This document shows, piece by piece, positions 1 through 64,000 of a stretch of 64,000 bases of DNA. The stretch lies in NCBI GenBank assembly GCA_014435945.1, contig GCA_014435945.1_4088.1; one strand, written 5' to 3'. Numbering within the stretch: the first letter of the stretch is position 1; each line of letters starts with the position of its first letter. The position numbers and the translations under genes were made by a program. The notes under the pieces are model-generated. The model made no database searches. It worked only from the letters and a program-made list of their open reading frames with translations, and was not told the DNA's origin. Source of the DNA: a phage.

Positions 1-162
1 GCCACTGGCTTTAAACGCATCGATGCTGATGTAGTATACGCTAAGATGAATAAGCTGGTAGACAAGATTAACGCGAAAGGTACTATCGATTTACAGTACT
101 GGACCGAAACCGATCCAGAATATGGATCTCACCGCTACCTGAATCCAGGTATTAAAATGTAA
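1..162 (+). CDS. hypothetical protein, C-terminal fragment (gene starts upstream of window)
   Basis: Frame 1 open from window edge to TAA at 160-162; promoter follows. Confidence 0.4.
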   Translation, partial: ATGFKRIDADVVYAKMNKLVDKINAKGTIDLQYWTETDPEYGSHRYLNPGIKM

Positions 163-169
163 AAAGTAC

Positions 170-197
170 TTGCATAGTACTTAGATTCATGTATAAT
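170..197 (+). promoter_or_regulatory. sigma70-like promoter
   Basis: TTGCAT 170-175, 16-nt spacer, TG-extended TATAAT 192-197; AGTACT copies flank the -35. Confidence 0.5.
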
Positions 198-251
198 GTT
201 TTACATAGAGAGGGGGAAATGGTTCTCCCTCCTAAATTAAGGAGTTTTATC

Positions 252-653
252 ATGACCTTCTCAATCACTTCCTTCGCTGACGTTTTAGTACTGGCTCGGA
301 CTTTTGGTAAAGATGCACTGGAGTACGCTGTAAGTAATGGCACTATCCAACCGGAACAGTGCCGCATCATTGGAAACTGCAAACGTTGGGCGGTATCCAA
401 TACTATTGCACTGGAAAACTTCAACGATGGCAACAATGAATATTCTGTTGATGTAGTATTCGAAGCCGTAGACCTGGGCGGTATCTATAACACTAACCTG
501 AATGATGTGCGTATCGTTCGCACTGGCTTCGGTGCTTATGATGTATCTATCCGTGAAGCTATGGACAAGGGATACATTAGCAAGGACTTACTTGCTCACA
601 TCATGCAGCTATGGACGGAACGTAACGAAGCACGTACTATCTTAGGGCTGTAA
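252..653 (+). CDS. hypothetical protein (134 aa)
   Basis: ORF-track ORF 189..653 trimmed to ATG 252 preceded by AAGGAG RBS. Confidence 0.65.
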   Translation: MTFSITSFADVLVLARTFGKDALEYAVSNGTIQPEQCRIIGNCKRWAVSNTIALENFNDGNNEYSVDVVFEAVDLGGIYNTNLNDVRIVRTGFGAYDVSIREAMDKGYISKDLLAHIMQLWTERNEARTILGL

Positions 654-678
654 GCAATACACATCACCAAACATCATA

Positions 679-696
679 GGCCGCTCTCTAGCGGCC
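679..696 (+). terminator. GC-rich hairpin, possible terminator or RNA stability element
   Basis: GGCCGC-CTCTA-GCGGCC perfect stem after stop of 252..653; weak T-tract. Confidence 0.3.
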
Positions 697-721
697 TTAA
701 CTATATCAGGAGTACATACAC

Positions 722-931
722 ATGATCTATACAGTATACAACGTTCTAGGCACTATTGCAGGCGTACATGATAACGTCGATAGTGCTATGCGTACAGTAC
801 TGCAACAGGTTCCACTAAAGCCTAAGACCATTAAGCAGATGACAGCACGACTAACCAGGGCGACGGCTGGCGTGGAAGTATGGCAGGACTATGGGGATAC
901 ACAGATAATCGTAAGCGTAACGAAGGATTAA
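722..931 (+). CDS. hypothetical protein (69 aa)
   Basis: ORF with AGGAG RBS about 10 nt upstream. Confidence 0.6.
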   Translation: MIYTVYNVLGTIAGVHDNVDSAMRTVLQQVPLKPKTIKQMTARLTRATAGVEVWQDYGDTQIIVSVTKD

Positions 932-960
932 TGCGTAAAGGGATCTAGTACTGATTCAGA

Positions 961-1024
961 AAAAAGTCAAGGCGTTTTTAAAATTATGCGTTAAAAAAAT
1001 GCATAGGTAATCCCTTGACTTTTT
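961..1024. repeat. perfect 12-bp inverted repeat with 40-nt spacer
   Basis: AAAAAGTCAAGG 961-972 and its reverse complement CCTTGACTTTTT 1013-1024 in a 250-bp non-coding gap. Confidence 0.5.
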
Positions 1025-1122
1025 TGAAATAAAAGGGATTGGACTATGGCAAAATGCGTAGGGGGCTAAAGGGCGGGTAACCTTAGCGACTTCGATAAAG
1101 GGGTATTACTTATAAAATGTTA

Positions 1123-1150
1123 TTGACTTTTTATATGAATCGTATATTAT
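1123..1150 (+). promoter_or_regulatory. sigma70-like promoter for the small-gene array
   Basis: TTGACT 1123-1128, 16-nt spacer, TATTAT 1145-1150. Confidence 0.45.
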
Positions 1151-1180
1151 TGGATTGATATTATTTTTAATGGAGTCCCT

Positions 1181-1378
1181 ATGCGTATTTTAACTCAAGA
1201 AGAGCACAACCACACACTCATATCCAACATGGCATATATCCTACATATGTCACATATCCGTGGTATTGCATATAAGCGTGAATTGGTTATGAAACTTTTC
1301 ATAGGAACTAACTATCAAGAAAAGTATATCGAACTATACTTACAAGAATTACGAAGGGACATAAAAGGTAGACTATGA
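1181..1378 (+). CDS. small protein, tandem paralog family 1 (GTNYQE motif)
   Basis: motif FIGTNYQEKY; first gene of array; stop overlaps next start. Confidence 0.65.
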   Translation: MRILTQEEHNHTLISNMAYILHMSHIRGIAYKRELVMKLFIGTNYQEKYIELYLQELRRDIKGRL

Positions 1379-1575
1379 AAATGCGTATTTTAAATAAAGA
1401 AGATTATCAAGAACTGTTACGTAAAAACATGGTAAAGATTTATAACACAGACACAAACTTAGAACGAATTGAGTTATACCTTTTGATTACATTGGGAACA
1501 AGCTATCAGGGAAGATGGGTGATTCAATATATGGATGCATTGAAAAATGAAATATTATCCACGAGGAAACAATGA
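1375..1575 (+). CDS. small protein, tandem paralog family 1
   Basis: motif LGTSYQGRW; ATGA overlaps both sides. Confidence 0.65.
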   Translation: MKMRILNKEDYQELLRKNMVKIYNTDTNLERIELYLLITLGTSYQGRWVIQYMDALKNEILSTRKQ

Positions 1576-1781
1576 AAACTATAACACGAACCCAATCATA
1601 CGGTCTTATCTTGAGATACATGGACTTAATGTTGGATATCAGAAAAGACCTTCCTAAAACTGCAATTGAAGTTGCAAGAGCAGAGATCCGCATGTTGGCT
1701 GTACTGAACACAAACCATCAGGAAGAGTATGTTGACGATTGGATTCGATTTTTAATAGAAGATATTAAGAGGAAACTATGA
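1572..1781 (+). CDS. small protein, tandem paralog family 1
   Basis: motif LNTNHQEEY; ATGA overlaps. Confidence 0.65.
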   Translation: MKTITRTQSYGLILRYMDLMLDIRKDLPKTAIEVARAEIRMLAVLNTNHQEEYVDDWIRFLIEDIKRKL

Positions 1782-1990
1782 TTTTTTTAACACCAGAAGA
1801 ATATAAGATACGTTTTGTTTCTGTCCAGAATAAAATCTTAATTATATACAATTCAAATGCAGACCTTAACTTATCAAGGGTATTAGAAAAAGATTTACTT
1901 ATGGGTGCATTTTTGGATACAGACTTTCAGGTGTATTATGTAGGGGAATACTTAATTGCACTCCAGAATTACATTAAGAGTAAACTATGA
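1778..1990 (+). CDS. small protein, tandem paralog family 1
   Basis: motif FLDTDFQVYY; ATGA overlaps. Confidence 0.65.
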   Translation: MIFLTPEEYKIRFVSVQNKILIIYNSNADLNLSRVLEKDLLMGAFLDTDFQVYYVGEYLIALQNYIKSKL

Positions 1991-2199
1991 ATAGCATTAA
2001 CTCAAATCTATATACCGAACGCGTCGCTGCCAGACAACTTGAAATTCTCATAGTATATGAAGAGACTGATGATTTAAACTTAGCATTAGTATTGGAAAAT
2101 GATATACTATTGGGTGCATTCCTCGGCACAGACTATCAGGAGCACTTCTTGAATGAGTATATAATTGCACTCCAGAAATACATTAAGAGCAAACTATGA
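1987..2199 (+). CDS. small protein, tandem paralog family 1
   Basis: motif LGTDYQEHF; C-terminus near-identical to previous gene (IALQKYIKSKL). Confidence 0.65.
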   Translation: MNSINSNLYTERVAARQLEILIVYEETDDLNLALVLENDILLGAFLGTDYQEHFLNEYIIALQKYIKSKL

Positions 2200-2414
2200 A
2201 ACATTTAAGTAATTACGAGAAGAATAAAATTATCGTTGCTGCAATAAACAAATATTTTACACTTCCTCACACAGAAGGTTTATGTGTAAGGGAACACAGG
2301 ATAAACACCACCGATATACGCATGATGGCTGTACTGGGGACGAACTTTCAGGAAGAGTATGTTGTTGCACACATAGTTGCCCTCACTGATTTAATAAGGG
2401 ACAAATGCAAATGA
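2196..2414 (+). CDS. small protein, tandem paralog family 1
   Basis: motif LGTNFQEEY. Confidence 0.65.
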   Translation: MKHLSNYEKNKIIVAAINKYFTLPHTEGLCVREHRINTTDIRMMAVLGTNFQEEYVVAHIVALTDLIRDKCK

Positions 2415-2629
2415 AAGACATAAACACTCAAGAATATCTTAAACGATTAGAACAAGGGAAGAACTTTAGACTTCAAGTTTACGATGATGAATCACTAACA
2501 TCCAATGAAAAGTATGTTATACTAACAGACTCAACATTAATACCATTTGTAGGAACAAACTATCAGGAGGTTATGGTAGACAACCACATCACGGCCTTAA
2601 AATGTCATGTCAGGGATTTAGGTAAATGA
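2405..2629 (+). CDS. small protein, tandem paralog family 1
   Basis: motif VGTNYQEVM. Confidence 0.65.
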   Translation: MQMKDINTQEYLKRLEQGKNFRLQVYDDESLTSNEKYVILTDSTLIPFVGTNYQEVMVDNHITALKCHVRDLGK

Positions 2630-2883
2630 AACACTTAACTGATGATGAATTTGAAACTATAATTCGTAAACTAACCCCCATCACAAGGATAGTCTACGGT
2701 GACCCCAGCCTTACATGGAACCAAATGCGAGCTAAAGTTAATGAGCTATGGTTGCTGTACTTTATGGGGACTCAATATCAAGATAAGTTTTGCACAGAAT
2801 ATATCGAACAATTAACGAATGTTATACAGGATAAACTAGATGATTATTTGCTCACAAAACATGAAGACTTTATCAGGAGTTGA
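2626..2883 (+). CDS. small protein, tandem paralog family 1
   Basis: motif MGTQYQDKF. Confidence 0.65.
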   Translation: MKHLTDDEFETIIRKLTPITRIVYGDPSLTWNQMRAKVNELWLLYFMGTQYQDKFCTEYIEQLTNVIQDKLDDYLLTKHEDFIRS

Positions 2884-3112
2884 GTATCAAACTGCCCTAT
2901 TCTCTTTAATCCATACCCTTAGAAAAAACAATGCCTTACATGGTGCACCTGAAGTGGATGTTATCAACGGTGAACTTTATCTTATGAAATTCATTGGAAC
3001 AAACTATCAAGATCTGTTCATTCAACGATACTTATCAGCATTAAGAAACCAAATCCAATATAAAACCATCAAGGCCAAAAAAGAATGGAATAAACAATGC
3101 GACACAGACTAA
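2861..3112 (+). CDS. small protein, tandem paralog family 1
   Basis: motif IGTNYQDLF; start set to internal ATG (MKTLSGVEY) by family N-terminal pattern; ORF-track start 2840. Confidence 0.55.
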   Translation: MKTLSGVEYQTALFSLIHTLRKNNALHGAPEVDVINGELYLMKFIGTNYQDLFIQRYLSALRNQIQYKTIKAKKEWNKQCDTD

Positions 3113-3348
3113 ATCACAAAATGTATTGTAAACTATTACAGACACTGGCACAGAAACACTATGACACGGTATCTGAAATATTACCCTATGATATCATGCG
3201 TTTACTTCACTGTGAGGCCGAGATGCTTGTACTGATGACAGGCACAGATAAAAAAGCAATTGCCAAATCAATAGATATGTTCATCGAAGCACAATGTCAA
3301 CACATTAGAACCGAGATATGGAGGCGAGAGAATGATAACCCTAAATGA
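3097..3348 (+). CDS. small protein, tandem paralog family 1 (divergent)
   Basis: motif degenerated to MTGTDKKAI; same size and position in array. Confidence 0.55.
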   Translation: MRHRLNHKMYCKLLQTLAQKHYDTVSEILPYDIMRLLHCEAEMLVLMTGTDKKAIAKSIDMFIEAQCQHIRTEIWRRENDNPK

Positions 3349-3547
3349 GTATCAGTATCATTGGAGGTTACAAGCTATAAGAAGGAAAGTTGTTAGTATT
3401 TCTTTAGACAAGTCTATTGCACAAGAGGACAAATGTGTTATAATAGCTGAAATGAAGTTGGGTGCTTTCGTAGGAACAAACTATCAAAACATCTACACTG
3501 ACGTATTGTTAAGTGCCTTACGTAACAAGGTGATATCAAAAGAATGA
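3332..3547 (+). CDS. small protein, tandem paralog family 1
   Basis: motif VGTNYQNIY. Confidence 0.65.
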   Translation: MITLNEYQYHWRLQAIRRKVVSISLDKSIAQEDKCVIIAEMKLGAFVGTNYQNIYTDVLLSALRNKVISKE

Positions 3548-3762
3548 GAAAATTACAAGGCTTTGAATACATCAGACTCCTGAAAACATGTGCCAACAGA
3601 AGAGTAAAGATTCAATCTGATAAGAGCATCCCTGCCAACCTAAAACATGCAATGATAGCTGAACTCTATGCAGGGGCACTCATAGGGACAAACTATCAAC
3701 AAATGTATATAGACATGTGGGTTGATGCATTAGTCAAGGAGATCCAAAGTAAATGCAAATGA
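3544..3762 (+). CDS. small protein, tandem paralog family 1
   Basis: motif IGTNYQQMY. Confidence 0.65.
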   Translation: MRKLQGFEYIRLLKTCANRRVKIQSDKSIPANLKHAMIAELYAGALIGTNYQQMYIDMWVDALVKEIQSKCK

Positions 3763-3971
3763 TTAATTTAAGTAAAGATGAATATTATGATCGTCTTGCA
3801 AAAACTTATCCAGCACGTAACGCCGTTTATAATAGTAACATTATTGAACGCTCAAAGAAGTTGATTGTAGTGAATGAGATTAAGATGCTTTCAGTCTTAG
3901 GAACAAACTATCAAGAGAATGCTGTACTGTTGTTAATTGATGCCCTCCAGAGAGAGATACAAAGTAAATGA
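3753..3971 (+). CDS. small protein, tandem paralog family 1
   Basis: motif LGTNYQENA. Confidence 0.65.
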   Translation: MQMINLSKDEYYDRLAKTYPARNAVYNSNIIERSKKLIVVNEIKMLSVLGTNYQENAVLLLIDALQREIQSK

Positions 3972-4204
3972 TTAATTTATCTTTCCATGAATATCAAAAA
4001 CGTTTAAATGCATCAAGGGATATAAGGATTCAAATCTTCAATAACAAAAAATTGAAACCTGACACCAGAAGAATCAAAATAATAGAAGCAGAGTTATGCA
4101 ACTTCCTGGGGACGAACCATCAGGAAGGTAAGATAAAAAACTATCTTAGAGAACTAATGAATTGTATCGAAAATAAATGCGATGCTTTGGAGAATAAAAA
4201 ATGA
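3968..4204 (+). CDS. small protein, tandem paralog family 1
   Basis: motif LGTNHQEGK. Confidence 0.65.
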   Translation: MINLSFHEYQKRLNASRDIRIQIFNNKKLKPDTRRIKIIEAELCNFLGTNHQEGKIKNYLRELMNCIENKCDALENKK

Positions 4205-4458
4205 TCAATTTAAGTAAAGATGAATATACCGAGCGTATGACAAAAATCTCACCTAAACGTAATGCAATCTATTACAGCCAAGAAATTCCACACAGTAAGA
4301 AGATGATTATGTATCGTGAGTTAAAGATGGGTATGTTCTTAGGAACAAACTATCAAGAACCAGAAGTAAATCGCTTAATAAATGAATTACTCATGGAAAT
4401 CAGAGGTAAGCTGTACTTTCATCAAATGACCCAGCCACTGAGGTGTACTAAGAAATGA
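4201..4458 (+). CDS. small protein, tandem paralog family 1
   Basis: motif LGTNYQEPE. Confidence 0.65.
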   Translation: MINLSKDEYTERMTKISPKRNAIYYSQEIPHSKKMIMYRELKMGMFLGTNYQEPEVNRLINELLMEIRGKLYFHQMTQPLRCTKK

Positions 4459-4670
4459 TCAACATCACATTGCAAGAAAGATTCATCCGAATCAACTATG
4501 CAATTACCAAATTAGATGCTACTATAGACAACCAAAGTTTACCGTTCAAAACAAGAATGATATTAGAGTGCGAAGCCAAGTTAGGTGTACTGTTAGGGAC
4601 GCAACACCAACAACGATATGTGGAAATCTGGATTGATCTTTTAACCCAAAATGCACATGAGAGAATGTAA
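4455..4670 (+). CDS. small protein, tandem paralog family 1
   Basis: motif LGTQHQQRY. Confidence 0.65.
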   Translation: MINITLQERFIRINYAITKLDATIDNQSLPFKTRMILECEAKLGVLLGTQHQQRYVEIWIDLLTQNAHERM

Positions 4671-4901
4671 ATGCAAAAGGAAATGATATACTTAACACAT
4701 GATGAATTTCAAGAGAAGATGTTAAAAGCCAATAACATTACTCTTAAGTTCGTTCCAAATCAATCAATATATGAAATGTCTGCGAATGTATTGTTTCAGA
4801 AGCTACCATACGTTCTTGGAACTGATAAACAAGAATTTATGGTTCAAAATATGATTGAGCATCTTGCAATGAGTATTATGGAAAAAGTAAATGCAAAATG
4901 A
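4671..4901 (+). CDS. small protein, tandem paralog family 1
   Basis: motif LGTDKQEFM preceded by VLFQKLPY. Confidence 0.65.
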   Translation: MQKEMIYLTHDEFQEKMLKANNITLKFVPNQSIYEMSANVLFQKLPYVLGTDKQEFMVQNMIEHLAMSIMEKVNAK

Positions 4902-5133
4902 AATGAAATACTTAACATATAATGAATACGTCGAGAGATTAGTTAGTGCCAAGAGATATGCCAATCAACTTCCTAATGATCCAAACCAAACCCCAGAGGA
5001 AAAGAATGCGGAAGCTCTATTCCAAGCACTACCATACCTTCTTGGAACTGATAGGCAGGAGTATCACGTTGAACGTATAATTAAATCTCTTAAAATCACT
5101 ATTAAGGAAAAAGTAAATGCAAAAGCAAAATGA
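4891..5133 (+). CDS. small protein, tandem paralog family 1
   Basis: motif LGTDRQEYH preceded by ALFQALPY. Confidence 0.65.
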   Translation: MQNEMKYLTYNEYVERLVSAKRYANQLPNDPNQTPEEKNAEALFQALPYLLGTDRQEYHVERIIKSLKITIKEKVNAKAK

Positions 5134-5380
5134 AATGAAATACTTAACAGACGATGAGTTAAAAGAACGATTAATTAAATCCAGAAAACTTACAAATCAA
5201 CTTCCAATCGACACAAACAAGTCACATGCCGAAAGGAGTGCAGAAGTTTTATACATTCAACTCCTGTACTTTCTTGGAACTGACAGACAAGAGTATTACA
5301 TTGAAAGTATGCTTCGATATCTTAAATTCTCTATAAAGGAAAAGGTACATGCTCAAGAATTTAAAAATCCTAACAGTTAA
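5117..5380 (+). CDS. small protein, tandem paralog family 1
   Basis: motif LGTDRQEYY. Confidence 0.65.
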   Translation: MQKQNEMKYLTDDELKERLIKSRKLTNQLPIDTNKSHAERSAEVLYIQLLYFLGTDRQEYYIESMLRYLKFSIKEKVHAQEFKNPNS

Positions 5381-5591
5381 TGAATATCATAAGATTGTAA
5401 TGAAAACTAATAGTGAAATTTCTAAAAAATCAAACCCAAAGTACATACTGGAACACACATTCGAAGAACGTCAATTAGCTCTAGTTGAAGCAAAACTTCT
5501 TGCACTCCTAGGAACAAACTATCAGGAAGAATACATCAGAAAACTAATATACCTTTTAACTAAACACATCAGGAAAAGAAAAAAAGCATGA
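5349..5591 (+). CDS. small protein, tandem paralog family 1
   Basis: motif LGTNYQEEY. Confidence 0.65.
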   Translation: MLKNLKILTVNEYHKIVMKTNSEISKKSNPKYILEHTFEERQLALVEAKLLALLGTNYQEEYIRKLIYLLTKHIRKRKKA

Positions 5592-5818
5592 AACACTTGA
5601 CAGATGATGAACATGGGCTTATAGTAATGGATGTAATCAACATCGAATACAAAAAGTTGATACGCTACCGTTGTTATGAAGATAAGCAACTCGTTCTAGC
5701 AGAACAGAAGTTGTTTCGACTCTTAAACACAAACTTCCAAGCACAATACGAAGAATCGTATTTGTACCTACTGTCGAGGAAAGCAAAAAGAGATTATGAA
5801 AATTTTAAACCACAGTGA
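5588..5818 (+). CDS. small protein, tandem paralog family 1
   Basis: motif LNTNFQAQY. Confidence 0.6.
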   Translation: MKHLTDDEHGLIVMDVINIEYKKLIRYRCYEDKQLVLAEQKLFRLLNTNFQAQYEESYLYLLSRKAKRDYENFKPQ

Positions 5819-6011
5819 ACAAACAGAATTGTTAATCTTTAATACAAGTAAATTCTTAAACATAACATTGTCTGATATAGATGAGGATGAAAAAGAGTTA
5901 CTTAGAGCAGATTTAAGAGTTCTTTTATATGTTGGAACTAACTTCCAAGAGCAATTCGTTGAGGACTACATCGATGAACTTAAAGAATCTGTACTGAGAA
6001 CATGCAAATGA
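5796..6011 (+). CDS. small protein, tandem paralog family 1
   Basis: motif VGTNFQEQF. Confidence 0.65.
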   Translation: MKILNHSEQTELLIFNTSKFLNITLSDIDEDEKELLRADLRVLLYVGTNFQEQFVEDYIDELKESVLRTCK

Positions 6012-6235
6012 AAATCCTTTCACCAAGTGAATACCACGAACTATTAAGTAGTTTAATTCTAAAATTGTATATAGCAAAGACCACAGATTTACCTGATGAA
6101 GAAAAAAATATTCTAATGAGTGAAATCTATGTTAATTCTACCCTAGGGACTAACTATCAAGAATGTAATATTAATGATTACATCAATGAACTAAAAAGGT
6201 TTATCCAATGCAAATGCGAATCATTACCGAAGTAG
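6002..6235 (+). CDS. small protein, tandem paralog family 1
   Basis: motif LGTNYQECN. Confidence 0.65.
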   Translation: MQMKILSPSEYHELLSSLILKLYIAKTTDLPDEEKNILMSEIYVNSTLGTNYQECNINDYINELKRFIQCKCESLPK

Positions 6236-6450
6236 AATACCTAACAATCATAAATGGACTGTTTTCGAAGTTATTTGCCATTAACACATCAAAACTTCCA
6301 GATACTGATAAAATTATTAAGTTAAATGAAATCTACGTTCAAGCTACTCTAGGAACAAACTATCAAGAAGCCAATGTGTATAATTACATTAATACACTCA
6401 AAAGGGTAATACAATTAAAATGCACAGACAGCACACACACAAACCCCTAG
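6208..6450 (+). CDS. small protein, tandem paralog family 1
   Basis: motif LGTNYQEAN; close paralog of previous gene. Confidence 0.65.
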   Translation: MQMRIITEVEYLTIINGLFSKLFAINTSKLPDTDKIIKLNEIYVQATLGTNYQEANVYNYINTLKRVIQLKCTDSTHTNP

Positions 6451-6650
6451 GAACAGCAGAATACATTGAACTAATGGCTGCAAACTTCTCATCCTTTAAG
6501 AAACTGATGCAAGAATCAAATAATGATTTAGAATATCATATCAAAAGTTCAGATTTAAGATTACTACTCACTCTAGGAACAGACAGTCAGTACAAATTCG
6601 TACAGGAGCATATTAGAGCACTTTTAAATGGCATCAGGGATAAACTATGA
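6420..6650 (+). CDS. small protein, tandem paralog family 1
   Basis: motif LGTDSQYKF; start overlaps previous gene by about 30 nt. Confidence 0.55.
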   Translation: MHRQHTHKPLGTAEYIELMAANFSSFKKLMQESNNDLEYHIKSSDLRLLLTLGTDSQYKFVQEHIRALLNGIRDKL

Positions 6651-6862
6651 AGGAAATATCAAATCAAGAGTACTTGGCACTGTTCAGAAAAAATAGTCAA
6701 GAATTTCTGAATATTGATACAAGGACTGATATAAGTGAACTTCAGAAAAATCTTTTGCGTTCAGAGATGATAGTACTGACACTCTTAGGAACACAGCATC
6801 AAGAGAGAACTGTTAATTCACACATAGGTATTCTTATACAGATTGTACAGGAAAAGATATGA
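6647..6862 (+). CDS. small protein, tandem paralog family 1
   Basis: motif LGTQHQERT. Confidence 0.65.
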   Translation: MKEISNQEYLALFRKNSQEFLNIDTRTDISELQKNLLRSEMIVLTLLGTQHQERTVNSHIGILIQIVQEKI

Positions 6863-7080
6863 GAATCATAACACAACAAGATATTCTTAAGTTCACAAGG
6901 GTTCATGCATCTGAATTTGATGCTATATTATCAAAAAGTTACAATGACCCTTATACAGAAGATGTACTCTACAATGAATTATGGGTGTATATACTTTTAG
7001 GTACAGATCATCAAGAGCAAGCCGTACAGAAGTATTTGACAGCTTTACGTGATGCTACAGCTAATGGAGTACATGTTTAA
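6859..7080 (+). CDS. small protein, tandem paralog family 1
   Basis: motif LGTDHQEQA. Confidence 0.65.
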   Translation: MRIITQQDILKFTRVHASEFDAILSKSYNDPYTEDVLYNELWVYILLGTDHQEQAVQKYLTALRDATANGVHV

Positions 7081-7081
7081 T

Positions 7082-7333
7082 ATGAAAGTACTGACAGAAT
7101 TAGAAATGTATCATAGATTTAACAAGTACTATCATTTACTTAAACCTATACAGAGGATTAAGTGTCCCTTTGTAGTGAAACAGGTATTAATTTATGAGCA
7201 TAAGTTATTTGTATCATTAGGTACGAATGAACAAGAGTATTATTTGAAGTTGTACTTAATTACATTAATAGATTTAATTCACTATAAAACCACACAATCC
7301 AAACAAGCTAATAAAGAGAAATATGAAAACTAA
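7082..7333 (+). CDS. small protein, tandem paralog family 1
   Basis: motif LGTNEQEYY; start moved to ATG just after upstream stop (ORF-track start 7049). Confidence 0.6.
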   Translation: MKVLTELEMYHRFNKYYHLLKPIQRIKCPFVVKQVLIYEHKLFVSLGTNEQEYYLKLYLITLIDLIHYKTTQSKQANKEKYEN

Positions 7334-7661
7334 TATACAACTCAAGGTTTATAAATCATTTGCAAGTACATACATCAAATGCTATACATGTAACTATGTA
7401 ATGGACTACAAAGGTAAGCCATTTACACTTACTTACGATAATACAAGAGGTTTTTATATATCTTTTGCTGATTACAAATATAACATATACGAACACATTG
7501 ACATTGAAGATTTAAGTACTTTATCACCAGAGGAATACTTTCAGGAATCGTTAGTATGGGATTTGGAGTTTCCTATGCCATTAGTACATAAAATGGTAGT
7601 CCAAATGAAAGAAGCTAAACCGGAGTTTAACGGTTATGAAGAATACACAATTGAGTATTAA
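7323..7661 (+). CDS. hypothetical protein, paralog family 2 (acidic-FQ-S motif)
   Basis: motif PEEYFQESLVWD. Confidence 0.65.
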   Translation: MKTNIQLKVYKSFASTYIKCYTCNYVMDYKGKPFTLTYDNTRGFYISFADYKYNIYEHIDIEDLSTLSPEEYFQESLVWDLEFPMPLVHKMVVQMKEAKPEFNGYEEYTIEY

Positions 7662-7877
7662 ATGAAAAGATTATCATACGAAGATTACACCAATCTTATC
7701 AGGACTTTACAACCAGAAATTAAAAGAATTAATTCTCTTCCTATATCTAATGAAGAATGTTCAGTACTGAAAGATGAGTTAATCTTAAAACACACAGTAG
7801 GAACAAACTATCAAGCAGATAGTGTTCGATATTTAATTTGGGGGTTGATGTGTCAAATAAAGTCCAGACAAGCTTGA
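7662..7877 (+). CDS. small protein, tandem paralog family 1
   Basis: motif VGTNYQADS; ATG directly follows upstream TAA. Confidence 0.65.
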   Translation: MKRLSYEDYTNLIRTLQPEIKRINSLPISNEECSVLKDELILKHTVGTNYQADSVRYLIWGLMCQIKSRQA

Positions 7878-7932
7878 CAGTACTCTTCATTACTGCTATA
7901 GTACACTAACGTTAATCATTAGGGTAAAAATT

Positions 7933-8178
7933 ATGTTAAATTTTTTAAATTTCCTTATCGTCTTGTGTATTGTTCTTGGGATTGCACCATTTGTATTGTA
8001 TTTCATGGATTCAGATGAAATGCAGAAGATGAATTGCACAAGGACAGGACAGAGTAGAGAAGAGACGATTCTTATGCCTGTTACGGTTATTGTTAACAAC
8101 ATGCCCATTACAAACATGGTCCCTACCCTAACGACAACGTACCAGTACTCTTGTACAGACGGAGAGAGGTGGAGATAA
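7933..8178 (+). CDS. small membrane protein (one N-terminal TM helix)
   Basis: hydrophobic N-terminus LNFLIVLCIVLGIAPFVLYF. Confidence 0.55.
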   Translation: MLNFLNFLIVLCIVLGIAPFVLYFMDSDEMQKMNCTRTGQSREETILMPVTVIVNNMPITNMVPTLTTTYQYSCTDGERWR

Positions 8179-8501
8179 TGTGTAAGTTCAATTGTATTGT
8201 ACGTAAGAATTCATGTTACATTGTAGTAGCTGATTTTAATACAGGTTCTGGGTTGAAGATATTTGAGTACAGAAAATGCAATAATTCTTTTCATTGGAAA
8301 TTGGGTGCAAGAAAAACAAAAACAATTTCAGTACCGAATTTATGTTCTATCTCTGAAGAAGAAGAGTTTCAGTACTTGTTAGTACATGATGATTCTTTAG
8401 GATTTACATTCGAAGACATGAAGGAAGTACAAAAGCAGATGATTGCACATTGTCATCTTCCAAAGAATTTTGTTCAACGCGTATGTGAATTCTACATATA
8501 A
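8178..8501 (+). CDS. hypothetical protein, paralog family 2
   Basis: motif EEEEFQYLLVHDD; start at ATG overlapping upstream TAA with GGAG RBS (ORF-track start 8151). Confidence 0.6.
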   Translation: MCKFNCIVRKNSCYIVVADFNTGSGLKIFEYRKCNNSFHWKLGARKTKTISVPNLCSISEEEEFQYLLVHDDSLGFTFEDMKEVQKQMIAHCHLPKNFVQRVCEFYI

Positions 8502-8510
8502 GAGAAGAAT

Positions 8511-8822
8511 ATGAAATTTAATATAGCAAAAACATCGAGTATATGTATTTTTGGTTATGCAGAAGAGTTAGGTGATATTGACATTCTTTTGTACAAAAAG
8601 GATGGTGTTATGCATTTCAAGTACCAGGATGAAGAGGCAGACAATTATCTTTTACCTAATTTAGTACAAATGCAGGAAGAGGAATTATTCCAGTACAGCT
8701 TAATATACGACATTGATATTTGCACGATGCCAGTATTAATTAGTATTCAAAAAGTGATGCTCGATATGTATGATAAGCTAATACAAGGTATGTCAGGGAG
8801 GATCATTGAAATTGACATATAA
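8511..8822 (+). CDS. hypothetical protein, paralog family 2
   Basis: motif QEEELFQYSLIYD. Confidence 0.65.
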   Translation: MKFNIAKTSSICIFGYAEELGDIDILLYKKDGVMHFKYQDEEADNYLLPNLVQMQEEELFQYSLIYDIDICTMPVLISIQKVMLDMYDKLIQGMSGRIIEIDI

Positions 8823-8850
8823 GAATATACCTAAAGGAGATGCAATATAA

Positions 8851-9102
8851 ATGTACAAAAAAATAAACCGTTATTTGTATGCATCAAAGTACAGGGATTT
8901 TTGTTTACGAGGGGGAGAGGAAGATTTTGCTCTGAGGTTATCGGAATTTAATATGTTATTTTATCTTGGGTCAAAAGAACAAGAAGATACAGTACAGAAA
9001 TTTCTCAATCATCTTGTACAAAAAATTAATATGCAAATTTTGATGCTTAAGTTACAGGATGAGATAAATGAATATGAATCCAGAAATAGTTCAGGATCTT
9101 AA
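8851..9102 (+). CDS. small protein, family-1-like
   Basis: degenerate motif YLGSKEQEDT; AGGAG RBS. Confidence 0.55.
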   Translation: MYKKINRYLYASKYRDFCLRGGEEDFALRLSEFNMLFYLGSKEQEDTVQKFLNHLVQKINMQILMLKLQDEINEYESRNSSGS

Positions 9103-9457
9103 AAAAGTAATATTTCTTTTGAATACAAGAAGCTCTTTATATAAGGAATTCAAAGATAATGATGGTTCTTTTAAACCATTATGTATAGAATTCAATGATT
9201 TAATTACAGATGCATTGTTTGAATTTTCAGAGAAATATCAAGATACCGTGTTTGGTGTTAAGAATGTTATTAGTCCAAGTTCAAGGAAGATAACGTTATC
9301 TCATTTTACATTTGACAATAAAGATTTATTCAGTTATAATCCTAGTACATCTTTATATTTTATTCCTAAAGGAGAAAAGAATAGTCCTATTCATTACGGA
9401 TGGATTATATCTTATACAATAAATGGAACGGAGTATCCTATCAAATGGCACGATTAG
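9068..9457 (+). CDS. hypothetical protein (129 aa)
   Basis: ORF in tight series; overlaps upstream gene by about 35 nt. Confidence 0.55.
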   Translation: MNMNPEIVQDLKKVIFLLNTRSSLYKEFKDNDGSFKPLCIEFNDLITDALFEFSEKYQDTVFGVKNVISPSSRKITLSHFTFDNKDLFSYNPSTSLYFIPKGEKNSPIHYGWIISYTINGTEYPIKWHD

Positions 9458-9597
9458 GGAGTGGAGATTATAATATGAATATATTATTAAGAAATATTAA
9501 TGCAGATTATTGTGTATGGGTTAAGAATCGAGATATGATGTATTATGATTTTTATTTAGATTGTGCCATTAAGCGTTTTTTAAGAGAAGAACATTAA
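9445..9597 (+). CDS. hypothetical small protein
   Basis: ORF-track ORF 9400..9597 trimmed to internal ATG; start uncertain. Confidence 0.4.
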   Translation: MARLGSGDYNMNILLRNINADYCVWVKNRDMMYYDFYLDCAIKRFLREEH

Positions 9598-9779
9598 TGA
9601 AAGACGTTAATACAAAAGCAATAAATGATTTAAATGATTCTTTATTAGTAAGTATCAAGATGTATTACAATATACATTTAAAGGGTGGTATTGATGATTA
9701 CAATTATTATCTTTCATTAGTTACAATAGAACATTTAAATTATATAGATCATTTATTACATCCAAATCCACCAATTTAA
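9597..9779 (+). CDS. hypothetical small protein (60 aa)
   Basis: ATG overlaps upstream TAA. Confidence 0.5.
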   Translation: MKDVNTKAINDLNDSLLVSIKMYYNIHLKGGIDDYNYYLSLVTIEHLNYIDHLLHPNPPI

Positions 9780-9790
9780 GGAATACCAAT

Positions 9791-10120
9791 ATGAATAAAA
9801 TTATTTTAGCTCTAACATTTATTTTATCAATGTTCTCTAATACAGTACAGGCCGCTGATTATGAAGTATATCAATTTGATTGCAGATTACAAAACAATGA
9901 TAAAATTGATATATTTTTACATAGCACAGAAATTCCGTATTTGCAAATTGAGTCCACAAAGTACATTTATTTTGGTGAGAATTCAGTACAGGAATTTTTA
10001 TTCAAGCACACATCAGAAGATGTAATTGTATCATTACAATACGTTGATGCATCATTATCGTTAATGCATTTCAAGAACGCAAAAGGTTTAGTTACAGTGC
10101 TTAAATGCACAAGGGTATAA
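9791..10120 (+). CDS. predicted secreted protein with signal peptide
   Basis: N-terminus MNKIILALTFILSMFSNTVQA then AD: typical Sec signal with AxA cleavage site. Confidence 0.6.
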   Translation: MNKIILALTFILSMFSNTVQAADYEVYQFDCRLQNNDKIDIFLHSTEIPYLQIESTKYIYFGENSVQEFLFKHTSEDVIVSLQYVDASLSLMHFKNAKGLVTVLKCTRV

Positions 10121-10121
10121 T

Positions 10122-10682
10122 ATGAATGATATTGAGTTATTGGTACATAAGATTTGCACAATATCGTTAGTGCTGAACAATGCGAATACAGTACAGAGTT
10201 CCCTTTTAAGAATTAATAAAGTTGGGAGTAGTTTATATTTGGAAGTAAAAGCTGGTTTTGCAGGTCAGTACAATGATAAAATCAAAGAAGAAGTTAAGGG
10301 AAGTGAAGATGCTTTCATTGAGGTTTGTGCAACAGTTGGTTCAAATCCAATTTCAGTATCACCGTTAATGCGAAATGAAAATTCAGAATTTAATTCCATT
10401 TTTGAAGGTTATTTGTGGTATAATGCTGGAGATGATTATTTTATATATCAGAATTCCAAAACGGATTACAGTGAAGAAGGTATAAAATTCATTGATCCTT
10501 ACAATGAAGCAGAAGTATTTCAGACATCCCTAATATACAATGCAAATCAAATGAAGTATCTTATGTTGTTTAGTACAATGCATTTGAATCCATTGAAAGA
10601 TAATTTAAAATTTTTCATTCGTTTAGAATTAGTTGATATTGCTTATGATCTTTTAATGCAAGGATACAGTTATGAAGTATAA
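10122..10682 (+). CDS. hypothetical protein, paralog family 2
   Basis: motif EAEVFQTSLIYNA; C-terminus LLMQGYSYEV shared with 10759..11265. Confidence 0.65.
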   Translation: MNDIELLVHKICTISLVLNNANTVQSSLLRINKVGSSLYLEVKAGFAGQYNDKIKEEVKGSEDAFIEVCATVGSNPISVSPLMRNENSEFNSIFEGYLWYNAGDDYFIYQNSKTDYSEEGIKFIDPYNEAEVFQTSLIYNANQMKYLMLFSTMHLNPLKDNLKFFIRLELVDIAYDLLMQGYSYEV

Positions 10683-10752
10683 AATGCTTTATACAAAAGA
10701 TATGATTTATGTTGAATTAGAAGGCAATGACGATGTATCCATCAATAGGTAA
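10672..10752 (+). pseudogene. truncated N-terminal remnant of a family-2 paralog (26 codons)
   Basis: encodes MKYKMLYTKDMIYVELEGNDDVSINR, matching the N-terminus of 11255..11566 (MKYKMLYTLTLIYVELESDSDAW); junction sequence duplicated at 11235-11285. Confidence 0.6.
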
Positions 10753-10758
10753 TAATAT

Positions 10759-11265
10759 ATGAATGAGATAGAATTATTAGCACACAAGATTAGTACAGTA
10801 ATGCTTATGCTCAAGAATAATCATTCTATGCATAAGTACATTTTTATAGGTGATTTACGCATAGAAGATAGATATGATAAATTATCGTTTATGTTTAAAG
10901 ATGAAAGTAATGCAAAAGTTTGTTTTGCAGCATTTGCCCAAGGCAATCCAGAACAAGCATCTCCTGTTATATACGAAAATAGTGAAGGGTATTTGTGGGT
11001 CAACACAAACGATTATTTCTTTTATGTTTTGAAACAAGATGATGAAGTAGAAGCACGAATTGATTTAATTGATATTAGTACAGATTGTAGTGCTGAATTA
11101 TTTCAGAAATCGTTATTATACAGTCCTCGTCAAATACATTATCTAAAGTTATTCAGTTCATTGTACGCGAATCCTTTAATTAAGGGTTTTAAATTTTATA
11201 TCAAAATTCCGCACCTTTCAAACGTTTATGATTTATTAATGCAAGGATATAGTTATGAAGTATAA
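10759..11265 (+). CDS. hypothetical protein, paralog family 2
   Basis: motif SAELFQKSLLYSP; ends LLMQGYSYEV. Confidence 0.65.
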   Translation: MNEIELLAHKISTVMLMLKNNHSMHKYIFIGDLRIEDRYDKLSFMFKDESNAKVCFAAFAQGNPEQASPVIYENSEGYLWVNTNDYFFYVLKQDDEVEARIDLIDISTDCSAELFQKSLLYSPRQIHYLKLFSSLYANPLIKGFKFYIKIPHLSNVYDLLMQGYSYEV

Positions 11266-11566
11266 AATGCTTTATACATTAACATTAATATATGTAGAAT
11301 TAGAATCCGATTCAGATGCATGGAATTTGGTTAAAGAGGTCGATACCAATCAATGGTACATGGCAAATTTAGACGCACAGGTTGTTACGGATTATTTTAT
11401 AGATTTTAATACATTATCTGAAGAAGAATTTTTCCAAATGCAATTGGTGGTTGACATGTACGGGCATGACATGGTAACATTACGAAATATACAGAAAGCC
11501 GTTAATGAAATCCAAAGCAAGAAAGATTATGAGGTAGGAGAGTATTATGAGATCGACGTACAGTGA
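11255..11566 (+). CDS. hypothetical protein, paralog family 2
   Basis: motif SEEEFFQMQLVVD. Confidence 0.65.
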   Translation: MKYKMLYTLTLIYVELESDSDAWNLVKEVDTNQWYMANLDAQVVTDYFIDFNTLSEEEFFQMQLVVDMYGHDMVTLRNIQKAVNEIQSKKDYEVGEYYEIDVQ

Positions 11567-11904
11567 AAGCAATGAGTACAATAGTTATGATATATAAAAT
11601 GCTTTATACAGTATCGGGGATATATGTAGAATTAGAACCCGATTATCCAGATGGATGGAATTTTATTAAACGCTCCGATAGAAATACATGGCAAATGGAA
11701 CATTTGGATAATGACGTAATATTAGACAATTTTGTGGATTTTAATACATTATCAGAAGAAGAATTCTTCCAAATGCAATGTGTGCTTGACACAAAAGGAT
11801 TTGATGTGCTATTATTAAAGAATATACAGAAAGCTGTTAACGAATTAATATCCAATGACGAGTTAGGCAAAGTGAGGCTGTTCCATGATCTCGAAGTACA
11901 ATGA
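11563..11904 (+). CDS. hypothetical protein, paralog family 2
   Basis: motif SEEEFFQMQCVLD; close paralog of previous gene. Confidence 0.65.
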   Translation: MKAMSTIVMIYKMLYTVSGIYVELEPDYPDGWNFIKRSDRNTWQMEHLDNDVILDNFVDFNTLSEEEFFQMQCVLDTKGFDVLLLKNIQKAVNELISNDELGKVRLFHDLEVQ

Positions 11905-12460
11905 AAGCAATGAGTACAATGAAATTCAGTACACCTACGCTAATGCAATCCTTATGGGACAAAAGTTAGCTTGTATTGTTGCAGCCTTATATAATGCACA
12001 GAAAGATTACAAGCGTCACATCCACAAATGTATTGGTATTATTCCATCGAAGTACAATACATATATTGCGTGCACGAGTCATTTTGATAAACGATTCAAT
12101 ACACCTGATACCCCAAATGCCCATAGTGTTATTGGTCTTTTGGATTTTGCCCCTGGTGCTGTTATTGGAAAGAATGATTTAGAGTACGCATGGTATAATA
12201 AAAATGCCCCGTTAGTAATGGTAAAATATGATACAGAAACGAACAAAGCAATAGAGTACAATACATATAAATCAGAGGAAGAATTTTTCCAAGGTTCATT
12301 GCTTGTACCAGTGCGATTGTTATTTTATAATGTCATAATGAGTACAGTACACGATAGTCCATTACACAAGAATCACAAAATTAATTTCAATTTTTGTGCT
12401 TATGCGATTGATGGTGTTTATGAGTGCTTAATGGAGGTATTGAGTTATGAAGCTGAATAA
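11885..12460 (+). CDS. hypothetical protein, paralog family 2
   Basis: motif SEEEFFQGSLLVP. Confidence 0.65.
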   Translation: MISKYNESNEYNEIQYTYANAILMGQKLACIVAALYNAQKDYKRHIHKCIGIIPSKYNTYIACTSHFDKRFNTPDTPNAHSVIGLLDFAPGAVIGKNDLEYAWYNKNAPLVMVKYDTETNKAIEYNTYKSEEEFFQGSLLVPVRLLFYNVIMSTVHDSPLHKNHKINFNFCAYAIDGVYECLMEVLSYEAE

Positions 12461-12788
12461 TACATTTGATATTAAGAAGTTAAGAGAATGGTTTTATAGT
12501 ATTGAAATTGAAGCCATTCCTTATCATAGATATGAACAAAGTGATTTACAAAGTATTGATATCAGAGAGTTGTACAAATATTATCAGAGTGCATTAGAGA
12601 TGCATAAGTTATTTTTGAGTACAAATTTCATCCTAAATTACAATTTTGAGGAATTTAATAATTATAATTTAGTACAGAAATATGTAGTAGCAAAGTACAT
12701 GTACAATCAAGGTATCAAAGGTTGCCTCGAATTCAATACCGTTCTTATTTTAGTTGAGGTAATTTTATGCACCGCATGTCTGATTTAG
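12447..12788 (+). CDS. hypothetical protein
   Basis: ORF in series; only a degenerate motif (NFEEFNNYNLV). Confidence 0.5.
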   Translation: MKLNNTFDIKKLREWFYSIEIEAIPYHRYEQSDLQSIDIRELYKYYQSALEMHKLFLSTNFILNYNFEEFNNYNLVQKYVVAKYMYNQGIKGCLEFNTVLILVEVILCTACLI

Positions 12789-13264
12789 AGTTCAGTTTAG
12801 ATGCAGCCTTTAAATTTGTTCACAAAATAGAAACAATATATCGTACATTATGTGCAATAACATCAGTATCAAAAGAGTTTGATGTTGGTGAAAGGTATCA
12901 GGTGTGGAATAATTCATTTTATAATAAAGAACATTCTGCGACGGCATTTTATATTTTAGCATTTAATCCCAGCAATTGTTACCCAGAGAAGCATGAACGT
13001 TATCCAAATGACGACATGTGGTTTGAGTACAAAGAAGATGCTGATATGTCGTCAATTGTAGTTCCTGATGATTTTAATGCACAAGATTTAACAGAAGAGT
13101 GGTGGTTCCAGCAGAATTTAGTACATGATGATATTGATTTATTTTTCTATATAGTGTTTAAAATGCTTTATCACAACAATATAGTTAAAGAAAGTTTATC
13201 GTTTTCATGTCTATATATTGATGATTTGTACAATGAAATTCAAATAAACATGCCTGTATCGTAA
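12767..13264 (+). CDS. hypothetical protein, paralog family 2
   Basis: motif TEEWWFQQNLVHDD. Confidence 0.65.
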   Translation: MHRMSDLEFSLDAAFKFVHKIETIYRTLCAITSVSKEFDVGERYQVWNNSFYNKEHSATAFYILAFNPSNCYPEKHERYPNDDMWFEYKEDADMSSIVVPDDFNAQDLTEEWWFQQNLVHDDIDLFFYIVFKMLYHNNIVKESLSFSCLYIDDLYNEIQINMPVS

Positions 13265-13280
13265 GATATGGGCTTTTTTT
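13253..13280 (+). terminator. possible rho-independent terminator
   Basis: 8-bp stem with two G-U pairs and GTAA loop around stop codon, followed by CTTTTTTTGTTT. Confidence 0.4.
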
Positions 13281-13282
13281 GT

Positions 13283-13311
13283 TTGACACGAGTACAAATG
13301 CATGGTACAAT
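13283..13311 (+). promoter_or_regulatory. sigma70-like promoter
   Basis: TTGACA 13283-13288, 17-nt spacer, TACAAT 13306-13311. Confidence 0.5.
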
Positions 13312-13337
13312 GTGTAATCATTTTTAAGGAGATACCT

Positions 13338-13886
13338 ATGGAAAATTTTAAAATACCAGATGATTTCAATTCAGTACAAGAGATGGTACACAAGGTTCAT
13401 TACATTTTTAATGAATTAATTATTGCCAATTCATCCAGTATGCAAATTGAGTTAAAGGATATTGATAGAGAAGAAGTTTTTTTGGGTTCCCCAAATTCAA
13501 TCATTCCTTTTTATGGTCAGGACCGTTTATGGTTCATGAGAGATACCCCAATTGACAAATACAAAATACAAAACAAATCAGAGAATGATTTTTCTTATTA
13601 TTATCTTAAAATTTCATTACAAGTACAAGATATTAGTGCAATGGGTGAAATAAGTGCAGAGGATTATTTTCAGTACAGTACATTGCATAGTCCAGAAGAA
13701 ATCTTTGTTGCTATGCTCGTTGCAAAATTGAGCACAGTTGATTTTGGGACATACCCACATAAATCATTCAAGATTATTATTCCTGCATTCGTCGATCTTT
13801 ATGATTTCATTGTGCACAAGAAAGAAAGTACAGTGTACGATATGTATCGTTCAAATTTCAGTATGATTACAGGGGCATTAAAATGA
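13338..13886 (+). CDS. hypothetical protein, paralog family 2
   Basis: motif AEDYFQYSTLHSP; start at ATG with AAGGAG RBS (ORF-track start 13302 lies in promoter). Confidence 0.65.
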   Translation: MENFKIPDDFNSVQEMVHKVHYIFNELIIANSSSMQIELKDIDREEVFLGSPNSIIPFYGQDRLWFMRDTPIDKYKIQNKSENDFSYYYLKISLQVQDISAMGEISAEDYFQYSTLHSPEEIFVAMLVAKLSTVDFGTYPHKSFKIIIPAFVDLYDFIVHKKESTVYDMYRSNFSMITGALK

Positions 13887-14491
13887 ACATAGATCAATTA
13901 ATGAAGTACAGTACAAATGCAATTCCAGTGCTAAGTAAAGCATTAGATGCATTCAATGCTAAGTACCCTGAAGGTTCAGAGTTAAATATTCCTTTTACCA
14001 CAGAGGGGATTGTTGATACGTACATTGTAAACATCAGTAGTACAGGTATTGTTTTGAAGCAGAAGTACGGCGAAGGTGAATATTATGGATTGAAGCTGGA
14101 TAATATTTCAGGAGAGAAAACACCTTATGAGTTTTGGGTTCCGAATAACATTGAGTCATGGAAAACAAATATTAATAAGAGAGACGAAAGAAATTTACCT
14201 CTTGTACAAAATAATGAAAAAAGAATTGACGTATTTTATTATTACAGTACAGACCAGTTTCCAGAAGAGATTTATTTAAATTCAGAGGTGCATGAAGATA
14301 TTGAATCATTTTTCTTTCAGTTATCATTGGTACAGGATATCATGCCTGTGCAAATGTTCAGGGATGAAATAAATTTAGCGAAAGAGATTTCGGATATGTT
14401 ACCTGAATTTAGTGTTCTTTATGGTAGTAGAGCTTTACCTGAAAATGTATACAAAGAATTTATTTCCATTGTTAAAGGGTTGAATATATAA
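13883..14491 (+). CDS. hypothetical protein, paralog family 2
   Basis: motif IESFFFQLSLVQD. Confidence 0.65.
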   Translation: MNIDQLMKYSTNAIPVLSKALDAFNAKYPEGSELNIPFTTEGIVDTYIVNISSTGIVLKQKYGEGEYYGLKLDNISGEKTPYEFWVPNNIESWKTNINKRDERNLPLVQNNEKRIDVFYYYSTDQFPEEIYLNSEVHEDIESFFFQLSLVQDIMPVQMFRDEINLAKEISDMLPEFSVLYGSRALPENVYKEFISIVKGLNI

Positions 14492-14492
14492 T

Positions 14493-14687
14493 ATGACCGC
14501 CTATGATATCAAACAAAGGCATACGAAGTTTGATTTGTTCACATACCAATTCCACAATGATATAGTGAATTTTAACATCAATGCGTCATTGCATCCTACA
14601 TCACAAGATGATTTTGACAACAGAGTGCTTAACATAGTGGTGCTTTTGTGTTATAATCATTTCAGTGAATATTTTAACACAAGATAA
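14493..14687 (+). CDS. hypothetical small protein
   Basis: ORF in series; no family motif. Confidence 0.45.
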   Translation: MTAYDIKQRHTKFDLFTYQFHNDIVNFNINASLHPTSQDDFDNRVLNIVVLLCYNHFSEYFNTR

Positions 14688-14700
14688 GGTTGAGGCACAC

Positions 14701-15219
14701 ATGTATCAGGCCAAGTACAATACATCATATGTATTTGCACACAACATTTTGAAGATCATCAAAGCGTTAGAGGGTGGATTGCTTAGTCATAAGTACACCA
14801 AAGTAGGTGACAATTGGTTCAGAAATGATGATGAGTTCAGAAGTCATAAGATTGTTTACAGCAATAATTACAGTGCCAATTACCTTCAGGATGTTGCTAT
14901 GTGCTTCGAATACGTGTTACAGTTCAGGGGTTCCATCAGTCCAGAGCTAAGAGAACACATGTACATTCGATACCTACCAATGCTTAAGGATGAGAAATCA
15001 ATATTCAATTCAGTACACCACAGAGTACGAGAGAGAACATTCAGGGATATTTTAGAAGATGAAGCTGCCTATTTTCAGCAATCATTGATTGATGCTCCTG
15101 ATGTGTTACAGATGCAGAATTTGTATAATGTATTAGATGCGAACATCGATACGGATATCTTTTTTTCCTTAAGTGATTATGAAACATTTTTGGAAGATTT
15201 AAAGGAAATAGGATTATGA
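14701..15219 (+). CDS. hypothetical protein, paralog family 2
   Basis: motif DEAAYFQQSLIDAPD; start at internal ATG with GAGG RBS (ORF-track start 14665). Confidence 0.6.
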   Translation: MYQAKYNTSYVFAHNILKIIKALEGGLLSHKYTKVGDNWFRNDDEFRSHKIVYSNNYSANYLQDVAMCFEYVLQFRGSISPELREHMYIRYLPMLKDEKSIFNSVHHRVRERTFRDILEDEAAYFQQSLIDAPDVLQMQNLYNVLDANIDTDIFFSLSDYETFLEDLKEIGL

Positions 15220-15560
15220 GTAGATTTTCAGTGTATATAGTGAACGTCAGTAAAGATGGTAGTTTAATTGAATTTGATGTAGTTGATAACAATGATAATT
15301 CATATGGTATTAAGGTACAGGACAATGATGTACAGTTCAGTACAAGGACAAATTTTGAGAATCCAGTCCAAGTTCCGAATTTCATAGAAGATGAAGCTGC
15401 ACGATTCCAATACGAAACGGCCTTTGATAATGTAGCGATGCATATTATTATGCAACAAAGTTTAGTTCAATTGCTTCAGGTATTCAGACAAAATATATAT
15501 ATACATGAAGTGTCGATTAATGGCATTCAAAGTTCCGTTTTGTTCGGTACAAATATGTAA
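15216..15560 (+). CDS. hypothetical protein, paralog family 2
   Basis: motif DEAARFQYETAFDN. Confidence 0.6.
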   Translation: MSRFSVYIVNVSKDGSLIEFDVVDNNDNSYGIKVQDNDVQFSTRTNFENPVQVPNFIEDEAARFQYETAFDNVAMHIIMQQSLVQLLQVFRQNIYIHEVSINGIQSSVLFGTNM

Positions 15561-15570
15561 GGAAAGTACA

Positions 15571-16125
15571 ATGAGTTCAATGAGTTTATTAGATACATTA
15601 GAAAAAGACAGAAGTGCCATTAAGAGATTAAAAAATCTTGTCCAGAGCATTGCGAACAACGCTGAGAAGTTCAGTGACAATCTTAGTATAGGTGATATAA
15701 CCAGTACAGGAATAAAATCCCTGAAGTCAGATTTATTAATTCATAAGGAAGATAAATTATTATTTGTATTGAGTTCAGATTTAATGGTTGCAAGTAATGG
15801 TTTCAATTCGATATCAACACAAGATGGTAGCACAGGATTATATCTATCACAGGGTGTCCAGACGAACGAACAAAAGTGTTTTAGTTCAGGAGTACAGAAT
15901 CCCTTTAAGTTCAGTACAGAACAAGCTACAGAGCTTTTAGATGCATCAGAAGAGATGTTATTTCAGTACAAAACGGTTCATACAGATTTTGAATTACGAT
16001 GCATGTACGCTGTTAAGCATTATGTTCAGGAGTTCGAGGATTTAAGTTATCTTTTAGTTCGAACGAATACAAAGAACATTGGTGCATTAGAAGATTACAT
16101 TTCAAAAGTTGTTAAAGGGTGCTAA
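15571..16125 (+). CDS. hypothetical protein, paralog family 2
   Basis: motif SEEMLFQYKTVHTD; start MSSMSLLD with AAGGAAAG RBS (ORF-track start 15505). Confidence 0.6.
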   Translation: MSSMSLLDTLEKDRSAIKRLKNLVQSIANNAEKFSDNLSIGDITSTGIKSLKSDLLIHKEDKLLFVLSSDLMVASNGFNSISTQDGSTGLYLSQGVQTNEQKCFSSGVQNPFKFSTEQATELLDASEEMLFQYKTVHTDFELRCMYAVKHYVQEFEDLSYLLVRTNTKNIGALEDYISKVVKGC

Positions 16126-16134
16126 AGGGTGCTG

Positions 16135-16296
16135 ATGAAAGAGTTATTTGAAGAACAGTTCGATACATATGTGGATAATATTCTTTATTCTAGCCGTGCT
16201 AGTCAACGAGGAAATCGTGCTTACAACATAGATTACCTATTAACGGTGCTGAGTTCACAGTACACCTACGCTGTACAGAGGACATATTATGAATAA
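16135..16296 (+). CDS. hypothetical small protein (53 aa), below the ORF-track length cutoff
   Basis: ATG 16135 to TAA 16294-16296 overlapping the next start (ATGAATAA); fills an otherwise empty 160-bp gap. Confidence 0.45.
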   Translation: MKELFEEQFDTYVDNILYSSRASQRGNRAYNIDYLLTVLSSQYTYAVQRTYYE

Positions 16297-16492
16297 TTTT
16301 AGAGATGTTGCAAAGGAGAAGTTCAAGTGCAGTTTAGATTACGGTTTAAATGATTTTCTTACATGCACAATGTACAGGAATGATGATTATGAGCAATCCG
16401 TAATTTCGTTGCACAGATATTTCGAAATAATTTATGCAAGATATCTTAGAAGGTTAGATGGGATAGGGGATTGGAATTATGATTACGTTTGA
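16289..16492 (+). CDS. hypothetical small protein
   Basis: ORF; degenerate motif NDDYEQSVISL. Confidence 0.5.
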   Translation: MNNFRDVAKEKFKCSLDYGLNDFLTCTMYRNDDYEQSVISLHRYFEIIYARYLRRLDGIGDWNYDYV

Positions 16493-16703
16493 AGAGCCGG
16501 AAGTGGTATATTGCTTTAGTGTGAAAGGTTTTGAATACATGATGGATTCGATTTTGAAGGATACATATTTGGTTCAGATTGAAGTTACAGATAATACAGA
16601 TAATGCATTACAACGAGTATTGAATATATACGAGAGGACGAGTCGAAGGCTTTGTGCAATGAAAAGGATTGAAGAAATCAAGCTTTCTAGGCTGAATAAA
16701 TAG
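16479..16703 (+). CDS. hypothetical small protein
   Basis: ORF overlapping upstream gene; followed by 160-bp gap. Confidence 0.5.
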   Translation: MITFEEPEVVYCFSVKGFEYMMDSILKDTYLVQIEVTDNTDNALQRVLNIYERTSRRLCAMKRIEEIKLSRLNK

Positions 16704-16900
16704 AGACGTTTCGTTTTCACAGGCCGCAGGAGGGGGGTCAAAAAAATTTTCGCTGAAAAACATGTTAAGGTATATGTTTAATATAAAGTTTTAAAATGTG
16801 TTCACAGAGTACAGTTCATGTTTCCTGAAACAAAAAATACCCCGCCGCGAACGTTCTCCTTATATTGGAGTTTACCTTATTAATTACAGTTGAGATTAAG

Positions 16901-17278
16901 ATGGAAATAAAATATAAAGAATTTTGTATAGGGACATGGATGTACACGGGTGAGTTGATTACGTGTTGTAATTTGTACAAAGGTGATTTAAACTACACAA
17001 GGGGCAAGGTTATAAAGTTCTGGAATTCACAATTTTATTTAATGGATCTTGGTACTGGATTTAGTTGTAAAGCAACCGATATGCTGGACTATACCTTAAT
17101 GGATGATGCTGCACTATTTCAGGAGTCATTAGTATTTGACAAGAAGTACATCTGTACATTAGAAGAGATTGTTGAAATCCAGCGTAGAATTAAATGTATT
17201 CACAGGGAATGTATAGATAAATGGTGTAAAACTGGTGAAACTAATTTTAGTAATCATTTCAATCTAGGGGAAGAGTGA
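16901..17278 (+). CDS. hypothetical protein, paralog family 2 (LFQESLVFDKKY subgroup)
   Basis: motif DAALFQESLVFDKKY; first ATG used (ORF-track start 16865 is TTG). Confidence 0.6.
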   Translation: MEIKYKEFCIGTWMYTGELITCCNLYKGDLNYTRGKVIKFWNSQFYLMDLGTGFSCKATDMLDYTLMDDAALFQESLVFDKKYICTLEEIVEIQRRIKCIHRECIDKWCKTGETNFSNHFNLGEE

Positions 17279-17634
17279 TGGAATTTGATTTTGTAATATC
17301 AGTACATTCTTTTAAGAACAGTTTTCAGTACTTTTGTAATTTAAACAAAGGTGATTTAATGCACAGTGCAAATGAGTATATTCATTACACTCAGGGTAAA
17401 TTTACATTCATTGATTACAGTTCATTACAGTATCCGCATCAGGATATGCCGGATTATACAGTACTTGATGAGGCTGAACTATTTCAGGAGTCATTAGTAT
17501 TTGATAAGAAGTACTTGTGTACATTTGAAGAAGTAATTGCAATACAAAATGAAATGAAAGAGTATGACTCTTTGAATAAAGGCAATGTCAGTATTAATCA
17601 AGAATACAAATTCAATATAGGAATTCCAGAATGA
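17275..17634 (+). CDS. hypothetical protein, paralog family 2 (LFQESLVFDKKY subgroup)
   Basis: motif EAELFQESLVFDKKYLCTFEEV. Confidence 0.65.
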   Translation: MMEFDFVISVHSFKNSFQYFCNLNKGDLMHSANEYIHYTQGKFTFIDYSSLQYPHQDMPDYTVLDEAELFQESLVFDKKYLCTFEEVIAIQNEMKEYDSLNKGNVSINQEYKFNIGIPE

Positions 17635-17975
17635 CATTTGATTTTTCTATGTTTATACCTAAGATTAGTACTTCACTGGAAGTGTATTGCAATCTTAACA
17701 AAGGTGATTATGAACACAAAATGGATCAGTACATTAAATTTAATGGTTCTTACTTTAGCTTCATTGATTATCAGACCAAAGGAACAGTTGTAGAAAATAT
17801 GAAAGACTATACAACAGTACAGGGTGAGGCTGAAATATTTCAAGAGTCATTAATATTTGACAAGAAGTACTTGTGTACACTAGAGGAAGTAATTGAACTC
17901 CAACAGAAGATGAAAGAATATAGAAGAATCTGTATAGAGACTGATTCCAAAGATAGGTATTGTTTTAAGCTATGA
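17631..17975 (+). CDS. hypothetical protein, paralog family 2 (LFQESLVFDKKY subgroup)
   Basis: motif EAEIFQESLIFDKKYLCTLEEV. Confidence 0.65.
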   Translation: MTFDFSMFIPKISTSLEVYCNLNKGDYEHKMDQYIKFNGSYFSFIDYQTKGTVVENMKDYTTVQGEAEIFQESLIFDKKYLCTLEEVIELQQKMKEYRRICIETDSKDRYCFKL

Positions 17976-18157
17976 ATAAAAAAGAACAAATGGAATCATT
18001 CATGAATACAATGCTTCGACGATTCGTAATTGATATTAGACATAACAACAGCATTAGGAATGACATGTACTTCGGTACATATGATATTAGTGAATTGTAT
18101 ATAGCTAATATTCACATGGTGTACCGAGATTATATCAAGACACAACACAGGAGTTGA
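17972..18157 (+). CDS. hypothetical small protein
   Basis: ORF in series; no family motif. Confidence 0.45.
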   Translation: MNKKEQMESFMNTMLRRFVIDIRHNNSIRNDMYFGTYDISELYIANIHMVYRDYIKTQHRS

Positions 18158-18158
18158 T

Positions 18159-18629
18159 ATGAGTTTTGCAAGAGCATTAGAAATTGCTAAGTTAATTGAT
18201 TTATGTAAAAAGGAAATAGTACTCAATCGACTCAATGGGTATCTATTCAAGGAAGGTAAAGCTTATTGTCGAATGATATACGATGACAGTAGTGAGTACA
18301 TTCACATGTACGAAGAAAACTTAGATTCTTCTGAAACAACACTCACTGGGTGTGATGTTAATCTGGAAGATAATTACATGTACTTCTGTCGTGATGCTGA
18401 TATTTTAATACAATATACTGACATTATAACTGGTGCAGCAGAAAAACATCTTCCGTATTCAGTACTGGATAATGACTGGGGAAGTGAAGAGTTCTACTTC
18501 CAGCAGAATACTATCTACGAGGAATATGTGCTTGACAAGCTTGTCATTCTGTGGTACTTTAATAATACCGATTGTCCTAGCTTCTATCTGGACTTGGATC
18601 TACTACGAGTTATTAAAGAGGATATATGA
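18159..18629 (+). CDS. hypothetical protein, paralog family 2 (WGSEEYYFQ subgroup)
   Basis: N-terminus MSFARALEIAK; motif WGSEEFYFQQNTIYEE; LVILWYF. Confidence 0.65.
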   Translation: MSFARALEIAKLIDLCKKEIVLNRLNGYLFKEGKAYCRMIYDDSSEYIHMYEENLDSSETTLTGCDVNLEDNYMYFCRDADILIQYTDIITGAAEKHLPYSVLDNDWGSEEFYFQQNTIYEEYVLDKLVILWYFNNTDCPSFYLDLDLLRVIKEDI

Positions 18630-19066
18630 GTTTAGCAAGTGCACTTAAACTGGCACACAAAATACATCACTTCCACGATAACATAAAAAGTGGTTTCTAT
18701 GGTGATAAAGTAAGTGCATTTGGTAATGAGTATTATCTATCAGGTATAAAGACATACTCTGATGATATTTTACTTATGGGCCATGATAAAGACAATACTA
18801 TACAGTACTCTTCATGTAGTCAATATACTAGTTTTTTTGTATATATTCCAGGTACTAAGATTACTTTTGACACATCAAATACACCTGTTGACTTCGGGGT
18901 ACTTGATGGGCCGTGGGGTACTGAAGAGTATTACTTCCAACAGAGTCTTATTTTTAACCAAGAAATGCTTGATTCCTTGGTTGTTTTGTGGTACTTTAAG
19001 GAATTGAATTTTGAACCCTTCTTCCTTGACTGGGGAGCATGTGAATATTTAAGTACAGGGGATTAG
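18626..19066 (+). CDS. hypothetical protein, paralog family 2 (WGSEEYYFQ subgroup)
   Basis: motif WGTEEYYFQQSLIFNQ; VVLWYFK. Confidence 0.65.
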   Translation: MSLASALKLAHKIHHFHDNIKSGFYGDKVSAFGNEYYLSGIKTYSDDILLMGHDKDNTIQYSSCSQYTSFFVYIPGTKITFDTSNTPVDFGVLDGPWGTEEYYFQQSLIFNQEMLDSLVVLWYFKELNFEPFFLDWGACEYLSTGD

Positions 19067-19068
19067 TA

Positions 19069-19557
19069 ATGTCATTACAAAGTGCATTGAAAGAAGCAAA
19101 GAAGATTCATGAGTACATGATTATGGTACAAGAAGGTTCAGTGCCTGGTGTGTATAAAACATCTGATACTGAATTTTTTGTAAAAGACCGCGACGATTAT
19201 GATGAGTCAGAGATACATGCAGAAACGTTAGTACTACACACTGATACGGGTGATACTGATGACTGTGAATATCATATGTACAATCAGTACATTAGTTATT
19301 GTAGAGATGAAGATATTATAATTTACAGCCCTGATTACGATGATTATGACACAATCATTCCGTATTCAGTACTGGAAGGTCCGTGGGATAGTGAAGAATA
19401 TTACTTCCAGAACAGTACTGTGTACAATGAAGAAGAATTAGATGTTATTGTAATTATGTGGTACTTTAAAAGTATTGGTTCTGGTAGTTTCTATTTCGAT
19501 TATGAATACGTAGAGAATACTGTAGGGGAAGATAATGTCATTACGAAGTGCTCTTGA
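19069..19557 (+). CDS. hypothetical protein, paralog family 2 (WGSEEYYFQ subgroup)
   Basis: motif WDSEEYYFQNSTVYNEE; VIMWYFK. Confidence 0.65.
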   Translation: MSLQSALKEAKKIHEYMIMVQEGSVPGVYKTSDTEFFVKDRDDYDESEIHAETLVLHTDTGDTDDCEYHMYNQYISYCRDEDIIIYSPDYDDYDTIIPYSVLEGPWDSEEYYFQNSTVYNEEELDVIVIMWYFKSIGSGSFYFDYEYVENTVGEDNVITKCS

Positions 19558-19978
19558 TAAAGCAAAAGAACTACAGGCATATATTGAAGATATTAAGGCT
19601 GGGAAGTTCGAAGAAGTATACAAAGCCGAGAATGGTAACTACTACAAGGATATTGATTTTGCTACAACTACAGTTATTCTTGGGTTGAATTCCAAAAGTC
19701 CCGCAGATTTTTCACAATACAATCCAGATGCAGAATTTATCAGTTATGCTTATGGTGGTGAAATCCGTTTTTATAATCGCAGTAGACCGTTAAAATTGAA
19801 CTTTGAAGTACTGAAAGGTCCGTGGGATAGTGAAGAATACTACTTTCAGAATAGTACTTTGTATGATGATGAAGTAATAGATACTTTAGTTATTATGTGG
19901 TACTTTAAAAGTATTGATAGTACAAGATTTTATTTGGATTATGAATATGTACGTGAAGTATATAAGGGTAAACGATGA
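19535..19978 (+). CDS. hypothetical protein, paralog family 2 (WGSEEYYFQ subgroup)
   Basis: motif WDSEEYYFQNSTLYDDE; VIMWYFK. Confidence 0.65.
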   Translation: MSLRSALDKAKELQAYIEDIKAGKFEEVYKAENGNYYKDIDFATTTVILGLNSKSPADFSQYNPDAEFISYAYGGEIRFYNRSRPLKLNFEVLKGPWDSEEYYFQNSTLYDDEVIDTLVIMWYFKSIDSTRFYLDYEYVREVYKGKR

Positions 19979-20289
19979 AATTCTTATACAGTATTCAGTA
20001 CATTCCAGGTACAATTAGTTTAATGTATTTCTTCGATCATGATAATTTCCAGCACCTTGCCGTTAGAAGATGTAATGAATCTTTAATGATTGAATATCTT
20101 CACGATTGTGATTATATTCCTGACTTCCTTGAATGTGATTACAGAGATGATCATGAAACATTTCTTTTTCAGGAATCACTTATATGGGATAAGAGAATTA
20201 ATTTTCATGCCTTAATTGAGATACAAAAACAAGTGAAGTACTACTGGGATTACTTAATTACCCAAGAATATATAGAGATTGAAATATAA
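19975..20289 (+). CDS. hypothetical protein, paralog family 2
   Basis: motif HETFLFQESLIWDKR. Confidence 0.65.
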   Translation: MKFLYSIQYIPGTISLMYFFDHDNFQHLAVRRCNESLMIEYLHDCDYIPDFLECDYRDDHETFLFQESLIWDKRINFHALIEIQKQVKYYWDYLITQEYIEIEI

Positions 20290-20732
20290 TGTACGAAAGT
20301 GATCTTAAGCACGCTGAGGAATTAGTTAATATAGTAAAGTTCTTTCAAAATAATGTAAAGTACTTAGACGACAAAGGGGCATATATTAGTACTATAAGTG
20401 TTGGTACAGATATTCTAGGATTAGGTAATGAATATAAGTACGAGTCCCATGATTATGATTTGGAATTCAAGTACTTCGAATGGAATTCTGGAACTTTCTA
20501 TTCAATCGATGAAAGTGGGGGATACATTGAATTCACAGAAGAAGAAGTACTATTCTTAAATTCAGAATATGCTTACTTCCAGTACAGTACTATATACCCA
20601 AATAGTGCATTAAGAGCTTTAGTAGTTTTTAATGCATTTCTGAAAGAGAACTTTAATAATTCTATATTCATTGATTTAAATTATGTATATGAACTAAATC
20701 AGGTGATATATATGGAGTCCAGAAAAAAATGA
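20289..20732 (+). CDS. hypothetical protein, paralog family 2
   Basis: motif SEYAYFQYSTIYPN. Confidence 0.65.
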   Translation: MYESDLKHAEELVNIVKFFQNNVKYLDDKGAYISTISVGTDILGLGNEYKYESHDYDLEFKYFEWNSGTFYSIDESGGYIEFTEEEVLFLNSEYAYFQYSTIYPNSALRALVVFNAFLKENFNNSIFIDLNYVYELNQVIYMESRKK

Positions 20733-21175
20733 GTTACGAAAGTGCAATCAAGAAAGCAAATGATATTCTAAAAGTTGTTAAGTTCTTCAAAGAAAATCCT
20801 GAATACGTAGATGATGAACGAAGAGAAGTTTCTAATGGCACGAAGATTACAATTGATTCTTTATTTGACACTAGCAACAACAACTGTAGTACTATTGAAT
20901 TAGCATACGATTATATTTCATTGAACAGAAAATATGATGAAGTTACGATAGAGCGTCATGAGAATGAAGAATCTTTTAAAATTTCTGATATTTTATCTCT
21001 GAGTACAGAAGAAGGGTACTTCCAGGGAAGTACTGTTTATAATGAAGGAACACTAGACAATCTATGTACATTTAGTGTACTATATCAGAAGTCAGTACTG
21101 GATATATTTTATCTAGACACTGAAAAACTTGATAGGTTAGTTGATTTCGTTACTATAGAAGAGGCATCCGTTTGA
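20729..21175 (+). CDS. hypothetical protein, paralog family 2
   Basis: motif TEEGYFQGSTVYNEG. Confidence 0.65.
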   Translation: MSYESAIKKANDILKVVKFFKENPEYVDDERREVSNGTKITIDSLFDTSNNNCSTIELAYDYISLNRKYDEVTIERHENEESFKISDILSLSTEEGYFQGSTVYNEGTLDNLCTFSVLYQKSVLDIFYLDTEKLDRLVDFVTIEEASV

Positions 21176-21705
21176 GAAAAATTAACATTAATGATTATGA
21201 TGCATTACAAGATTTATCAAAAAAGATTCGCACTATCGTACCAGTACTGAAAAAATGCAGTACTGGATTAATTGATCCTAGTACAGTTATTAGTGAGAAG
21301 TACGATTTCCATAAACTGTTACAAGGGAATGGTGCATTCCAGAAGTGTGAGATACGTGAGAAACACGTCATTGATACATCATTGCTTTCAATTGGTTCAG
21401 CCGTTCATAAGAATGTTGTATACCTTGAATCCAGATCTGAAACTATTCGACAGATGACTTTTAAGAAAAAGTGTACTGAAATTGACGTGTACACTATGAT
21501 ATGGGGTTATCCAGAGTTATATCGTACTATTAATATTCCTAAGTACAATTACAATTCATTTGAAGAACAGTGCTTTCAACTATCTTGTACTGATCCTGAC
21601 TATGCTATTATTCAGTTCTATATGGAATTACAGATGGCATTTAACAGTAATTTAAATATCAATTTATTAAAGGTTGATTTCGATGAAGTATTCAAAAACA
21701 TTTAA
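21172..21705 (+). CDS. hypothetical protein, paralog family 2
   Basis: motif FEEQCFQLSCTDPD; no in-frame ATG near 5' end, so probable TTG start at 21172. Confidence 0.5.
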   Translation: MRKININDYDALQDLSKKIRTIVPVLKKCSTGLIDPSTVISEKYDFHKLLQGNGAFQKCEIREKHVIDTSLLSIGSAVHKNVVYLESRSETIRQMTFKKKCTEIDVYTMIWGYPELYRTINIPKYNYNSFEEQCFQLSCTDPDYAIIQFYMELQMAFNSNLNINLLKVDFDEVFKNI

Positions 21706-21901
21706 TCGAATTGAATACATGAGAACTGTGAGTGCAGTGTGGGACATATGGTTCACTACTAAACCAAAAATGGATTACCATGACTTTAAGCTATTGTTTT
21801 TCGTTGGCTCTAACAAACAGGATGTTGCAATGAAGGGTTATATTCAGCACTTACAGGAACTAATACAGAAGAGGGTTTATGAAAATAATAAACCAAGATG
21901 A
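21674..21901 (+). CDS. small protein, family-1-like
   Basis: motif FVGSNKQDVAMKGYIQHLQELI; start ambiguous (21674 or 21719). Confidence 0.5.
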   Translation: MISMKYSKTFNRIEYMRTVSAVWDIWFTTKPKMDYHDFKLLFFVGSNKQDVAMKGYIQHLQELIQKRVYENNKPR

Positions 21902-22070
21902 TATTGCTAAACTATTCAATATATATTCTTCTAAAATGATGCAAACCGACTCATATAGTACTGAATTCAAAGAATTAAAAGTACTGATGTATTTGGGCAC
22001 ACAGTATCAGGAACAAGTTGTTAAAGAATATATTGATTCTTTACAGAAGGATATCCGTTATGTACAATGA
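21879..22070 (+). CDS. small protein, family 1
   Basis: motif YLGTQYQEQVVKEYIDSL. Confidence 0.6.
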   Translation: MKIINQDDIAKLFNIYSSKMMQTDSYSTEFKELKVLMYLGTQYQEQVVKEYIDSLQKDIRYVQ

Positions 22071-22614
22071 ACTTGACTTGGCATTTGAGCGTGTAAAAAT
22101 CTTCATTGAAACTTATCTTATGCATGAAACTATACTGAAAACAAAAGGAATATGGTTCACTGATAAATTTCTTACTCTAGCTATGAGAGGTGGAATGAAA
22201 CATCTGTACTGCACAGATAATGCAAGAATTTCAGTACTGAATTATGATGAAAGTGTAGCATCCAGTACCAGTTTAATTTCTACATACAATGATAATGTTA
22301 TTAGTATTATGTGCAATATGAATGTCCCATCTATTTCTGTATATAAAAACTGTGATAGTTCATTGGAGTACAAGATTGAGCAGTACTTATATCCTAACAC
22401 AGAAGAAAACATCTTTCAAAATAGTCTTATGTGGGATGATACATCTACTAAGTGCATATATCTTTATAATAAATTAAAAGAGTACATTGTTGATAGTTCA
22501 ATTAGTACTGCTGTATTCAGTGTTACTGTTTTTAATGATAATCGTGAAGATATGAGTTATTACAGAGACATTGTAAGAATACATGCAATGTATAAGGATC
22601 TACTATGTTATTAA
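22060..22614 (+). CDS. hypothetical protein, paralog family 2
   Basis: motif TEENIFQNSLMWDD; start at ATG overlapping upstream stop (ORF-track start 22018). Confidence 0.6.
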   Translation: MYNELDLAFERVKIFIETYLMHETILKTKGIWFTDKFLTLAMRGGMKHLYCTDNARISVLNYDESVASSTSLISTYNDNVISIMCNMNVPSISVYKNCDSSLEYKIEQYLYPNTEENIFQNSLMWDDTSTKCIYLYNKLKEYIVDSSISTAVFSVTVFNDNREDMSYYRDIVRIHAMYKDLLCY

Positions 22615-23207
22615 ATGTAAATAAATGTTGTAGTACTGAGGTTCATTTGTATTTTAAGAAATTAGTAAATGATATTATCTATATGCAAGAAATCATTTAT
22701 CACAAAAGAATGGACTTAGAAAAAGCATTAGTTCAGTTCTCTTTTAATCTCGATGGTGATATATCGTTAGATGGTGATGGATTGCGTATAGCATTTGACG
22801 GTAATACAAATAGGGTTTTCTTTTGGATAGATAATAAATTATGTTCATCAATATGTCGTACTTTTTATAACCCTATTTCGGACTTATATCAATTGGTGTA
22901 TTCTAAAGGTGCAGTTGAAGCATCATACGGTGATAGCTTTGCACTAGGGAAGAGTATCCCATATATGCAATCATTTGATATTGAATTAGTCAGTACTGAT
23001 GAAGATGCGATGTTCACAAATGATATAACAATGCAGCGTGAATCTGCAATGAGATATATTACAAATTCTATGCATACATTCTTCGAAAGAACAGAATTTG
23101 ATAATGTGTATATAGCAAATGTAAATATTTTTACTGACCTTTGTCAGTTCTTGAGAAGTATTTTTGATTTCGATGAAAGCTATTGTAAGCTTTATACTGA
23201 GGTTTAA
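22605..23207 (+). CDS. hypothetical protein (family-2-like, motif degenerate)
   Basis: DEDAMFTNDITMQ at the equivalent position. Confidence 0.5.
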   Translation: MLLNVNKCCSTEVHLYFKKLVNDIIYMQEIIYHKRMDLEKALVQFSFNLDGDISLDGDGLRIAFDGNTNRVFFWIDNKLCSSICRTFYNPISDLYQLVYSKGAVEASYGDSFALGKSIPYMQSFDIELVSTDEDAMFTNDITMQRESAMRYITNSMHTFFERTEFDNVYIANVNIFTDLCQFLRSIFDFDESYCKLYTEV

Positions 23208-23212
23208 ATGCC

Positions 23213-23572
23213 ATGAATACCATTAGTATTACGTACTACACAACGAAAAAATACGTTTGTTGTTTACTTTCGTTAAAGACAAATGATGATATGTTTGAAA
23301 TGGCGGCATATACATTAGAATTGTCAGAAGATGGATTTCAATGTCATGAAGCGTACTCAAATACACGTGAAGATACAATTGATACTACGCTAATGCAAGA
23401 AGATGAGTTATTTCAAGAAAGTTTAGTATGGGATAAAAAATACTATTGTGATTTTGATTTTCTTTGTTTAATCCAGAAAGAAATGAAAAGGATCTTCGAC
23501 AATTATCCGGTGAAGAGATTGAGTACTAAGCCGGAGCAGTACAGGAGAATTTTATTCCGTTATGAAGACTGA
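23213..23572 (+). CDS. hypothetical protein, paralog family 2
   Basis: motif QEDELFQESLVWDKKYYC. Confidence 0.65.
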   Translation: MNTISITYYTTKKYVCCLLSLKTNDDMFEMAAYTLELSEDGFQCHEAYSNTREDTIDTTLMQEDELFQESLVWDKKYYCDFDFLCLIQKEMKRIFDNYPVKRLSTKPEQYRRILFRYED

Positions 23573-23900
23573 ATTAGTAAAAATAATGTACGCAACTCAC
23601 ACCAAGTTATTATTGGTTAAAATGGATTACAACAGAAAACATAATGAATTCTGTACATTAATCCGAAATGAGGAATCATTTACATTGCGTACAAATGATA
23701 AGCCAATGCTAACTATAAATGATTTTTCATGTTTAGATACAGGTGAATTGTTCCAGGAGTCATTAGTACTGGATAGTAGTATACATTTGGAAATTGAAGT
23801 ACTACAACAGTACCAGATACTTTTGAATCGTATTATGGAAAATTATCCATGTGAAGTTGGTGGACCAATGCAATTCAAATCAAAGATGTATGAACTATGA
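23562..23900 (+). CDS. hypothetical protein, paralog family 2
   Basis: motif DTGELFQESLVLDSS. Confidence 0.65.
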   Translation: MKTELVKIMYATHTKLLLVKMDYNRKHNEFCTLIRNEESFTLRTNDKPMLTINDFSCLDTGELFQESLVLDSSIHLEIEVLQQYQILLNRIMENYPCEVGGPMQFKSKMYEL

Positions 23901-23907
23901 GGTTAGT

Positions 23908-24441
23908 ATGTTAGATAAAATAAAGAACGAGGGAACTCTATACAATCATCTTAAGTTGGATACGTTCGAGGCAGCAATCAGTACTGCACAAGATATAATT
24001 GATATTATCAAGTACATTAAAGAAAATAAGTTAAAATGTGTGAAAACGCCAGAACGTACAATGTACAAAGATGACGACCTTCACGTATCAGTTGTTAAGC
24101 CAAAAGATAAGGATGGTAATAGAGATTTCTATAATAACAGTGGACAGTATGAATGTGAATATGATCCCGAATTTAGAGGTGGATTCATGTGCTTCAGTAA
24201 AACAGATACTTCACATGTTGAGATACGTACATTAAAAGGTCTAGGTAGATTTGAGTTCATGGATATAGAACTAAATGAAGAAAACTACTTCCAACAATCA
24301 TTACTTAATACTGAATACAATTTAGGTGTACTATTCATGTACAAGTACTTATATGAGCACTTAAATGAAGACTTCTATCTGGACTTAGAAGATTACCATT
24401 TAGTATGGAAAGAAATGGTAGAACTTCGTGAGAACTCTTGA
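23908..24441 (+). CDS. hypothetical protein, paralog family 2
   Basis: motif NEENYFQQSLLNTEY; start at ATG with GAGG RBS (ORF-track start 23851). Confidence 0.6.
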   Translation: MLDKIKNEGTLYNHLKLDTFEAAISTAQDIIDIIKYIKENKLKCVKTPERTMYKDDDLHVSVVKPKDKDGNRDFYNNSGQYECEYDPEFRGGFMCFSKTDTSHVEIRTLKGLGRFEFMDIELNEENYFQQSLLNTEYNLGVLFMYKYLYEHLNEDFYLDLEDYHLVWKEMVELRENS

Positions 24442-24467
24442 CACCCTCCAAATCTTTGTGATATAAT
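24438..24467 (+). promoter_or_regulatory. sigma70-like promoter
   Basis: TTGACA 24438-24443, 18-nt spacer, TG-extended TATAAT 24462-24467. Confidence 0.55.
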
Positions 24468-24500
24468 CTCTTTATATTAATTGTAAAGGGTTATATCACA

Positions 24501-24983
24501 ATGTCCAAAGACCTATCATTTAGCAATGCACAAAAAATCGCACAAAATATCATTAAACTTCATAAGTTCCTTTTAACAGTTAAAGAGAATATAATTCTCC
24601 CACGATGCACACTTTATGCGTACAAAAATTATTTGTCAATGAATAGCAATTTGTTGTATACTACAGATGAGAATTTCTGTGGTATTCGTGTACTTGACGA
24701 TGCACCAACAGGGGATTTTATCTCATATTGTTTCCATACATCTGATAGTTTTAAGTACTATCATCCTAGATTTAATGATGATGAATATGAATATGACACA
24801 TTTAATGTTAGATCAGAAGAAGAATTCTTCCAGTACAGTACTTTGTACAATGAGAGAATCGTGTTTAGTTCTACAATTTTTACAGTACTTAAAGATGAAC
24901 TCAATGACGCAGATGATAGATTCTATATGGATTTAAACTTCGTAGATGAAATCATTGAGTACATGGAGAAAAATGGTCTATGA
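24501..24983 (+). CDS. hypothetical protein, paralog family 2
   Basis: motif SEEEFFQYSTLYNE. Confidence 0.65.
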   Translation: MSKDLSFSNAQKIAQNIIKLHKFLLTVKENIILPRCTLYAYKNYLSMNSNLLYTTDENFCGIRVLDDAPTGDFISYCFHTSDSFKYYHPRFNDDEYEYDTFNVRSEEEFFQYSTLYNERIVFSSTIFTVLKDELNDADDRFYMDLNFVDEIIEYMEKNGL

Positions 24984-25462
24984 TTACAACAGAATATGAT
25001 TACGATGGTGTTTTAGAATTTGCATCTAACATTCATCGCATTGCAAAGGAGTTCAGAAGTCCCCAACCTTTCGGTGGAATGCCTTTTGGTGGAATGTTCC
25101 AATATGACCAATTCAGTTCAACCAAAGGAAGACTTGCCTTTAAAAATAATAGGGACAATCAAGTATATGCTGAGTACTTTGACGATAATGACTTTCATTA
25201 CAGAGGTGAATATATTTCATATTGCCAAGGGTCCGATTTGAAGATTAACATTGATACATTTAGAGATTCAGTGCTTATCCCTTACAATGAGTTAGTTTTC
25301 ATGACTGAAGAAATGTACTTCCAAGGGTCTTGTATTCATGATGCAAAAGTACTTAATGCTATATTACTTTATGGTGCACTACTTCATCATTACAAATACA
25401 AACAACGATTCTTTTTAGATTTAGATGTATACCATAAATGCGTGGATTATTTGAATGCATAA
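24980..25462 (+). CDS. hypothetical protein, paralog family 2
   Basis: motif TEEMYFQGSCIHDA; in-frame 9-nt tandem duplication encoding FGGMPFGGM. Confidence 0.65.
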   Translation: MITTEYDYDGVLEFASNIHRIAKEFRSPQPFGGMPFGGMFQYDQFSSTKGRLAFKNNRDNQVYAEYFDDNDFHYRGEYISYCQGSDLKINIDTFRDSVLIPYNELVFMTEEMYFQGSCIHDAKVLNAILLYGALLHHYKYKQRFFLDLDVYHKCVDYLNA

Positions 25463-25817
25463 TACAACAACAATTCAGTACATGACGGATGGCAATGATT
25501 GCTTTGCTTCAAGATATGAATTCACCAAGAACCATTTCGTAACCTATATCCCTGAATATAATCAGTTTTATCTACAGATTTACCAAAATGATTCATATAT
25601 GAATGAGATATATTCTGAAATAAAAATCCCTGATTATAGTACTTTATCAGAAGAGGAATTGTTTCAGGAGAGCACTGTCAATACTGAAGATGTGTACGAA
25701 CTAATGGAATACCAGAAGGTACTTAAATATTTCCATGAAGTTCAGGATATACAAATGGATAGTGTTAAAACGTGGAATTATAACACATACGAGGTAAATT
25801 ATGTTCGAAATGATTAA
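25455..25817 (+). CDS. hypothetical protein, paralog family 2
   Basis: motif SEEELFQESTVNTED. Confidence 0.65.
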   Translation: MHNTTTIQYMTDGNDCFASRYEFTKNHFVTYIPEYNQFYLQIYQNDSYMNEIYSEIKIPDYSTLSEEELFQESTVNTEDVYELMEYQKVLKYFHEVQDIQMDSVKTWNYNTYEVNYVRND

Positions 25818-26214
25818 AATTATGCAACGATGCATTGTTGACCAACATGGAATATATGGATATAGTTTAAGTGCAGCTATTGACAAAAACAAAACAACCT
25901 ATGTAAGCTATAATTCAGTACTTGGATTTGATATATTCATTGATGCCAACAATAAAATCAAACAAGCCAAGGATGTATCTATAATGACCCCTGATGAGCT
26001 ATTTCAGTACAGCTTAGTTCTGCCCACCTGTATTGATTTACAACGCCTAGGAGCTATACAGAAGGTTTTACGCGAACATAAAGTACAACCAAATAAAATT
26101 ACACACATTCCAGAAACATTCTACAAACCCATAGAAGTAGAAACACCTGATTATATGTTAAGTGATGATGAGTTCTACAAGAAACACTTCCCTGGTAAAG
26201 TTTGGAGAGACTAA
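25801..26214 (+). CDS. hypothetical protein, paralog family 2
   Basis: motif TPDELFQYSLVLPT. Confidence 0.65.
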   Translation: MFEMIKIMQRCIVDQHGIYGYSLSAAIDKNKTTYVSYNSVLGFDIFIDANNKIKQAKDVSIMTPDELFQYSLVLPTCIDLQRLGAIQKVLREHKVQPNKITHIPETFYKPIEVETPDYMLSDDEFYKKHFPGKVWRD

Positions 26215-26696
26215 TGAACCGAAAGTACAGAGAAACTATGAAGTTCGCTAAGGAGTGTTTAGAGACAGTTGATTTCATTTTCGATAACAAAGACTCATTG
26301 GGTCGCCACTTCGTAATTACAAAGAAAGAAGATAAGAGATACAAATGTCAACGATTAGGATACAGTATTGAGTTCTCCTTAATGATTGATGGCATGATAA
26401 ACTCCTTATATGAATGTGGTAAGACTGATTACATTTCATTTAGATCTTGGAGTGAACGTGTCATGTTCTTGACTCCAAATGGAGTTGTATATCCTTTTCT
26501 TGATGATTTATCAGAAGAAAGTTACTTTCAAAATAGTTTAATTTACACAGAAAAAGAACTCAAAATGCTATTCATTATGTCGTACTTTAAAAAGTACTGC
26601 AATTTTAAATCATTATCTTTTGAGATCTCTGCAATGAAAGTATTCATTAAAAATGTAAAAGAATTAAAGAGGATTTACGATGTACATAGAAAATGA
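26202..26696 (+). CDS. hypothetical protein, paralog family 2
   Basis: motif SEESYFQNSLIYTEKE; MSYFKK resembles the WYFK subgroup. Confidence 0.65.
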   Translation: MERLMNRKYRETMKFAKECLETVDFIFDNKDSLGRHFVITKKEDKRYKCQRLGYSIEFSLMIDGMINSLYECGKTDYISFRSWSERVMFLTPNGVVYPFLDDLSEESYFQNSLIYTEKELKMLFIMSYFKKYCNFKSLSFEISAMKVFIKNVKELKRIYDVHRK

Positions 26697-27222
26697 TAAT
26701 GTAAAATGCATTGCCGACATTTGTATAAAATTAATGAAAATTTTCATTAACCCAAAATACAAGACTCGTTCTTTACGTCATAATATTGATGATCATTGTG
26801 TAATTACTATTCTAGGTAGTATGCTTGATGTAAAGTACGATGGTAAATTGTTATTCGGTGTCCGAGAAGAGAAGATAGATGATGTCTTCTTTTCTCCTAA
26901 AGATAAGTTTGAACCTTCTGATTATAAAGTAATTATTCGTGATGATAGTATCTACATTAGTAGTGACTATTCAAATTACGTCGAACAGATATACACTGAA
27001 AATGTTGACTACAACCATGAACTACTAGATTTACCAACATCAGACATAGATATGGAGAGAATCAAATTTTCATTATCAAATAATGAGTACTTAGGTATAC
27101 AAACATATTATGCACTTCAGGGAAAGATTCCACCTGCGATGTATATAAGAATTGAGATTGGTAATGTATTCAGTGATACGGTTATATCAATTGCTGATAA
27201 AATATTGAAGGTACAATTATGA
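26680..27222 (+). CDS. hypothetical protein (family-2-like, motif degenerate)
   Basis: ORF with AGAGGA RBS; no clear FQ motif. Confidence 0.5.
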   Translation: MYIENDNVKCIADICIKLMKIFINPKYKTRSLRHNIDDHCVITILGSMLDVKYDGKLLFGVREEKIDDVFFSPKDKFEPSDYKVIIRDDSIYISSDYSNYVEQIYTENVDYNHELLDLPTSDIDMERIKFSLSNNEYLGIQTYYALQGKIPPAMYIRIEIGNVFSDTVISIADKILKVQL

Positions 27223-27776
27223 ATTTTACTAATTATAATTTACATAGACTTGAATTACGTCATTGTATTGCATTTGCAAAAACATTAATGTGCATCATTG
27301 ATACACTATCATCTAAAACTTTTCGAAAGGATAATGATTTATGCCTTAAAAAAGGTAAAGTACAAAAATACGATTATACAGATGAAACGTATTTTGATAT
27401 CTTTTTGGGAACAAATGATAGTACAAGAGTAGGATGTTTGGGAACAGTTGGGACACATTGCTTTACATGGAATCCAAATTCAAGTACAGTACGAATTGAC
27501 ACCAACGATACATGTTATGCTGACCTTAGTACTGAATCTGATTTAGAATCAGTTATGTTCCAACACATGTTAATCCATAAACCAAATGAAATTCTTTATC
27601 TTGTTGCTTTTAGTTATCTCTTACAAAATTATAAATCAGGTTTTACTATTGAAACTGATATCGATGAGATTATGGATGAGATTCCTAGTTTAAAAGATAT
27701 TCTTGAAGAAAAAGATTTCTATCAGGACTTTAGAGATTTATACAACATGCACAGGGAGTTATCTGATAATGAATAA
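27219..27776 (+). CDS. hypothetical protein, paralog family 2
   Basis: motif DLESVMFQHMLIHKPNE. Confidence 0.6.
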   Translation: MNFTNYNLHRLELRHCIAFAKTLMCIIDTLSSKTFRKDNDLCLKKGKVQKYDYTDETYFDIFLGTNDSTRVGCLGTVGTHCFTWNPNSSTVRIDTNDTCYADLSTESDLESVMFQHMLIHKPNEILYLVAFSYLLQNYKSGFTIETDIDEIMDEIPSLKDILEEKDFYQDFRDLYNMHRELSDNE

Positions 27777-28287
27777 AGATGATATTCTAATCAGACTAAT
27801 CAACAGTCTGTTAAATTTCGTGAATAGTGGCAGTGATACACACAATGTAGGTGACATTGAATTCAAATCATTTGGAATGTACGGTGAGGAAAAAACATAT
27901 TATGCATCAATGAAATTCCAAGATTATTATGAAATGTTAATTGCGTTAACATACGAAGATGTGGACCCAAGATGGAGTTCCAGTATTTCTCTGTCGAGAA
28001 TGGTAATTCGTAGTAAACATCGTTACATTTCGTCAAAGAATACTCCTAATTTGTTTGATATTGTTTTGAATGAAAATACCAACCCCCCATCTAAACATGA
28101 TATCGTACCTTTAACTGATGAAGTACAGTTTCAATTGAGTACCATTTGTGATGAAGATGTGATATCATGTATGAAAATTTACGAGAAGATTGGTAGTGAT
28201 ATCCCTAAGAACTATTACATAACAATAGATGGAACGTACCTCCGAGATGAGGCTCTAGCGTACATTGACAGCGTTTTACCAAAATAA
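27769..28287 (+). CDS. hypothetical protein, paralog family 2
   Basis: motif TDEVQFQLSTICDED; start at ATGA overlap (ORF-track start 27703). Confidence 0.6.
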   Translation: MNKDDILIRLINSLLNFVNSGSDTHNVGDIEFKSFGMYGEEKTYYASMKFQDYYEMLIALTYEDVDPRWSSSISLSRMVIRSKHRYISSKNTPNLFDIVLNENTNPPSKHDIVPLTDEVQFQLSTICDEDVISCMKIYEKIGSDIPKNYYITIDGTYLRDEALAYIDSVLPK

Positions 28288-28310
28288 AGACCCTTATGGG
28301 TCTTTTTGTG
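28288..28310 (+). terminator. rho-independent terminator
   Basis: AGACCC-TTAT-GGGTCT hairpin then TTTTTGTGTTT, right after the stop. Confidence 0.65.
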
Positions 28311-28318
28311 TTTAGTGC

Positions 28319-28347
28319 TTTACATGAGCATTCAGGTGTGTTATAAT
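28319..28347 (+). promoter_or_regulatory. sigma70-like promoter
   Basis: TTTACA 28319-28324, 17-nt spacer, TG-extended TATAAT 28342-28347. Confidence 0.5.
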
Positions 28348-28374
28348 CGCTTTTAACAGAGTACAGGAGAAGAT

Positions 28375-28938
28375 ATGAGTACTGAATTAATTAAAGAAAT
28401 CACATTGTTGGTAAAGCATTGTTTTAAGTTCATTGATGATAATGGTTCACGCCAGTACATTAAAGTTAATGAGAAATATAACATTAACGTCCTAAAGAAT
28501 GAAACCGTTAACAGTTATGCAAACATTGAGTTAGATGTTGAGGACAAATACACAGCATTACACATCATTTCGTCCGGCGATAGAAAACAAGATTATCGTT
28601 CTACATTTTATGATGATAGTGTTACTGTTGGTTATAAATTTCATAAAAATAAAATTGCTTATAAGAATACATACACACATGAAGTAATTGAAGAGTACAA
28701 TTATAAAATTAAAAAAGACGAGTACGATGTACTTTTATTCAATGCGAACCTCATACACAACGCTGGTACTGTTCGCAATCTTATGTTAGCATATGAAATT
28801 CCAAAGATTATAGAAAGAAATGAATTGATAATCTTTAAAACTATATTAAAATTCAGTACAGAAGAATTAGAAGATCTAGTACTGGCTCTTAAGACGTTCA
28901 TCAATGAACATGTACCTGTTAAATTAGAGGACTTATAA
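28375..28938 (+). CDS. hypothetical protein (family-2-like, motif degenerate)
   Basis: AGGAG RBS; EYDVLLFNANLIHNAGT at the equivalent position. Confidence 0.55.
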   Translation: MSTELIKEITLLVKHCFKFIDDNGSRQYIKVNEKYNINVLKNETVNSYANIELDVEDKYTALHIISSGDRKQDYRSTFYDDSVTVGYKFHKNKIAYKNTYTHEVIEEYNYKIKKDEYDVLLFNANLIHNAGTVRNLMLAYEIPKIIERNELIIFKTILKFSTEELEDLVLALKTFINEHVPVKLEDL

Positions 28939-29522
28939 TGCAAGCTGAACACATTCAAATTATGAAATTGATGCATGACATTGCAGAACTATCTGAAAAG
29001 CACAACATTACTGAACATGAGCCTATTGGAAATTATCGTCTTAAAGTTGAATGCAAATCACCATATCGTTTTGGTTCAGTAGTACTGGAGTCTTATAAAG
29101 TTTACGATTATGGAACGACGAAAAAAGGTTCATGGGATACTATGGCAATGTATATCCGCACATCAAGGCATAGTGAGCAAATCGGTTCCATTACTCCAAA
29201 CATGATATTTGTCAATGCTTTACACGAAGATATTAATCGAATTGTTGAATCTAATTTTGATGACGTAGAGAATGATACATATTTGGAAATTCCACCAGAA
29301 CTAGATCAATGTGAAGACATTCGCGAAGGATACATTTTTCAGAGATCAGTACTTGACAACTTCAAGGAATTTGAGTACATGATGCTTTGCTATGAAACTG
29401 CAAAAGCTATTGACACTGGTGAATTGGTAATGTATAGTAAGTTCATTAACTGTGAATCCGATACATTAAAAGAGCTACACACGGCAATCAAAAACATCAA
29501 GGATACATATGAACGCTTATAG
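28938..29522 (+). CDS. hypothetical protein, paralog family 2
   Basis: motif REGYIFQRSVLDNF. Confidence 0.6.
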   Translation: MQAEHIQIMKLMHDIAELSEKHNITEHEPIGNYRLKVECKSPYRFGSVVLESYKVYDYGTTKKGSWDTMAMYIRTSRHSEQIGSITPNMIFVNALHEDINRIVESNFDDVENDTYLEIPPELDQCEDIREGYIFQRSVLDNFKEFEYMMLCYETAKAIDTGELVMYSKFINCESDTLKELHTAIKNIKDTYERL

Positions 29523-30087
29523 TTATATGACAGCCCGACACCAACAGCTATATGATATCAGTACAAAGATGCTACACATTGTTGGTAGTGCCAAAGAAAT
29601 TAACAAACATTACCTCATTCGTGATGTGTCATTTTCATCTAAATGTTTGTCCAAAGAATATTACGATCACGGTATTCTTACTATTTCTGGTGCCAGGAAT
29701 ATTTGTATTGTAAAAAATAATAGTAAAAGTAATGAAGAGTGCGAGATTAGATCCGATATCCAAATTAATGATGATGGAAGTTTTTCACACCATCCATTTC
29801 ATATTAGTACTGTTGGTGTTTTATATAATATTAAAGTAATATTCGGTGATGAAGAGTATAAGTTAAAAGCTATCAATCCAGAATCAAGTACAGTTGATGA
29901 AGAACTGTTTCAGATGAGCACCGTTATACCTGAAGAGGTTCTTAGTACTGTTGTTTTTTGTAGTTTAATTTATCACACATACAAAAAGAACCAGTTCGAT
30001 TTCCACATTTTAGGAACGTACATCTTCAATACTTTGAATGTTGATCGTTTAAAAGCATTAAATGCAGCAATGGATAAGGTGCTATAA
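29509..30087 (+). CDS. hypothetical protein, paralog family 2
   Basis: motif DEELFQMSTVIPEE. Confidence 0.6.
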   Translation: MNAYSYMTARHQQLYDISTKMLHIVGSAKEINKHYLIRDVSFSSKCLSKEYYDHGILTISGARNICIVKNNSKSNEECEIRSDIQINDDGSFSHHPFHISTVGVLYNIKVIFGDEEYKLKAINPESSTVDEELFQMSTVIPEEVLSTVVFCSLIYHTYKKNQFDFHILGTYIFNTLNVDRLKALNAAMDKVL

Positions 30088-30515
30088 TGACAAGAGATGA
30101 TTGTTTGTACATATGGGATATAATTGAAACTACACTTTCAAATCCAGAAAATTATAAAACAAAAAAAAGACAACGACACAAAATATGGATAGATTTGTTC
30201 GTTGAGGGCATACACGCAGTGACTATTTGGGATTCACCGAGGGCATCATCATCTACTCTGTTGGACAATGAATGCATTGATTGCATTAATTCCAATTTTC
30301 ATCTCCACGGTACTACATATTTCGGCACATTTCTGGATATTGAAAGTAAAGATGATATTGATTCACTTGCTTTACAATACGGAGTACTGTATGATACTAA
30401 ATTAATTTACGATTTAGTACTAGCTTCTTATGTGTATAAATTAATGATGAAATACAATCACATTTCTGTATCAGTTTATACTAAGGATATTCTTTCATTA
30501 AGAGACAAAACATGA
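30087..30515 (+). CDS. hypothetical protein (family-2-like, motif degenerate)
   Basis: DSLALQYGVLYDTK at the equivalent position. Confidence 0.5.
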   Translation: MTRDDCLYIWDIIETTLSNPENYKTKKRQRHKIWIDLFVEGIHAVTIWDSPRASSSTLLDNECIDCINSNFHLHGTTYFGTFLDIESKDDIDSLALQYGVLYDTKLIYDLVLASYVYKLMMKYNHISVSVYTKDILSLRDKT

Positions 30516-31018
30516 GTTTATTAAATGCACGAGAATTAGTTGAGATGTATGAGATCTTATCTTCATATAAAAATTCCCCAAAAGATGTAATTCTAAACAA
30601 AAAGTTCCATGTCAATGTTGATCATATGAAAAATATAGATATGATTTCTTTAGTGGAAAGTCGCAAATCGGGTATTGAGCGTGATATCATGCGTTTGATT
30701 TATATTACCAAACCATCATATACTAATGATAGTTCAATTAGTAATGAGACGTTTTTGTACACTCCTTATACTGATTGTACTTTAGTTTCAATGTCTAATC
30801 AGAAACAAGATACTATCCAATTCATCAATACCAGTACTGATAACATTGAAGAAAATGAATTCCAAAACAATACATTAAGTTCATGTAGTAGTGTTATAAC
30901 CTTTATGTCATATCTGTGGTCAATCAAATCAAATGCAATTGTATATAGTTCTAATTACACACAAGATAGTATTGTTGAATCATTTAAAGTTCTAAAGGAA
31001 TACTATGAAAATAACTAA
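30512..31018 (+). CDS. hypothetical protein, paralog family 2
   Basis: motif EENEFQNNTLSSCS. Confidence 0.6.
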   Translation: MSLLNARELVEMYEILSSYKNSPKDVILNKKFHVNVDHMKNIDMISLVESRKSGIERDIMRLIYITKPSYTNDSSISNETFLYTPYTDCTLVSMSNQKQDTIQFINTSTDNIEENEFQNNTLSSCSSVITFMSYLWSIKSNAIVYSSNYTQDSIVESFKVLKEYYENN

Positions 31019-31586
31019 TGATTTTATTAGAAGCTTAGTGCACCCTATGCTTGGTGTTATGAAAAAATTACAAACTCTACCTGAAGACAACGATTACAAG
31101 TTTAATCGTTTTGATTCAGATGTGTTTTGTATTGAAATGGAAATTAATAACAATCGTTATTTTCATTTAAAATTCAAAGAATCGTCGAGTTCGCACTACA
31201 ACTTTGACATGAATTTTAAAATAAGCAATGATATTGAAGAAAACGCAATATCAAATCATATTAGCAGAAATGGTTTCATGCATAGAACTAATATGTTCAA
31301 TAATAAAAACAGTATTATATCTAAATGGAATCATCAATTCACTAAAATTTGTGATATTGATTGCAGTACATTTGGTGAAGAACAATACTTTCAGTTAAGT
31401 ACAATACATGAACTTCCACCATATGATTGTGTAAAAACATGGTTTGATATTCATAATATAATTGATGATGCAATCGTACTTCCATTTGGGTTGTCAATAT
31501 CATATACTGCACCTAAAACGTTTGTTTTTACTGAAGATATGATTATGAAAAAGATATGGGCGATGATCCCACTTATGCTTGATTAA
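31005..31586 (+). CDS. hypothetical protein, paralog family 2 (FQLSTIH subgroup)
   Basis: motif GEEQYFQLSTIHELP. Confidence 0.65.
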   Translation: MKITNDFIRSLVHPMLGVMKKLQTLPEDNDYKFNRFDSDVFCIEMEINNNRYFHLKFKESSSSHYNFDMNFKISNDIEENAISNHISRNGFMHRTNMFNNKNSIISKWNHQFTKICDIDCSTFGEEQYFQLSTIHELPPYDCVKTWFDIHNIIDDAIVLPFGLSISYTAPKTFVFTEDMIMKKIWAMIPLMLD

Positions 31587-31597
31587 CGGAGAACTAC

Positions 31598-32149
31598 ATG
31601 AATCAAAGTCATGATCTTTTTAAATTATGTGCATCCAAAGATGTGGAAGGATGGGCAGATAAAATCAATACAATTATTAACCGTTATCTTGGCTTCTGTG
31701 CACGTTCACGAAGTGAAGGTTCAATGCGTTTCCAAATAACCATGACAATCGATGGTGTTACGATTTATGTCAACGAAGAACGTCTTGGTATTAATCTCTA
31801 TGATAGTTGTGTCTTTGCTATTCACCAGAAAATGGGGGCAGGTTGGGGTTGTAATAATATGAACACCAATGCTTTTTTCTGGGTAGGTCATAGCAACACA
31901 GTACTTGATCCTTCAAAGAAATCAAACCTTTTAGATGATAATTTGGTATATGATTTAGCTTACTCTGAAGAACAACATTTCCAGTTAAGTACAATACATA
32001 GCTTAGTTCAATATGAAGATTGTATCAAAGCATTAGAATTATGCCATTCACTTGAACTTAAAGAAAAATTGATACAAATTTACCCATTGTTCTTCCATGA
32101 AGAAGTACAATGCACACTAGATCATATTTTATATGGGTACGACAAATGA
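31598..32149 (+). CDS. hypothetical protein, paralog family 2 (FQLSTIH subgroup)
   Basis: motif SEEQHFQLSTIHSL. Confidence 0.65.
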   Translation: MNQSHDLFKLCASKDVEGWADKINTIINRYLGFCARSRSEGSMRFQITMTIDGVTIYVNEERLGINLYDSCVFAIHQKMGAGWGCNNMNTNAFFWVGHSNTVLDPSKKSNLLDDNLVYDLAYSEEQHFQLSTIHSLVQYEDCIKALELCHSLELKEKLIQIYPLFFHEEVQCTLDHILYGYDK

Positions 32150-32748
32150 GAAAAAGTTATCAAGAAGCTATTGACCTAATTCGAGAAGTTATTAAGGTGG
32201 CTCCTGGTGCGATAGCATTCAAGAAGTCCCTATATAAAAAGTATGGCTCTATGTCAAGTATGTGCTGTCAAAAGAAACGTAGTAAATTCACTACGCAGTA
32301 CTGGCACGATTCTATTATCCTGAGTAATGAACATCAGCGTATTTTAACAATCGAATCAGTAGATAATCAATATGGTGAAGGAATGATTTGTGTTCCTGAC
32401 TATGATGAAATTAATTTCAATTGTGGAGATTATGAGACAACATTATTATTACACGAGGGTTACCCTGAAGGTGATGTAATGGCAGAGTATAATCCAAAAA
32501 CCAAAATACTGAAACATGGTATGCAGTTCAAAATCAATAATAAAGATGATGTGGAAGCAGCACTAATGCAACTTAGTACTAGTGAACCTATCACTATTGA
32601 TGTAGAAGAGTTATGGGGCATCATTTCAGTACTTAATGAGTGTTATAAAATTAAATCATTACATAAGTACTCTATCATTTTACATACTAATTGTGCAATG
32701 ATAAAATGCAAGAACATACAAGAGATGGTGGTTCCAGATGAACTTTAA
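32146..32748 (+). CDS. hypothetical protein (family-2-like, motif degenerate)
   Basis: DVEAALMQLSTSEP; start at ATGA overlap (ORF-track start 32110). Confidence 0.5.
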   Translation: MRKSYQEAIDLIREVIKVAPGAIAFKKSLYKKYGSMSSMCCQKKRSKFTTQYWHDSIILSNEHQRILTIESVDNQYGEGMICVPDYDEINFNCGDYETTLLLHEGYPEGDVMAEYNPKTKILKHGMQFKINNKDDVEAALMQLSTSEPITIDVEELWGIISVLNECYKIKSLHKYSIILHTNCAMIKCKNIQEMVVPDEL

Positions 32749-33322
32749 AGAAATAGAAAGTAAAATTAAGTACTTCAAAGATATTAAAAAACTTTGGGAA
32801 AAGTATAAAATTGATTATCAGTTCCAAGATGATGATACGGTTCAAAGCATTGATATTAATATTCGTGTGAAGTTCAAGAATGGCAATTATGGCGAAGTTA
32901 AATTGAATGCTATTGGTGTATTCCTTAAGGATTATGATGGTTCTTCACTCGCTCAATTCGATTTCACACCTGATCCTGATGATATGTTATTGAGTGAAGT
33001 CAATGCATATGACCTTGAGATGTTTAATGGTAAACCTTTACTATTCCGCTTATCAGATGAATGGGATGAGATTTACTACACATACAAAGATGGTGTGATT
33101 CGAGACGTAAATGATGAAGTAGTAAATGATATGGAAGAACGTCTATTTCAAGAATCATGTGTGTCATCGGAGTCATATACATATCAATATCTACTTGACA
33201 TGTTCGATTTGTATAGTAAAATAGATTCAGAAATGAGTACATTGGGTATTCATTATCTTACAATCAACGACTTTGCACAACTTGAAACAGCGGTTAAAGC
33301 CCTGGTCAAAGTACTGAAATAG
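32738..33322 (+). CDS. hypothetical protein, paralog family 2
   Basis: motif MEERLFQESCVSSES. Confidence 0.6.
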   Translation: MNFKEIESKIKYFKDIKKLWEKYKIDYQFQDDDTVQSIDINIRVKFKNGNYGEVKLNAIGVFLKDYDGSSLAQFDFTPDPDDMLLSEVNAYDLEMFNGKPLLFRLSDEWDEIYYTYKDGVIRDVNDEVVNDMEERLFQESCVSSESYTYQYLLDMFDLYSKIDSEMSTLGIHYLTINDFAQLETAVKALVKVLK

Positions 33323-33331
33323 GAATGAATA

Positions 33332-33745
33332 ATGAAACTGTATCATGCGAGTACTGTAAAAATTGATAACTTTTATATCCCGTATGGTGGCCTTCATATG
33401 GGAGGTAAACACAGTGCTTTAGAAGCTGCATTACGCAAACTGAGAAGCCCACTAAACGTCGTTGACGCTGATACAGTATACTTGCATACATTAGAAGTTG
33501 ATGTTGATAACGTGCTTCTATGGACGGATATGGGCAGTGATGATGAATGGCGTGGAGTGATTGAGTACTGCGAAATTAACGGCTATGATGCAGTTCAGTA
33601 CCAAAACGATTACGAACCAGATACAGTTCCTAGCTATATGATTTGGGATACGTCTAAGGTTCGCATTATTGAAGTTGATGCGATGCATATGGATGAAGCT
33701 GAAATGATCATCGAAGATTTCCTTGATGAATATGAAGGTGTATAA
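33332..33745 (+). CDS. hypothetical protein (137 aa), not a family-2 member
   Basis: AGGAATGAATA RBS region; visibly GC-richer than neighbours; no FQ motif. Confidence 0.6.
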   Translation: MKLYHASTVKIDNFYIPYGGLHMGGKHSALEAALRKLRSPLNVVDADTVYLHTLEVDVDNVLLWTDMGSDDEWRGVIEYCEINGYDAVQYQNDYEPDTVPSYMIWDTSKVRIIEVDAMHMDEAEMIIEDFLDEYEGV

Positions 33746-34263
33746 TGATTGAACCTATGACAGTACTAGCACGTACTAAATTATTATTGAAGATTGGTGA
33801 GATATTCACTGATATTTTGTACAGTGGGATTGATATACATGAATTAGGCATTAAGCAACCGTGGGAAATAACCAAGTTCTCTGCGTTCTATCGTTTATCA
33901 TATAAAGGGGAAACGGTTCTGGACTGGAACCCCAAAGCCAAATTCATGGAATATGCGGCGTTATATGGAAGCAATGGTGGTATAACAAATAATTTTAAAG
34001 AAATTAAAGTCCTAATTGGGTCAAAGGAATTTAATGATCTACTATATCCAGAATTTAAGTTAACAGAAGAATTAATATTTCAGTACTCATTGATTTTAAA
34101 AGATCTTAATGATTTAAAGTACTACAAAGAGTTAGTAGATATTTTTATTAATACTCGACTTTCAAAAGATATTGTGATATTCTGGTATGTTGAGTATGTT
34201 ACAGAGGAATTGCTTGAAGAATTTCTTCTAAATATGACAGCAATCAAGGAGAAGTTATGTTAG
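33745..34263 (+). CDS. hypothetical protein, paralog family 2
   Basis: motif TEELIFQYSLILKD. Confidence 0.65.
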   Translation: MIEPMTVLARTKLLLKIGEIFTDILYSGIDIHELGIKQPWEITKFSAFYRLSYKGETVLDWNPKAKFMEYAALYGSNGGITNNFKEIKVLIGSKEFNDLLYPEFKLTEELIFQYSLILKDLNDLKYYKELVDIFINTRLSKDIVIFWYVEYVTEELLEEFLLNMTAIKEKLC

Positions 34264-34730
34264 ATATTTTAGGAAACATCGATACAGCAAATTATTTTAT
34301 TCAAGATGCACTGTTCAATACAGTACAGAAAGGGTTGGATGTACGATGTAATATCCATCAGGGAGATGGGTATTTTGTTGATATCACTGAAACACGCAAG
34401 AACGTGTTCAATTTAAACATTACAACATTAGCACGTCAGAACATTGCACGTATTTTGGTCAATAAAGATGAAGTAGTTCTTCGTTATAATTCCAAATTCT
34501 TGTTCACATACAAGAAGAAGACTGACATGTTCAGTACTAATTTGTTTGATGAACCCTTCAATCTGGAAGACTTAGAAGCAACTTTCTTTACACAGAACAC
34601 TATGCTGAAATTCAATGATGTTGAATTTTCATCAGAAGTAATGTCTGAAACACTACAAATGGTTAAGGTAGTATTCTATGCTTTTCAACAGTTTAACGAA
34701 GAACGAAACAAGGTTAACAACAACAGATGA
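34257..34730 (+). CDS. hypothetical protein (family-2-like, motif degenerate)
   Basis: LEATFFTQNTMLKF at the equivalent position. Confidence 0.5.
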   Translation: MLDILGNIDTANYFIQDALFNTVQKGLDVRCNIHQGDGYFVDITETRKNVFNLNITTLARQNIARILVNKDEVVLRYNSKFLFTYKKKTDMFSTNLFDEPFNLEDLEATFFTQNTMLKFNDVEFSSEVMSETLQMVKVVFYAFQQFNEERNKVNNNR

Positions 34731-34743
34731 ACTAATCGCGGCG

Positions 34744-35091
34744 ATGGGAGCCAATGAGAAATACTTCAATGGGATTCATTTTTTTAAAACGGATCTTAGT
34801 GAAAGTAAAGTACTATATGTGTATGGTTCCCAGTACTGCATTGTTACAAAGCACCCCGACGCGATTTCACTAAAATTTAATACTTATTCAAAAAACTTCT
34901 TGACGATTAATAAAAGCAATGTTACTATGTCTGGTATAGGGAATCAGGTTGTTGAGATTCCTTTGGACTCAATTGATTCTATTGAGTTCTTTCAATACGA
35001 GTGCTTAGGTGTTGATTTTGGTACGGTCAGTACTGAATCTATGCGAACATTAATTAATCTACTTAAAGGTAAAGTTCATGCTTTTAACTAA
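34744..35091 (+). CDS. hypothetical protein, paralog family 2
   Basis: motif SIEFFQYECLGVD; start at first ATG after upstream stop (ORF-track start 34678); weak RBS. Confidence 0.5.
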   Translation: MGANEKYFNGIHFFKTDLSESKVLYVYGSQYCIVTKHPDAISLKFNTYSKNFLTINKSNVTMSGIGNQVVEIPLDSIDSIEFFQYECLGVDFGTVSTESMRTLINLLKGKVHAFN

Positions 35092-35578
35092 TTCGATGAA
35101 GAATTCATTTAAAATTATCAAAGAAATACTAAATGGTTCTAAAAATCATAGTGGGTCTTCCTTTACTAGTGACCAGATCCAACACAGTACAAAGGATTGT
35201 ACTGTAATCTTTGGGTTACATAGTCTGCGTTTGACAATAGTAAATAATATTGATAACACAGCAATTGTAATCACCCCATGTCATATTCAGAATGAAACTG
35301 GTGTATACTTACACCACATGGGGACTGTATTCTACATCTTCAATACTGAAGAAAATATTGTTAAAGAATACAACACACTCAATGTTGATGCGGGTGAGTT
35401 ATTTCAATTGAGTACTGTCAATGATTGTAACTTCAGTGACAATGCAGAAGTACTTCCATTGTTTCTAAGTCTTCTCAATAACATGGAAAAACTAACCACT
35501 GCATACAACAAAAATGACGTACCGCAAGCAGTATTGAATATCACCGAAGCAATGGAGAAATACAAAGCTGTGACCTAA
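35078..35578 (+). CDS. hypothetical protein, paralog family 2
   Basis: motif DAGELFQLSTVNDC. Confidence 0.6.
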   Translation: MLLTNSMKNSFKIIKEILNGSKNHSGSSFTSDQIQHSTKDCTVIFGLHSLRLTIVNNIDNTAIVITPCHIQNETGVYLHHMGTVFYIFNTEENIVKEYNTLNVDAGELFQLSTVNDCNFSDNAEVLPLFLSLLNNMEKLTTAYNKNDVPQAVLNITEAMEKYKAVT

Positions 35579-35620
35579 TATATGTGCACATGGAGTGCCT
35601 TTGAAGATCAAGGATAGATC

Positions 35621-36094
35621 ATGGAGATTAAAACTGTTGAGAATGGAAAGATAGATGACATTTTAGAGTTGGACGCATTCAAAGTTCATGATATAATGTT
35701 CAATGTAAAGGACATAATTCAGTGCTTGTTTTTATGCAGTAAAACTATGCACGACTTCTTTCACAATCCAAATACTAATGTTTTTATACTAACAATCAGT
35801 ACTAGCAATTCGTTTATCATGGGTATGCCTATGAGTACAAATGACGAGTACATTGATTGTGTTATTCGTAACAATGATAATATTACCCCACAATCTGAAG
35901 TACGTAAGAAAAAGAATACATACACTATCAAAGATGATAAAATCATGATGTGTTGTAGTAAAGGGTTTATTTTGGATAATTTTAAAGTGAAAGATAGTTA
36001 TCATGATTTTAAAGTATCAGAGACACAAACTAATGTAGTTCTTTACGCAAGTGATATTGAAAGCCTAACAGTTAAAGATCCCGATTTGGAGTAA
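35621..36094 (+). CDS. hypothetical protein (157 aa)
   Basis: ORF; no family motif. Confidence 0.55.
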   Translation: MEIKTVENGKIDDILELDAFKVHDIMFNVKDIIQCLFLCSKTMHDFFHNPNTNVFILTISTSNSFIMGMPMSTNDEYIDCVIRNNDNITPQSEVRKKKNTYTIKDDKIMMCCSKGFILDNFKVKDSYHDFKVSETQTNVVLYASDIESLTVKDPDLE

Positions 36095-36096
36095 GT

Positions 36097-36228
36097 ATGG
36101 CTAAAAATGTAAACAACTTTGTACAAAAGCATATGAATGAGTTTAATAAACCTCAAACACATGTGGACCGTAAAAAAGCAATGAAGAATGGTAAAGTAAA
36201 ACACAAGTCGAGATTTATTCTCGACTAA
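36097..36228 (+). CDS. hypothetical small basic protein (43 aa), below the ORF-track cutoff
   Basis: ATG 2 nt after upstream TAA; encodes MAKNVNNFVQKHMNEFNKPQTHVDRKKAMKNGKVKHKSRFILD. Confidence 0.4.
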   Translation: MAKNVNNFVQKHMNEFNKPQTHVDRKKAMKNGKVKHKSRFILD

Positions 36229-36261
36229 TTTTTTGTCCGAAATTTAGGAGATTGTATTACT

Positions 36262-37110
36262 ATGGATACAACAGATTTTCGTAATTTCAAAAAGTATTCA
36301 GTACTTGAACATATCAACGAATTTCTGAATTCCCCAACACCATTTGGTATCAGTACATCAGATACATACGATGGATATAGAATCTTCCCATGCAATGACT
36401 TTCAAATTTCTGTCAAAAAAGGTACTTCAAAAGAAGTTGCAATTCGTGATGTAGTACTGTATAGCGATTCTTCTATTTCTTACTGTCATGATGTGAACAA
36501 TTTTGAATCTCTTTCAACACCTAATTGTTCATACTACAAATCGAATGACACTATGATGTACAAAGAAGAACACATCAATGGGGTTTCGTTTTATAAAACC
36601 GCCAGTGATAAATCTTATACATCTAGAGATGATTTTGGAAAATATACATGCACTATGTATACGGATGATGAAAAATCAAATCGTATTCATTCATTCGAAT
36701 CCAAATTCAAAGAGAGTGAAGTTTCAAATATCACTATACAAGAACAGGTTACCGAAGATGGTGTTGTGTATCGTAGTACTGCATTCTTCCGAATGAAAGA
36801 TATTGCAACTGGTCGCCCAATGATGTATAATATTGACATATTCATGAAAGGTGAAACATCGGAAGTGGTGATTAGTACTGGTTATCGTGCCAACTACACA
36901 TTTACAATGCATTCACCTGATGCATCGTTGGTACATCTATTCAACAATTTATATACTTTTCAATTCGAACTTGGTTTCGAAACAAATGAATATCAAATAT
37001 TTGAGATATTAAAAAGTAATATTATTAAGAAATTGGAATATTACTTCCAGTTAGGCGGGAAGATGAACATAGTTAATACTATGTTGTGCAACATAAAAGA
37101 AACAATGTAA
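36262..37110 (+). CDS. hypothetical protein (282 aa) with family-2-like motif near C-terminus
   Basis: AGGAG RBS; KLEYYFQLGGK close to the C-terminus. Confidence 0.6.
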   Translation: MDTTDFRNFKKYSVLEHINEFLNSPTPFGISTSDTYDGYRIFPCNDFQISVKKGTSKEVAIRDVVLYSDSSISYCHDVNNFESLSTPNCSYYKSNDTMMYKEEHINGVSFYKTASDKSYTSRDDFGKYTCTMYTDDEKSNRIHSFESKFKESEVSNITIQEQVTEDGVVYRSTAFFRMKDIATGRPMMYNIDIFMKGETSEVVISTGYRANYTFTMHSPDASLVHLFNNLYTFQFELGFETNEYQIFEILKSNIIKKLEYYFQLGGKMNIVNTMLCNIKETM

Positions 37111-37126
37111 TTATGGAGGATTTGGT

Positions 37127-37420
37127 ATGGATACTAAATTCAAACTTATTTTCAAAACAGAACCGTATATCCCTTATACTGGTGAACGTTTTATTCCACC
37201 TGGTGCTGTGGAGATTGAGCATCCTGATGGAACAAAATTGTATCTCAGCCCATGTTCATATGAACGTGCAGTTGAAATGCTAATTATGAATAGCAAACAC
37301 TGTAGTAATAAGTACATTAGCTACTTATACAATGAACACATTCTAGAATTTAATGATGAGAATATGTTTATGCTGGCTATTAACGATTTCAATAACTGGC
37401 ACGAAAGTTTGACTATTTGA
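37127..37420 (+). CDS. hypothetical protein (97 aa)
   Basis: ORF with GGAGGA RBS. Confidence 0.6.
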   Translation: MDTKFKLIFKTEPYIPYTGERFIPPGAVEIEHPDGTKLYLSPCSYERAVEMLIMNSKHCSNKYISYLYNEHILEFNDENMFMLAINDFNNWHESLTI

Positions 37421-37427
37421 TAAAATA

Positions 37428-37458
37428 TTGTGGACATAACAATTCCTTGTGATATAAT
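37428..37458 (+). promoter_or_regulatory. sigma70-like promoter
   Basis: TTGTGG 37428-37433, TG-extended TATAAT 37453-37458. Confidence 0.45.
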
Positions 37459-37491
37459 GTTCACATCTTTTTTTGATAAATGGAGATATAG

Positions 37492-37878
37492 ATGAATACA
37501 AGTTCTGTTCTAAAAGCGATTGGTGGTGTACTTCTGATTGAAGTCCAGGGTGAACCTAAGCTATGTTGCTTAGAAGACATGAAGAATACTAAACACTTCA
37601 GTACTGGACAGATTTTCAATGCTATTCGTGTTCTTAACGACAAATCAGTACAAGACTATGGAAAGGTATGGCCTTCGTATGTAAATCCTGAAGGTGAAAT
37701 TAGTGCTGATTGGAAAACAATTGAAGCAGTACGTGTGAGTTGTGAGAGCGATTGGGATTTCATCGTTGAAGTATGTGACCAACTGCAAGAAGATGTGCCA
37801 GAGATTGTCGAACGTAAAGAAGTTCTTGCACAACTTGATAAATTCCGTCACGGTACTCTACCGTATGACGTAATCTAA
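37492..37878 (+). CDS. hypothetical protein (128 aa)
   Basis: ORF with GGAGA RBS. Confidence 0.6.
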   Translation: MNTSSVLKAIGGVLLIEVQGEPKLCCLEDMKNTKHFSTGQIFNAIRVLNDKSVQDYGKVWPSYVNPEGEISADWKTIEAVRVSCESDWDFIVEVCDQLQEDVPEIVERKEVLAQLDKFRHGTLPYDVI

Positions 37879-37929
37879 TCTGATTTATTAAAAACTATCT
37901 AACTAACATTATATAAAAAGGAATTTAAA

Positions 37930-38235
37930 ATGGAAGACAACGGAATGAAATTTGATATGTTTGAAGGTGTACCAGAGTTCGATTTCAATAAACTTGAAAA
38001 TGGTGAAGAATCAGAACTAGTAAGTGTTACACTAAAATCAGATACCAAAAAGAAATATTCCCCATCAGTTCGTTCACGTTCTCAAGAAGAATATGAAACC
38101 TTCATTGATAGTATTCATTACGAAACGTTCCATCATGCAGATGGTACTCCGTATGAAGTTCGTGTTACAGTACTGAAGCCTGAAGTAAACCCAATGGAAA
38201 ATCTACGTCCTGTTTACTGCTGGGCAAGCCACTAA
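37930..38235 (+). CDS. hypothetical protein (101 aa)
   Basis: ORF with AAAGGAA RBS. Confidence 0.6.
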   Translation: MEDNGMKFDMFEGVPEFDFNKLENGEESELVSVTLKSDTKKKYSPSVRSRSQEEYETFIDSIHYETFHHADGTPYEVRVTVLKPEVNPMENLRPVYCWASH

Positions 38236-38241
38236 TAAACC

Positions 38242-38276
38242 AAAGGACGGGATATAATATCTCGTCCTTTTTTTGT
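38242..38276 (+). terminator. rho-independent terminator
   Basis: long hairpin AAAGGACGGGAT...ATCTCGTCCTTT followed by a T7 run. Confidence 0.65.
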
Positions 38277-38286
38277 CTGGAGATAT

Positions 38287-39144
38287 ATGAAACTTTATCT
38301 AATCGTTGACTACAGTAAGGGTTATTATGACTACGCAGAAGAATCTGAAGGGTATTGCTCGTCTACTAATGTCAATGTACGCACCAGTAATACACATGAG
38401 CATGAATCTATTACAAACCTAAAAGATTTCATCGCATATCGAGCATTTGAAAAGAATTTCTGTCGTAGTAGATATTCGAAGTTTGAGTACCCGTTGATTG
38501 ATGTTCCTGATGAATTGATGTTCCAGTTAATGCTCACTGGAGTACAAGATTATGATTACATCGCGTACAATCACATTACTAAGAAAATTTATATCGGTAC
38601 GTCAACACATGACATTTCTATGTATGCATCATGCCCGGATGATCGAATGAAGGATAGAAATTCACGAAATTCATACAGTAGTGGTTCAGTTGGTTTAAAT
38701 GATGCATTAAATAAAAATTTATTCTTTGAGTACGAGTTTGATAATCATCGAAGGAAAAAAGACCGAGAAGATTATTGTACTGAAATTGATAGTACCAATG
38801 GATATGAAGAAGTGAAAGAAGCGTTAATGCCATATATCCTTGACAAGTACTACAAAGATTTTCAGTACTGTAGTAATTTTCTAATCCGAAATTCTATCAT
38901 AATCGGTCGTCAAAGTACTGCATTCTCTAAGTACTACAATGATTCCCCTGTTGCTGAAAATGAAAACTGTAATGTTCTCTCAATCCCACGTGAAGATATG
39001 GTATTCATGTTCACATCTTTCATTGAAGATGATGAGTTGTATGTAAAAAACAAGCACAGGTTCATGCCAAGTAAGATTGAGGTTATGAGAAGCTTAAGTG
39101 CAGATATCTTAACGAATTTCACTGAAAAAACAGAATACAACTGA
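38287..39144 (+). CDS. hypothetical protein (285 aa) with family-2 motif
   Basis: motif PDELMFQLMLTGVQD. Confidence 0.6.
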   Translation: MKLYLIVDYSKGYYDYAEESEGYCSSTNVNVRTSNTHEHESITNLKDFIAYRAFEKNFCRSRYSKFEYPLIDVPDELMFQLMLTGVQDYDYIAYNHITKKIYIGTSTHDISMYASCPDDRMKDRNSRNSYSSGSVGLNDALNKNLFFEYEFDNHRRKKDREDYCTEIDSTNGYEEVKEALMPYILDKYYKDFQYCSNFLIRNSIIIGRQSTAFSKYYNDSPVAENENCNVLSIPREDMVFMFTSFIEDDELYVKNKHRFMPSKIEVMRSLSADILTNFTEKTEYN

Positions 39145-39170
39145 GACATACCATAAGTTTATGATATAAT
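39142..39170 (+). promoter_or_regulatory. sigma70-like promoter (TGAGACATA type)
   Basis: TGAGAC 39142-39147, 17-nt spacer, TG-extended TATAAT 39165-39170; same architecture as 52730-52758. Confidence 0.4.
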
Positions 39171-39174
39171 GTAA

Positions 39175-39205
39175 GGTGACAGCAGAATATGTTGTCACCT
39201 TTTTT
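39175..39205 (+). terminator. rho-independent terminator or attenuator hairpin
   Basis: GGTGACAGC-loop-GTTGTCACC stem then TTTTTT; lies just downstream of the preceding -10 box. Confidence 0.6.
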
Positions 39206-39735
39206 AATCCTGAAAGGTTCCATATGGAAATGATTGAAGCCTAATCCACTCGAAAAGTAGAGGGTAGATGAGTAGTCCTTTCAGTACGAACAGCAAATGA
39301 AACCCGTTAGATGATGGCATAGTTTGAACCACTCACGGCAATGCGGCTGTATAAAGAACTCCAATAGGATAAAGAGAGTTCCTCGATAGACATATAAGGA
39401 TCGCACCTTACCAATTATCTAAGGGAGATTTCATGAGAAATTTGCGGTCGTAATTTATACAATATAGTTGCGTCCAAAATTCGTGAAATCAAATACAAGT
39501 ACTGGTCATATGGTATTTGTATTATGTGTCGGGATGTTTAAGACCGACGACCGTTGCTACAAGAACCGCGATAGAGAGAAACAGAGCAACCCGCTTTCGC
39601 CTCGTAAGAGAATTCGTGATATGAACTATGTGAAGGCCACCAGCGTCAAACTTTTTTTGTTCTTTCCCCTGCGGGGGGATGAAATATGCTCAAGCAAACC
39701 CCGTCAATATTAATTAAAACAAATCATAGTACTTT
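39205..39735 (+). other. non-coding region, candidate structured RNA or decayed gene remnant
   Basis: about 530 bp with stops in all frames, visibly higher GC than flanks, bounded by terminator and promoter; the only listed ORF (39468..39713) has atypical composition. Confidence 0.3.
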
Positions 39736-39737
39736 CG

Positions 39738-39766
39738 TTGAATTAGACATGCGAAGCGTGTATAAT
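39738..39766 (+). promoter_or_regulatory. sigma70-like promoter
   Basis: TTGAAT 39738-39743, 17-nt spacer, TATAAT 39761-39766. Confidence 0.5.
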
Positions 39767-39779
39767 TCGACTGGTGTTG

Positions 39780-40370
39780 ATGAAGTCAACGCCATGTACA
39801 GTCATTGATGTTTCCATAGGAATAATGATGTCATTTATTAAAAAATCTAAAAGCGTCACTTATAAAACACTAGAATTTGTTGATTCAGACAATCAGAACC
39901 AAGACCAAGAGAATTTTACTGGTTTTGTTGTGATTAAAGAAAAGGGATGTATTTCGTACATCAAAGAGTTGCAGTGCGGTTTTGAATTAACTTCCATTAA
40001 GTTATTCCCAACCAAGAAGCCTACAATTCTTAAAGCTCGTTATGGGAACTACTACGAAGAGCGTTATAGTAATAATCTAATCAGTGCGAAAGCACATATC
40101 GTCAATGGAGAACTAGAAGGAGAATATAGAAAATTCAACCCACAAGGAAAATGTGTTTGGGTTAAATACTTCAATTCAGGAAATGATGTAACATCAGAAA
40201 TTATTGAGTTTTTAGGTTTAACATGTACCCTTGAAACTCTTCATGATTACAAATTTAATACTGAAGAAGAGTTTAATCTGATGATGCGTTATGGATCACA
40301 TTTTAAATTTTTATATGAATACAACATTGACAGTAGTACTTTTGATGACATAGTACTTAACTGTCTATAA
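39780..40370 (+). CDS. hypothetical protein
   Basis: ORF-track ORF 39774 begins with GTG; first ATG is 39780, alternative ATG 39825. Confidence 0.55.
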   Translation: MKSTPCTVIDVSIGIMMSFIKKSKSVTYKTLEFVDSDNQNQDQENFTGFVVIKEKGCISYIKELQCGFELTSIKLFPTKKPTILKARYGNYYEERYSNNLISAKAHIVNGELEGEYRKFNPQGKCVWVKYFNSGNDVTSEIIEFLGLTCTLETLHDYKFNTEEEFNLMMRYGSHFKFLYEYNIDSSTFDDIVLNCL

Positions 40371-40386
40371 TCAAAGGAAATTATGT

Positions 40387-40911
40387 ATGTCGAAGAAGGA
40401 TGCTTCGAAGAAAAAACAATCAGTACATTTCAGTACTGGAAAAGATAACTGGACTACTCCAAAGGATTTCTTTGAAGATTTGGATGAACTCTGGGAATTT
40501 ACACTAGATGCAGCGTGTGTCAAAGAAACTGCATTGTGTGATAAGTTCTTTACACCAGAAGACAATTCACTTGAACAGGACTGGGGAAACAATATCGTGT
40601 GGCTCAACCCACCGTACAGTGATTTGAAAACGTGGTTATCTAAGGCAGTTGATGCATATAACAAAGGTGCTACAGTACTGATTCTCGTACCATCAAGAAC
40701 TGATACTATAGCCTTTCAGGATTATGCTGCGAAAGTTTGTGATTGTATTTGTTTTATAAAAGGTCGCTTAAAGTTCGGTATCCCTGAAGAACCAGATAAA
40801 AAGACGGACAGTGCTCCATTCCCTAGTTGTTTAATAGTACTGGATAAGTATTTGACTCCAGCTAAAATCAACTATCTTAAATCTATTGGTCAGGTGATGA
40901 AGAACATATGA
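40387..40911 (+). CDS. DNA N6-adenine methyltransferase (phage Dam family)
   Basis: AAGGA RBS; motif region WTTPKDFFEDL...FTLDAA...VWLNPPYSDL...ILVPSRTDT matches the phage N6A-methylase family with its NPPY catalytic motif. Confidence 0.8.
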   Translation: MSKKDASKKKQSVHFSTGKDNWTTPKDFFEDLDELWEFTLDAACVKETALCDKFFTPEDNSLEQDWGNNIVWLNPPYSDLKTWLSKAVDAYNKGATVLILVPSRTDTIAFQDYAAKVCDCICFIKGRLKFGIPEEPDKKTDSAPFPSCLIVLDKYLTPAKINYLKSIGQVMKNI

Positions 40912-41441
40912 AAGAAACATGCGTAGTGACATTCGGAAGAATTAACCCTGTACATCGAGGTCATGGTTTAGTGTTTGAAAAAGCTCAAGCACTACAAGAA
41001 CAGTACAATGCTGATTTGAAAATATTCCTTAGTACCAGTACTGATGCCGTCAAAAACCCATTACCTCCTGAACTGAAAATGTACTATACAGAAGGATTTT
41101 ACCCATCTGTACAAGAAAATATCTATACAGAAGATAATCTGTTTGATATAATGAGAGAACTGGATGGAAAGTACTTAGATGTTCTTTTCATATGTGGTTC
41201 AGACAGACTTGAACCATTCCAAAAAACGCTTGACACGTACAATGGGAAGTTATATAATTTTTGTTCAATCAAGGCAGTTCAAGCTGGAATTGATCGAAAT
41301 GTAAGTCGCTACAGTTCCACACAGATGCGTGAGTTTGCCAAGAATGAAGATTTTAATAGCTTCAGTACTTTTCTACCTGGTAATGATGATGCACTGAAAA
41401 CTAAACTATTTGAAGATGTAATAAAATACATGAGGAAATAA
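40908..41441 (+). CDS. nucleotidyltransferase (HxGH cytidylyltransferase superfamily; NMN adenylyltransferase-like?)
   Basis: N-terminal TFGRINPVHRGH is the (T/H)xGH signature; ATGA overlap with methyltransferase gene. Confidence 0.6.
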   Translation: MKETCVVTFGRINPVHRGHGLVFEKAQALQEQYNADLKIFLSTSTDAVKNPLPPELKMYYTEGFYPSVQENIYTEDNLFDIMRELDGKYLDVLFICGSDRLEPFQKTLDTYNGKLYNFCSIKAVQAGIDRNVSRYSSTQMREFAKNEDFNSFSTFLPGNDDALKTKLFEDVIKYMRK

Positions 41442-41443
41442 CT

Positions 41444-41737
41444 ATGTCAGTACTGTTTAAAACTAACCCAGTACTTTGGGATCAGAATGAGGATTCGGGT
41501 TTCCGTTCAATCCATGTTGAATTCAAAGGTAATACGGTGGTTGCAATCATTGCAAACAAAACTTTAGGAAACTGGACTGCACAAGTTGTTCCTATGGGAT
41601 ATTCTTATACATCTGATGAAGTTGCGTTTCTGGCTGAATTATATAGTCAAACACCATTCATCATCAATGTTTTAGAGCGTAGTGATAAGTTAACACATGA
41701 CGAAGTAATTGACTTCCTGGCGAACTTACATGTCTGA
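41444..41737 (+). CDS. hypothetical protein (97 aa)
   Basis: ORF 2 nt after upstream stop. Confidence 0.55.
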   Translation: MSVLFKTNPVLWDQNEDSGFRSIHVEFKGNTVVAIIANKTLGNWTAQVVPMGYSYTSDEVAFLAELYSQTPFIINVLERSDKLTHDEVIDFLANLHV

Positions 41738-42017
41738 TGATTCGAATCTAACAGGTTATTTTTTACAAGAATCAATGATCAAATTCAGTGAACATTTTCC
41801 AGTACTAGATGGTGTGGAGATGTGGCATGTAAAACCACTCTTCCACACTTTCAGTAAAGAGCACAAAATGTTATTGACTGAGGCTTGTAAATCGAATAAA
41901 ATATGCCAAATCAAGATTGGTGTAAATGTCTACAAAGGATTAGTCATCTTTTTTGACAACAACAGCAACTACTTTTATATTGTTAAGGAGCATTACGTTG
42001 ACAAATACAAATACTAA
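41730..42017 (+). CDS. hypothetical protein
   Basis: ORF-track ORF 41709..42017 trimmed to ATG overlapping upstream stop; stop codon lies inside a hexamer repeat. Confidence 0.5.
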   Translation: MSDDSNLTGYFLQESMIKFSEHFPVLDGVEMWHVKPLFHTFSKEHKMLLTEACKSNKICQIKIGVNVYKGLVIFFDNNSNYFYIVKEHYVDKYKY

Positions 42018-42615
42018 TACATACTTTCGTTATCTTCGCCTAGGGCTTTCCCTACGCCCAATCCGTGGTAAGTGTGATTCACTTGCTGATTTGGATTATG
42101 CATATGCATTACATTGTGATGGTGTTCAATATGTATTAGGTGACTATGGCACATTCGAAGAATCCAATGACAGTTCAGAAATTATTGCTGGTGTTGCTAA
42201 CCTTAACAACATTGCCAATAGTTCTCGTCATGAAATCGTTCTTGAAATTCAGAACTTCATTGAGAAAAATACTGGCAAGCGTACATGGTCATATGTCGGT
42301 ACTGATGCACAAATGTCAATCGCATTTGGTAACGAAGATGGTTATGTAGCACAACTTATTATGGATTTCGAATCAGAAGAGAAGTTCCTAGAATACAAGG
42401 AAAAAATCATCCAATCCTTGTTGCAAATGGGTATTCCTGAAGATCGTATGCCTGAAATTCAAAGCATTGATGAGTTTGTTCTTATCCCATCTGATGAAAA
42501 ATATGATGCGATGTTTACAGCACTGAACATTCCTGGTGTAGTTGTTGAGTACTTCGATGATGGTGATGCTGACATTTACCTAGATCTCGACGACGATGAT
42601 GACGATGATGAATAA
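41953..42615 (+). CDS. hypothetical acidic protein with poly-Asp C-terminal tail; start unresolved
   Basis: ORF opens with TTG, no in-frame ATG for about 100 codons; ends DLDDDDDDDE; terminator follows. Confidence 0.5.
   Translation: MTTTATTFILLRSITLTNTNTNTYFRYLRLGLSLRPIRGKCDSLADLDYAYALHCDGVQYVLGDYGTFEESNDSSEIIAGVANLNNIANSSRHEIVLEIQNFIEKNTGKRTWSYVGTDAQMSIAFGNEDGYVAQLIMDFESEEKFLEYKEKIIQSLLQMGIPEDRMPEIQSIDEFVLIPSDEKYDAMFTALNIPGVVVEYFDDGDADIYLDLDDDDDDDE
42001..42024 (+). repeat. tandem hexanucleotide repeat at gene junction
   Basis: ACAAAT ACAAAT ACTAAT ACATAC; contains the stop codon of 41730..42017. Confidence 0.5.
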
Positions 42616-42621
42616 TACATA

Positions 42622-42649
42622 TAGCCCGACATAAGTTCGGGCTATTTTT
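42622..42649 (+). terminator. rho-independent terminator
   Basis: TAGCCCGA-loop-TCGGGCTA then TTTTTG. Confidence 0.7.
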
Positions 42650-42661
42650 GTAAGGGGAAAT

Positions 42662-42931
42662 ATGAATTACAAACATATACAATTCACTTATATGGAATTA
42701 TTTAAATTACACCATAATCACAGAAGTACTAACACAATTAATAAAAATGCGTTTACTCATAAATTATGGTCAAATTACCTAGAAGAATTACGTGAGTATT
42801 TTATTGATACTGAAATTTTCATTAATGGAAAAAAACGAAAGATACTTAGAGTCGATAGTTTTGGTGGTAGATTAGTACTTTCATATAAATTTGATAACGA
42901 CTTATTCTCTGTTGATTTGGTGAATATATGA
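42662..42931 (+). CDS. hypothetical protein, tandem paralog family 3 (QFTYK motif)
   Basis: N-terminus MNYKHIQFTYMELFKL. Confidence 0.6.
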   Translation: MNYKHIQFTYMELFKLHHNHRSTNTINKNAFTHKLWSNYLEELREYFIDTEIFINGKKRKILRVDSFGGRLVLSYKFDNDLFSVDLVNI

Positions 42932-43188
42932 ATTATAAAGATTTCCAATTAACATTCAAGTGCATTCGTGACCTAGCAAATAAAAATAATAGTATATTTT
43001 TAGAAGATACATGTATTGAAATGATTAATATTGTGCGTGAGAGGATTAAAGAAAAATTCAGTACTGTAATTATCAACAACGATCATGCAGAATTTTCAGA
43101 TATAATCATTAAGCTCGATGGTAAAGTAGAGGTACAGTTCTACACTGATTTTGGATTTACGAGTGTTCCTCTGGAGATATTCCCTTGA
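42928..43188 (+). CDS. hypothetical protein, tandem paralog family 3
   Basis: N-terminus MNYKDFQLTFKCIRDL. Confidence 0.6.
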   Translation: MNYKDFQLTFKCIRDLANKNNSIFLEDTCIEMINIVRERIKEKFSTVIINNDHAEFSDIIIKLDGKVEVQFYTDFGFTSVPLEIFP

Positions 43189-43496
43189 AATTAAATTTGA
43201 ATGATGTTCAATTCACGTATAAAAATATATATGGTTTGTATGACATGTATCTTTTTAGTGGGAAGATTGGTGAACATGTCGAATCAAAAGAATCACCATT
43301 TATTAATAATTACTATGATTACTTAGATTCTATTGCTGAATATATAAAAAAGAATTACAGTACTTACACTGATGGAGATGATATATTCGAATATTCAGGT
43401 GTAAAATCTTATCAAGGTATTATCCATGTAGAATTTCTTGAAAAAACTGATAGGGAATTTATGGAGATTAAAGTTTTGAAGTTAACGGACCTATAA
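43185..43496 (+). CDS. hypothetical protein, tandem paralog family 3
   Basis: N-terminus MKLNLNDVQFTYKNIYGLY. Confidence 0.6.
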   Translation: MKLNLNDVQFTYKNIYGLYDMYLFSGKIGEHVESKESPFINNYYDYLDSIAEYIKKNYSTYTDGDDIFEYSGVKSYQGIIHVEFLEKTDREFMEIKVLKLTDL

Positions 43497-43506
43497 GAGT
43501 TGACAT

Positions 43507-43818
43507 ATGAATATTAATGATATACAATTCACATACAAATTTTTGTATATCCAATACGCTACGGTTGATGCTGGAGAATATCTCTACGGTGAAATCTATC
43601 GTTCGGTATGGATAAAGTTTTTGGATGAATTACATGAATATTACCATGATTTGTGTATAGTTCGTGATAATAAAATATACAAATTCCGCGATATTGTTAG
43701 TCATAGCGGTAAGCTACGATTGGAATTAAGTACTGATAGTGATGTTGATTGGATTGGTGTAAATTTACTGGAGTTGGAGAATGAAAAACAACTTAAAGGA
43801 AATACAAGTATTTTATAA
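43507..43818 (+). CDS. hypothetical protein, tandem paralog family 3
   Basis: N-terminus MNINDIQFTYKFLYIQY. Confidence 0.6.
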   Translation: MNINDIQFTYKFLYIQYATVDAGEYLYGEIYRSVWIKFLDELHEYYHDLCIVRDNKIYKFRDIVSHSGKLRLELSTDSDVDWIGVNLLELENEKQLKGNTSIL

Positions 43819-44065
43819 ATTCTTATACTTGTCATATGTAAAAGATGAGTACTATGAAAGTGTGTATTATTTTTTATGGCAACATTACCGTACTATAGTA
43901 AGAGATTTATATATAGGAAAATCTATCATATCCAATGGTGAAAAATGTATATGTACGGATGTCGTGAGTTATAATGGTTCTTTAACACTGTGTTTCAGAT
44001 GCGTTAATAATAGTGGGTCATTTTCATTAAACATATATCAGTTAGAAGGAATAAATTTTGAATAA
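43781..44065 (+). CDS. hypothetical protein, tandem paralog family 3
   Basis: N-terminus MKNNLKEIQVFYKFLYLSY. Confidence 0.55.
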   Translation: MKNNLKEIQVFYKFLYLSYVKDEYYESVYYFLWQHYRTIVRDLYIGKSIISNGEKCICTDVVSYNGSLTLCFRCVNNSGSFSLNIYQLEGINFE

Positions 44066-44258
44066 ATGTCCATATTGCAACAGTACTCAATTAGCTCGTT
44101 TCCGTTTAGATTCAGACTGGGCCTCTGGTGCTGGGGATTTCTTTCCTATCAATGATGATGCGGAATACACTGAAGAACAGCACAAAGATTTCGATAAATC
44201 ATGGCGACCTGACATTGAGTGCATTTATTGTCTGGCATGTGAGCGTATTCATGACTAA
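44058..44258 (+). CDS. small zinc-ribbon protein
   Basis: CPYC ... CIYCLAC double CxxC pair; no in-frame ATG so probable TTG start with GAAGGA RBS. Confidence 0.5.
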   Translation: MNKCPYCNSTQLARFRLDSDWASGAGDFFPINDDAEYTEEQHKDFDKSWRPDIECIYCLACERIHD

Positions 44259-44514
44259 AGCTGAACTGATCGTGCAAACACTGCGTTTATTGAGGGATTT
44301 AGATATACCACGCATGGATGTGAAACTTGAAGATATCTACATTGAATCTCTTAGTGAAGATTACACCGATACCGTAATGATGCTGAATGACGTGCTTTAT
44401 CGTATAGATAGCATTAGTCGTATTGGAAGAACTTTAAAAGTTAATATGGAACGAGTTGATAAACTTTATGTACATATATATAGTCTTCCCATTTCAATAT
44501 TAAACTATAGATGA
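44251..44514 (+). CDS. hypothetical protein (87 aa)
   Basis: ORF-track ORF 44128..44514 trimmed to ATGACTAA overlap with upstream stop. Confidence 0.55.
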   Translation: MTKAELIVQTLRLLRDLDIPRMDVKLEDIYIESLSEDYTDTVMMLNDVLYRIDSISRIGRTLKVNMERVDKLYVHIYSLPISILNYR

Positions 44515-44801
44515 ATATCATATTAATACAAAAAACATATGCTCTACTGATGAAAGAATATACTAATACTTATGATGAAAAGTGTAGTGCAAATCATCAT
44601 ATGTATAAATTCATTACTCAAGAGTACAGGGATTATATATATGCTGCGTTAGTGGGTAGATATTTCAGTACTAAAAAACGAAAAGAACTAAAAGTTGTGG
44701 ATGTTACATTTTTCTACAACGGGCATATAACAATTCATGGTGTGGAACATAATTCACAAATATATCGTAACTACTCATCTAACGAGGTAACATTTTTATG
44801 A
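44511..44801 (+). CDS. hypothetical protein (96 aa)
   Basis: ATGA overlap; faint similarity to family 3 (IQKTYALL). Confidence 0.55.
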   Translation: MNIILIQKTYALLMKEYTNTYDEKCSANHHMYKFITQEYRDYIYAALVGRYFSTKKRKELKVVDVTFFYNGHITIHGVEHNSQIYRNYSSNEVTFL

Positions 44802-44971
44802 GAGCATTATTTTTTATCTGGAGTCTTTTCTCACTAGCAGTACTGACAGTAAGTGGGATTTGTTTCCTTTCAACAATGAATGTCTGGTACATTAATTTAC
44901 TATTCCCATTCGTAGGTGTAGGTTTAGGATTTACTTTACATAGTGTTTGTAAGGATTTTAATGGCAAATAA
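44798..44971 (+). CDS. small membrane protein (57 aa, two predicted TM helices), below the ORF-track cutoff
   Basis: ATGA overlap with upstream stop; encodes MRALFFIWSLFSLAVLTVSGICFLSTMNVWYINLLFPFVGVGLGFTLHSVCKDFNGK. Confidence 0.5.
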   Translation: MRALFFIWSLFSLAVLTVSGICFLSTMNVWYINLLFPFVGVGLGFTLHSVCKDFNGK

Positions 44972-45245
44972 ATCGAATGAAGTACTTGTTGCTGAAACAA
45001 TGAAGATGGTTTATGCCATAACAACTAGTAATGATATGTCTTACCCAATTAAGTCCAAGTTGAGGGATATAACTCTTCAGGTTATACAGCAGTACTACAA
45101 ATCTAAACACAAAAGTATTATTAATGTTTATCGTGACTATGAAAGGATTCGCATTTTGTTCTGGAACAAGAATCGAGTTCGTTCGGAATGTGATATAGAA
45201 AACTTTAAATTTGAGAATCTTTATTGTTACAGAGCGGGACAATAG
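44961..45245 (+). CDS. hypothetical protein
   Basis: ORF-track ORF 44943 trimmed to ATG overlapping upstream stop. Confidence 0.55.
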   Translation: MANKSNEVLVAETMKMVYAITTSNDMSYPIKSKLRDITLQVIQQYYKSKHKSIINVYRDYERIRILFWNKNRVRSECDIENFKFENLYCYRAGQ

Positions 45246-45263
45246 CTCAAGTAGTGATATAAT
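45236..45263 (+). promoter_or_regulatory. possible promoter (extended -10 only)
   Basis: TG-extended TATAAT 45258-45263; weak -35 GGGACA. Confidence 0.35.
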
Positions 45264-45303
45264 ATTGGATGAGGAACAATAACTAACACAAGGAGTGTGT
45301 AAA

Positions 45304-46032
45304 GTGCTTGACCGTATCCGTTTCGCTACAGAGATGGCGAATGAATTAAACATGGCAAATTTTCAAATGTTAACATCAGTGATGGCTGAACATGCATGTG
45401 CTTATTCTGTAAGTGGTGTGCAGTGCGGTCAGGAGAATATGTTAGCAGATGTATATAGCGAAGTTCAAAGTAAACAATACAGTGTAAAGACGTACAAGGA
45501 TAAGTTCGTTAGTCTTTATATGAATGAAGACATTGCAGAAGACCGCAAATATACTGATTTTATTATTGAACGAAGAGTATCAGGTGTATCCAACCCAAAT
45601 GCTGACAGTACTACAGTATTTGAAGAAGTACTTCAAGATATATATGAAAATGAATTGAAAAGTAAGAATCATTACAATGTACGTGAAACTAACACAGTGC
45701 TCTTGGGATATGATGAAGACGATCAATATTATTATTTCCGTATGACTGAAGTTCCTTTTGAATATAAATCACCAAGTACTACTGCTGTAAAAGAATTTAC
45801 CGAGAAAAGCAAGAACTACAAGAAACATGAAGGTAACCGTTGTAGTATAAATGGTTATAATGAAGATGGTGTTCATATATATGAATGGGTTCATCCTAAT
45901 TGCCAGACATATACCCGTTGCTTGAAGAAACGTTATAATTTAGAAGACAATGAATCCTTCTACTTTAAAGTTAAGAAACAAGGCTATACTCGCCCTGAAG
46001 ATTCAGAATTGATGGGTATGGTATATTTCTAA
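45304..46032 (+). CDS. hypothetical protein (about 243 aa)
   Basis: AAGGAG RBS at 45289-45294; GTG 45304 chosen for spacing (ORF-track start 45295; alternative ATG 45334). Confidence 0.55.
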   Translation: MLDRIRFATEMANELNMANFQMLTSVMAEHACAYSVSGVQCGQENMLADVYSEVQSKQYSVKTYKDKFVSLYMNEDIAEDRKYTDFIIERRVSGVSNPNADSTTVFEEVLQDIYENELKSKNHYNVRETNTVLLGYDEDDQYYYFRMTEVPFEYKSPSTTAVKEFTEKSKNYKKHEGNRCSINGYNEDGVHIYEWVHPNCQTYTRCLKKRYNLEDNESFYFKVKKQGYTRPEDSELMGMVYF

Positions 46033-46041
46033 GGAACTGTT

Positions 46042-46323
46042 ATGGATTTTTACCTACACACATGGTCATACGAACAATACATTACATTATATCTTGAGAT
46101 TATTAATACTGATCCCAGATATGGTTGTGATTTTGCTGATATTATAAAAGAGTATGCAGATGAGTTTGAGTTTGTATATCTTGGCTCTGACCTATTCGTG
46201 AAGAGTGTAGGTAAAACCGGACGCATCACTGAGATTGATTATGATACTGTTAGTGTGAATTTCTATGTTGATTTTCCTTGTGATGGCGTTGATGGTGTAT
46301 ATTGTCTATATGAAATAATTTAA
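46042..46323 (+). CDS. hypothetical protein (93 aa)
   Basis: ORF with AAGGAA RBS. Confidence 0.6.
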   Translation: MDFYLHTWSYEQYITLYLEIINTDPRYGCDFADIIKEYADEFEFVYLGSDLFVKSVGKTGRITEIDYDTVSVNFYVDFPCDGVDGVYCLYEII

Positions 46324-46328
46324 ATTTT

Positions 46329-46356
46329 GAGGCCAGCGTTTGCTGGTCTTTTTTCG
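46329..46356 (+). terminator. rho-independent terminator
   Basis: GGCCAGC-GTTT-GCTGGTC hairpin then TTTTTT. Confidence 0.6.
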
Positions 46357-46367
46357 CAGGTACAAAG

Positions 46368-46670
46368 ATGATTAGTATAGATTTAATTAACAGTACTATA
46401 AAGTTGTTGGCTGATGTAGTAAGAGAATCCAATGGAACTTTATACCCATCAATGTATAAAATCTTTGAACGATACATCAAGGATTGTAACATATCCTTAT
46501 ATGGACTGGCGGTTGATATAGACGACCACTATGAAATTAATACTTCATATAAAACTGGAATGTTAATTGGTATTAATATAAAGATGGGATATTTTCCTTA
46601 TTACTGTATAGGATTACCAGATAGTACTATGGTAGATTATCCAGCCAGTATTATTAAACTAAGAGGATAA
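46368..46670 (+). CDS. hypothetical protein (100 aa)
   Basis: ORF after terminator. Confidence 0.55.
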   Translation: MISIDLINSTIKLLADVVRESNGTLYPSMYKIFERYIKDCNISLYGLAVDIDDHYEINTSYKTGMLIGINIKMGYFPYYCIGLPDSTMVDYPASIIKLRG

Positions 46671-46677
46671 AACTAAA

Positions 46678-47256
46678 ATGAATGTATTAGAATTATGTAC
46701 TAAGCTGATTACTATGCGTAATGAGTGGTACGATTGGTTTTATAATGGTACTGATATGGATTTTTCAAAATATCCATTTATGGAATCAGGATGTGATGCA
46801 AGATACCGCTGGTTGAGCAAAGATTGTTCTGGTTTACATATTCTAGTTGACGATAGTGGTCAGGGAATTATAAAAGATTTACTTCAAGTTCAACAACTCG
46901 TCCATGATAATTTGTGTGATAACGATCCATACCTTGGAAATATGATTTATGTAAGTGAAGATGATTGCATATTCGTTATCCAGCGTCATGGTAATTCTAT
47001 GTTTTATATAGCAGACAGCAGTACTCCAGAAGGTGCAGCAGCAGATGGACTTATGCCTAAGATTGATATATTGGAATTTGGATTACCTGAGCACTTCCAG
47101 ATTGGTACTTTATACGATATTCCCCCACTTGAGTTCTTTGAAGAATTTAAATTGTACTACAATGATCTTCAAAAATTGAGTACTGATCGTCGCATTGAAA
47201 TAACTGTTAAGTACATGGACGGAACGAAATTAACCGATACGAGGATAGAATTTTGA
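46678..47256 (+). CDS. hypothetical protein with family-2 motif
   Basis: motif LPEHFQIGTLYDIPP. Confidence 0.6.
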   Translation: MNVLELCTKLITMRNEWYDWFYNGTDMDFSKYPFMESGCDARYRWLSKDCSGLHILVDDSGQGIIKDLLQVQQLVHDNLCDNDPYLGNMIYVSEDDCIFVIQRHGNSMFYIADSSTPEGAAADGLMPKIDILEFGLPEHFQIGTLYDIPPLEFFEEFKLYYNDLQKLSTDRRIEITVKYMDGTKLTDTRIEF

Positions 47257-47942
47257 TTAAAGATTTAGATAGAATTTTATATGTACTGAGGGGTGTAATT
47301 ACATTACAACCACAGGTTAATCGTATGGAGAGAGCCTTTGAATTAAAATCAAGAGAAACTCCATATTCACATATATCAAATGTAGTTGGTTCATTCAGTA
47401 CTGAAGACTCGCCTTATGATATTTGTGTATGTGAAGTACAGCCAAGTTCGGATCTTGGATTTGCTATTTTTGATAAAAATCAAAATCTCATTAGTATGTT
47501 TCAGTGCAATAATCCTTTTTGGAAAACATGCCTGTATCCAGAGTGGGCTATGCTTGATCCAACAAAGAGTTCCATTAAAGTATATGACTCTAAAAATGAT
47601 GAAGTCGTTATTGATTTGGATGAGTCAATGTCAGAGGAAGAACACTTTCAGCTAATGATGATGCGTGCTATGCCTGAGTACAATGCAATGATTAACACGG
47701 TGCAATACATTAAGGATACCATGCCATCATTGCGTACACATGAGTTTTGCCATCCTGTATTGTATGAACATTTGGATTTAGATTTCAGTACTATTAAATT
47801 TAAAGATAATGTTATTAATTACATTCAAGAGAATGTTAAATTTGATTTTATTAGTACAATGACAAATAATCCAAATACTAATTTCAGGCATCAGTACAAT
47901 GAATCTTTGTCTGGTGGTCGTGATACAACTTGGTGGAAATAA
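47253..47942 (+). CDS. hypothetical protein with family-2 motif
   Basis: motif SEEEHFQLMMMRAMPE. Confidence 0.6.
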   Translation: MIKDLDRILYVLRGVITLQPQVNRMERAFELKSRETPYSHISNVVGSFSTEDSPYDICVCEVQPSSDLGFAIFDKNQNLISMFQCNNPFWKTCLYPEWAMLDPTKSSIKVYDSKNDEVVIDLDESMSEEEHFQLMMMRAMPEYNAMINTVQYIKDTMPSLRTHEFCHPVLYEHLDLDFSTIKFKDNVINYIQENVKFDFISTMTNNPNTNFRHQYNESLSGGRDTTWWK

Positions 47943-47943
47943 T

Positions 47944-48207
47944 ATGAATATCCAAGATAGATTGCAATTATTGCACACACTTGAAGAAGCTGCTTTTGAA
48001 CTTGTTAATAAAATTGCACAAGAACTCCCAAAAGGAACCAAAGTTCGTGTTCGTGAAATGGATTATTTAACGGGAAAAATTGATGAAAAAGTTCTAACAG
48101 TGATCAAAGTAACATACTATGAATCAGAGTTATCAATTCAATGTAATTCAGATAATGGTTACGTTTCCTACTATGGTACAGATGTAGATATAGAGGTAAT
48201 AAAATGA
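47944..48207 (+). CDS. hypothetical small protein (loose family 4)
   Basis: ORF-track ORF 47899 trimmed to ATG after upstream stop with GGTGG RBS. Confidence 0.55.
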   Translation: MNIQDRLQLLHTLEEAAFELVNKIAQELPKGTKVRVREMDYLTGKIDEKVLTVIKVTYYESELSIQCNSDNGYVSYYGTDVDIEVIK

Positions 48208-49346
48208 CCCTTTTACAAATATATGAAGATTTAATGCACTTATGTAATACCCGTGAGGCTTTCTTTTATGTGGATCATAAAAGTCCTGCTGGTGGAACAT
48301 ATCGTGTATTCAGTTATCGTCTAGCATCATATACCGATTTCATGCAACCCAATGCATTAGAAACCCGTGGTTCTATGTGGGAAATTGATGAAGACGGTGA
48401 TATGATTCGTTGTGCTGCTCGTACTATGAAAAAGTTCTTCAATGCTTACGAAAATCCTGCTACAATGTTCCCTGCTGATACCTCATTCGATGACATTGCA
48501 GTAGTGATGCCTAAGTTGGATGGTTCAGTAATCAGTACTTACCGTGATAATGATGGTGTAATTCGTTGTAAATCACATACTGCATTGTATTCAGATCATG
48601 CGATTAACAGTACTCGTCTTCTCAATGAGAACCAAAATTTGTATCAATACATTGACGAAGCAGACCGTTTGGGCTATACTGTTAATCTGGAGTATACAAG
48701 TCCAGAGTACCGTATTGTATTACCATACCAGGTTGAACAATTATTTGTACTAAACGTTCGCCATCGCAAGAGTGGTGAACTATTATGTGGTTCTGCATTA
48801 CGTAATAAGTTCCCATGCCTTGCACAGTACAGTACTAACATGACAGGTAAAGATATTCATTACACTTTCCCTGCTCGTGCTACATTCAAAGAAAGTGTTG
48901 AAGAAGTTAAGAAAATGCTTGACATTGAAGGTTTTGTGTGCATCCTAAATAATGGTACAATGTGCAAAATCAAAACCGACTGGTATTGTTCTTTGCATTT
49001 AACGAAAGACAGTATTATAATCGATTCCCATTTATATGAAGCTGTATTAAATGGTTCGAGTGATGATTTAAAACAGTTGTTCAGTACTGACGAATATGCT
49101 ACCCAAAAGATATTAAGAATGGAACAACTAGTCTTTTCGTGCTATAATGCTTTACAAGATGAAGTTGAAAGCTTCGTCAAGGAACACAAGCACTTGGAGC
49201 GAAAGGAATTCGCTAAGAAGGTTCAGGAGTGTTTAACTAATGAACTGAATCGTCAGGGCTTGGCCTTTGCAATGTACAACAATAAGAAAGTCGATTACAA
49301 AGAGACTCTTATTAAGTACATGAAAATTGTACTAAAGGATTTTTAG
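48204..49346 (+). CDS. rnlA: RNA ligase 1 (T4 RnlA-like)
   Basis: N-terminal region ...CNTREAFFYVDHKSPAGGTYRVFSYRLASYTDFMQPNALETRGSMWEID closely parallels T4 RnlA; nucleotidyltransferase motif I KLDGS. Confidence 0.85.
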   Translation: MTLLQIYEDLMHLCNTREAFFYVDHKSPAGGTYRVFSYRLASYTDFMQPNALETRGSMWEIDEDGDMIRCAARTMKKFFNAYENPATMFPADTSFDDIAVVMPKLDGSVISTYRDNDGVIRCKSHTALYSDHAINSTRLLNENQNLYQYIDEADRLGYTVNLEYTSPEYRIVLPYQVEQLFVLNVRHRKSGELLCGSALRNKFPCLAQYSTNMTGKDIHYTFPARATFKESVEEVKKMLDIEGFVCILNNGTMCKIKTDWYCSLHLTKDSIIIDSHLYEAVLNGSSDDLKQLFSTDEYATQKILRMEQLVFSCYNALQDEVESFVKEHKHLERKEFAKKVQECLTNELNRQGLAFAMYNNKKVDYKETLIKYMKIVLKDF

Positions 49347-49375
49347 TACTATCTAGCCTAGCACAAGGAGAAGTG

Positions 49376-49630
49376 ATGGCTAAACCTAAGTATAAAAATG
49401 ACGGTTCCCTTTCTCCGACAGAATTCAGGAAAATACAAGAAGAAATCGATGAATTACAGCACAAACGCTCTAAGAAAGGTGTGAAGATTAGTAAGAAACG
49501 AATCGAGAATACTTTCGGGTGTAGTAGTACTGAATACAAGAAGAAAAGGAAACCAAAAGGTGTTAAGCCGAGAATACATGATGTAACTCGCTATACATCG
49601 AAACGTGAAAATAAATTCGACCCACTATAA
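49376..49630 (+). CDS. small lysine-rich basic protein, possible nucleic-acid-binding
   Basis: AAGGAG RBS 7 nt upstream of ATG 49376 (ORF-track start 49373 is GTG); K/R-rich. Confidence 0.55.
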   Translation: MAKPKYKNDGSLSPTEFRKIQEEIDELQHKRSKKGVKISKKRIENTFGCSSTEYKKKRKPKGVKPRIHDVTRYTSKRENKFDPL

Positions 49631-49639
49631 GGAGTTCAT

Positions 49640-49876
49640 ATGAAAGTTGAAGTTCAGCATAGTATTGTTCAGGATATGTCAGTAGTTAAATTTCTTTCCT
49701 TGAAAGATTATTTCAGATGTATCAAGTTCCTAGAAGAATCTCAATTACAGTGGACCCCATTAAAGTACAGTTCATCCAATGATACTGCTAGTATTCGTTG
49801 TGATGAATCTGTACTTGTGAAAATCTCCAAGCGATTTGGGATTGGGAAATACAATGATAAACAATGCACAAAGTAA
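49640..49876 (+). CDS. hypothetical protein (78 aa)
   Basis: ORF with AGGAG RBS. Confidence 0.55.
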   Translation: MKVEVQHSIVQDMSVVKFLSLKDYFRCIKFLEESQLQWTPLKYSSSNDTASIRCDESVLVKISKRFGIGKYNDKQCTK

Positions 49877-50165
49877 TTTACTATATATAAAGTCAGTAGA
49901 AGCTGAAATTAAAAATTCAGTACAAACTATCGTCGATGAAATGATTGACAAATACAAGAGCAATCTTATTGGAAAGAAAGTCAGATGTTGGGATTACACA
50001 TTCAAACACTGGTACGATTCCGAGATTGTGAAAGTTGATGTGAATACTGATAGTAATGGTCTAATTAATGGTATTGCGTATATTGGTGTTTTAATACGCA
50101 AGGGAACACCACAGGAATGGCTCACATATCATAATATAGAGCATGTTAAATTTTTAGAGGATTAA
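49854..50165 (+). CDS. hypothetical small protein (loose family 4)
   Basis: start ambiguous (49836 or 49854). Confidence 0.45.
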   Translation: MINNAQSNLLYIKSVEAEIKNSVQTIVDEMIDKYKSNLIGKKVRCWDYTFKHWYDSEIVKVDVNTDSNGLINGIAYIGVLIRKGTPQEWLTYHNIEHVKFLED

Positions 50166-50168
50166 AGG

Positions 50169-51101
50169 ATGCCAACTATCACACTAACAGTTGGATTGCC
50201 AGGGTGTGGTAAAACTACATGGGCAGTGCAAGAGATTAAAAAAGCCAAATCCAAGACTATCAACATCAACCGTGATGATATTCGTGAATCTATGGCTGGG
50301 TCACATGATGCTTACAAATTCAACGATGCTAATGAGCAGTACGTAACTAATTTACAGTTCAGTGCAGCAAATTCAGCCGCAGAGAATGGTTGGAACATCA
50401 TCATATCCGATACGAACCTTAAACAACATTTCCGTAATCTATGGAAAGTATGGGCTACAGATAATGGTTATGATTACAAAGAAAAGAATTTCTATGATGA
50501 TTTTGTACCTAATGAAGACCGTGGTGCAGATGTTCATGAATTCTTTAAGATTAAAGAGTTCGTAAAACTTTGTAAGAAATATAACCTCCAGCGTGAGCGT
50601 TCAGTACAAGATAATATCATTGACACTATGGCAGATACGTACTATTATAGTAAGGCATTACACATTGGTTACTATGGTAATTCACGCGAAGCTGCTATTA
50701 TCGTTGATATCGACGGTACTCTTGCTCATAAATGGGGACGTAACCCGTTCGATGAAAGTACTGTTCTCCAGGACACACCAGACGAAGAAGTTATTTTGTC
50801 TATTATCGCAGAAGCAGTTTTTCATAAACGCAAGATTATCGTCATGAGTGGGCGTACTGAAGGGTGTCGTGCTGATACCGAACAGTGGCTTAAGAATTGG
50901 GGTATTCCTTACGATGCATTGTTTATGCGAGACATTGATGATAAACGTCCTGATGATGTTGTCAAATTCGACCTGTACATGAAAAATGTGGTTGATCATT
51001 ACGATGTTAAAAAGGTATATGATGACCGCAATCAAGTTGTGTTCATGTGGCGTAAGTTACTTGGGTTGAAAGTTTTTCAAGTGGCTGAAGGAAATTTCTA
51101 A
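50169..51101 (+). CDS. pseT: polynucleotide 5'-kinase/3'-phosphatase (T4 PseT-like)
   Basis: P-loop GLPGCGKTT in N-terminal kinase domain; HAD phosphatase motif DIDGTLA; C-terminus VFQVAEGNF parallels T4 Pnk. Confidence 0.85.
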   Translation: MPTITLTVGLPGCGKTTWAVQEIKKAKSKTININRDDIRESMAGSHDAYKFNDANEQYVTNLQFSAANSAAENGWNIIISDTNLKQHFRNLWKVWATDNGYDYKEKNFYDDFVPNEDRGADVHEFFKIKEFVKLCKKYNLQRERSVQDNIIDTMADTYYYSKALHIGYYGNSREAAIIVDIDGTLAHKWGRNPFDESTVLQDTPDEEVILSIIAEAVFHKRKIIVMSGRTEGCRADTEQWLKNWGIPYDALFMRDIDDKRPDDVVKFDLYMKNVVDHYDVKKVYDDRNQVVFMWRKLLGLKVFQVAEGNF

Positions 51102-51104
51102 TAC

Positions 51105-51137
51105 AAAAGGGATCATATATTGGTCCCTTTTTCTTTT
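51105..51137 (+). terminator. rho-independent terminator
   Basis: AAAGGGATC-loop-GGTCCCTTT hairpin then T-rich run. Confidence 0.55.
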
Positions 51138-51168
51138 AAGGTACATTATAGTGAATGTAACAACACAG

Positions 51169-51327
51169 ATGTTATTACGAAAAGACTACTTAGAAAATAT
51201 AGAACGATACTATAGATTGTCTTTGTATGAAAATAAGCATAAAAATTATAGTTTTGATAAACTACTAAATTCTAGTACTGAAGATTATCTATTTTCATCA
51301 ATGTTTTATGTGAGAGGATTATTGTAA
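51169..51327 (+). CDS. hypothetical small protein (52 aa), below the ORF-track cutoff
   Basis: open frame from ATG 51169 (or GTG 51151) to TAA overlapping next ATG; no clear RBS. Confidence 0.3.
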   Translation: MLLRKDYLENIERYYRLSLYENKHKNYSFDKLLNSSTEDYLFSSMFYVRGLL

Positions 51328-51587
51328 TGGATAAATTTCACACAGATATATCACAGATAGGTAATCTTATCAATAGTCTAATTACTGATTTAGAAGAAAA
51401 GTACTTAGGACGAAATGTATACTTAGAAATGTATGAAACATATGGTGTTATTGATATGATTTATTACAGTGCATTGAAGTATGAAATACGTTTAACTGTA
51501 TGTTTATATGAAAAAGGTACATTTAAAAGAAGTACTGCAATTCGCCAAGTTGGAGTTGATGACATGGAATTATACGAGGAACACTGA
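51327..51587 (+). CDS. hypothetical small protein (loose family 4)
   Basis: ORF; EEKYLGRNVY pattern. Confidence 0.55.
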   Translation: MDKFHTDISQIGNLINSLITDLEEKYLGRNVYLEMYETYGVIDMIYYSALKYEIRLTVCLYEKGTFKRSTAIRQVGVDDMELYEEH

Positions 51588-51838
51588 TGTTTGAGCAGGA
51601 CTTAGAGCTATTCAAAAGTTATGTCGAGTACTTAGTTACATTAGAAAAAGAGCTAACGACAAAGTACAAAGGTATTCGTGTTCTGTGCTGGTATGATGAT
51701 TCGGATTATAAACGTGAACTCACCATTGACCGAATCTATTTCATCGACGGTGTATTGAATGTGCATGGTGTAAATGATTTTGGACATTCATATACTTATT
51801 CGAATAATGCTAAATTCAAGAGGATTGACAATGAATGA
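51587..51838 (+). CDS. hypothetical small protein (loose family 4)
   Basis: ORF; TTKYKGIRVLCW pattern. Confidence 0.55.
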   Translation: MFEQDLELFKSYVEYLVTLEKELTTKYKGIRVLCWYDDSDYKRELTIDRIYFIDGVLNVHGVNDFGHSYTYSNNAKFKRIDNE

Positions 51839-52133
51839 GTACTATCAAAATTTATTCAATTACATAAAACTAATAGATGATCTTGCTTTCGATTTTCTTA
51901 GTACTGATAAAGTTGGTGAGCCTTTATATTATGATTGTATTGGAACACTTTGTTCAGATGAAAAGAATATATTAGAAAATAAATTACCGTCATCACAGTG
52001 CTTAATCAATGGTTCCAAAGCAGTAATAACTGATGTTAATTTTTATAAATCTCTTAATACTATTTGTTATGTATTCAATAACACTGTGTTTAAACATGTA
52101 ACAAGTAATATTAAATCTGTGAGGTTCTTATGA
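51831..52133 (+). CDS. hypothetical protein
   Basis: ORF-track ORF 51774 trimmed to ATG overlapping upstream stop. Confidence 0.5.
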   Translation: MNEYYQNLFNYIKLIDDLAFDFLSTDKVGEPLYYDCIGTLCSDEKNILENKLPSSQCLINGSKAVITDVNFYKSLNTICYVFNNTVFKHVTSNIKSVRFL

Positions 52134-52426
52134 ATTTAAAACTTTTGTTAGAACAGGTACATTTATTGTATAGCTGTGCTGATGGTTCTGATAAGGAGTA
52201 TAGTGAAGTTTATTTAGAACTGTTTAGAACGGAAATACACATAATTAGAAGATACTTAATTGATAATAAAACTGAAGTAAAAGTTAGATACCATAATGGT
52301 ACTTTAAAGAATGGTATAATTATTGGATTGATAGTTACACGAATGTCTAGTAATATTAAAGTTGCAGTTAGATTAATGACTGATGATGGTGTCTACACCA
52401 TAGAAGTAAGTGAGATTATATATTAA
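52130..52426 (+). CDS. hypothetical small protein
   Basis: ATGA overlap. Confidence 0.55.
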   Translation: MNLKLLLEQVHLLYSCADGSDKEYSEVYLELFRTEIHIIRRYLIDNKTEVKVRYHNGTLKNGIIIGLIVTRMSSNIKVAVRLMTDDGVYTIEVSEIIY

Positions 52427-52732
52427 ATGGATATACAAACATTCAATAAACTAAAGTACTATGACAATGGTTTTGCTATTATCATTGATGAACTAGATGG
52501 AATACCATATGAGTATCATAATGATGTAATGAAGATAGTAAAAAGTATTTGTAATGATTTAAAAACTATTTTCGAAAATGAATATGTATACGACTTAGGT
52601 ACAAACAATAAGAAACTATACATAAAGAAATTCTGTGGAACGCATTGTGGTCTGATGGTTGATTTAGGTTTAAGTGCTGACAACAATTTCGAAGCATGTA
52701 GTTTATATCTGGATGAAATGCGAATCTCATGA
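52427..52732 (+). CDS. hypothetical small protein
   Basis: ATG directly follows upstream TAA. Confidence 0.55.
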   Translation: MDIQTFNKLKYYDNGFAIIIDELDGIPYEYHNDVMKIVKSICNDLKTIFENEYVYDLGTNNKKLYIKKFCGTHCGLMVDLGLSADNNFEACSLYLDEMRIS

Positions 52733-52758
52733 GACATATCTTGATTCGGTGATATAAT
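52730..52758 (+). promoter_or_regulatory. sigma70-like promoter (TGAGACATA type)
   Basis: TGAGAC at about 52730, TG-extended TATAAT 52753-52758. Confidence 0.4.
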
Positions 52759-52789
52759 TTCATTACAACACTGACATGGAGTAGTTGTT

Positions 52790-53119
52790 GTGAATAACGA
52801 TTTTTTAAAAATGTGGGAAAAAACAATAGTAATTCTATCTAGTTCATTAATGCACATTATCAGTACTGATAATTCTTATAGTTCACATACATTTGATTTA
52901 ATATGTAATAACTATGTAAATGGTATATCAGATGAAATATGTCCATTCATTGCGTATTCACCGGATGGTATTGAAGAATTTAATATATGCAACATCAGTT
53001 GTGGTTTTGGTGATTGGCTTGTGTTAAATGATCGAGGTGGAATATGTTTATACATCGAAGATATTGGTAAATTTATATACAAAGGAGTAGAATATGTTAA
53101 CAATCGCAGCAGTTATTAG
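52790..53119 (+). CDS. hypothetical protein
   Basis: probable GTG start with GGAG RBS 8 nt upstream. Confidence 0.5.
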   Translation: MNNDFLKMWEKTIVILSSSLMHIISTDNSYSSHTFDLICNNYVNGISDEICPFIAYSPDGIEEFNICNISCGFGDWLVLNDRGGICLYIEDIGKFIYKGVEYVNNRSSY

Positions 53120-53690
53120 TGTACTTGGTGTAGTTATTGCAGGTATGCTTGCATACAATTACAATCGTAGTGTTATCGGCTATGTACTACTTAGTCTAGT
53201 ACTAACCCCAGTACTCACCATCGTTACTTTATTAGTTCTAGGTGAACGTAATATCAACTTCATGATTAATGATAAACGTGATCAGGTTACACCAGAACCT
53301 GAAAAAGTTATTCCTGAAGAACAAGAAGAACTTAAAGTTGAAGTTCAAATGCAAGTGAATGTTCACAATGCACTTGATGAAACTGATCCAAAAGTTAATG
53401 TTACTGTTGTTCCTGTCGTCAATGAAGTAAAGCCTAAAGCAGCACCGAAAAGTACTAAAGCACCAAAGAGCACCAAGACTACAAAGAAAGCTCGCTATAC
53501 TAAAGGGAAGAATAAAAACAAAGTCCAAGATGAACCACAACAAGGTACACACGACCATACTTCCCATATTATTACAGCAGCCACCACCGCAGCAATCGTA
53601 ACGCCATATATCTCTTCTGCTGATACTGGTTCATATGATAGCTCTAGCTGTGATTCAAGCTCTAGTTCAAGTTCCGGTAGCTGTGATTAA
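53094..53690 (+). CDS. membrane protein with two TM helices, K/P-rich repeat region and Ser-rich C-terminus
   Basis: hydrophobic N-terminal segments; APKSTKAPKSTKTTKK repeats; tail SSSCDSSSSSSSGSCD. Confidence 0.6.
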   Translation: MLTIAAVISVLGVVIAGMLAYNYNRSVIGYVLLSLVLTPVLTIVTLLVLGERNINFMINDKRDQVTPEPEKVIPEEQEELKVEVQMQVNVHNALDETDPKVNVTVVPVVNEVKPKAAPKSTKAPKSTKTTKKARYTKGKNKNKVQDEPQQGTHDHTSHIITAATTAAIVTPYISSADTGSYDSSSCDSSSSSSSGSCD

Positions 53691-53692
53691 CA

Positions 53693-54025
53693 ATGAAACA
53701 TCTTGCACAATATAATCAGTACTTGATTGCGTTGCATCAAATGAAAGATGATTTCTATAAAAGTGCAGAAACAGAACTCGTCGGTAAGATAGTAAAATTT
53801 ACTGACGAGTACATCAACCGATATGCGGAAATGGACGATGATCCAGAGTATGAATCATACTACCAGTACATAAATTCCAATACAAGAATGAGAATTATTG
53901 AAATTATGAAATACGGTATACGTTTAATTGCACAAGTAGAATACATCAATCACGATGCAATTGATGCCGCTGCCTTTGGTGATGAAATAAGTTTAGAATA
54001 TCTTATTCAAGTTGATGAGGAATAA
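53693..54025 (+). CDS. hypothetical small protein (loose family 4)
   Basis: ORF 2 nt after upstream stop. Confidence 0.55.
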   Translation: MKHLAQYNQYLIALHQMKDDFYKSAETELVGKIVKFTDEYINRYAEMDDDPEYESYYQYINSNTRMRIIEIMKYGIRLIAQVEYINHDAIDAAAFGDEISLEYLIQVDEE

Positions 54026-54027
54026 TA

Positions 54028-54243
54028 ATGACTACCTTTTTTGCAATATATGGATTTGTTGCGTTTTGCTCATTTATATGTAACTTTCTAGTACTGAATT
54101 GGAAATGTTTCAAAGATGAAATCATAACTGCAATGAGTCTACAATCAGCAGCACTAATGGCTATAATTTGGCCTGTAACTATGGTGTATCTTTTTATCTC
54201 AATAACAAAAGATATCATATCCCACTTCAAGAGAAAGAAATAA
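54028..54243 (+). CDS. small membrane protein with two TM helices and basic C-terminus (holin-like topology)
   Basis: two hydrophobic segments; C-terminal HFKRKK. Confidence 0.5.
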   Translation: MTTFFAIYGFVAFCSFICNFLVLNWKCFKDEIITAMSLQSAALMAIIWPVTMVYLFISITKDIISHFKRKK

Positions 54244-54494
54244 TGTTCAACACCGACTATTCACATTTGCGATATCTTATGTCTTTGGCTGATGATTTTA
54301 TTAATGATTTGAAGCCGAAGTATATTGGACAAGAAGTATCTTTGATAAACTCAAGGGGTTATGGGAAGTACATTATCGCTGATATGTATATTAGCGGTGG
54401 TGAATGGCGTTTCAAAGTTAATACGTATCTTAAAGATGGTTCTTTTGCAGGTACACAAGTTACAAAACACACTAACATTATATGGTTGAAATAA
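54243..54494 (+). CDS. hypothetical small protein (loose family 4)
   Basis: ORF-track ORF 54168 trimmed to TAATG overlap; LKPKYIGQEVSL pattern. Confidence 0.5.
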   Translation: MFNTDYSHLRYLMSLADDFINDLKPKYIGQEVSLINSRGYGKYIIADMYISGGEWRFKVNTYLKDGSFAGTQVTKHTNIIWLK

Positions 54495-54496
54495 TA

Positions 54497-55240
54497 ATGA
54501 AACATTTTTTGGAAATTACAGTACCGGATGATAAAGATTTATATATCGTTGGTGATTTACACGGCAATGGAAAACTGTGGGATGCTACCAAGAAAGAATT
54601 TGGTATCACCAATAATGACTATGTTTTTTGTGTAGGTGATGTTATTGACCGTGGTGACCAGAATTCCAAACTACTATTTGAATTCCTTTTCGGTGAAAAC
54701 CGTTTTATGATTGCTGGGAACCACGAGATCATGTGTGTTGATTCTGAAACTCACCGTGACTGGCATCACTGTTGGGTACAAAATGGTGGAGATAAGTTCA
54801 TTGATGAAGTTGGTGAGACAGGTATACAGTTCTTCCGTCAGTACTTAAAGGATCTCCCTATGATTATCCAAATCAATCACCGAGGATTGAAGATTGGTCT
54901 AGTTCATGCTGGTGTTCCATTGGAATATACCACATGGGAACGTTTCGTTAGTGGGACAAAATCACTTAGTGCTGATATAATTGAGAAGTGCTTGTGGGAC
55001 CGTGATACATTCGACTACTGCAAGAAAAATAACACATATTACGTCCCTAGACTTGATGGCATCCATTGCGTCTTTAGTGGTCATACCGCAGTATCCGACC
55101 CACTCATCTACGGTAATCGTATCTGGATTGATAGTCAGTTTTTAACTGGTGATTTGACTCTTGCAACTCCCCAAAGTGGCGGGATGAGATACTTACGTAA
55201 AGAAAAAGATGAGTATTCATTTAACCGCTTCAAAAGGTAA
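54497..55240 (+). CDS. Ser/Thr protein phosphatase (PPP-family metallophosphoesterase, lambda-PPase-like)
   Basis: GDLHG, GDVIDRG and GNHE metallophosphatase motifs in canonical order; start at ATG just after upstream TAA. Confidence 0.75.
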   Translation: MKHFLEITVPDDKDLYIVGDLHGNGKLWDATKKEFGITNNDYVFCVGDVIDRGDQNSKLLFEFLFGENRFMIAGNHEIMCVDSETHRDWHHCWVQNGGDKFIDEVGETGIQFFRQYLKDLPMIIQINHRGLKIGLVHAGVPLEYTTWERFVSGTKSLSADIIEKCLWDRDTFDYCKKNNTYYVPRLDGIHCVFSGHTAVSDPLIYGNRIWIDSQFLTGDLTLATPQSGGMRYLRKEKDEYSFNRFKR

Positions 55241-55244
55241 TAAT

Positions 55245-55514
55245 ATGCATGATGATATTAAAAAATCATTGTATGATTTATATATTATGAAAAAAACCAT
55301 CAATTCTATACTTGCCGACCAGATCAAACAGGTACGTAACTTCCTATCAAAAAAACTTATTGGTGCAGAGGTTAAATTCCATTACAAAAAAAATGTCGTG
55401 GTTGATGGTGTTATTAGAAGAGTAGTTACAATTTCAGACCAAACAATATATGTTGAAGTTGAATATGATGGTAAATTATCACAATTAAGTACTGAAGATT
55501 TAACATTTTTATAA
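55245..55514 (+). CDS. hypothetical small protein (loose family 4)
   Basis: ORF-track ORF 55209 trimmed to ATG after upstream stop. Confidence 0.5.
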   Translation: MHDDIKKSLYDLYIMKKTINSILADQIKQVRNFLSKKLIGAEVKFHYKKNVVVDGVIRRVVTISDQTIYVEVEYDGKLSQLSTEDLTFL

Positions 55515-55524
55515 GGAAATAGAA

Positions 55525-55752
55525 ATGAAAGTAATTCAAGTTATGGTAGAAAAATACCAAACTGAAGATGGCCGTATTTTTGATTCAGCTAAACAAGCTG
55601 AACATCATGAACGTATTATTTCTGGTGCACGTAAAGTATGCCCTACATGTAATGGAACACAACAAGTACCATCTGAAGACTATCGCAGTTATTATGCTTG
55701 TCCACATTGTGATGGTAAAGGGTTTGTAGAAAAACAAGAGGTATGGAAATGA
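55525..55752 (+). CDS. small zinc-finger protein (DnaJ-type CxxCxGxG-like)
   Basis: CPTCNGTQ and CPHCDGKG motifs. Confidence 0.6.
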   Translation: MKVIQVMVEKYQTEDGRIFDSAKQAEHHERIISGARKVCPTCNGTQQVPSEDYRSYYACPHCDGKGFVEKQEVWK

Positions 55753-56162
55753 AATTATATTGCTTAACAAACATGTACTGCCAAGGTGTACAAGCTGGAA
55801 TTCAAGCATTTCATGCTGGCGTAAAACTAATTAAAGAATATGAAGGTACTGCTTTCAGTACTATTATTGATGAATGGTATTATGACCACGAAACTATTGT
55901 AGTACTAAATGCTGGCGGTCATGATAAGTTAAATTCTTATTATGATGACCTTTGTAAGCAGGGAAAAGTGCCATTCGCTAAATTCAATGAAGCCGGATTA
56001 AATGATGCAACTACATGTGTAGCAGTACTGTGTACATCTGAAATGGTTGAAGACATGTCTGTTATGCGTATGAATCTTCCTGCTGGGGATCAACTAATGC
56101 AAGTAAAATATGGTGCATTGTTTAACACATTAAAAGCAATTAGTACAATGAGGACTGTTTGA
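55743..56162 (+). CDS. hypothetical protein (about 139 aa)
   Basis: ORF overlapping upstream stop; start 55743 or 55749. Confidence 0.55.
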   Translation: MEMKLYCLTNMYCQGVQAGIQAFHAGVKLIKEYEGTAFSTIIDEWYYDHETIVVLNAGGHDKLNSYYDDLCKQGKVPFAKFNEAGLNDATTCVAVLCTSEMVEDMSVMRMNLPAGDQLMQVKYGALFNTLKAISTMRTV

Positions 56163-57361
56163 TGGATTTTCCAGAGAAGTTATTTGTTGCTCGTTCGTAT
56201 GTAAATCATAACCAAGTTACTGGTTACATTATAGATGCCACAAAATCGCACACAAAAGCGTTTGAGACTAAAAAAGAAAAGGCCGAGTACTGGGCTAAGA
56301 AAAACAATCTACCTTCACTATGGATTGATAATGTGCCTACAATTGGGTTTTCTGTGGTACATAAGCTCACTGTTCATGCTCGTGAAACATACTTCACCAT
56401 ACGTCACCCTGAAGGTTTCGAGTTCTTGGTGAGTGCTAAAAACATGAACGACCTTATCATCAACAATGATATTGTTAAGGGTGTATTTGTTGAACCTATG
56501 TTCTTCAATAATAGTTTAGAACTAATTAACGGTAAAACTAAAACCTTTGCTAAATTGGTTGAGAAGGAAAATAAGAAAGAACAACAAAAAGAAGTTGTTT
56601 CTAAATTGAAAGTGGGTGATGGTTTTAGACACAATAAAGAAGATTACTATTATTGTGGTAAAGTAAATGCTATTTGTATCAAGAAAACTAAAGAGTTTTC
56701 ATTTTCTGATAAGAGTTCCAAGTATCACTTAGTATATAATACTACTCGTGGGACATATGCTCTTAATGCTCGTCTTGAAACTTATGCATTAGAACCAAGT
56801 GCTGCACTGAATGTGAAAACTACAGTTCAAGATGAAATTGTTAAAGCTAATGCATTTTGGCAAAATATCCAACGAAATCGCCATAACCCATTATGTGAAA
56901 GCAATGTACCAGTACTGATAAGTGATAAGTCGTTTAAAGCACAAGATTTGAAAGTAAAGTACGAAGAAATCAATCCTGATGATATAATGAGTAATGGACG
57001 ATTCAACGAGAACGTACCGTTCATGTGTAAAGTTGATGAACAGGCATATCGTGTTTTCTTTGGTGTAAAGAACAATACAACCAGAAGTTATTATGGTCGT
57101 AATGGTGATTATATTCTTCAATACACTGATGTATTTGAACGATACAGTGCGTATCCAGTTGAAATTGATGCTAATGGCATTATGACAATGGATGTGGATT
57201 TAAACGAACATGTATCATTTGGTACATGGAATGGATACCGTTCTCCTTTCTTCCCACCAACAGAAAATAAAACATCATCAACTCGTTACTACCAAGAAAA
57301 ACCTTGTCACGTCCAGCTATCACTAAGTAATACACTTTACATTGGAAAGTATTATCTATAA
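56162..57361 (+). CDS. hypothetical protein (about 400 aa)
   Basis: long ORF; ATG overlaps upstream TGA (ORF-track start 56159 is TTG). Confidence 0.65.
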   Translation: MDFPEKLFVARSYVNHNQVTGYIIDATKSHTKAFETKKEKAEYWAKKNNLPSLWIDNVPTIGFSVVHKLTVHARETYFTIRHPEGFEFLVSAKNMNDLIINNDIVKGVFVEPMFFNNSLELINGKTKTFAKLVEKENKKEQQKEVVSKLKVGDGFRHNKEDYYYCGKVNAICIKKTKEFSFSDKSSKYHLVYNTTRGTYALNARLETYALEPSAALNVKTTVQDEIVKANAFWQNIQRNRHNPLCESNVPVLISDKSFKAQDLKVKYEEINPDDIMSNGRFNENVPFMCKVDEQAYRVFFGVKNNTTRSYYGRNGDYILQYTDVFERYSAYPVEIDANGIMTMDVDLNEHVSFGTWNGYRSPFFPPTENKTSSTRYYQEKPCHVQLSLSNTLYIGKYYL

Positions 57362-57372
57362 GGGAATATATA

Positions 57373-58791
57373 ATGAGCATTTTAGCAATTCTTGAAAGCA
57401 TTAAAAATACTAGCAGTACTCTGGGTAAAAAAGCTATCCTTGAACAAAACAAAGATAACCAAACATTACAAAAAGTACTGAAATATACACTAGACCCTTC
57501 AATTGTAAGTGGGTATAAAAAGCTACCACAAGCTGATGATGTATATCAACATATGACATTAGACGAAGCTATTGATAAGCTAGAATGCATTTACAAACGT
57601 GGTGTGACCGGAAATGCTGGACGTGACTTCATTGCTTCAGTACTGGGTTCAGTATCAGAAGATGACCAAGAAGTTCTTCGTAAAATGCTCACGAAGAACC
57701 TTGATTGTGGTATCCAAGAAAAGAACTGCAATGATGTGTTCGGGAAAGGTTTCATCAAAGACGAACCATACATGCGTTGTTCGTTGATTGACAAAAAGAC
57801 TGCAAAGAACATTAACTTCAAAGATTATGGTTATGCTATATCAGAAGTGAAAATGGATGGTCAGTACTTGAACCACGTTGTCATTAATGGTTCATTAACT
57901 TCTACATCCCGTAATGGTAAACTATACGACTTCCTGGGTTGTCGTGATGGTGAGATGGCAGGTCTTGCTCACATCATCCAAAGTAAAGATGAACGTTTTA
58001 GTAGTGGTGTAGTCTTTATGGGTGAAGGTGTAGTACTGGACAATGATGGAGAAACCATTCTCCCACGCACTACTGGTAACGGTATTATCCAGAAAGCTGG
58101 TAAAGATAGCATCAGTCAGAATGAAGCAATGCGTACTGTATTCGTTCTATGGGATGTTGTTCCATATGATGCATTTTGTGAAGGTGTATGGGATGTAAAA
58201 CGTAAAGAACGCCGTGAGATCTTAGTAGATGCAATTAACGAACTCGGTAGTGATTTTGTTCGTATGGTTGGATTCCGTAAAGTTCTAAACATCAAAGAAG
58301 CATTTGAGTACAATAGTGAACTAATGAACGAAGGTGAAGAGGGTTCAGTACTGAAATGTGAAGATGGTATCTGGAAATCTCACACTTCTCCTAAGCAGTT
58401 GAAAATGAAACTTAAAATGCAATTGGACTTGCGTATTGTTGGTTTCAATGAAGGTGAAGGTAAGCGTAAAGGTAGCCTTGGTTCTTTACAACTGGAAAGT
58501 GCTTGTGGTACATTGAAAGTTAATGTAGGTACTGGAATTAAAGAGAAAGACGCAGAATGGACGTTTAAAACCATTTGGGAAAGAATGCAAGAACTCATTG
58601 GTCAAGTAGTGACAGTAGAGTGCAATGATATTGTATTCGATAAGCGTACTGGTGAGCCATCACTATTTTTACCAGTGTTTATTGAATTTAGATTTGACAA
58701 AAACACCTGTGACGACTATACTCGTATCTTAGAAATTCGTGATAGTGCTGTTGAGGTGTTCTCTAATAGTATTCTTGAATCACTCGGTTAA
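57373..58791 (+). CDS. ATP-dependent DNA ligase (T4 gp30-like)
   Basis: N-terminus MSILAILESIKNTSSTLGKKAILEQNKDNQ parallels T4 DNA ligase; adenylation motif KMDGQ; 472 aa. Confidence 0.85.
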   Translation: MSILAILESIKNTSSTLGKKAILEQNKDNQTLQKVLKYTLDPSIVSGYKKLPQADDVYQHMTLDEAIDKLECIYKRGVTGNAGRDFIASVLGSVSEDDQEVLRKMLTKNLDCGIQEKNCNDVFGKGFIKDEPYMRCSLIDKKTAKNINFKDYGYAISEVKMDGQYLNHVVINGSLTSTSRNGKLYDFLGCRDGEMAGLAHIIQSKDERFSSGVVFMGEGVVLDNDGETILPRTTGNGIIQKAGKDSISQNEAMRTVFVLWDVVPYDAFCEGVWDVKRKERREILVDAINELGSDFVRMVGFRKVLNIKEAFEYNSELMNEGEEGSVLKCEDGIWKSHTSPKQLKMKLKMQLDLRIVGFNEGEGKRKGSLGSLQLESACGTLKVNVGTGIKEKDAEWTFKTIWERMQELIGQVVTVECNDIVFDKRTGEPSLFLPVFIEFRFDKNTCDDYTRILEIRDSAVEVFSNSILESLG

Positions 58792-58810
58792 TCATTTATA
58801 GGAGGTAATT

Positions 58811-59602
58811 ATGAAATTTGTTGTAACGTCAGACGTACACGGTGGCACTGATTACCTCCATAGTGGTGATTACAGTGATACAGTACTGATTATTGCAGGG
58901 GACTTTGATGAAGCTAAACGCAGTCGTTATCGTACTGGTATCGAATCCCTGTGCAAGCAGTTCAAGAATGTAGTACTGGTTCCTGGTAATCATGAGTACT
59001 ACGGTTCAAACATTCACAAGACTAATAAAGTACTGTCCGATATGCAAGATGAGATTCCAAATTTCATCTTTTTGCAAAACAAATTTGTATGGCTGGATGG
59101 TGTACTGCTGGTTGGTAGTACACTGTGGACTGACTTTGATAAAGGCAATGCACTGGTTAAGTTTGATGCTCATCAAAAGATGAATGATTATAAACACATT
59201 CGTCATGGAACAACATCAGAACCGTGGAAACGTAAGCTCAAACCTGATGATGTTGAGTTCATGCATTATCAGGATAAACAATTTATCAAAAATTCAGTTG
59301 ACACAGTTCGTCTAATGAATGATAATGATTTCAAGGTTGTGGTGGTAACACATCATGCACCAAGTTATCAGAGTGTATCTCCGAGATACAAGAATGACTC
59401 ACTGAATGGATGTTATTGTTCTGATATGGACCAGTACATCGAAGATTTGGGTGCTGATGTTTGGATTCATGGTCACGTTCATAGTAGCTTTGACTACAAT
59501 ATTGGGAAAACTCGTATCATTTGTAACCCAAGAGGTTATGAATCTTACAGTGGTGCATGTGAGAACTTCGATTACGATCCTAAATTTGTATTTGAAATCT
59601 AA
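58811..59602 (+). CDS. calcineurin-like metallophosphoesterase
   Basis: motifs SDVHGG, GDFDE, GNHEYY, VTHHAP, GHVHSS; AGGAGG RBS. Confidence 0.75.
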   Translation: MKFVVTSDVHGGTDYLHSGDYSDTVLIIAGDFDEAKRSRYRTGIESLCKQFKNVVLVPGNHEYYGSNIHKTNKVLSDMQDEIPNFIFLQNKFVWLDGVLLVGSTLWTDFDKGNALVKFDAHQKMNDYKHIRHGTTSEPWKRKLKPDDVEFMHYQDKQFIKNSVDTVRLMNDNDFKVVVVTHHAPSYQSVSPRYKNDSLNGCYCSDMDQYIEDLGADVWIHGHVHSSFDYNIGKTRIICNPRGYESYSGACENFDYDPKFVFEI

Positions 59603-59611
59603 GGTAATGTT

Positions 59612-60007
59612 ATGATACATACACTTCACATTGATGATAAAATGCTTGTTATATTGGGTAGTTGTCATATGTTTCGACAATTGGGTATGCGTATGCTATA
59701 CTCTTGTGACAAAACCCAATACTACAATCCTGATGGTACTGGTACTGTGATGAAAGATAGGCATCACTTCACCAGTGATGTAAAACAAGCAGACGATTTA
59801 GATTCATTTGTGGGAAAGGTGTATGTTCTAATTAATGATGATAGACGTGGTGGTGTGTTACCATTCAGTACTTTATCAATTAATATGTTCTTTAGATACG
59901 AACAATTTTCAAATTCACTAAGAATGATTGAGATTGATTTTGATGACATCCCAGTTGGTATACGATATGAATTTCTTCATGCTCTTGCGTCAATAGGGGT
60001 GTACTGA
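59612..60007 (+). CDS. hypothetical protein (131 aa)
   Basis: ORF with AAGG RBS. Confidence 0.55.
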   Translation: MIHTLHIDDKMLVILGSCHMFRQLGMRMLYSCDKTQYYNPDGTGTVMKDRHHFTSDVKQADDLDSFVGKVYVLINDDRRGGVLPFSTLSINMFFRYEQFSNSLRMIEIDFDDIPVGIRYEFLHALASIGVY

Positions 60008-60390
60008 TGGAAAATGTTGTTGTATATATAATTGAGTACAATGATGAAATCAAGTACGTGATTAATGGTTATAAACATTACTCCAGTGCAGCCAGAAAGC
60101 TGGAAATATATTCAAAAGAAGCAAGAAACTACTGCTTAGATGATGATTCAGTTGAGGTTTGGATTGATGGAAATGCAGAGTACTTTGATGCTGACTTCTA
60201 TGAAGATCTTGACAAATCAAATGACTTATACATTTATGTAGAAAATGAACGTTATTACACAAATTCTTTGTTTGACATTACCGACTCTACGGTGTATGAT
60301 AATGCTATGGTTAAGTTGTTAAAGATTGACCACGATATGTTTAATAAACATACAATTTGCGGTTTACTAGATTTTTTAAGAAACTTGTAG
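60007..60390 (+). CDS. hypothetical protein (127 aa)
   Basis: ATG overlaps upstream TGA. Confidence 0.55.
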   Translation: MENVVVYIIEYNDEIKYVINGYKHYSSAARKLEIYSKEARNYCLDDDSVEVWIDGNAEYFDADFYEDLDKSNDLYIYVENERYYTNSLFDITDSTVYDNAMVKLLKIDHDMFNKHTICGLLDFLRNL

Positions 60391-60415
60391 ACAAATACGA
60401 ACACTGTGATATAAT
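60385..60415 (+). promoter_or_regulatory. sigma70-like promoter (TAGACA type)
   Basis: TAGACA 60388-60393, 16-nt spacer, TG-extended TATAAT 60410-60415. Confidence 0.5.
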
Positions 60416-60449
60416 ACTCACATCAATGAAACAATAGAGGAAAATAACA

Positions 60450-61145
60450 ATGGTTGAACAATTCAATTTTGGTGGTTATGCTGGTGGTGAAGTTCGCAAC
60501 ATTTCTATTCCTTATGTAGTTGAAAAAGTTAATGGTGCAGAACGTACTTATGACCTAGCATCTCGTATGATGCAAGACCGTATCATTTTCCTTGATACTG
60601 ACTTCAATGACCAAATGGCACATATCATCAAGCAACAATTGGTGTGGTTGGATTCTCAGGGTTCGGAACCAATTACCTTCTACATTAGTTCTCCTGGTGG
60701 TTCAGTACACGCAGGTTTGGGTATCGCTGACATTGCTAAGTCTTGTGTATCTCCTATCCGTACAGTAGTAATGGGTTATGCAGCATCAATGGGTTGTTAT
60801 ACTCAATCAGTAGTTGGTACTAAAGGTTTCCGTCTAGGCGGGAAGCGTTCTTACTTCATGTGTCACCAAGTAAGTTCTGGTACTCAGGGTTTGATTACTG
60901 ACCAGAAGATTTCTTTGAAACACTCTGACGCATTGAACACACTACTAACTAAAGAAATTGCTGAAGCAGTTGGTGTATCACACGAACAACTACTGAAAGA
61001 TGCGGACCGTGACCTGTGGTTGAACGCTGAAGAAGCACTCGAATACGGCGAACATGGTTTCATTGATGGTATCATCCTTGGACCACGCAACGAAGAAGGT
61101 AAGTATCTCGTCAAACGTCGCGGCGGCGTGGAAGAGTGGGTCTAA
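60450..61145 (+). CDS. ClpP-family serine protease homolog
   Basis: YISSPGGSV, GYAASMGCY (Ser) and MCHQVSSG (His) match the ClpP core; GAGGAAAA RBS. Confidence 0.8.
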   Translation: MVEQFNFGGYAGGEVRNISIPYVVEKVNGAERTYDLASRMMQDRIIFLDTDFNDQMAHIIKQQLVWLDSQGSEPITFYISSPGGSVHAGLGIADIAKSCVSPIRTVVMGYAASMGCYTQSVVGTKGFRLGGKRSYFMCHQVSSGTQGLITDQKISLKHSDALNTLLTKEIAEAVGVSHEQLLKDADRDLWLNAEEALEYGEHGFIDGIILGPRNEEGKYLVKRRGGVEEWV

Positions 61146-61196
61146 TTTGAATTTCATTTGATGCCTCATTTGGGGCATCTTATTTCTGGAGATTAT

Positions 61197-61487
61197 ATGA
61201 AAGTTCTTGTACGTAATAATACTGAAGTCAATGATGTGTTGGATGATTCAGAGTTTATTAATGTCGCATTAGATCAGATTAGTGCAGTAGCTCTTGAATT
61301 GAAAGGTGTTGACGAGGCAGAACGAGTACTCAATGGTTTTTCTATTGTTCTCGAACTAATGCAAGAAGTTCTTATTAAAAAGAACATTAATCCAATTAAC
61401 GCAGTTCAACACGCAGAAGCTATGCGTCAAGAACATGGCACATTCTCAGATAAAAAATTCATCAGTACTGACGAGGGGAAAGAATAA
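61197..61487 (+). CDS. hypothetical protein
   Basis: ORF-track ORF 61158 trimmed to ATG with GGAG RBS. Confidence 0.55.
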   Translation: MKVLVRNNTEVNDVLDDSEFINVALDQISAVALELKGVDEAERVLNGFSIVLELMQEVLIKKNINPINAVQHAEAMRQEHGTFSDKKFISTDEGKE

Positions 61488-61488
61488 T

Positions 61489-61935
61489 ATGTCTAATGCA
61501 CAATACAAAGAAGGTTCTGCCGCGTTTAAAAACAAAGTAGTTTTTAACAATGAACAGCTAAAATCACAGCACCCACTATTCCGTCAAGGTTATCGTGCTG
61601 CACAAGCTGAAGCTATGAAGAAAAACAACGTAACATTCCCAACAACTCTGTATGATATTCCTAAACGTCCATCAGTGTTTAAAGCAGAATGGACTGACAT
61701 TATGGCAGCAACTAAACGTCCTCGTTTTGCTAAACTTCACACTGATGAAGGTCGCTGGATGTTGATGGGTATTATGAAAGCAGTTGAGAAACAGGCACAT
61801 ACCATCGTTCGTTACAAAGACGTTGTAGCTATGGTTGATAAAGCATTTGATCTTATTCTCCAGTACGGTTATGATGAAGGTGTACTAACTGTATCTGATT
61901 GTGAGCAGTACCAGTACACTCCATTCCAGAAATAA
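61489..61935 (+). CDS. hypothetical protein
   Basis: ORF-track ORF 61435 trimmed to ATG after upstream TAA. Confidence 0.55.
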   Translation: MSNAQYKEGSAAFKNKVVFNNEQLKSQHPLFRQGYRAAQAEAMKKNNVTFPTTLYDIPKRPSVFKAEWTDIMAATKRPRFAKLHTDEGRWMLMGIMKAVEKQAHTIVRYKDVVAMVDKAFDLILQYGYDEGVLTVSDCEQYQYTPFQK

Positions 61936-61942
61936 TTACTTA

Positions 61943-61970
61943 GGGAATCTTTCATGATTCCCATTTTATT
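61943..61970 (+). terminator. rho-independent terminator
   Basis: GGGAATC-TTTCAT-GATTCCC then ATTTTATTT. Confidence 0.6.
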
Positions 61971-62048
61971 TGCTGTATATCAAAAATTATTGATCAAAAA
62001 TTGATCCATACAAGGTAAATACCCAAGGTGTAATTGTTAATAGGGTAG

Positions 62049-62576
62049 GTGGATATGCAGCAATATAAATTATCTGAAGATCAAAGTGATTTATTTTTCA
62101 ATCACATGTTTTTAATTGATGAATTTGCCGAAAGTTTAAATTCAGAGGCAATAGCTATAGTTAAAAAGTGGTATTCTTGCTATAACAAGAACAAAAAATG
62201 GTATTGGTTGAATAGAAATTTAAAATCATTTCTAGGAACAATAACCAGTACTGATAGTATTGAACTAATACATAGTTCCATTGGCTACAGTTACTTAACC
62301 AAGCATAATAATAATACGTCAATAGAGTCTGGCTTCAAAATCAAGCGTCTAATGAAATTGACGGGATTGAGTGCAGAAACTATACAAAACGATACAGAAA
62401 AGTTATGGAAGATTATAGAATTCATGAATAAAAATATGTCATTTATATATAGAAACTACGATATATTCACTGACGTAAGACAATTTTATAATAGTCCATA
62501 TTCACTTGATGAGAAATATTTCAGTCACATGGAATTATGCTCAACTGTGGTTGATGAATGGAATTTAGAGGATTAA
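62049..62576 (+). CDS. hypothetical protein (175 aa)
   Basis: ORF after terminator, GGTGG RBS. Confidence 0.6.
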   Translation: MDMQQYKLSEDQSDLFFNHMFLIDEFAESLNSEAIAIVKKWYSCYNKNKKWYWLNRNLKSFLGTITSTDSIELIHSSIGYSYLTKHNNNTSIESGFKIKRLMKLTGLSAETIQNDTEKLWKIIEFMNKNMSFIYRNYDIFTDVRQFYNSPYSLDEKYFSHMELCSTVVDEWNLED

Positions 62577-62577
62577 C

Positions 62578-63105
62578 ATGAAATACACTGCTCTTAGCCC
62601 AACTGATACTAAAGTATGGTTGAGCAATTTGAACAAAACTATCATTTTGACAAAAAAAGTGATATCAACAGCTAATTCATTAGATGTAAATATCAAGAAG
62701 AATGTTCTTAAATATCATCACCGAAGTAAACTTAGTACTTGGTACTCCAATATTTTTTACGGCTTATATGGGATAGATGATATTATAATTGGTACATCAT
62801 CTGGGTCATGTTTCAGTACTGGCGGGATGTGCTTTATGGATTTGGGTTTTTCATTATCAGATGAAGAAATCGAGTTTAAACAATTCCGTGACAAGTTACT
62901 GGGTTCGGGTGATATCAAGTTCTGTACAGAATTAATGGGAGCATGGGACGTTTATGCAGCGAAACCATTTGACATTGAAGAATCAGATGTGCTAAACTAC
63001 CTTCGTATTCTTAAAATACATTCGAACTGTAAAGCCAAATTACAATCCCTAGGAGTATATGATGAAACACTTGACGTGGTTGAAGATAGCCGAAGTCGTG
63101 GCTGA
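62578..63105 (+). CDS. hypothetical protein (175 aa)
   Basis: ATG 2 nt after upstream stop; 3' end overlaps the deaminase start by about 45 nt. Confidence 0.55.
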   Translation: MKYTALSPTDTKVWLSNLNKTIILTKKVISTANSLDVNIKKNVLKYHHRSKLSTWYSNIFYGLYGIDDIIIGTSSGSCFSTGGMCFMDLGFSLSDEEIEFKQFRDKLLGSGDIKFCTELMGAWDVYAAKPFDIEESDVLNYLRILKIHSNCKAKLQSLGVYDETLDVVEDSRSRG

Positions 63106-63541
63106 AGAGAGTAAATGCATTTCACAGAAAGTTGGTTGTGTTATTGTTAAAAATAACCGAGTATTGAGTACTGGTTATAATGGCACTCCATCTAAACAAC
63201 CTAACTGCTGTGACGCTAATGAGCACTTAGTTAATGGTGGACGTTTCCAAGACTGGGTTAGCGATGACGCAAAGCATGAACACCATGAATGGAGTAATAT
63301 CCATGAAATCCATGCTGAAATGAATGCATTGTTATACAGTTCACCTACCGAACGTCAGGGAGCAACACTTTACACAACGCTGCAACCATGCTATACTTGT
63401 TCTAAGTTGATCGCGGGAAGTGGTATTGCTCGCGTGATTTATCACAAAAGTTATCCTCGCACTCCACCAGAAGCTATTAAAGTACTGGAAGATGCTGGGA
63501 TTATTGTAAATTGCATTTATGATAAGGGGTTGGGACTTTGA
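63059..63541 (+). CDS. cd: dCMP deaminase (T4 Cd-like)
   Basis: zinc-binding HAE (HEIHAEMNAL) and PCxxC (PCYTCSKL) motifs; N-terminus LKIAEVVAEESKC parallels T4 Cd. Confidence 0.85.
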   Translation: MMKHLTWLKIAEVVAEESKCISQKVGCVIVKNNRVLSTGYNGTPSKQPNCCDANEHLVNGGRFQDWVSDDAKHEHHEWSNIHEIHAEMNALLYSSPTERQGATLYTTLQPCYTCSKLIAGSGIARVIYHKSYPRTPPEAIKVLEDAGIIVNCIYDKGLGL

Positions 63542-63798
63542 CTTTCTTGATTTTAGGTATCCCATTTGCAGTTGTGATTCTTGTACTTTTAGTGATGATG
63601 GTATTAAATGATAATACTACTCCACCAGTGATGCGTAATCATGAAGTACGATTTTCAGCACAAAACAACAAGTACTACATAGTAAATTGTTTAACTTGTA
63701 AAGAGTATAAAGTAACTGGTAAATTTGGTTTTACCATTTATTATAAAGACCGTGTTGAAGCTGACATGATTTGTCAGAAACTTAATACGGTAGAATAA
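63538..63798 (+). CDS. small membrane protein (N-terminal TM helix)
   Basis: ATGA overlap; N-terminus MTFLILGIPFAVVILVLLVMMVL. Confidence 0.55.
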   Translation: MTFLILGIPFAVVILVLLVMMVLNDNTTPPVMRNHEVRFSAQNNKYYIVNCLTCKEYKVTGKFGFTIYYKDRVEADMICQKLNTVE

Positions 63799-63830
63799 AA
63801 AAAGGAGCCATAAGGCTCCTTTTTCTTTTG
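63799..63830 (+). terminator. rho-independent terminator
   Basis: AAAAAGGAGCC-ATAA-GGCTCCTTTTT then CTTTTG. Confidence 0.75.
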
Positions 63831-63915
63831 TTAGTACACGATAATTTGAATTTCAGGAAAACTCTTAGAACCAACAACGAGTTCAGTACTACCACGTTAT
63901 TTGTTGACAAAAGCA

Positions 63916-63943
63916 TAGACATTATACATTAGTGTGATATAAT
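63916..63943 (+). promoter_or_regulatory. sigma70-like promoter (TAGACA type)
   Basis: TAGACA 63916-63921, 16-nt spacer, TG-extended TATAAT 63938-63943. Confidence 0.5.
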
Positions 63944-64000
63944 CATTCAAAAGAAGGTAAAAAGGCGGGGCGATTCTGCGAGGGAATGTGTGAAGTGATT

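Follow-up and report, generated by a model that had tools for sequence, protein, structure and literature searches.

We analysed a window of 64,000 nucleotides, the left 64 kb, just past the terminal repeat, of an Asteriusvirus or Rak2-like jumbo coliphage. Genome-wide counts were taken on phage fEgEco12 (97% identical; unique genome of 354 kb), and site conservation was measured against PBECO4, which is 85% identical. A 50-kb sample of E. coli served as the host reference for word density, and T4-like and Kuttervirus phages served as depletion controls. The region of the window contains many paralogous small genes. The features considered below are as follows.

165–197, + strand: early promoter of sigma-70 type where the terminal repeat ends, read in the sequence as AGTACT (165–170)-TGCAT-AGTACT (176–181)...TATAAT (192–197)
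8375–16991, + strand: about 20 small genes without ACT on the coding strand (0 ACT against 147 expected in 8.6 kb)
19414–19428, + strand: AGTACTG directly upstream of a −10-like hexamer (AGTACTGTGTACAAT), outside the terminal repeat, found by pattern search
39774–40370, + strand: conserved protein of about 175–198 aa, always immediately upstream of the methyltransferase (synteny, alignment)
40387–40911, + strand: Dam-family (PF05869) N6-adenine DNA methyltransferase, 174 aa (Pfam E 2.5e-32)
94, 795, 7762, 18460, 22232, 35028, 47396, 58346 and 62814: example positions of the 8-bp palindrome CAGTACTG
7761, 22231, 22990, 35027, 47395, 49081, 52860, 58345 and 61462: the nine copies of the 10-bp palindrome TCAGTACTGA

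Enriched and missing words

From hand counts of 6, 5, 5 and 4 copies in four stretches, the initial annotation had put AGTACT at 4–5 copies per kb, about tenfold above expectation. Our recount gave identical values for these stretches, but they were rich ones: the mean is 2.8 per kb, with no copies at about 2–6 kb and 10–16 kb. The size of the excess was borne out, as the window holds 181 copies where base composition predicts 21.4 and a first-order Markov model 17.2 (8.5–10x). GTAC, described as about threefold enriched and mostly flanked by A and T, occurs 561 times (2.9x expected), preceded by A in 61% of cases and followed by T in 47% and by A in 40%. What had been overlooked is that the true motif is an 8-mer, that its density is non-uniform and that the gap without AGTACT has a cause of its own, a ban on ACT. 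The motif widens to CAGTACTG, present 36 times in the window against 0.6 expected. In the fEgEco12 genome we counted 977 AGTACT (8.2x), 221 CAGTACTG (58x) and 55 TCAGTACTGA (141x), and the enrichment was present in the replication and structural modules too.

At this frequency AGTACT ranks with over-represented genomic words of the Chi, USS and KOPS class. Like Chi, KOPS, Neisseria DUS and Haemophilus USS, which are kept because a protein machine reads them, CAGTACTG is a short oligomer found far above chance in all frames and in both coding and non-coding DNA. Those words are asymmetric and orientation-biased, whereas AGTACT is a perfect palindrome, equal on both strands, in a phage clade, and favours neither strand nor orientation with respect to the direction of replication or uptake. 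Separately, true Chi (GCTGGTGG) is itself enriched, with 10 copies per terminal repeat in a single orientation.

The gap at 10–16 kb arises because ACT is banned from the coding strand of the block at 8375–16991. GTAC is still enriched there, in the forms AGTACA (50 copies, 13.6 expected) and GTACAG (25 copies, 5.1 expected), and AGTACT is thereby absent. The ban is shared by fEgEco12, PBECO4 and the Salmonella phage SD-15_S21, and the 988 differences between the block and PBECO4 include not one new ACT, compared with about 49 in simulation. Such strand-specific, total avoidance of a short word over whole genes recalls transcripts that evade the MazF endoribonuclease by lacking ACA, and the EcoP15I sites of T7, which all lie in one orientation; the block differs from both in spanning 20 contiguous genes. 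We know of no ACU-specific nuclease. MazF-SEA cleaves UACG and UACU (PMC10864209), yet TACG occurs inside the block. The block is a second clean lead, pointing to a trinucleotide-specific nuclease or primase in infected cells.

Other words are avoided outright. GCGC has no copies against about 354 expected genome-wide (the host sample has about 7 per kb), and 32 GC-rich 6-bp palindromes likewise have zero copies. GATC is depleted in the phage (0.5x), whereas GTAC and AGTACT are enriched 2.3–8x; in the E. coli sample, the observed-to-expected ratio (O/E) of GATC is 1.23.

Selection on double-stranded DNA

The initial annotation had ascribed the signal to DNA rather than to one peptide motif, citing sites in every frame and between genes. 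Our data support this. GTAC occurs 165, 182 and 188 times by frame and 26 more times outside called ORFs, and the density of intergenic sites is at least that of coding sites. We compared the coding sequences with 200 shuffles of each of three kinds, including synonymous shuffling within genes and shuffling of codon order, and the observed counts exceeded all of them: 168 AGTACT compare with 46 ± 6 in the synonymous shuffles (z 20) and 23 ± 4 in the codon-order ones (z 35), and 36 CAGTACTG with 3.5 and 0.9, respectively. Codon and dipeptide usage, which the annotation had allowed might account for the frequency, thus leave the excess unexplained, and the larger number retained by synonymous shuffling indicates some contribution from amino-acid sequence.

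Within a 106-kb region in which all genes lie on one strand, CAGTAC and GTACTG occur 196 and 188 times, and TTCAGTAC and GTACTGAA 48 times each. This symmetry of the half-words is consistent with a palindromic site in duplex DNA and rules out a signal in mRNA or codons. Codon choice follows the word: S-T is coded AGT-ACT in 414 of 790 cases (121 expected), V-L is coded GTA-CTN in 392 of 776 (152 expected), and tyrosine is TAC in 81% of xAG_Y_Txx contexts compared with 34% elsewhere. Even dipeptide order is skewed, with S-T at 1.48x and T-S at 0.97x. The left C and right G flanks of AGTACT in fEgEco12 occur together 221 times against about 203 if independent, roughly as independence predicts, and thus give no sign of cooperative reading by a dimer, a point against the dimeric reader proposed below.

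Conservation in related phages had been proposed as a check, and 74% of the AGTACT sites of the window are kept in PBECO4, compared with 48.6% of all 6-mers, 46.6% of composition-matched 6-mers and 42% for TGTACA. With its C/G flank, the word is enriched 5–13x in every relative examined, down to 63% identity in the ligase and 47% in the methyltransferase, and the enrichment is kept in Klebsiella phages and, reportedly, in Xanthomonas phages. In line with the earlier remark that phages usually deplete palindromes, most other palindromes are low here, and AGTACT is depleted in the T4-like and Kuttervirus controls. The avoidance typical of restriction sites holds in this phage for GCGC and the GC-rich palindromes; AGTACT shows the opposite trend. 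Context-dependent synonymous codons, elevated conservation and clade-wide persistence support selection for AGTACT, positive or purifying, as had been suggested. Because the word is strand-symmetric, present in all frames, conserved and shared across the clade, this selection acts on double-stranded DNA.

The word also has a fixed place at early promoters. At the end of the terminal repeat, the first AGTACT (165–170) is fused to a −35-like TTGCAT (170–175) that lies 16 nt upstream of TATAAT (192–197), and the second (176–181) follows directly downstream, in the spacer, so that two copies do flank the −35 box at 165–181, as first described. About 30 early promoters of the fEgEco12 terminal repeat have a matching architecture, and early promoters hold the word at two fixed places, AGTACT-TGCAA and AGTACTG-TATAAT. 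Pattern search outside the repeat returned, besides the case at 19414–19428, further AGTACTG copies with −10-like hexamers at 21029, 24837 and 63167; only in the terminal repeat, at its early promoters, does the word occupy a fixed place with respect to these two hexamers, −35 and −10. Elsewhere the sites are evenly scattered, mostly inside genes and without positional bias within them, so only a small fraction of all sites belongs to promoters. The promoter copies may stem partly from common descent of duplicated early promoters. Site spacing showed no periodicity to support a compaction or phasing signal.

Candidate readers of the word

The enrichment, then, is at the DNA level, strand-symmetric, conserved and clade-wide, and its presence in all frames and on both strands points to a protein that reads AGTACT on viral DNA. 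Our best explanation, which we put forward tentatively, is that CAGTACTG, with AGTACT as its core and GTAC as its minimal form, is a dispersed recognition word in double-stranded DNA, kept by selection across the clade, whose likeliest reader is a dyad-symmetric phage protein. We infer that the reader is a protein dimer and that it is phage-encoded, and we infer its role: a conserved dimeric DNA-binding protein would read CAGTACTG. AGTACT occurs at 2.8 per kb in the phage and 0.06 per kb in the E. coli sample, and with this roughly 45-fold difference a reader would gather mainly on phage DNA, marking it as self by its sequence. Because the word immediately adjoins the −35 and −10 elements of early promoters in the terminal repeat, the reader would also be in a position to control early transcription; the simplest way would be to shut it off by blocking sigma-70 contacts. 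The approximately one thousand sites far exceed the needs of a regulator, and the self-mark function is thus conjecture. Our sequence analysis tied no candidate protein to the motif, and a modifying enzyme or a replication enzyme fits the same data equally well.

A precedent for such a reader is TF1 of Bacillus phage SPO1, which binds phage DNA selectively, sits on early promoters and shuts them off. TF1 recognises hydroxymethyluracil DNA, whereas the proposed reader would discriminate by sequence alone, since each of ten restriction enzymes, none reading GTAC, gave the predicted digestion of fEgEco12 virion DNA (PMC13070987), which argues against global hypermodification.

A less likely explanation is that the word is the target of the Dam-family methyltransferase of the phage (for example, GTm6AC or AGTm6ACT) and that its density is selected since the methyl marks bring a benefit, be it self-marking, protection, post-replication strand discrimination or an early-promoter methylation switch. 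The enzyme encoded at 40387–40911 is a candidate for methylating the A of GTAC; the motif offers one symmetric A per strand, and a C5 methyltransferase encoded elsewhere adds to the phage's own DNA methyltransferases. Orthologues of the Dam-family enzyme occur throughout the clade of roughly 350-kb phages, and the enzyme and its syntenic partner gene are kept in every member that shows the enrichment. The product of that gene (39774–40370), for which a Pfam search gave no match, could be a partner of the methyltransferase. GTAC and AGTACT are low in other enterobacterial myoviruses, as if restricted, and a methylating phage would be exempt. However, protection alone predicts an O/E of about 1, not 8–58x; we found no solved or characterised close relative of the enzyme to indicate its specificity; and its co-occurrence with the enrichment is confounded by phylogeny, because all homologues of at least 47% identity sit in one clade. 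Normal cutting of fEgEco12 DNA also speaks against methylation, with the qualification that none of the ten enzymes tests GTAC (PMC13070987). The GATC, Dam, SeqA and MutH system likewise combines an adenine-containing 4-bp palindrome and a Dam-family methyltransferase in one genome, and site density matters functionally in it; GATC is near or modestly above chance in E. coli, whereas the phage enriches GTAC and AGTACT instead, and methylation there is putative.

We regard as improbable that 5′-(C)AGTACT-3′ is the preferred start of a T4-type phage primase, with ACT, by analogy with T4 and T7, as the minimal trinucleotide with a cryptic 3′ T. The palindrome would then be a start on both strands and the ACT-free block a zone without + strand priming. 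This is the only model that joins the two anomalies, the one-strand ban over 8.6 kb and an enriched 7-mer, CAGTACT, that ends in ACT; moreover, CAGTACAG, kept in the block, retains a near-perfect − strand site (CTGTACT) with ACT gone from the + strand. The annotation gives the phage a primase and a helicase of its own; a Pfam search of the primase found nothing, so its very family is known from that annotation. T4 gp61 primase reads GTT or GCT, and T7 primase reads GTC within GGGTC or TGGTC. Known primases use short words and need no enrichment. We know of no reason why one-strand priming would be lethal, and the model leaves the fixed placement at early promoters unexplained.

It is more doubtful still that the excess is a neutral by-product of mutation or repair bias, comparable to the enrichment of CCWGG in E. 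coli by very-short-patch repair. The enrichment is indeed genome-wide, in every frame and intergenic, and graded outward from the GTAC core. However, 16 of 18 one-mismatch variants have an O/E of 1.1–2.4 and only AGGACT and AGTCCT are low (0.46–0.50), so no precursor pool is being converted. The 58–141x excess of the 8–10-mers is far above known repair biases, the fixed promoter positions also speak against such a bias, and the fEgEco12 annotation contains no Vsr-like gene.

There is very little to recommend a site for a host protein such as the nucleoid-occlusion factor SlmA (GTGAGTACTCAC), despite a palindrome of like size (12 bp compared with 8–12 bp here), read by a dimeric helix-turn-helix protein, whose consensus centre is also AGTACT (PMC3020112). 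The SlmA half-site needs G1, T2, a purine at position 3, A4 and G5 (PMC3020112), whereas the phage word at position 3 favours C (2.6x) over G (0.5x), and no flank pair is rarer than GAGTACTC, seen at 6 of 977 sites. SlmA sites number only in the tens in E. coli, compared with the 977 AGTACT of fEgEco12, and the enrichment persists in Klebsiella and, reportedly, Xanthomonas phages. Finally, the idea that the excess is artefactual and comes from codon usage, dipeptide content or families of paralogous genes, which the abundance of paralogous small genes and the residual AGTACT in synonymous shuffles might seem to favour, is already refuted by the shuffle, frame, strand and intergenic controls and by the enrichment in replication and structural modules.

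A possible sequence vocabulary and wider implications

These jumbo phages, which appear to lack global hypermodification, may conceivably, although we think this rather unlikely, tell self from host purely by sequence vocabulary, with CAGTACTG as a positive and GCGC as a negative mark. A phage protein with a recruiting or protective role would read the positive mark. Through the negative mark, a nuclease that attacks GCGC would spare the GCGC-free phage while destroying the DNA of the host and of rival phages. T4 pursues such a strategy with modified cytosine; here its counterpart would depend on sequence only.

For practical purposes, the AGTACT word is a signature for spotting clade members in metagenomes, and engineering or restriction mapping of these phages should allow for abundant ScaI and RsaI sites and absent HhaI sites. 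A clade of approximately 350-kb phages has reworked synonymous codons, and even dipeptide order, for about a thousand copies of one palindrome. Such rewriting, together with the complete purge of GCGC, implies a conserved DNA-reading function that constrains hundreds of genes. Finding the reader could yield a new sequence-specific DNA-binding or DNA-modifying activity, and would explain how unmodified jumbo-phage DNA is recognised, regulated or replicated.

AGTACT abundance at the level of DNA

At 97% identity, the window matches Escherichia phages WPEC3, Ecwhy_1, fEgEco12 and CMSTMSU; its identity to PBECO4 is ~85%. All five are Asteriusvirus, Rak2-like jumbo myoviruses of ~350-375 kb. The full fEgEco12 genome was assembled (unique part, 353.7 kb); the other relatives were represented by 11-45-kb pieces. 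The direct terminal repeats of fEgEco12 are 20,993 bp long (PMC13070987), and window position 1 corresponds to fEgEco12 ~20,685, so the window begins at the inner end of the left repeat. It contains early and middle small genes up to the DNA ligase region, and its real genes, called by simple ORF heuristics, lie exclusively on the + strand.

AGTACT occurred 181 times in the window, compared with expectations of 21.4 copies (base composition) and 17.2 copies (first-order Markov model). All four hand counts of the initial annotation were reproduced exactly and the excess it described was upheld, but its density of 4-5 per kb was not: the window mean is 2.8 per kb, because AGTACT-free stretches lie at 2-6 kb and 10-16 kb. 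Among 6-bp palindromes ranked by excess, AGTACT came first by far, followed by ATGCAT (2.4-fold), and 32 GC-rich palindromes had zero copies. The core, GTAC, occurred 561 times (2.9-fold) and carried the main excess in a maximal-order Markov analysis (z 10.8), to which the adjacent A/T and then a C/G one step out added. Extension into the flanks gave 13.4-fold for CAGTAC and 9.5-fold for GTACTG; the 8-bp extended form CAGTACTG (comparison duplex in proposed work, CAGATCTG) was present 36 times versus 0.6 expected, and the most frequent 8-mers and 10-mers were fragments of TTCAGTACTGAA. In the unique part of fEgEco12, we counted 2,666 GTAC (2.3-fold), 977 AGTACT (8.2-fold), 221 CAGTACTG (58-fold) and 55 copies of the 10-bp palindrome TCAGTACTGA (141-fold).

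Per 10 kb of fEgEco12, there were 64-75 AGTACT in the terminal repeat, where the word was densest, 20-40 in the early regions, and 13-30 in the replication and structural modules, stretches with - strand transcription among them. Outside the terminal repeat, the word was evenly distributed, at 2.5 per kb in coding and 3.2 per kb in intergenic DNA. It favoured neither the starts nor the ends of genes, and its spacing had no periodicity or clustering, which speaks against a helical phasing or compaction signal; the sole regularity was 22-bp pairs inside one promoter class. Window 2000-6000 (fEgEco12 g057-g084) is a tandem run of ~28 overlapping tiny genes of ~70-85 aa each, where, unlike the remainder of the genome, GTAC is unusually scarce (12 copies in the 4 kb, TGTACT accounting for 9) and AGTACT is absent.

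Codon usage did not explain the excess. The 168 coding copies of AGTACT compared with 46 ± 6 after within-gene synonymous shuffling, 39 ± 6 after global synonymous resampling and 23 ± 4 after codon-order shuffling; for the 36 copies of CAGTACTG, these controls gave 3.5, 2.5 and 0.9, and no shuffle reached either observed count. GTAC was split equally among the frames (165, 182 and 188), with the same density in intergenic as in genic DNA. Equal frames, intergenic copies and uniformly lower shuffles bear out the earlier view that the signal lies in the DNA and is not one peptide motif. Throughout fEgEco12, synonymous choice varied with neighbouring codons in the direction that builds the word: Ser-Thr was encoded as AGT-ACT in 414 of 790 instances (121 expected) and Val-Leu as GTA-CTN in 392 of 776 (152 expected), and the TAC share of tyrosine codons was 81% in the xAG-Tyr-Txx context versus 34% elsewhere. 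The protein sequence itself is bent by the word, the dipeptides S-T, V-L and Q-Y being 1.3-1.5-fold enriched and their reversed orders ~1.0.

In a 106-kb stretch with all genes on the + strand, the half-words were balanced strand against strand (CAGTAC 196 versus GTACTG 188; TCAGTAC 86 versus 83; TTCAGTAC 48 versus 48). Since an mRNA or coding-strand signal would be asymmetric, this symmetry rules out an RNA-level signal for the palindrome. Together with the three kinds of shuffle, frame equality and intergenic density, it also rules out a codon, dipeptide or paralogy artefact. The apparent asymmetry of AGTACA (131) and TGTACT (40) in the window is largely due to a block of genes lacking ACT, described below.

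Conservation of the word

When the window was aligned to PBECO4 (56.7 kb, 85.5% identity), 114 of 154 aligned AGTACT sites (74%) were intact in both phages, a higher proportion than for all 6-mers (48.6%), 6-mers of the same composition (46.6%) or TGTACA (42%). There was also turnover, with 40 sites only in the window and 48 only in PBECO4. Sixteen of the 18 one-mismatch variants had observed/expected ratios of 1.1-2.4; this lack of precursor depletion argues against a repair-driven conversion, which we rejected.

The same word, at 5-13-fold and with the same C/G flank, was present in relatives whose ligase is only 63-67% identical, in a Klebsiella phage from a different genus, and in relatives with 47-58% identical methyltransferases, one of which is annotated as a Xanthomonas phage. 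By contrast, the comparison phages were depleted: T4-like, 0.1-fold; Kuttervirus, 0 versus 12 expected; and Aeromonas T4-like, 0.6-fold. These data show that a palindromic duplex-DNA word is under long-term selection. Chi, USS and KOPS are established examples of over-represented functional words; our literature search found no account of a palindrome that is balanced between strands and enriched 8-58-fold throughout a phage clade. The papers searched on PBECO4, 121Q, RaK2, CBB, phAPEC6, Sharanji and fEgEco12 do not mention the motif, nor the ACT-free block and GCGC void described next.

Absence of ACT and GCGC

Between 8375 and 16991, the + strand contains no ACT (147 expected), whereas its complement AGT is normal (214), and this absence accounts for the AGTACT gap at 10-16 kb. 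The block corresponds to fEgEco12 g091-g110, ~20 adjacent genes served by several internal promoters; in Pfam, PHROGs and NCBIfam, these genes matched only families of unknown function. No k-mer gap in the fEgEco12 genome is more extreme, and the block is kept over 8,293 nt in fEgEco12, 7,620 nt in PBECO4 and 7,212 nt in a Salmonella phage.

Locations of the ACT-free block
Window 8375-16991, + strand: ACT absent from the coding strand
fEgEco12, piece L001, 29020-37311: ACT-free block
PBECO4, piece L003, 7585-15203: ACT-free block
Relative, piece L005, 7913-15123: ACT-free block

Lineages sharing the ban are ~80-84% identical in nucleotide sequence in the block. The window and PBECO4 have 988 aligned differences there and no ACT in either phage, whereas 988 random substitutions created ~49 ACT (minimum 34 in 300 runs). 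The ban is relaxed in UE-S1 (15 ACT in 6.4 kb). Klebsiella phage fENko-Kae01 has, at a comparable map position, four ACT-poor genes that form a smaller group without detectable homology to the window block. Within the block, AGTACA (50 versus 13.6 expected) and GTACAG (25 versus 5.1 expected) form CAGTACAG, the nearest word without ACT. Its replacement of the palindrome indicates that two pressures coexist and that the ACT ban prevails.

One plausible explanation is that ACU has been purged from block transcripts to evade a putative trinucleotide-specific endoribonuclease. T4 RNA ligase and polynucleotide kinase repair nuclease-cut tRNA, and this phage encodes both kinds of enzyme; we found no ACU-specific RNase in the literature. 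ChpBK, whose specificity is ACY, does not suit the block, in which ACA and ACG are abundant. The cleavage words of MazF-SEA, UACG/UACU (PMC10864209), are likewise unsuitable. It is also plausible that ACT is a minimal primase word, so that the + strand of the block would be unprimable; this would also account for the enriched 7-mer CAGTACT, which ends in ACT.

GCGC had no copy in the window (~30-49 expected), in the 353.7 kb of fEgEco12 (L001, L002, L006-L011; 354 expected) or in any other relative examined (L013-L020, L026-L030); the E. coli sample had 6.8 per kb. GATC, GGCC, CCGG, CGCG and CTAG were at 0.36-0.55-fold genome-wide in fEgEco12. The void suggests that a GCGC-directed nuclease, perhaps encoded by the phage, would be harmless to this DNA. 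In each 21-kb terminal repeat (fEgEco12 L001 1-20993), there are ten + strand copies of the E. coli Chi sequence, GCTGGTGG, and two in the opposite orientation; the initial 45 kb of fENko-Kae01 contain 13. The terminal-repeat Chi sites look like protection of a genome end against RecBCD.

Chi sites (GCTGGTGG) in the window
48288, + strand: Chi
60480, + strand: Chi
39637, - strand: Chi

Candidate readers of AGTACT

We tentatively rank first, as the reader of the word, a putative conserved dimeric DNA-binding protein of the phage. A second possibility, which we consider rather unlikely, is that AGTACT is the target of the encoded Dam-family methyltransferase.

Methyltransferase region
40387-40911, + strand: Dam-family methyltransferase (PF05869, 174 aa)
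39774-40370: upstream candidate partner gene

Both genes are kept across the clade. Protection alone does not account for the AGTACT excess. In a test for co-occurrence outside the clade, every methyltransferase homologue of at least 47% identity fell in the same clade as the enriched phages, so that shared ancestry confounds the comparison. The upstream protein, present in all clade members, has only 10 homologues and no match in Pfam; by eye, its repeated Y-x-N-G-x-x-x-G-E-Y motifs resemble MORN/YwqK repeats. A primase start site, ranked third, is improbable. SlmA, a host factor whose site has the AGTACT core in common with the phage word, is ruled out because the flanks it needs are disfavoured in the phage.

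Global hypermodification of the DNA is unlikely, as ten restriction enzymes cut fEgEco12 DNA as predicted (PMC13070987). Outside the window, fEgEco12 encodes a 286-aa C5-cytosine methyltransferase (L009 29943-30803) whose match to the mammalian DNMT3A/3B catalytic domain runs end to end (E 1e-23) and is closer than its match to the bacterial enzymes HhaI or HaeIII. SmaI and NruI are CpG-methylation-sensitive. Both cut fEgEco12 DNA as predicted (PMC13070987), despite the methylated CpG reported in RaK2 (PMC3622015).

In the terminal repeat, where intergenic AGTACT reaches 10.8 per kb, the small early genes are mostly equipped with individual sigma-70-type promoters, in which AGTACT has two fixed positions, often both filled. 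The first is merged with the -35 box at its upstream end (AAAAAGTACTTGCAA or AGTACTATTGACA) and the second lies immediately 5' of the -10 box (AGTACTGTATAAT). The intergenic copies that the initial annotation had noted at 165-181 fall in a promoter (165-197) of this AGTACT-bearing kind. The 5' leaders of early genes also have a conserved GC-rich hairpin, downstream of the -10 box and ahead of the ribosome-binding site (window ~205-235, GAGAGGGGGAAATGGTTCTCCCTCC; another example, GGGGAGAAatgaTTCTCCCC), which recurs after most early promoters in L001 1-21000.

AGTACT occurs at 2.8 per kb in the phage and at 0.06 per kb in a single 50-kb E. coli K-12 sample, and the putative dimeric reader would gather on phage DNA. 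A protein occupying the two promoter positions would overlap both sigma contacts, and the dimeric reader could thereby shut off early promoters.

What the first reader, a model, noticed from the sequence alone, without database searches (positions are those of the whole stretch)
1181..7877. Array of about 30 tandem, translationally coupled 65-90 aa genes with a GTNYQE motif
From the promoter at 1123-1150, thirty small ORFs follow head to tail, nearly all joined by ATGA or similar overlaps. Each has an N-terminal M-x-x-L-x-x-E-Y pattern and a C-terminal hydrophobic-GTNYQE-x-Y-hydrophobic core with variants (GTDRQEY, GTQHQQ, NTNFQ). Three more members sit elsewhere (8851, 21674, 21879). Several members also carry LFQ just upstream of the motif (VLFQKLPYVLGTDKQEF), hinting that families 1 and 2 may be distantly related. 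This much coding capacity spent on one tiny fold suggests a multi-specificity small-protein arsenal; the function is unknown.
Basis: seen in the sequence. Interest (0 to 1): 0.8.

Follow-up and report, generated by a model that had tools for sequence, protein, structure and literature searches.

The report
Thirty-gene small-protein family in jumbo phage
A giant E. coli virus devotes 6.7 kb, starting right after its terminal repeat, to 29 back-to-back genes for one family of tiny four-helix proteins with a shared core and different surfaces; they are probably an early-expressed set of binders against host factors, but no function has been tested.

Summary
Window 1181-7877 holds 30 head-to-tail + strand ORFs. 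Twenty-nine belong to one family (PHROG 4148, unknown function); one (7323-7661) belongs to an unrelated family. Three more members lie at 8851, 21674/21683 and 21879.

The window comes from an Asteriusvirus, a Rak2-like jumbo coliphage. The array starts 98 bp after the left direct terminal repeat, behind a conserved sigma70-type promoter. Sixteen of 29 junctions are ATGA overlaps.

These are real protein genes, not a DNA repeat. Paralogues share 24% protein identity, TRF finds no matching repeat, and orthologue dN/dS is 0.34. AlphaFold gives a four-helix domain at pLDDT 97.8.

Core and GT-x-x-Q columns are constrained (omega about 0.18); surface columns are looser (about 0.43). Each copy is closer to its positional orthologue than to any paralogue.

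The family occurs only in Asteriusvirus and, in smaller clusters, in Klebsiella Alcyoneusvirus. One Asteriusvirus sub-lineage carries a largely different 20-21-gene repertoire behind near-identical repeat-end genes.

The proposed link to "family 2" is refuted. Function remains inferred: most likely early host-takeover or anti-defence binders.

The parts
1..1083 (+). Last 1.08 kb of the direct terminal repeat (DTR), including two repeat-end genes (189-653, 722-931). The DTR boundary is at 1083.
   Evidence: The right end of the linear vB_Ec-M-J genome aligns to window 1-1083 at 97% and stops there. The annotated DTR is 1-21525, with the first array gene at 21624. fEgEco12 has a DTR of 20,993 bp, confirmed by restriction digests (PMC13070987).
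1123..1150 (+). Sigma70-type promoter-like site TTGACT-N16-TATTAT, 40 bp past the DTR boundary and 31 bp before the first ATG.
   Evidence: Conserved in 5 of 6 relatives; PBECO4 has another consensus-like site at the same place. Function is inferred, not shown.
1181..1378 (+). Family member 1 (65 aa)
   Evidence: HMM E = 1.7e-17; alignment
1375..1575 (+). Member 2 (66 aa; ATGA overlap)
1572..1781 (+). Member 3 (69 aa; ATGA overlap; NTNHQE variant)
1778..1990 (+). Member 4 (70 aa; ATGA overlap; DTDFQ variant)
1987..2199 (+). Member 5 (70 aa; ATGA overlap; 51% identical to member 4)
2196..2414 (+). Member 6 (72 aa; ATGA overlap)
2405..2629 (+). Member 7 (74 aa from 2405; the family-consistent start at 2411 gives an ATGA overlap). 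Absent or replaced in vB_Ec-M-J, PBECO4 and G17.
2626..2883 (+). Member 8 (85 aa; ATGA overlap; C-terminal tail)
2840..3112 (+). Member 9 (90 aa from 2840; family-consistent start at 2861)
3097..3348 (+). Member 10 (83 aa; divergent motif GTDKKAIAKS with an insertion)
3332..3547 (+). Member 11 (71 aa)
3544..3762 (+). Member 12 (72 aa; ATGA overlap). This is the protein that was modelled.
   Evidence: AF2 pLDDT 97.8, helices 6-14, 17-25, 31-45 and 52-71
3753..3971 (+). Member 13 (72 aa from 3753; family-consistent start at 3759 gives an ATGA overlap)
3968..4204 (+). Member 14 (78 aa; ATGA overlap)
4201..4458 (+). Member 15 (85 aa; ATGA overlap; best HMM score; 56% identical to member 13)
4455..4670 (+). 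Member 16 (71 aa; ATGA overlap; GTQHQQ variant). Replaced in ph0011.
4671..4901 (+). Member 17 (76 aa; GTDKQE; alternative start at 4683)
4891..5133 (+). Member 18 (80 aa; GTDRQE; alternative start at 4903)
5117..5380 (+). Member 19 (87 aa; GTDRQE; alternative start at 5135). Members 17-19 form a recent sub-cluster (45-51% identity).
5349..5591 (+). Member 20 (80 aa)
5588..5818 (+). Member 21 (76 aa; ATGA overlap; NTNFQ variant)
5597..5625 (+). The only near-consensus sigma70-like site inside the array (TTGACA-17-TATAGT, 11 of 12); a possible internal promoter
5796..6011 (+). Member 22 (71 aa)
6002..6235 (+). Member 23 (77 aa from 6002; family-consistent start at 6008 gives an ATGA overlap)
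6208..6450 (+). Member 24 (80 aa; alternative start at 6214; 49% identical to member 23)
6420..6650 (+). Member 25 (76 aa; GTDSQY variant)
6647..6862 (+). Member 26 (71 aa; ATGA overlap)
6859..7080 (+). Member 27 (73 aa; ATGA overlap)
7049..7333 (+). Member 28 (GTG start at 7049; the family-consistent ATG at 7082 gives 83 aa)
7323..7661 (+). Interloper, not a family-1 member: 112 aa, PHROG 13866 ('family 2'), predicted beta-sheet plus two helices
7662..7877 (+). Member 29, the last gene of the array (71 aa)
7874..7902 (+). Next strong sigma70-like site (TTGACA-17-TATAGT with TG), right at the end of the array. It marks the start of the next transcription unit.
8851..9102 (+). Dispersed member 30 (83 aa; GSKEQE variant)
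   Evidence: HMM E = 4.5e-13
21674..21901 (+). Dispersed member 31 (TTG start at 21674; ATG at 21683; GSNKQD variant)
   Evidence: HMM E = 9.4e-8, not in the training set
21879..22070 (+). Dispersed member 32 (63 aa; GTQYQE)
   Evidence: HMM E = 2.4e-14, not in the training set

Best explanation
This is an old, lineage-specific multigene family (PHROG 4148) of roughly 70-aa soluble four-helix proteins. This jumbo coliphage genome has 32 copies.

Expression (inferred). Twenty-nine copies form one gap-free, translationally coupled block. It is the first unique-sequence transcription unit after the left terminal repeat. Host sigma70 RNA polymerase probably transcribes it within the first minutes of infection, as one or two polycistronic mRNAs, so all copies are made together.

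Scaffold and surface. Sequence comparison shows that the hydrophobic core, the Gly at the end of helix 3 and the T-x-x-Q(E) at the start of helix 4 are held constant. I infer that these are a helix C-cap and a helix N-cap capping box, meaning they hold the fold together and are not an active site. The exposed faces of helices 1, 2 and 4 and the 26-30 loop differ completely between copies, yet they are conserved within each orthologous lineage.

Function (inferred, untested). Each copy is most likely a stoichiometric binder or inhibitor of a different macromolecular target. Candidate targets are host takeover factors or strain-variable defence or competitor proteins. On this reading the array acts as a battery of specificities.

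I put the gene-family, operon and fold part at above 0.95. I put the early-expression part at about 0.75 and the multi-target binder function at about 0.4.
For: Real, selected protein genes:
- Concatenated orthologue dN/dS is 0.34-0.36 in five phage pairs, with a third-position excess.
- T49 shows 1 replacement against 17 synonymous changes; L63 shows 1 against 11.
- Conserved residues use several synonymous codons, paralogue DNA identity is only 42%, and TRF finds no unit of about 215 bp.

One fold:
- AF2 pLDDT is 97.8 from 32 paralogues.
- No TM-like segment is present.

Scaffold versus surface:
- Omega is 0.17-0.20 for core and motif columns and 0.40-0.46 for surface columns in all five pairs.
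- Surface column entropy exceeds 3 bits between paralogues.
- pI ranges from 4.4 to 9.9.

Each copy is kept individually:
- 28-29 of 29 members are closer to their positional orthologue than to any paralogue.
- Copy number is 29-32 in ten relatives of the main clade.

Tandem-duplication origin:
- Adjacent copies are 30.5% identical, against 24.9% for random pairs (p < 0.0002).

Coupled operon:
- 16 of 29 junctions are ATGA overlaps and no gap exceeds 9 nt.

Early, host-RNAP transcription (inferred):
- Near-consensus sigma70 sites number 21 on the + strand and 1 on the - strand, against 2.4 +/- 1.5 in shuffles.
- The promoter upstream of the array is conserved.
- The array starts 98 bp after the DTR boundary.
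- In the Rak2-clade relative PA5oct, infection depends on host RNAP and the small genes within its DTR dominate 5-min transcription (PMC7318152).

Accessory, fast-turnover character:
- dN/dS is twice that of 41 other genes of the same phage pair (0.34 against 0.16).
- The family is found only in Asteriusvirus and Alcyoneusvirus.
- Turkey5 and JNE01 have repeat-end genes 95-99% identical to the window's. Their array is a different set of 20-21 members, with median best identity 0.34-0.35.

Not virion-associated:
- No array gene product is among the 62 phAPEC6 virion proteins.
Against: - There are no transcript, ribosome-footprint, peptide or interaction data for any member. No Asteriusvirus transcriptome turned up in the searchable literature.
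- No member resembles any known inhibitor, anti-defence protein or host-takeover factor in sequence or fold.
- No column shows significant positive selection. The best is column 68, with omega about 2.7 and p = 0.12. An arms race is therefore not demonstrated, and the faster surface evolution could simply be relaxed constraint.
- Tight equimolar coupling would fit copies that work together in one complex equally well.
- The promoter evidence is a consensus match only.
Confidence: 0.45

Rival explanations
1. The copies work together and not separately. They would be subunits of one hetero-oligomeric early assembly, for example a protective coat, a scaffold or a nucleoid-remodelling complex. Diversification would then reflect subunit specialisation and not different external targets.
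For: Gap-free translational coupling predicts roughly equimolar co-production. Every copy is retained in the main clade. Helical bundles often pack against each other.
Against: A fixed assembly should keep its subunit set. Yet Turkey5 and JNE01 carry only 20-21 largely different copies, and Klebsiella phages carry about 14 in scattered small clusters. Charge varies from -7 to +9 with no complementary pattern that I could see. No oligomer prediction could be run.
Confidence: 0.15
2. They are nucleic-acid-binding or RNA-polymerase-binding regulators, such as small transcription factors or anti-sigma or appropriator-like proteins. They would reprogramme host or phage transcription at many promoters.
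For: Inferred early expression. Small helical proteins often do this. Iyer et al. proposed such a role for the roughly 35-copy zinc-ribbon expansion of Bacillus phage G (PMC7824862).
Confidence: 0.1
3. They act against other phages or mobile elements, in superinfection exclusion or inter-phage competition, and not against the host.
For: The anatomy is the same as for the best explanation. Hypervariable repertoires between related phages would also suit competition. Jumbo-phage genomes persist in bacterial isolates (PMC12768965).
Against: No direct evidence. None of my data can separate this from the host-directed version.
Confidence: 0.1
4. They are packaged internal proteins injected with the DNA, like the polymorphic T4 IP proteins. 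The conserved N-terminus would serve as a capsid-targeting sequence.
For: A conserved N-terminal M-K-x-L-x-x-x-E-Y, small size, and polymorphism between phages.
Against: None of gp462c-gp489c is among the 62 virion proteins of phAPEC6, although a 4.7-kDa protein was detected. In the model the N-terminus is part of the fold, with residue 2 bridged to T49. The genes sit among early-type promoters and not in a late head module.
Confidence: 0.03
5. The periodicity is a DNA-level repeat, or the ORFs are decaying, non-functional duplicates.
For: None beyond the regular spacing.
Against: TRF finds no repeat and paralogue DNA identity is 42%. dN/dS is 0.34 and core omega is 0.18. All 29 frames are intact here and in ten relatives. 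The AF2 model is highly confident.
Confidence: 0.02

Closest known systems
PHROG 4148 (with sub-family PHROG 28039), a catalogued phage orthologous group of unknown function
   Same: Thirty of the 32 window proteins match PHROG 4148, up to E = 4e-26 over the full 74-position profile. This is the same family.
   Different: The PHROG entry has no name, function, structure or description. I found no paper noting the tandem array, its position or its evolution.
Lineage-specific expansions in jumbo phages, e.g. the roughly 35-copy zinc-ribbon family of Bacillus phage G (Iyer et al. 2021, PMC7824862)
   Same: Tens of copies of one very small domain in a single giant phage genome, with function unknown and only guessed.
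   Different: A different fold (all-alpha, no metal ligands) in different phages. Here the copies form one uninterrupted, coupled operon at a defined position next to the terminal repeat.
Terminal multigene families of large eukaryotic DNA viruses: ASFV MGF110/360/505 and the poxvirus Bcl-2-like family (comparison from my own knowledge, not tested)
   Same: Works alike in outline. Many diverged paralogues of a small, mostly helical scaffold lie near a genome end. The fold is conserved, the surfaces are divergent and the repertoire varies between strains. In poxviruses, individual members bind different host immune proteins.
   Different: No homology. The host is a bacterium. Targets here are unknown. 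The copies here are old and individually conserved, so this is not a recent 'accordion' amplification.
Early host-takeover gene blocks at phage genome ends: T7 class I genes, T5 pre-early genes, the SPO1 terminal-redundancy host-takeover module (from my own knowledge), and the PA5oct DTR early genes (PMC7318152)
   Same: Clusters of small genes of unknown function beside or inside long terminal repeats, driven by host-type promoters and expressed first.
   Different: Those blocks contain mostly unrelated genes. Here one family supplies 29 consecutive genes.
Polymorphic internal proteins of T4-like phages (IPI, IPII, IPIII)
   Same: Small, polymorphic, with a conserved N-terminus, and an anti-defence role in at least one case (IPI*; from my own knowledge).
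   Different: The array proteins are not in the phAPEC6 virion proteome, and the N-terminus is part of the folded domain.

Membership tests
PHROG 4148 | Significant full-length match to the family profile HMM | tested here: met
   30 of 32 members match, best E = 4.2e-26, covering positions 1-72 of 74.
Any Pfam, NCBIfam or PADLOC family | A match above the curated threshold, or one shared by several members | tested here: not met
   Only scattered hits to single members, with E >= 0.001 and all below cut-off.
Any solved protein structure family (including anti-CRISPR and anti-defence proteins in the PDB) | Sequence-profile or fold similarity | tested here: not met
Packaged internal proteins (T4 IP type) | Presence in the mature virion | tested here: not met
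   The phAPEC6 virion mass-spectrometry list (62 proteins) contains none of gp462c-gp489c. This is literature evidence for an orthologous array, not for this exact phage.
Packaged internal proteins (T4 IP type) | N-terminal capsid-targeting peptide removed by the prohead protease | not testable with these tools
   The N-terminus is modelled as part of the fold. Cleavage cannot be tested in silico.
DNA-mimic anti-restriction proteins (Ocr/ArdA type) | Uniformly strong negative charge | tested here: not met
   pI 4.4-9.9 and net charge -7 to +9; about half the members are basic.
Recent gene-amplification 'accordion' | Near-identical copies, with copy number varying between close relatives | tested here: not met
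   Mean paralogue identity is 24%, maximum 56%. Copy number is 29-32 in the main clade, with 1:1 positional orthologues.
Tandem DNA repeat, CRISPR-like or satellite array | Nucleotide-level repeat unit | tested here: not met
   TRF finds only two trivial short repeats. Paralogue DNA identity is 42%.
   hhalign probability 0.07%. The AF2 model of family 2 is a beta-sheet plus two helices, against four helices for family 1.
Early (host-RNAP) phage transcription unit | A sigma70-type promoter and expression in the first minutes of infection | tested here: inconclusive
   A conserved promoter-like site, and a 21:1 strand bias of near-consensus sites against 2.4 expected. There are no expression data for this genus.

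The most novel reading that the evidence does not exclude
The array is a bacteriophage counterpart of the terminal multigene families of poxviruses and ASFV. It would be a heritable library of about 30 small helical binders on one scaffold, each neutralising a different strain-variable host defence or takeover target. Whole alternative repertoires (the 29-31-gene type seen here and the 20-21-gene type of Turkey5 and JNE01) would be exchanged by recombination just outside the terminal repeat, and would help set host range.
Probability: 0.3. Interest if true: 0.8.

Novelty: new member of a known kind. Interest (0 to 1): 0.6.

Why it matters
If the binder-battery reading is right, one culturable E. 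coli phage offers about 30 natural variants of a 70-residue scaffold, each with its own target. That would be a compact source of new inhibitors of bacterial defence or housekeeping proteins, and a tractable model for how large viruses build multigene families.

Even without a known function, it is among the largest tandem paralogue arrays in a cultured phage. It has a confidently predicted fold with no solved relative. It also marks the start of the hypervariable early region of a phage group being considered for therapy.

Tried and rejected
- DNA-repeat explanation: TRF and codon analysis. Rejected.
- Relationship to family 2: hhalign, iterative HMM searches and a second AF2 model. Rejected.
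- Packaged internal proteins: phAPEC6 virion proteome. Disfavoured.
- Uniform DNA mimic or uniform DNA binder: charge analysis. Rejected.
- Membrane or secreted proteins: hydropathy. Rejected.
- The fused 269-aa homologue P0083 as a clue to function: it is a read-through of two adjacent genes in EC.P1 and UB, and its C-terminal part is a standalone hypothetical gene in RaK2. Uninformative.
- The search for related loci on viral contigs failed because the alignment has no conserved 7-10-column stretch.
- Per-column positive selection across 11 arrays: nothing significant.
- Literature searches for a description of the array or for Asteriusvirus transcriptomics: nothing found.

Full report
**Source and setting**

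The window is from a Rak2-like jumbo coliphage of the genus Asteriusvirus.
- Positions 1000-9000 match 36 phage records (32 Escherichia, 4 Salmonella). The best is Turkey3 at 97.2%.
- Positions 30000-50000 match the same group.
- Every relative annotates the region only as 'hypothetical protein'.
- The window has about 158 genes, all on the + strand, and is 97% coding. Seventy-two of the genes fall into paralogous families, and this family is the largest.

**Checking the observation**

From 1181 to 7877 there are 30 head-to-tail + strand ORFs.
- An HMM built from them recovers 29 at E = 1e-16 to 1e-27.
- It also finds 8851, and the untrained ORFs at 21864-22067 (E = 2e-14) and 21671-21898 (E = 9e-8). 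The next ORF scores E = 0.14.
- The thirtieth ORF (7323-7661) is not a member. It belongs to PHROG 13866.
- The alignment is clean. Mean pairwise identity is 24%. G48, T49, Q52 and L63 are near-invariant. The N-terminus reads M-K-x-L-x-x-x-E-Y.
- Sixteen of 29 junctions are ATGA overlaps and no gap exceeds 9 nt. ATGA overlaps are 45% in the array (first-ATG starts) against 12% elsewhere in the window (p = 2e-4). Gaps of 30 nt or more occur 0 times in the array, against 28 of 128 junctions elsewhere.

**Protein genes, not a DNA repeat**

- TRF finds no unit of about 215 bp.
- Paralogue DNA identity is 42%. Conserved residues use several codons: four Gly codons at G48, three Thr codons at T49, six Leu codons at L63.
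- Against five relatives, concatenated positional orthologues give dN/dS of 0.34-0.36, with most changes at third positions.
- Forty-one other genes of the same phage pair give 0.16. The family is therefore selected but evolves about twice as fast as its neighbours.

**Fold**

- AlphaFold2, using only the 32 paralogues as the alignment, gives pLDDT 97.8 and pTM 0.83. The model has helices at 6-14, 17-25, 31-45 and 52-71, and a small bridge between residue 2 and T49.
- Foldseek against viral models finds only the same family in 121Q, PBECO4, UB and slurp01. A profile search of PDB sequences finds nothing.
- Pfam, NCBIfam and PADLOC give no family. PHROG 4148, of unknown function, matches 30 of 32 members.
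- No member has a TM-like segment. pI ranges from 4.4 to 9.9.

**Where the constraint lies**

Changes were pooled by alignment column across orthogroups.
- Buried and motif columns are strongly constrained. T49 shows 1 replacement against 17-18 synonymous changes; G48 shows 2 against 11-15; L63 shows 1-2 against 11-12.
- Exposed positions on helices 1, 2 and 4 and in the 26-30 loop change near the neutral ratio.
- As classes, core and motif columns have omega of 0.17-0.20 and the other columns 0.40-0.46, in all five pairs.
- No single column reaches significance for positive selection. The best is column 68, with omega about 2.7 and p = 0.12.
- Position in the model suggests that L47-G48 is the C-cap of helix 3 and T49-x-x-Q52(E53) is an N-terminal capping box of helix 4. 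On that reading the motif is structural. This is an inference from general helix-capping rules and was not checked on coordinates.

**History of the family**

- Adjacent copies are more alike than random pairs (30.5% against 24.9%, p < 0.0002), as tandem duplication predicts. Yet 28-29 of 29 copies are closer to their positional orthologue in another phage than to any paralogue. The expansion is old and each copy is kept.
- The main clade holds 29-32 copies, with a few local replacements at members 7, 16, 17 and 29.
- Turkey5 and JNE01 differ sharply. The two genes at the end of the terminal repeat are 95-99% identical in protein to the window's. The array that follows has only 20-21 members, with median best identity 0.34-0.35 to any window member, and only two clear orthologues.
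- A profile search of 1.84 billion representative proteins finds only 93 clusters.
- Two annotated searches find only Asteriusvirus and Klebsiella Alcyoneusvirus proteins, from RaK2, K64-1, Muenster, KP13-7 and phiKp_21.
- In KP13-7 and K64-1 there are at least 14 shorter members in several small clusters within 40 kb.

**Position and expression**

- The right end of the linear vB_Ec-M-J genome aligns to window 1-1083 and stops there. The annotated 21,525-bp DTR ends 99 bp before that phage's first array gene. fEgEco12, whose termini were confirmed by restriction digests, has the same layout (and H7). The array is therefore the first transcription unit in unique sequence after the left DTR.
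- The site TTGACT-16-TATTAT at 1123-1150 is conserved in five of six relatives.
- Near-consensus sigma70 sites (at least 11 of 12) number 21 on the + strand and 1 on the - strand, against 2.4 +/- 1.5 in shuffles. Only one lies inside the array (5597-5625). The next (7874-7902) sits at the array's end.
- No convincing intrinsic terminator lies within the array.
- In the Rak2-clade phage PA5oct, infection is rifampicin-sensitive and the small uncharacterised genes within its DTR dominate transcription at 5 min (PMC7318152). The CBB paper likewise suspects that RpoD-type promoters mark an early region extending into the repeat.
- Early expression here is therefore inferred, not shown.

**Tests of rival explanations**

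- Packaged internal proteins: none of phAPEC6 gp462c-gp489c is among its 62 virion proteins.
- Relation to family 2: hhalign probability is 0.07%. Family 2 is a separate expansion, with 14 ORFs at first pass and about 33 by iteration. Its predicted fold is a beta-sheet plus two helices.
- The 269-aa homologue P0083 is a read-through fusion in EC.P1 and UB. Its C-terminal part is a standalone hypothetical gene in RaK2.

**Interpretation**

Shown:
- a selected, old, lineage-restricted multigene family with one small helical fold;
- a conserved scaffold with copy-specific surfaces;
- packing into a coupled operon at the DTR boundary;
- repertoire replacement between sub-lineages.

Inferred:
- early transcription by host RNA polymerase;
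- a structural role for the GT-x-x-Q motif.

Hypothesised (about 0.4):
- each copy binds a different host, defence or competitor target, so the block acts as a battery of specificities.

The main alternative is that the copies act together in one assembly. My data do not exclude it. The differing repertoires argue against it.

**Novelty**

The genes are deposited and grouped in PHROGs, but I found no description of the array, its fold, its position or its evolution. Expansion of small domains in jumbo phages is a known phenomenon (phage G zinc ribbons, PMC7824862). I therefore class this as a new member of a known kind. It is unusually large and orderly, and it can be tested directly in E. coli.

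Noticed in passing
window 7323-7661, 8178-8501, 8511-8822, 11255-11566, 11587-11904, 16901-17278, 17278-17634, 17631-17975, 19975-20289, 23213-23572, 23562-23900, 24639-24983, 25455-25817, 25801-26214: A second large paralogous family (PHROG 13866, motif EEELFQESLVWD). It has 14 ORFs on the first HMM pass and about 33 after four iterations, reaching to about 35 kb. The AF2 model is a 5-6-strand sheet plus two helices (pLDDT 77). It is unrelated to family 1.
   Followed up: partly
window 10122-26700 (starts 10122, 10759, 11885, 13302, 14701, 18159, 18626, 19069, 19535, 20289, 20729, 22060, 23890, 24501, 24980, 26214): A third family of 16 proteins of 146-194 aa. Four members scanned against Pfam had no match. 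Iterated family-2 profiles begin to pull these in, so they may carry a family-2-like domain. Overall, 72 of 158 genes in the window belong to paralogous families.
   Followed up: partly
whole window, + strand (e.g. 9312-9340, 24438-24467, 41230-41258, all 12 of 12): Near-consensus sigma70 promoter sites (at least 11 of 12) number 21 on the + strand and 1 on the - strand, against 2.4 expected. The whole 64 kb looks like a host-RNAP-transcribed early region.
   Followed up: partly
window 1040-1083: The physical genome end (DTR boundary) maps to position 1083. The terminal sequence is a G-rich stretch, ...GCGTAGGGGGCTAAAGGGCGGGTAACCT, which could be part of the terminase recognition or cutting site.
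   Followed up: partly
L014 (Turkey5 PQ471516 18500-31500) and L015 (JNE01 OR670491 324000-340000): An alternative array 'haplotype'. The repeat-end genes are 95-99% identical to the window's, but the array has 20-21 members, of which only two have clear orthologues in the window. The downstream genes are also divergent.
   Followed up: yes
L008 (Klebsiella phage KP13-7) 20565-20930 and 24245-24592: Two Klebsiella-phage members (121 and 115 aa) carry a shared C-terminal extension of about 55 aa that is absent from all coliphage members. P0090 matches the first of them, and P0073 is a similarly extended metagenomic relative.
   Followed up: no
window 1181-7877 compared with 30000-50000 (against ph0011): Synonymous divergence to ph0011 is 0.26 in the array but 0.51 in the 30-50 kb region. 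This suggests a mosaic history or extra constraint on silent sites in the array.
   Followed up: no
window 1-8000: The array has unusual composition. AT skew is 0.10-0.24, against about 0.02-0.09 elsewhere. GC skew is near zero over most of it, against 0.05-0.27 elsewhere. GC falls from 0.38 to 0.31 along it.
   Followed up: no
L003 (PBECO4 KC295538) and L013 (CMSTMSU MH494197): The older GenBank annotations miss many array genes. They have 21 and 16 CDS under the match, against 31-32 HMM-supported members, so gene counts from these records understate the family.
   Followed up: partly
protein hits: Many homologues are labelled 'Escherichia coli' but sit on contigs of 343-360 kb. These are whole jumbo-phage genomes inside bacterial isolate assemblies, as described in PMC12768965.
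   Followed up: no
window 33332-33742: The ph0011 counterpart at the corresponding position is annotated 'putative ADP-ribosyl transferase', but the window protein has no Pfam match at E <= 0.01.
   Followed up: no
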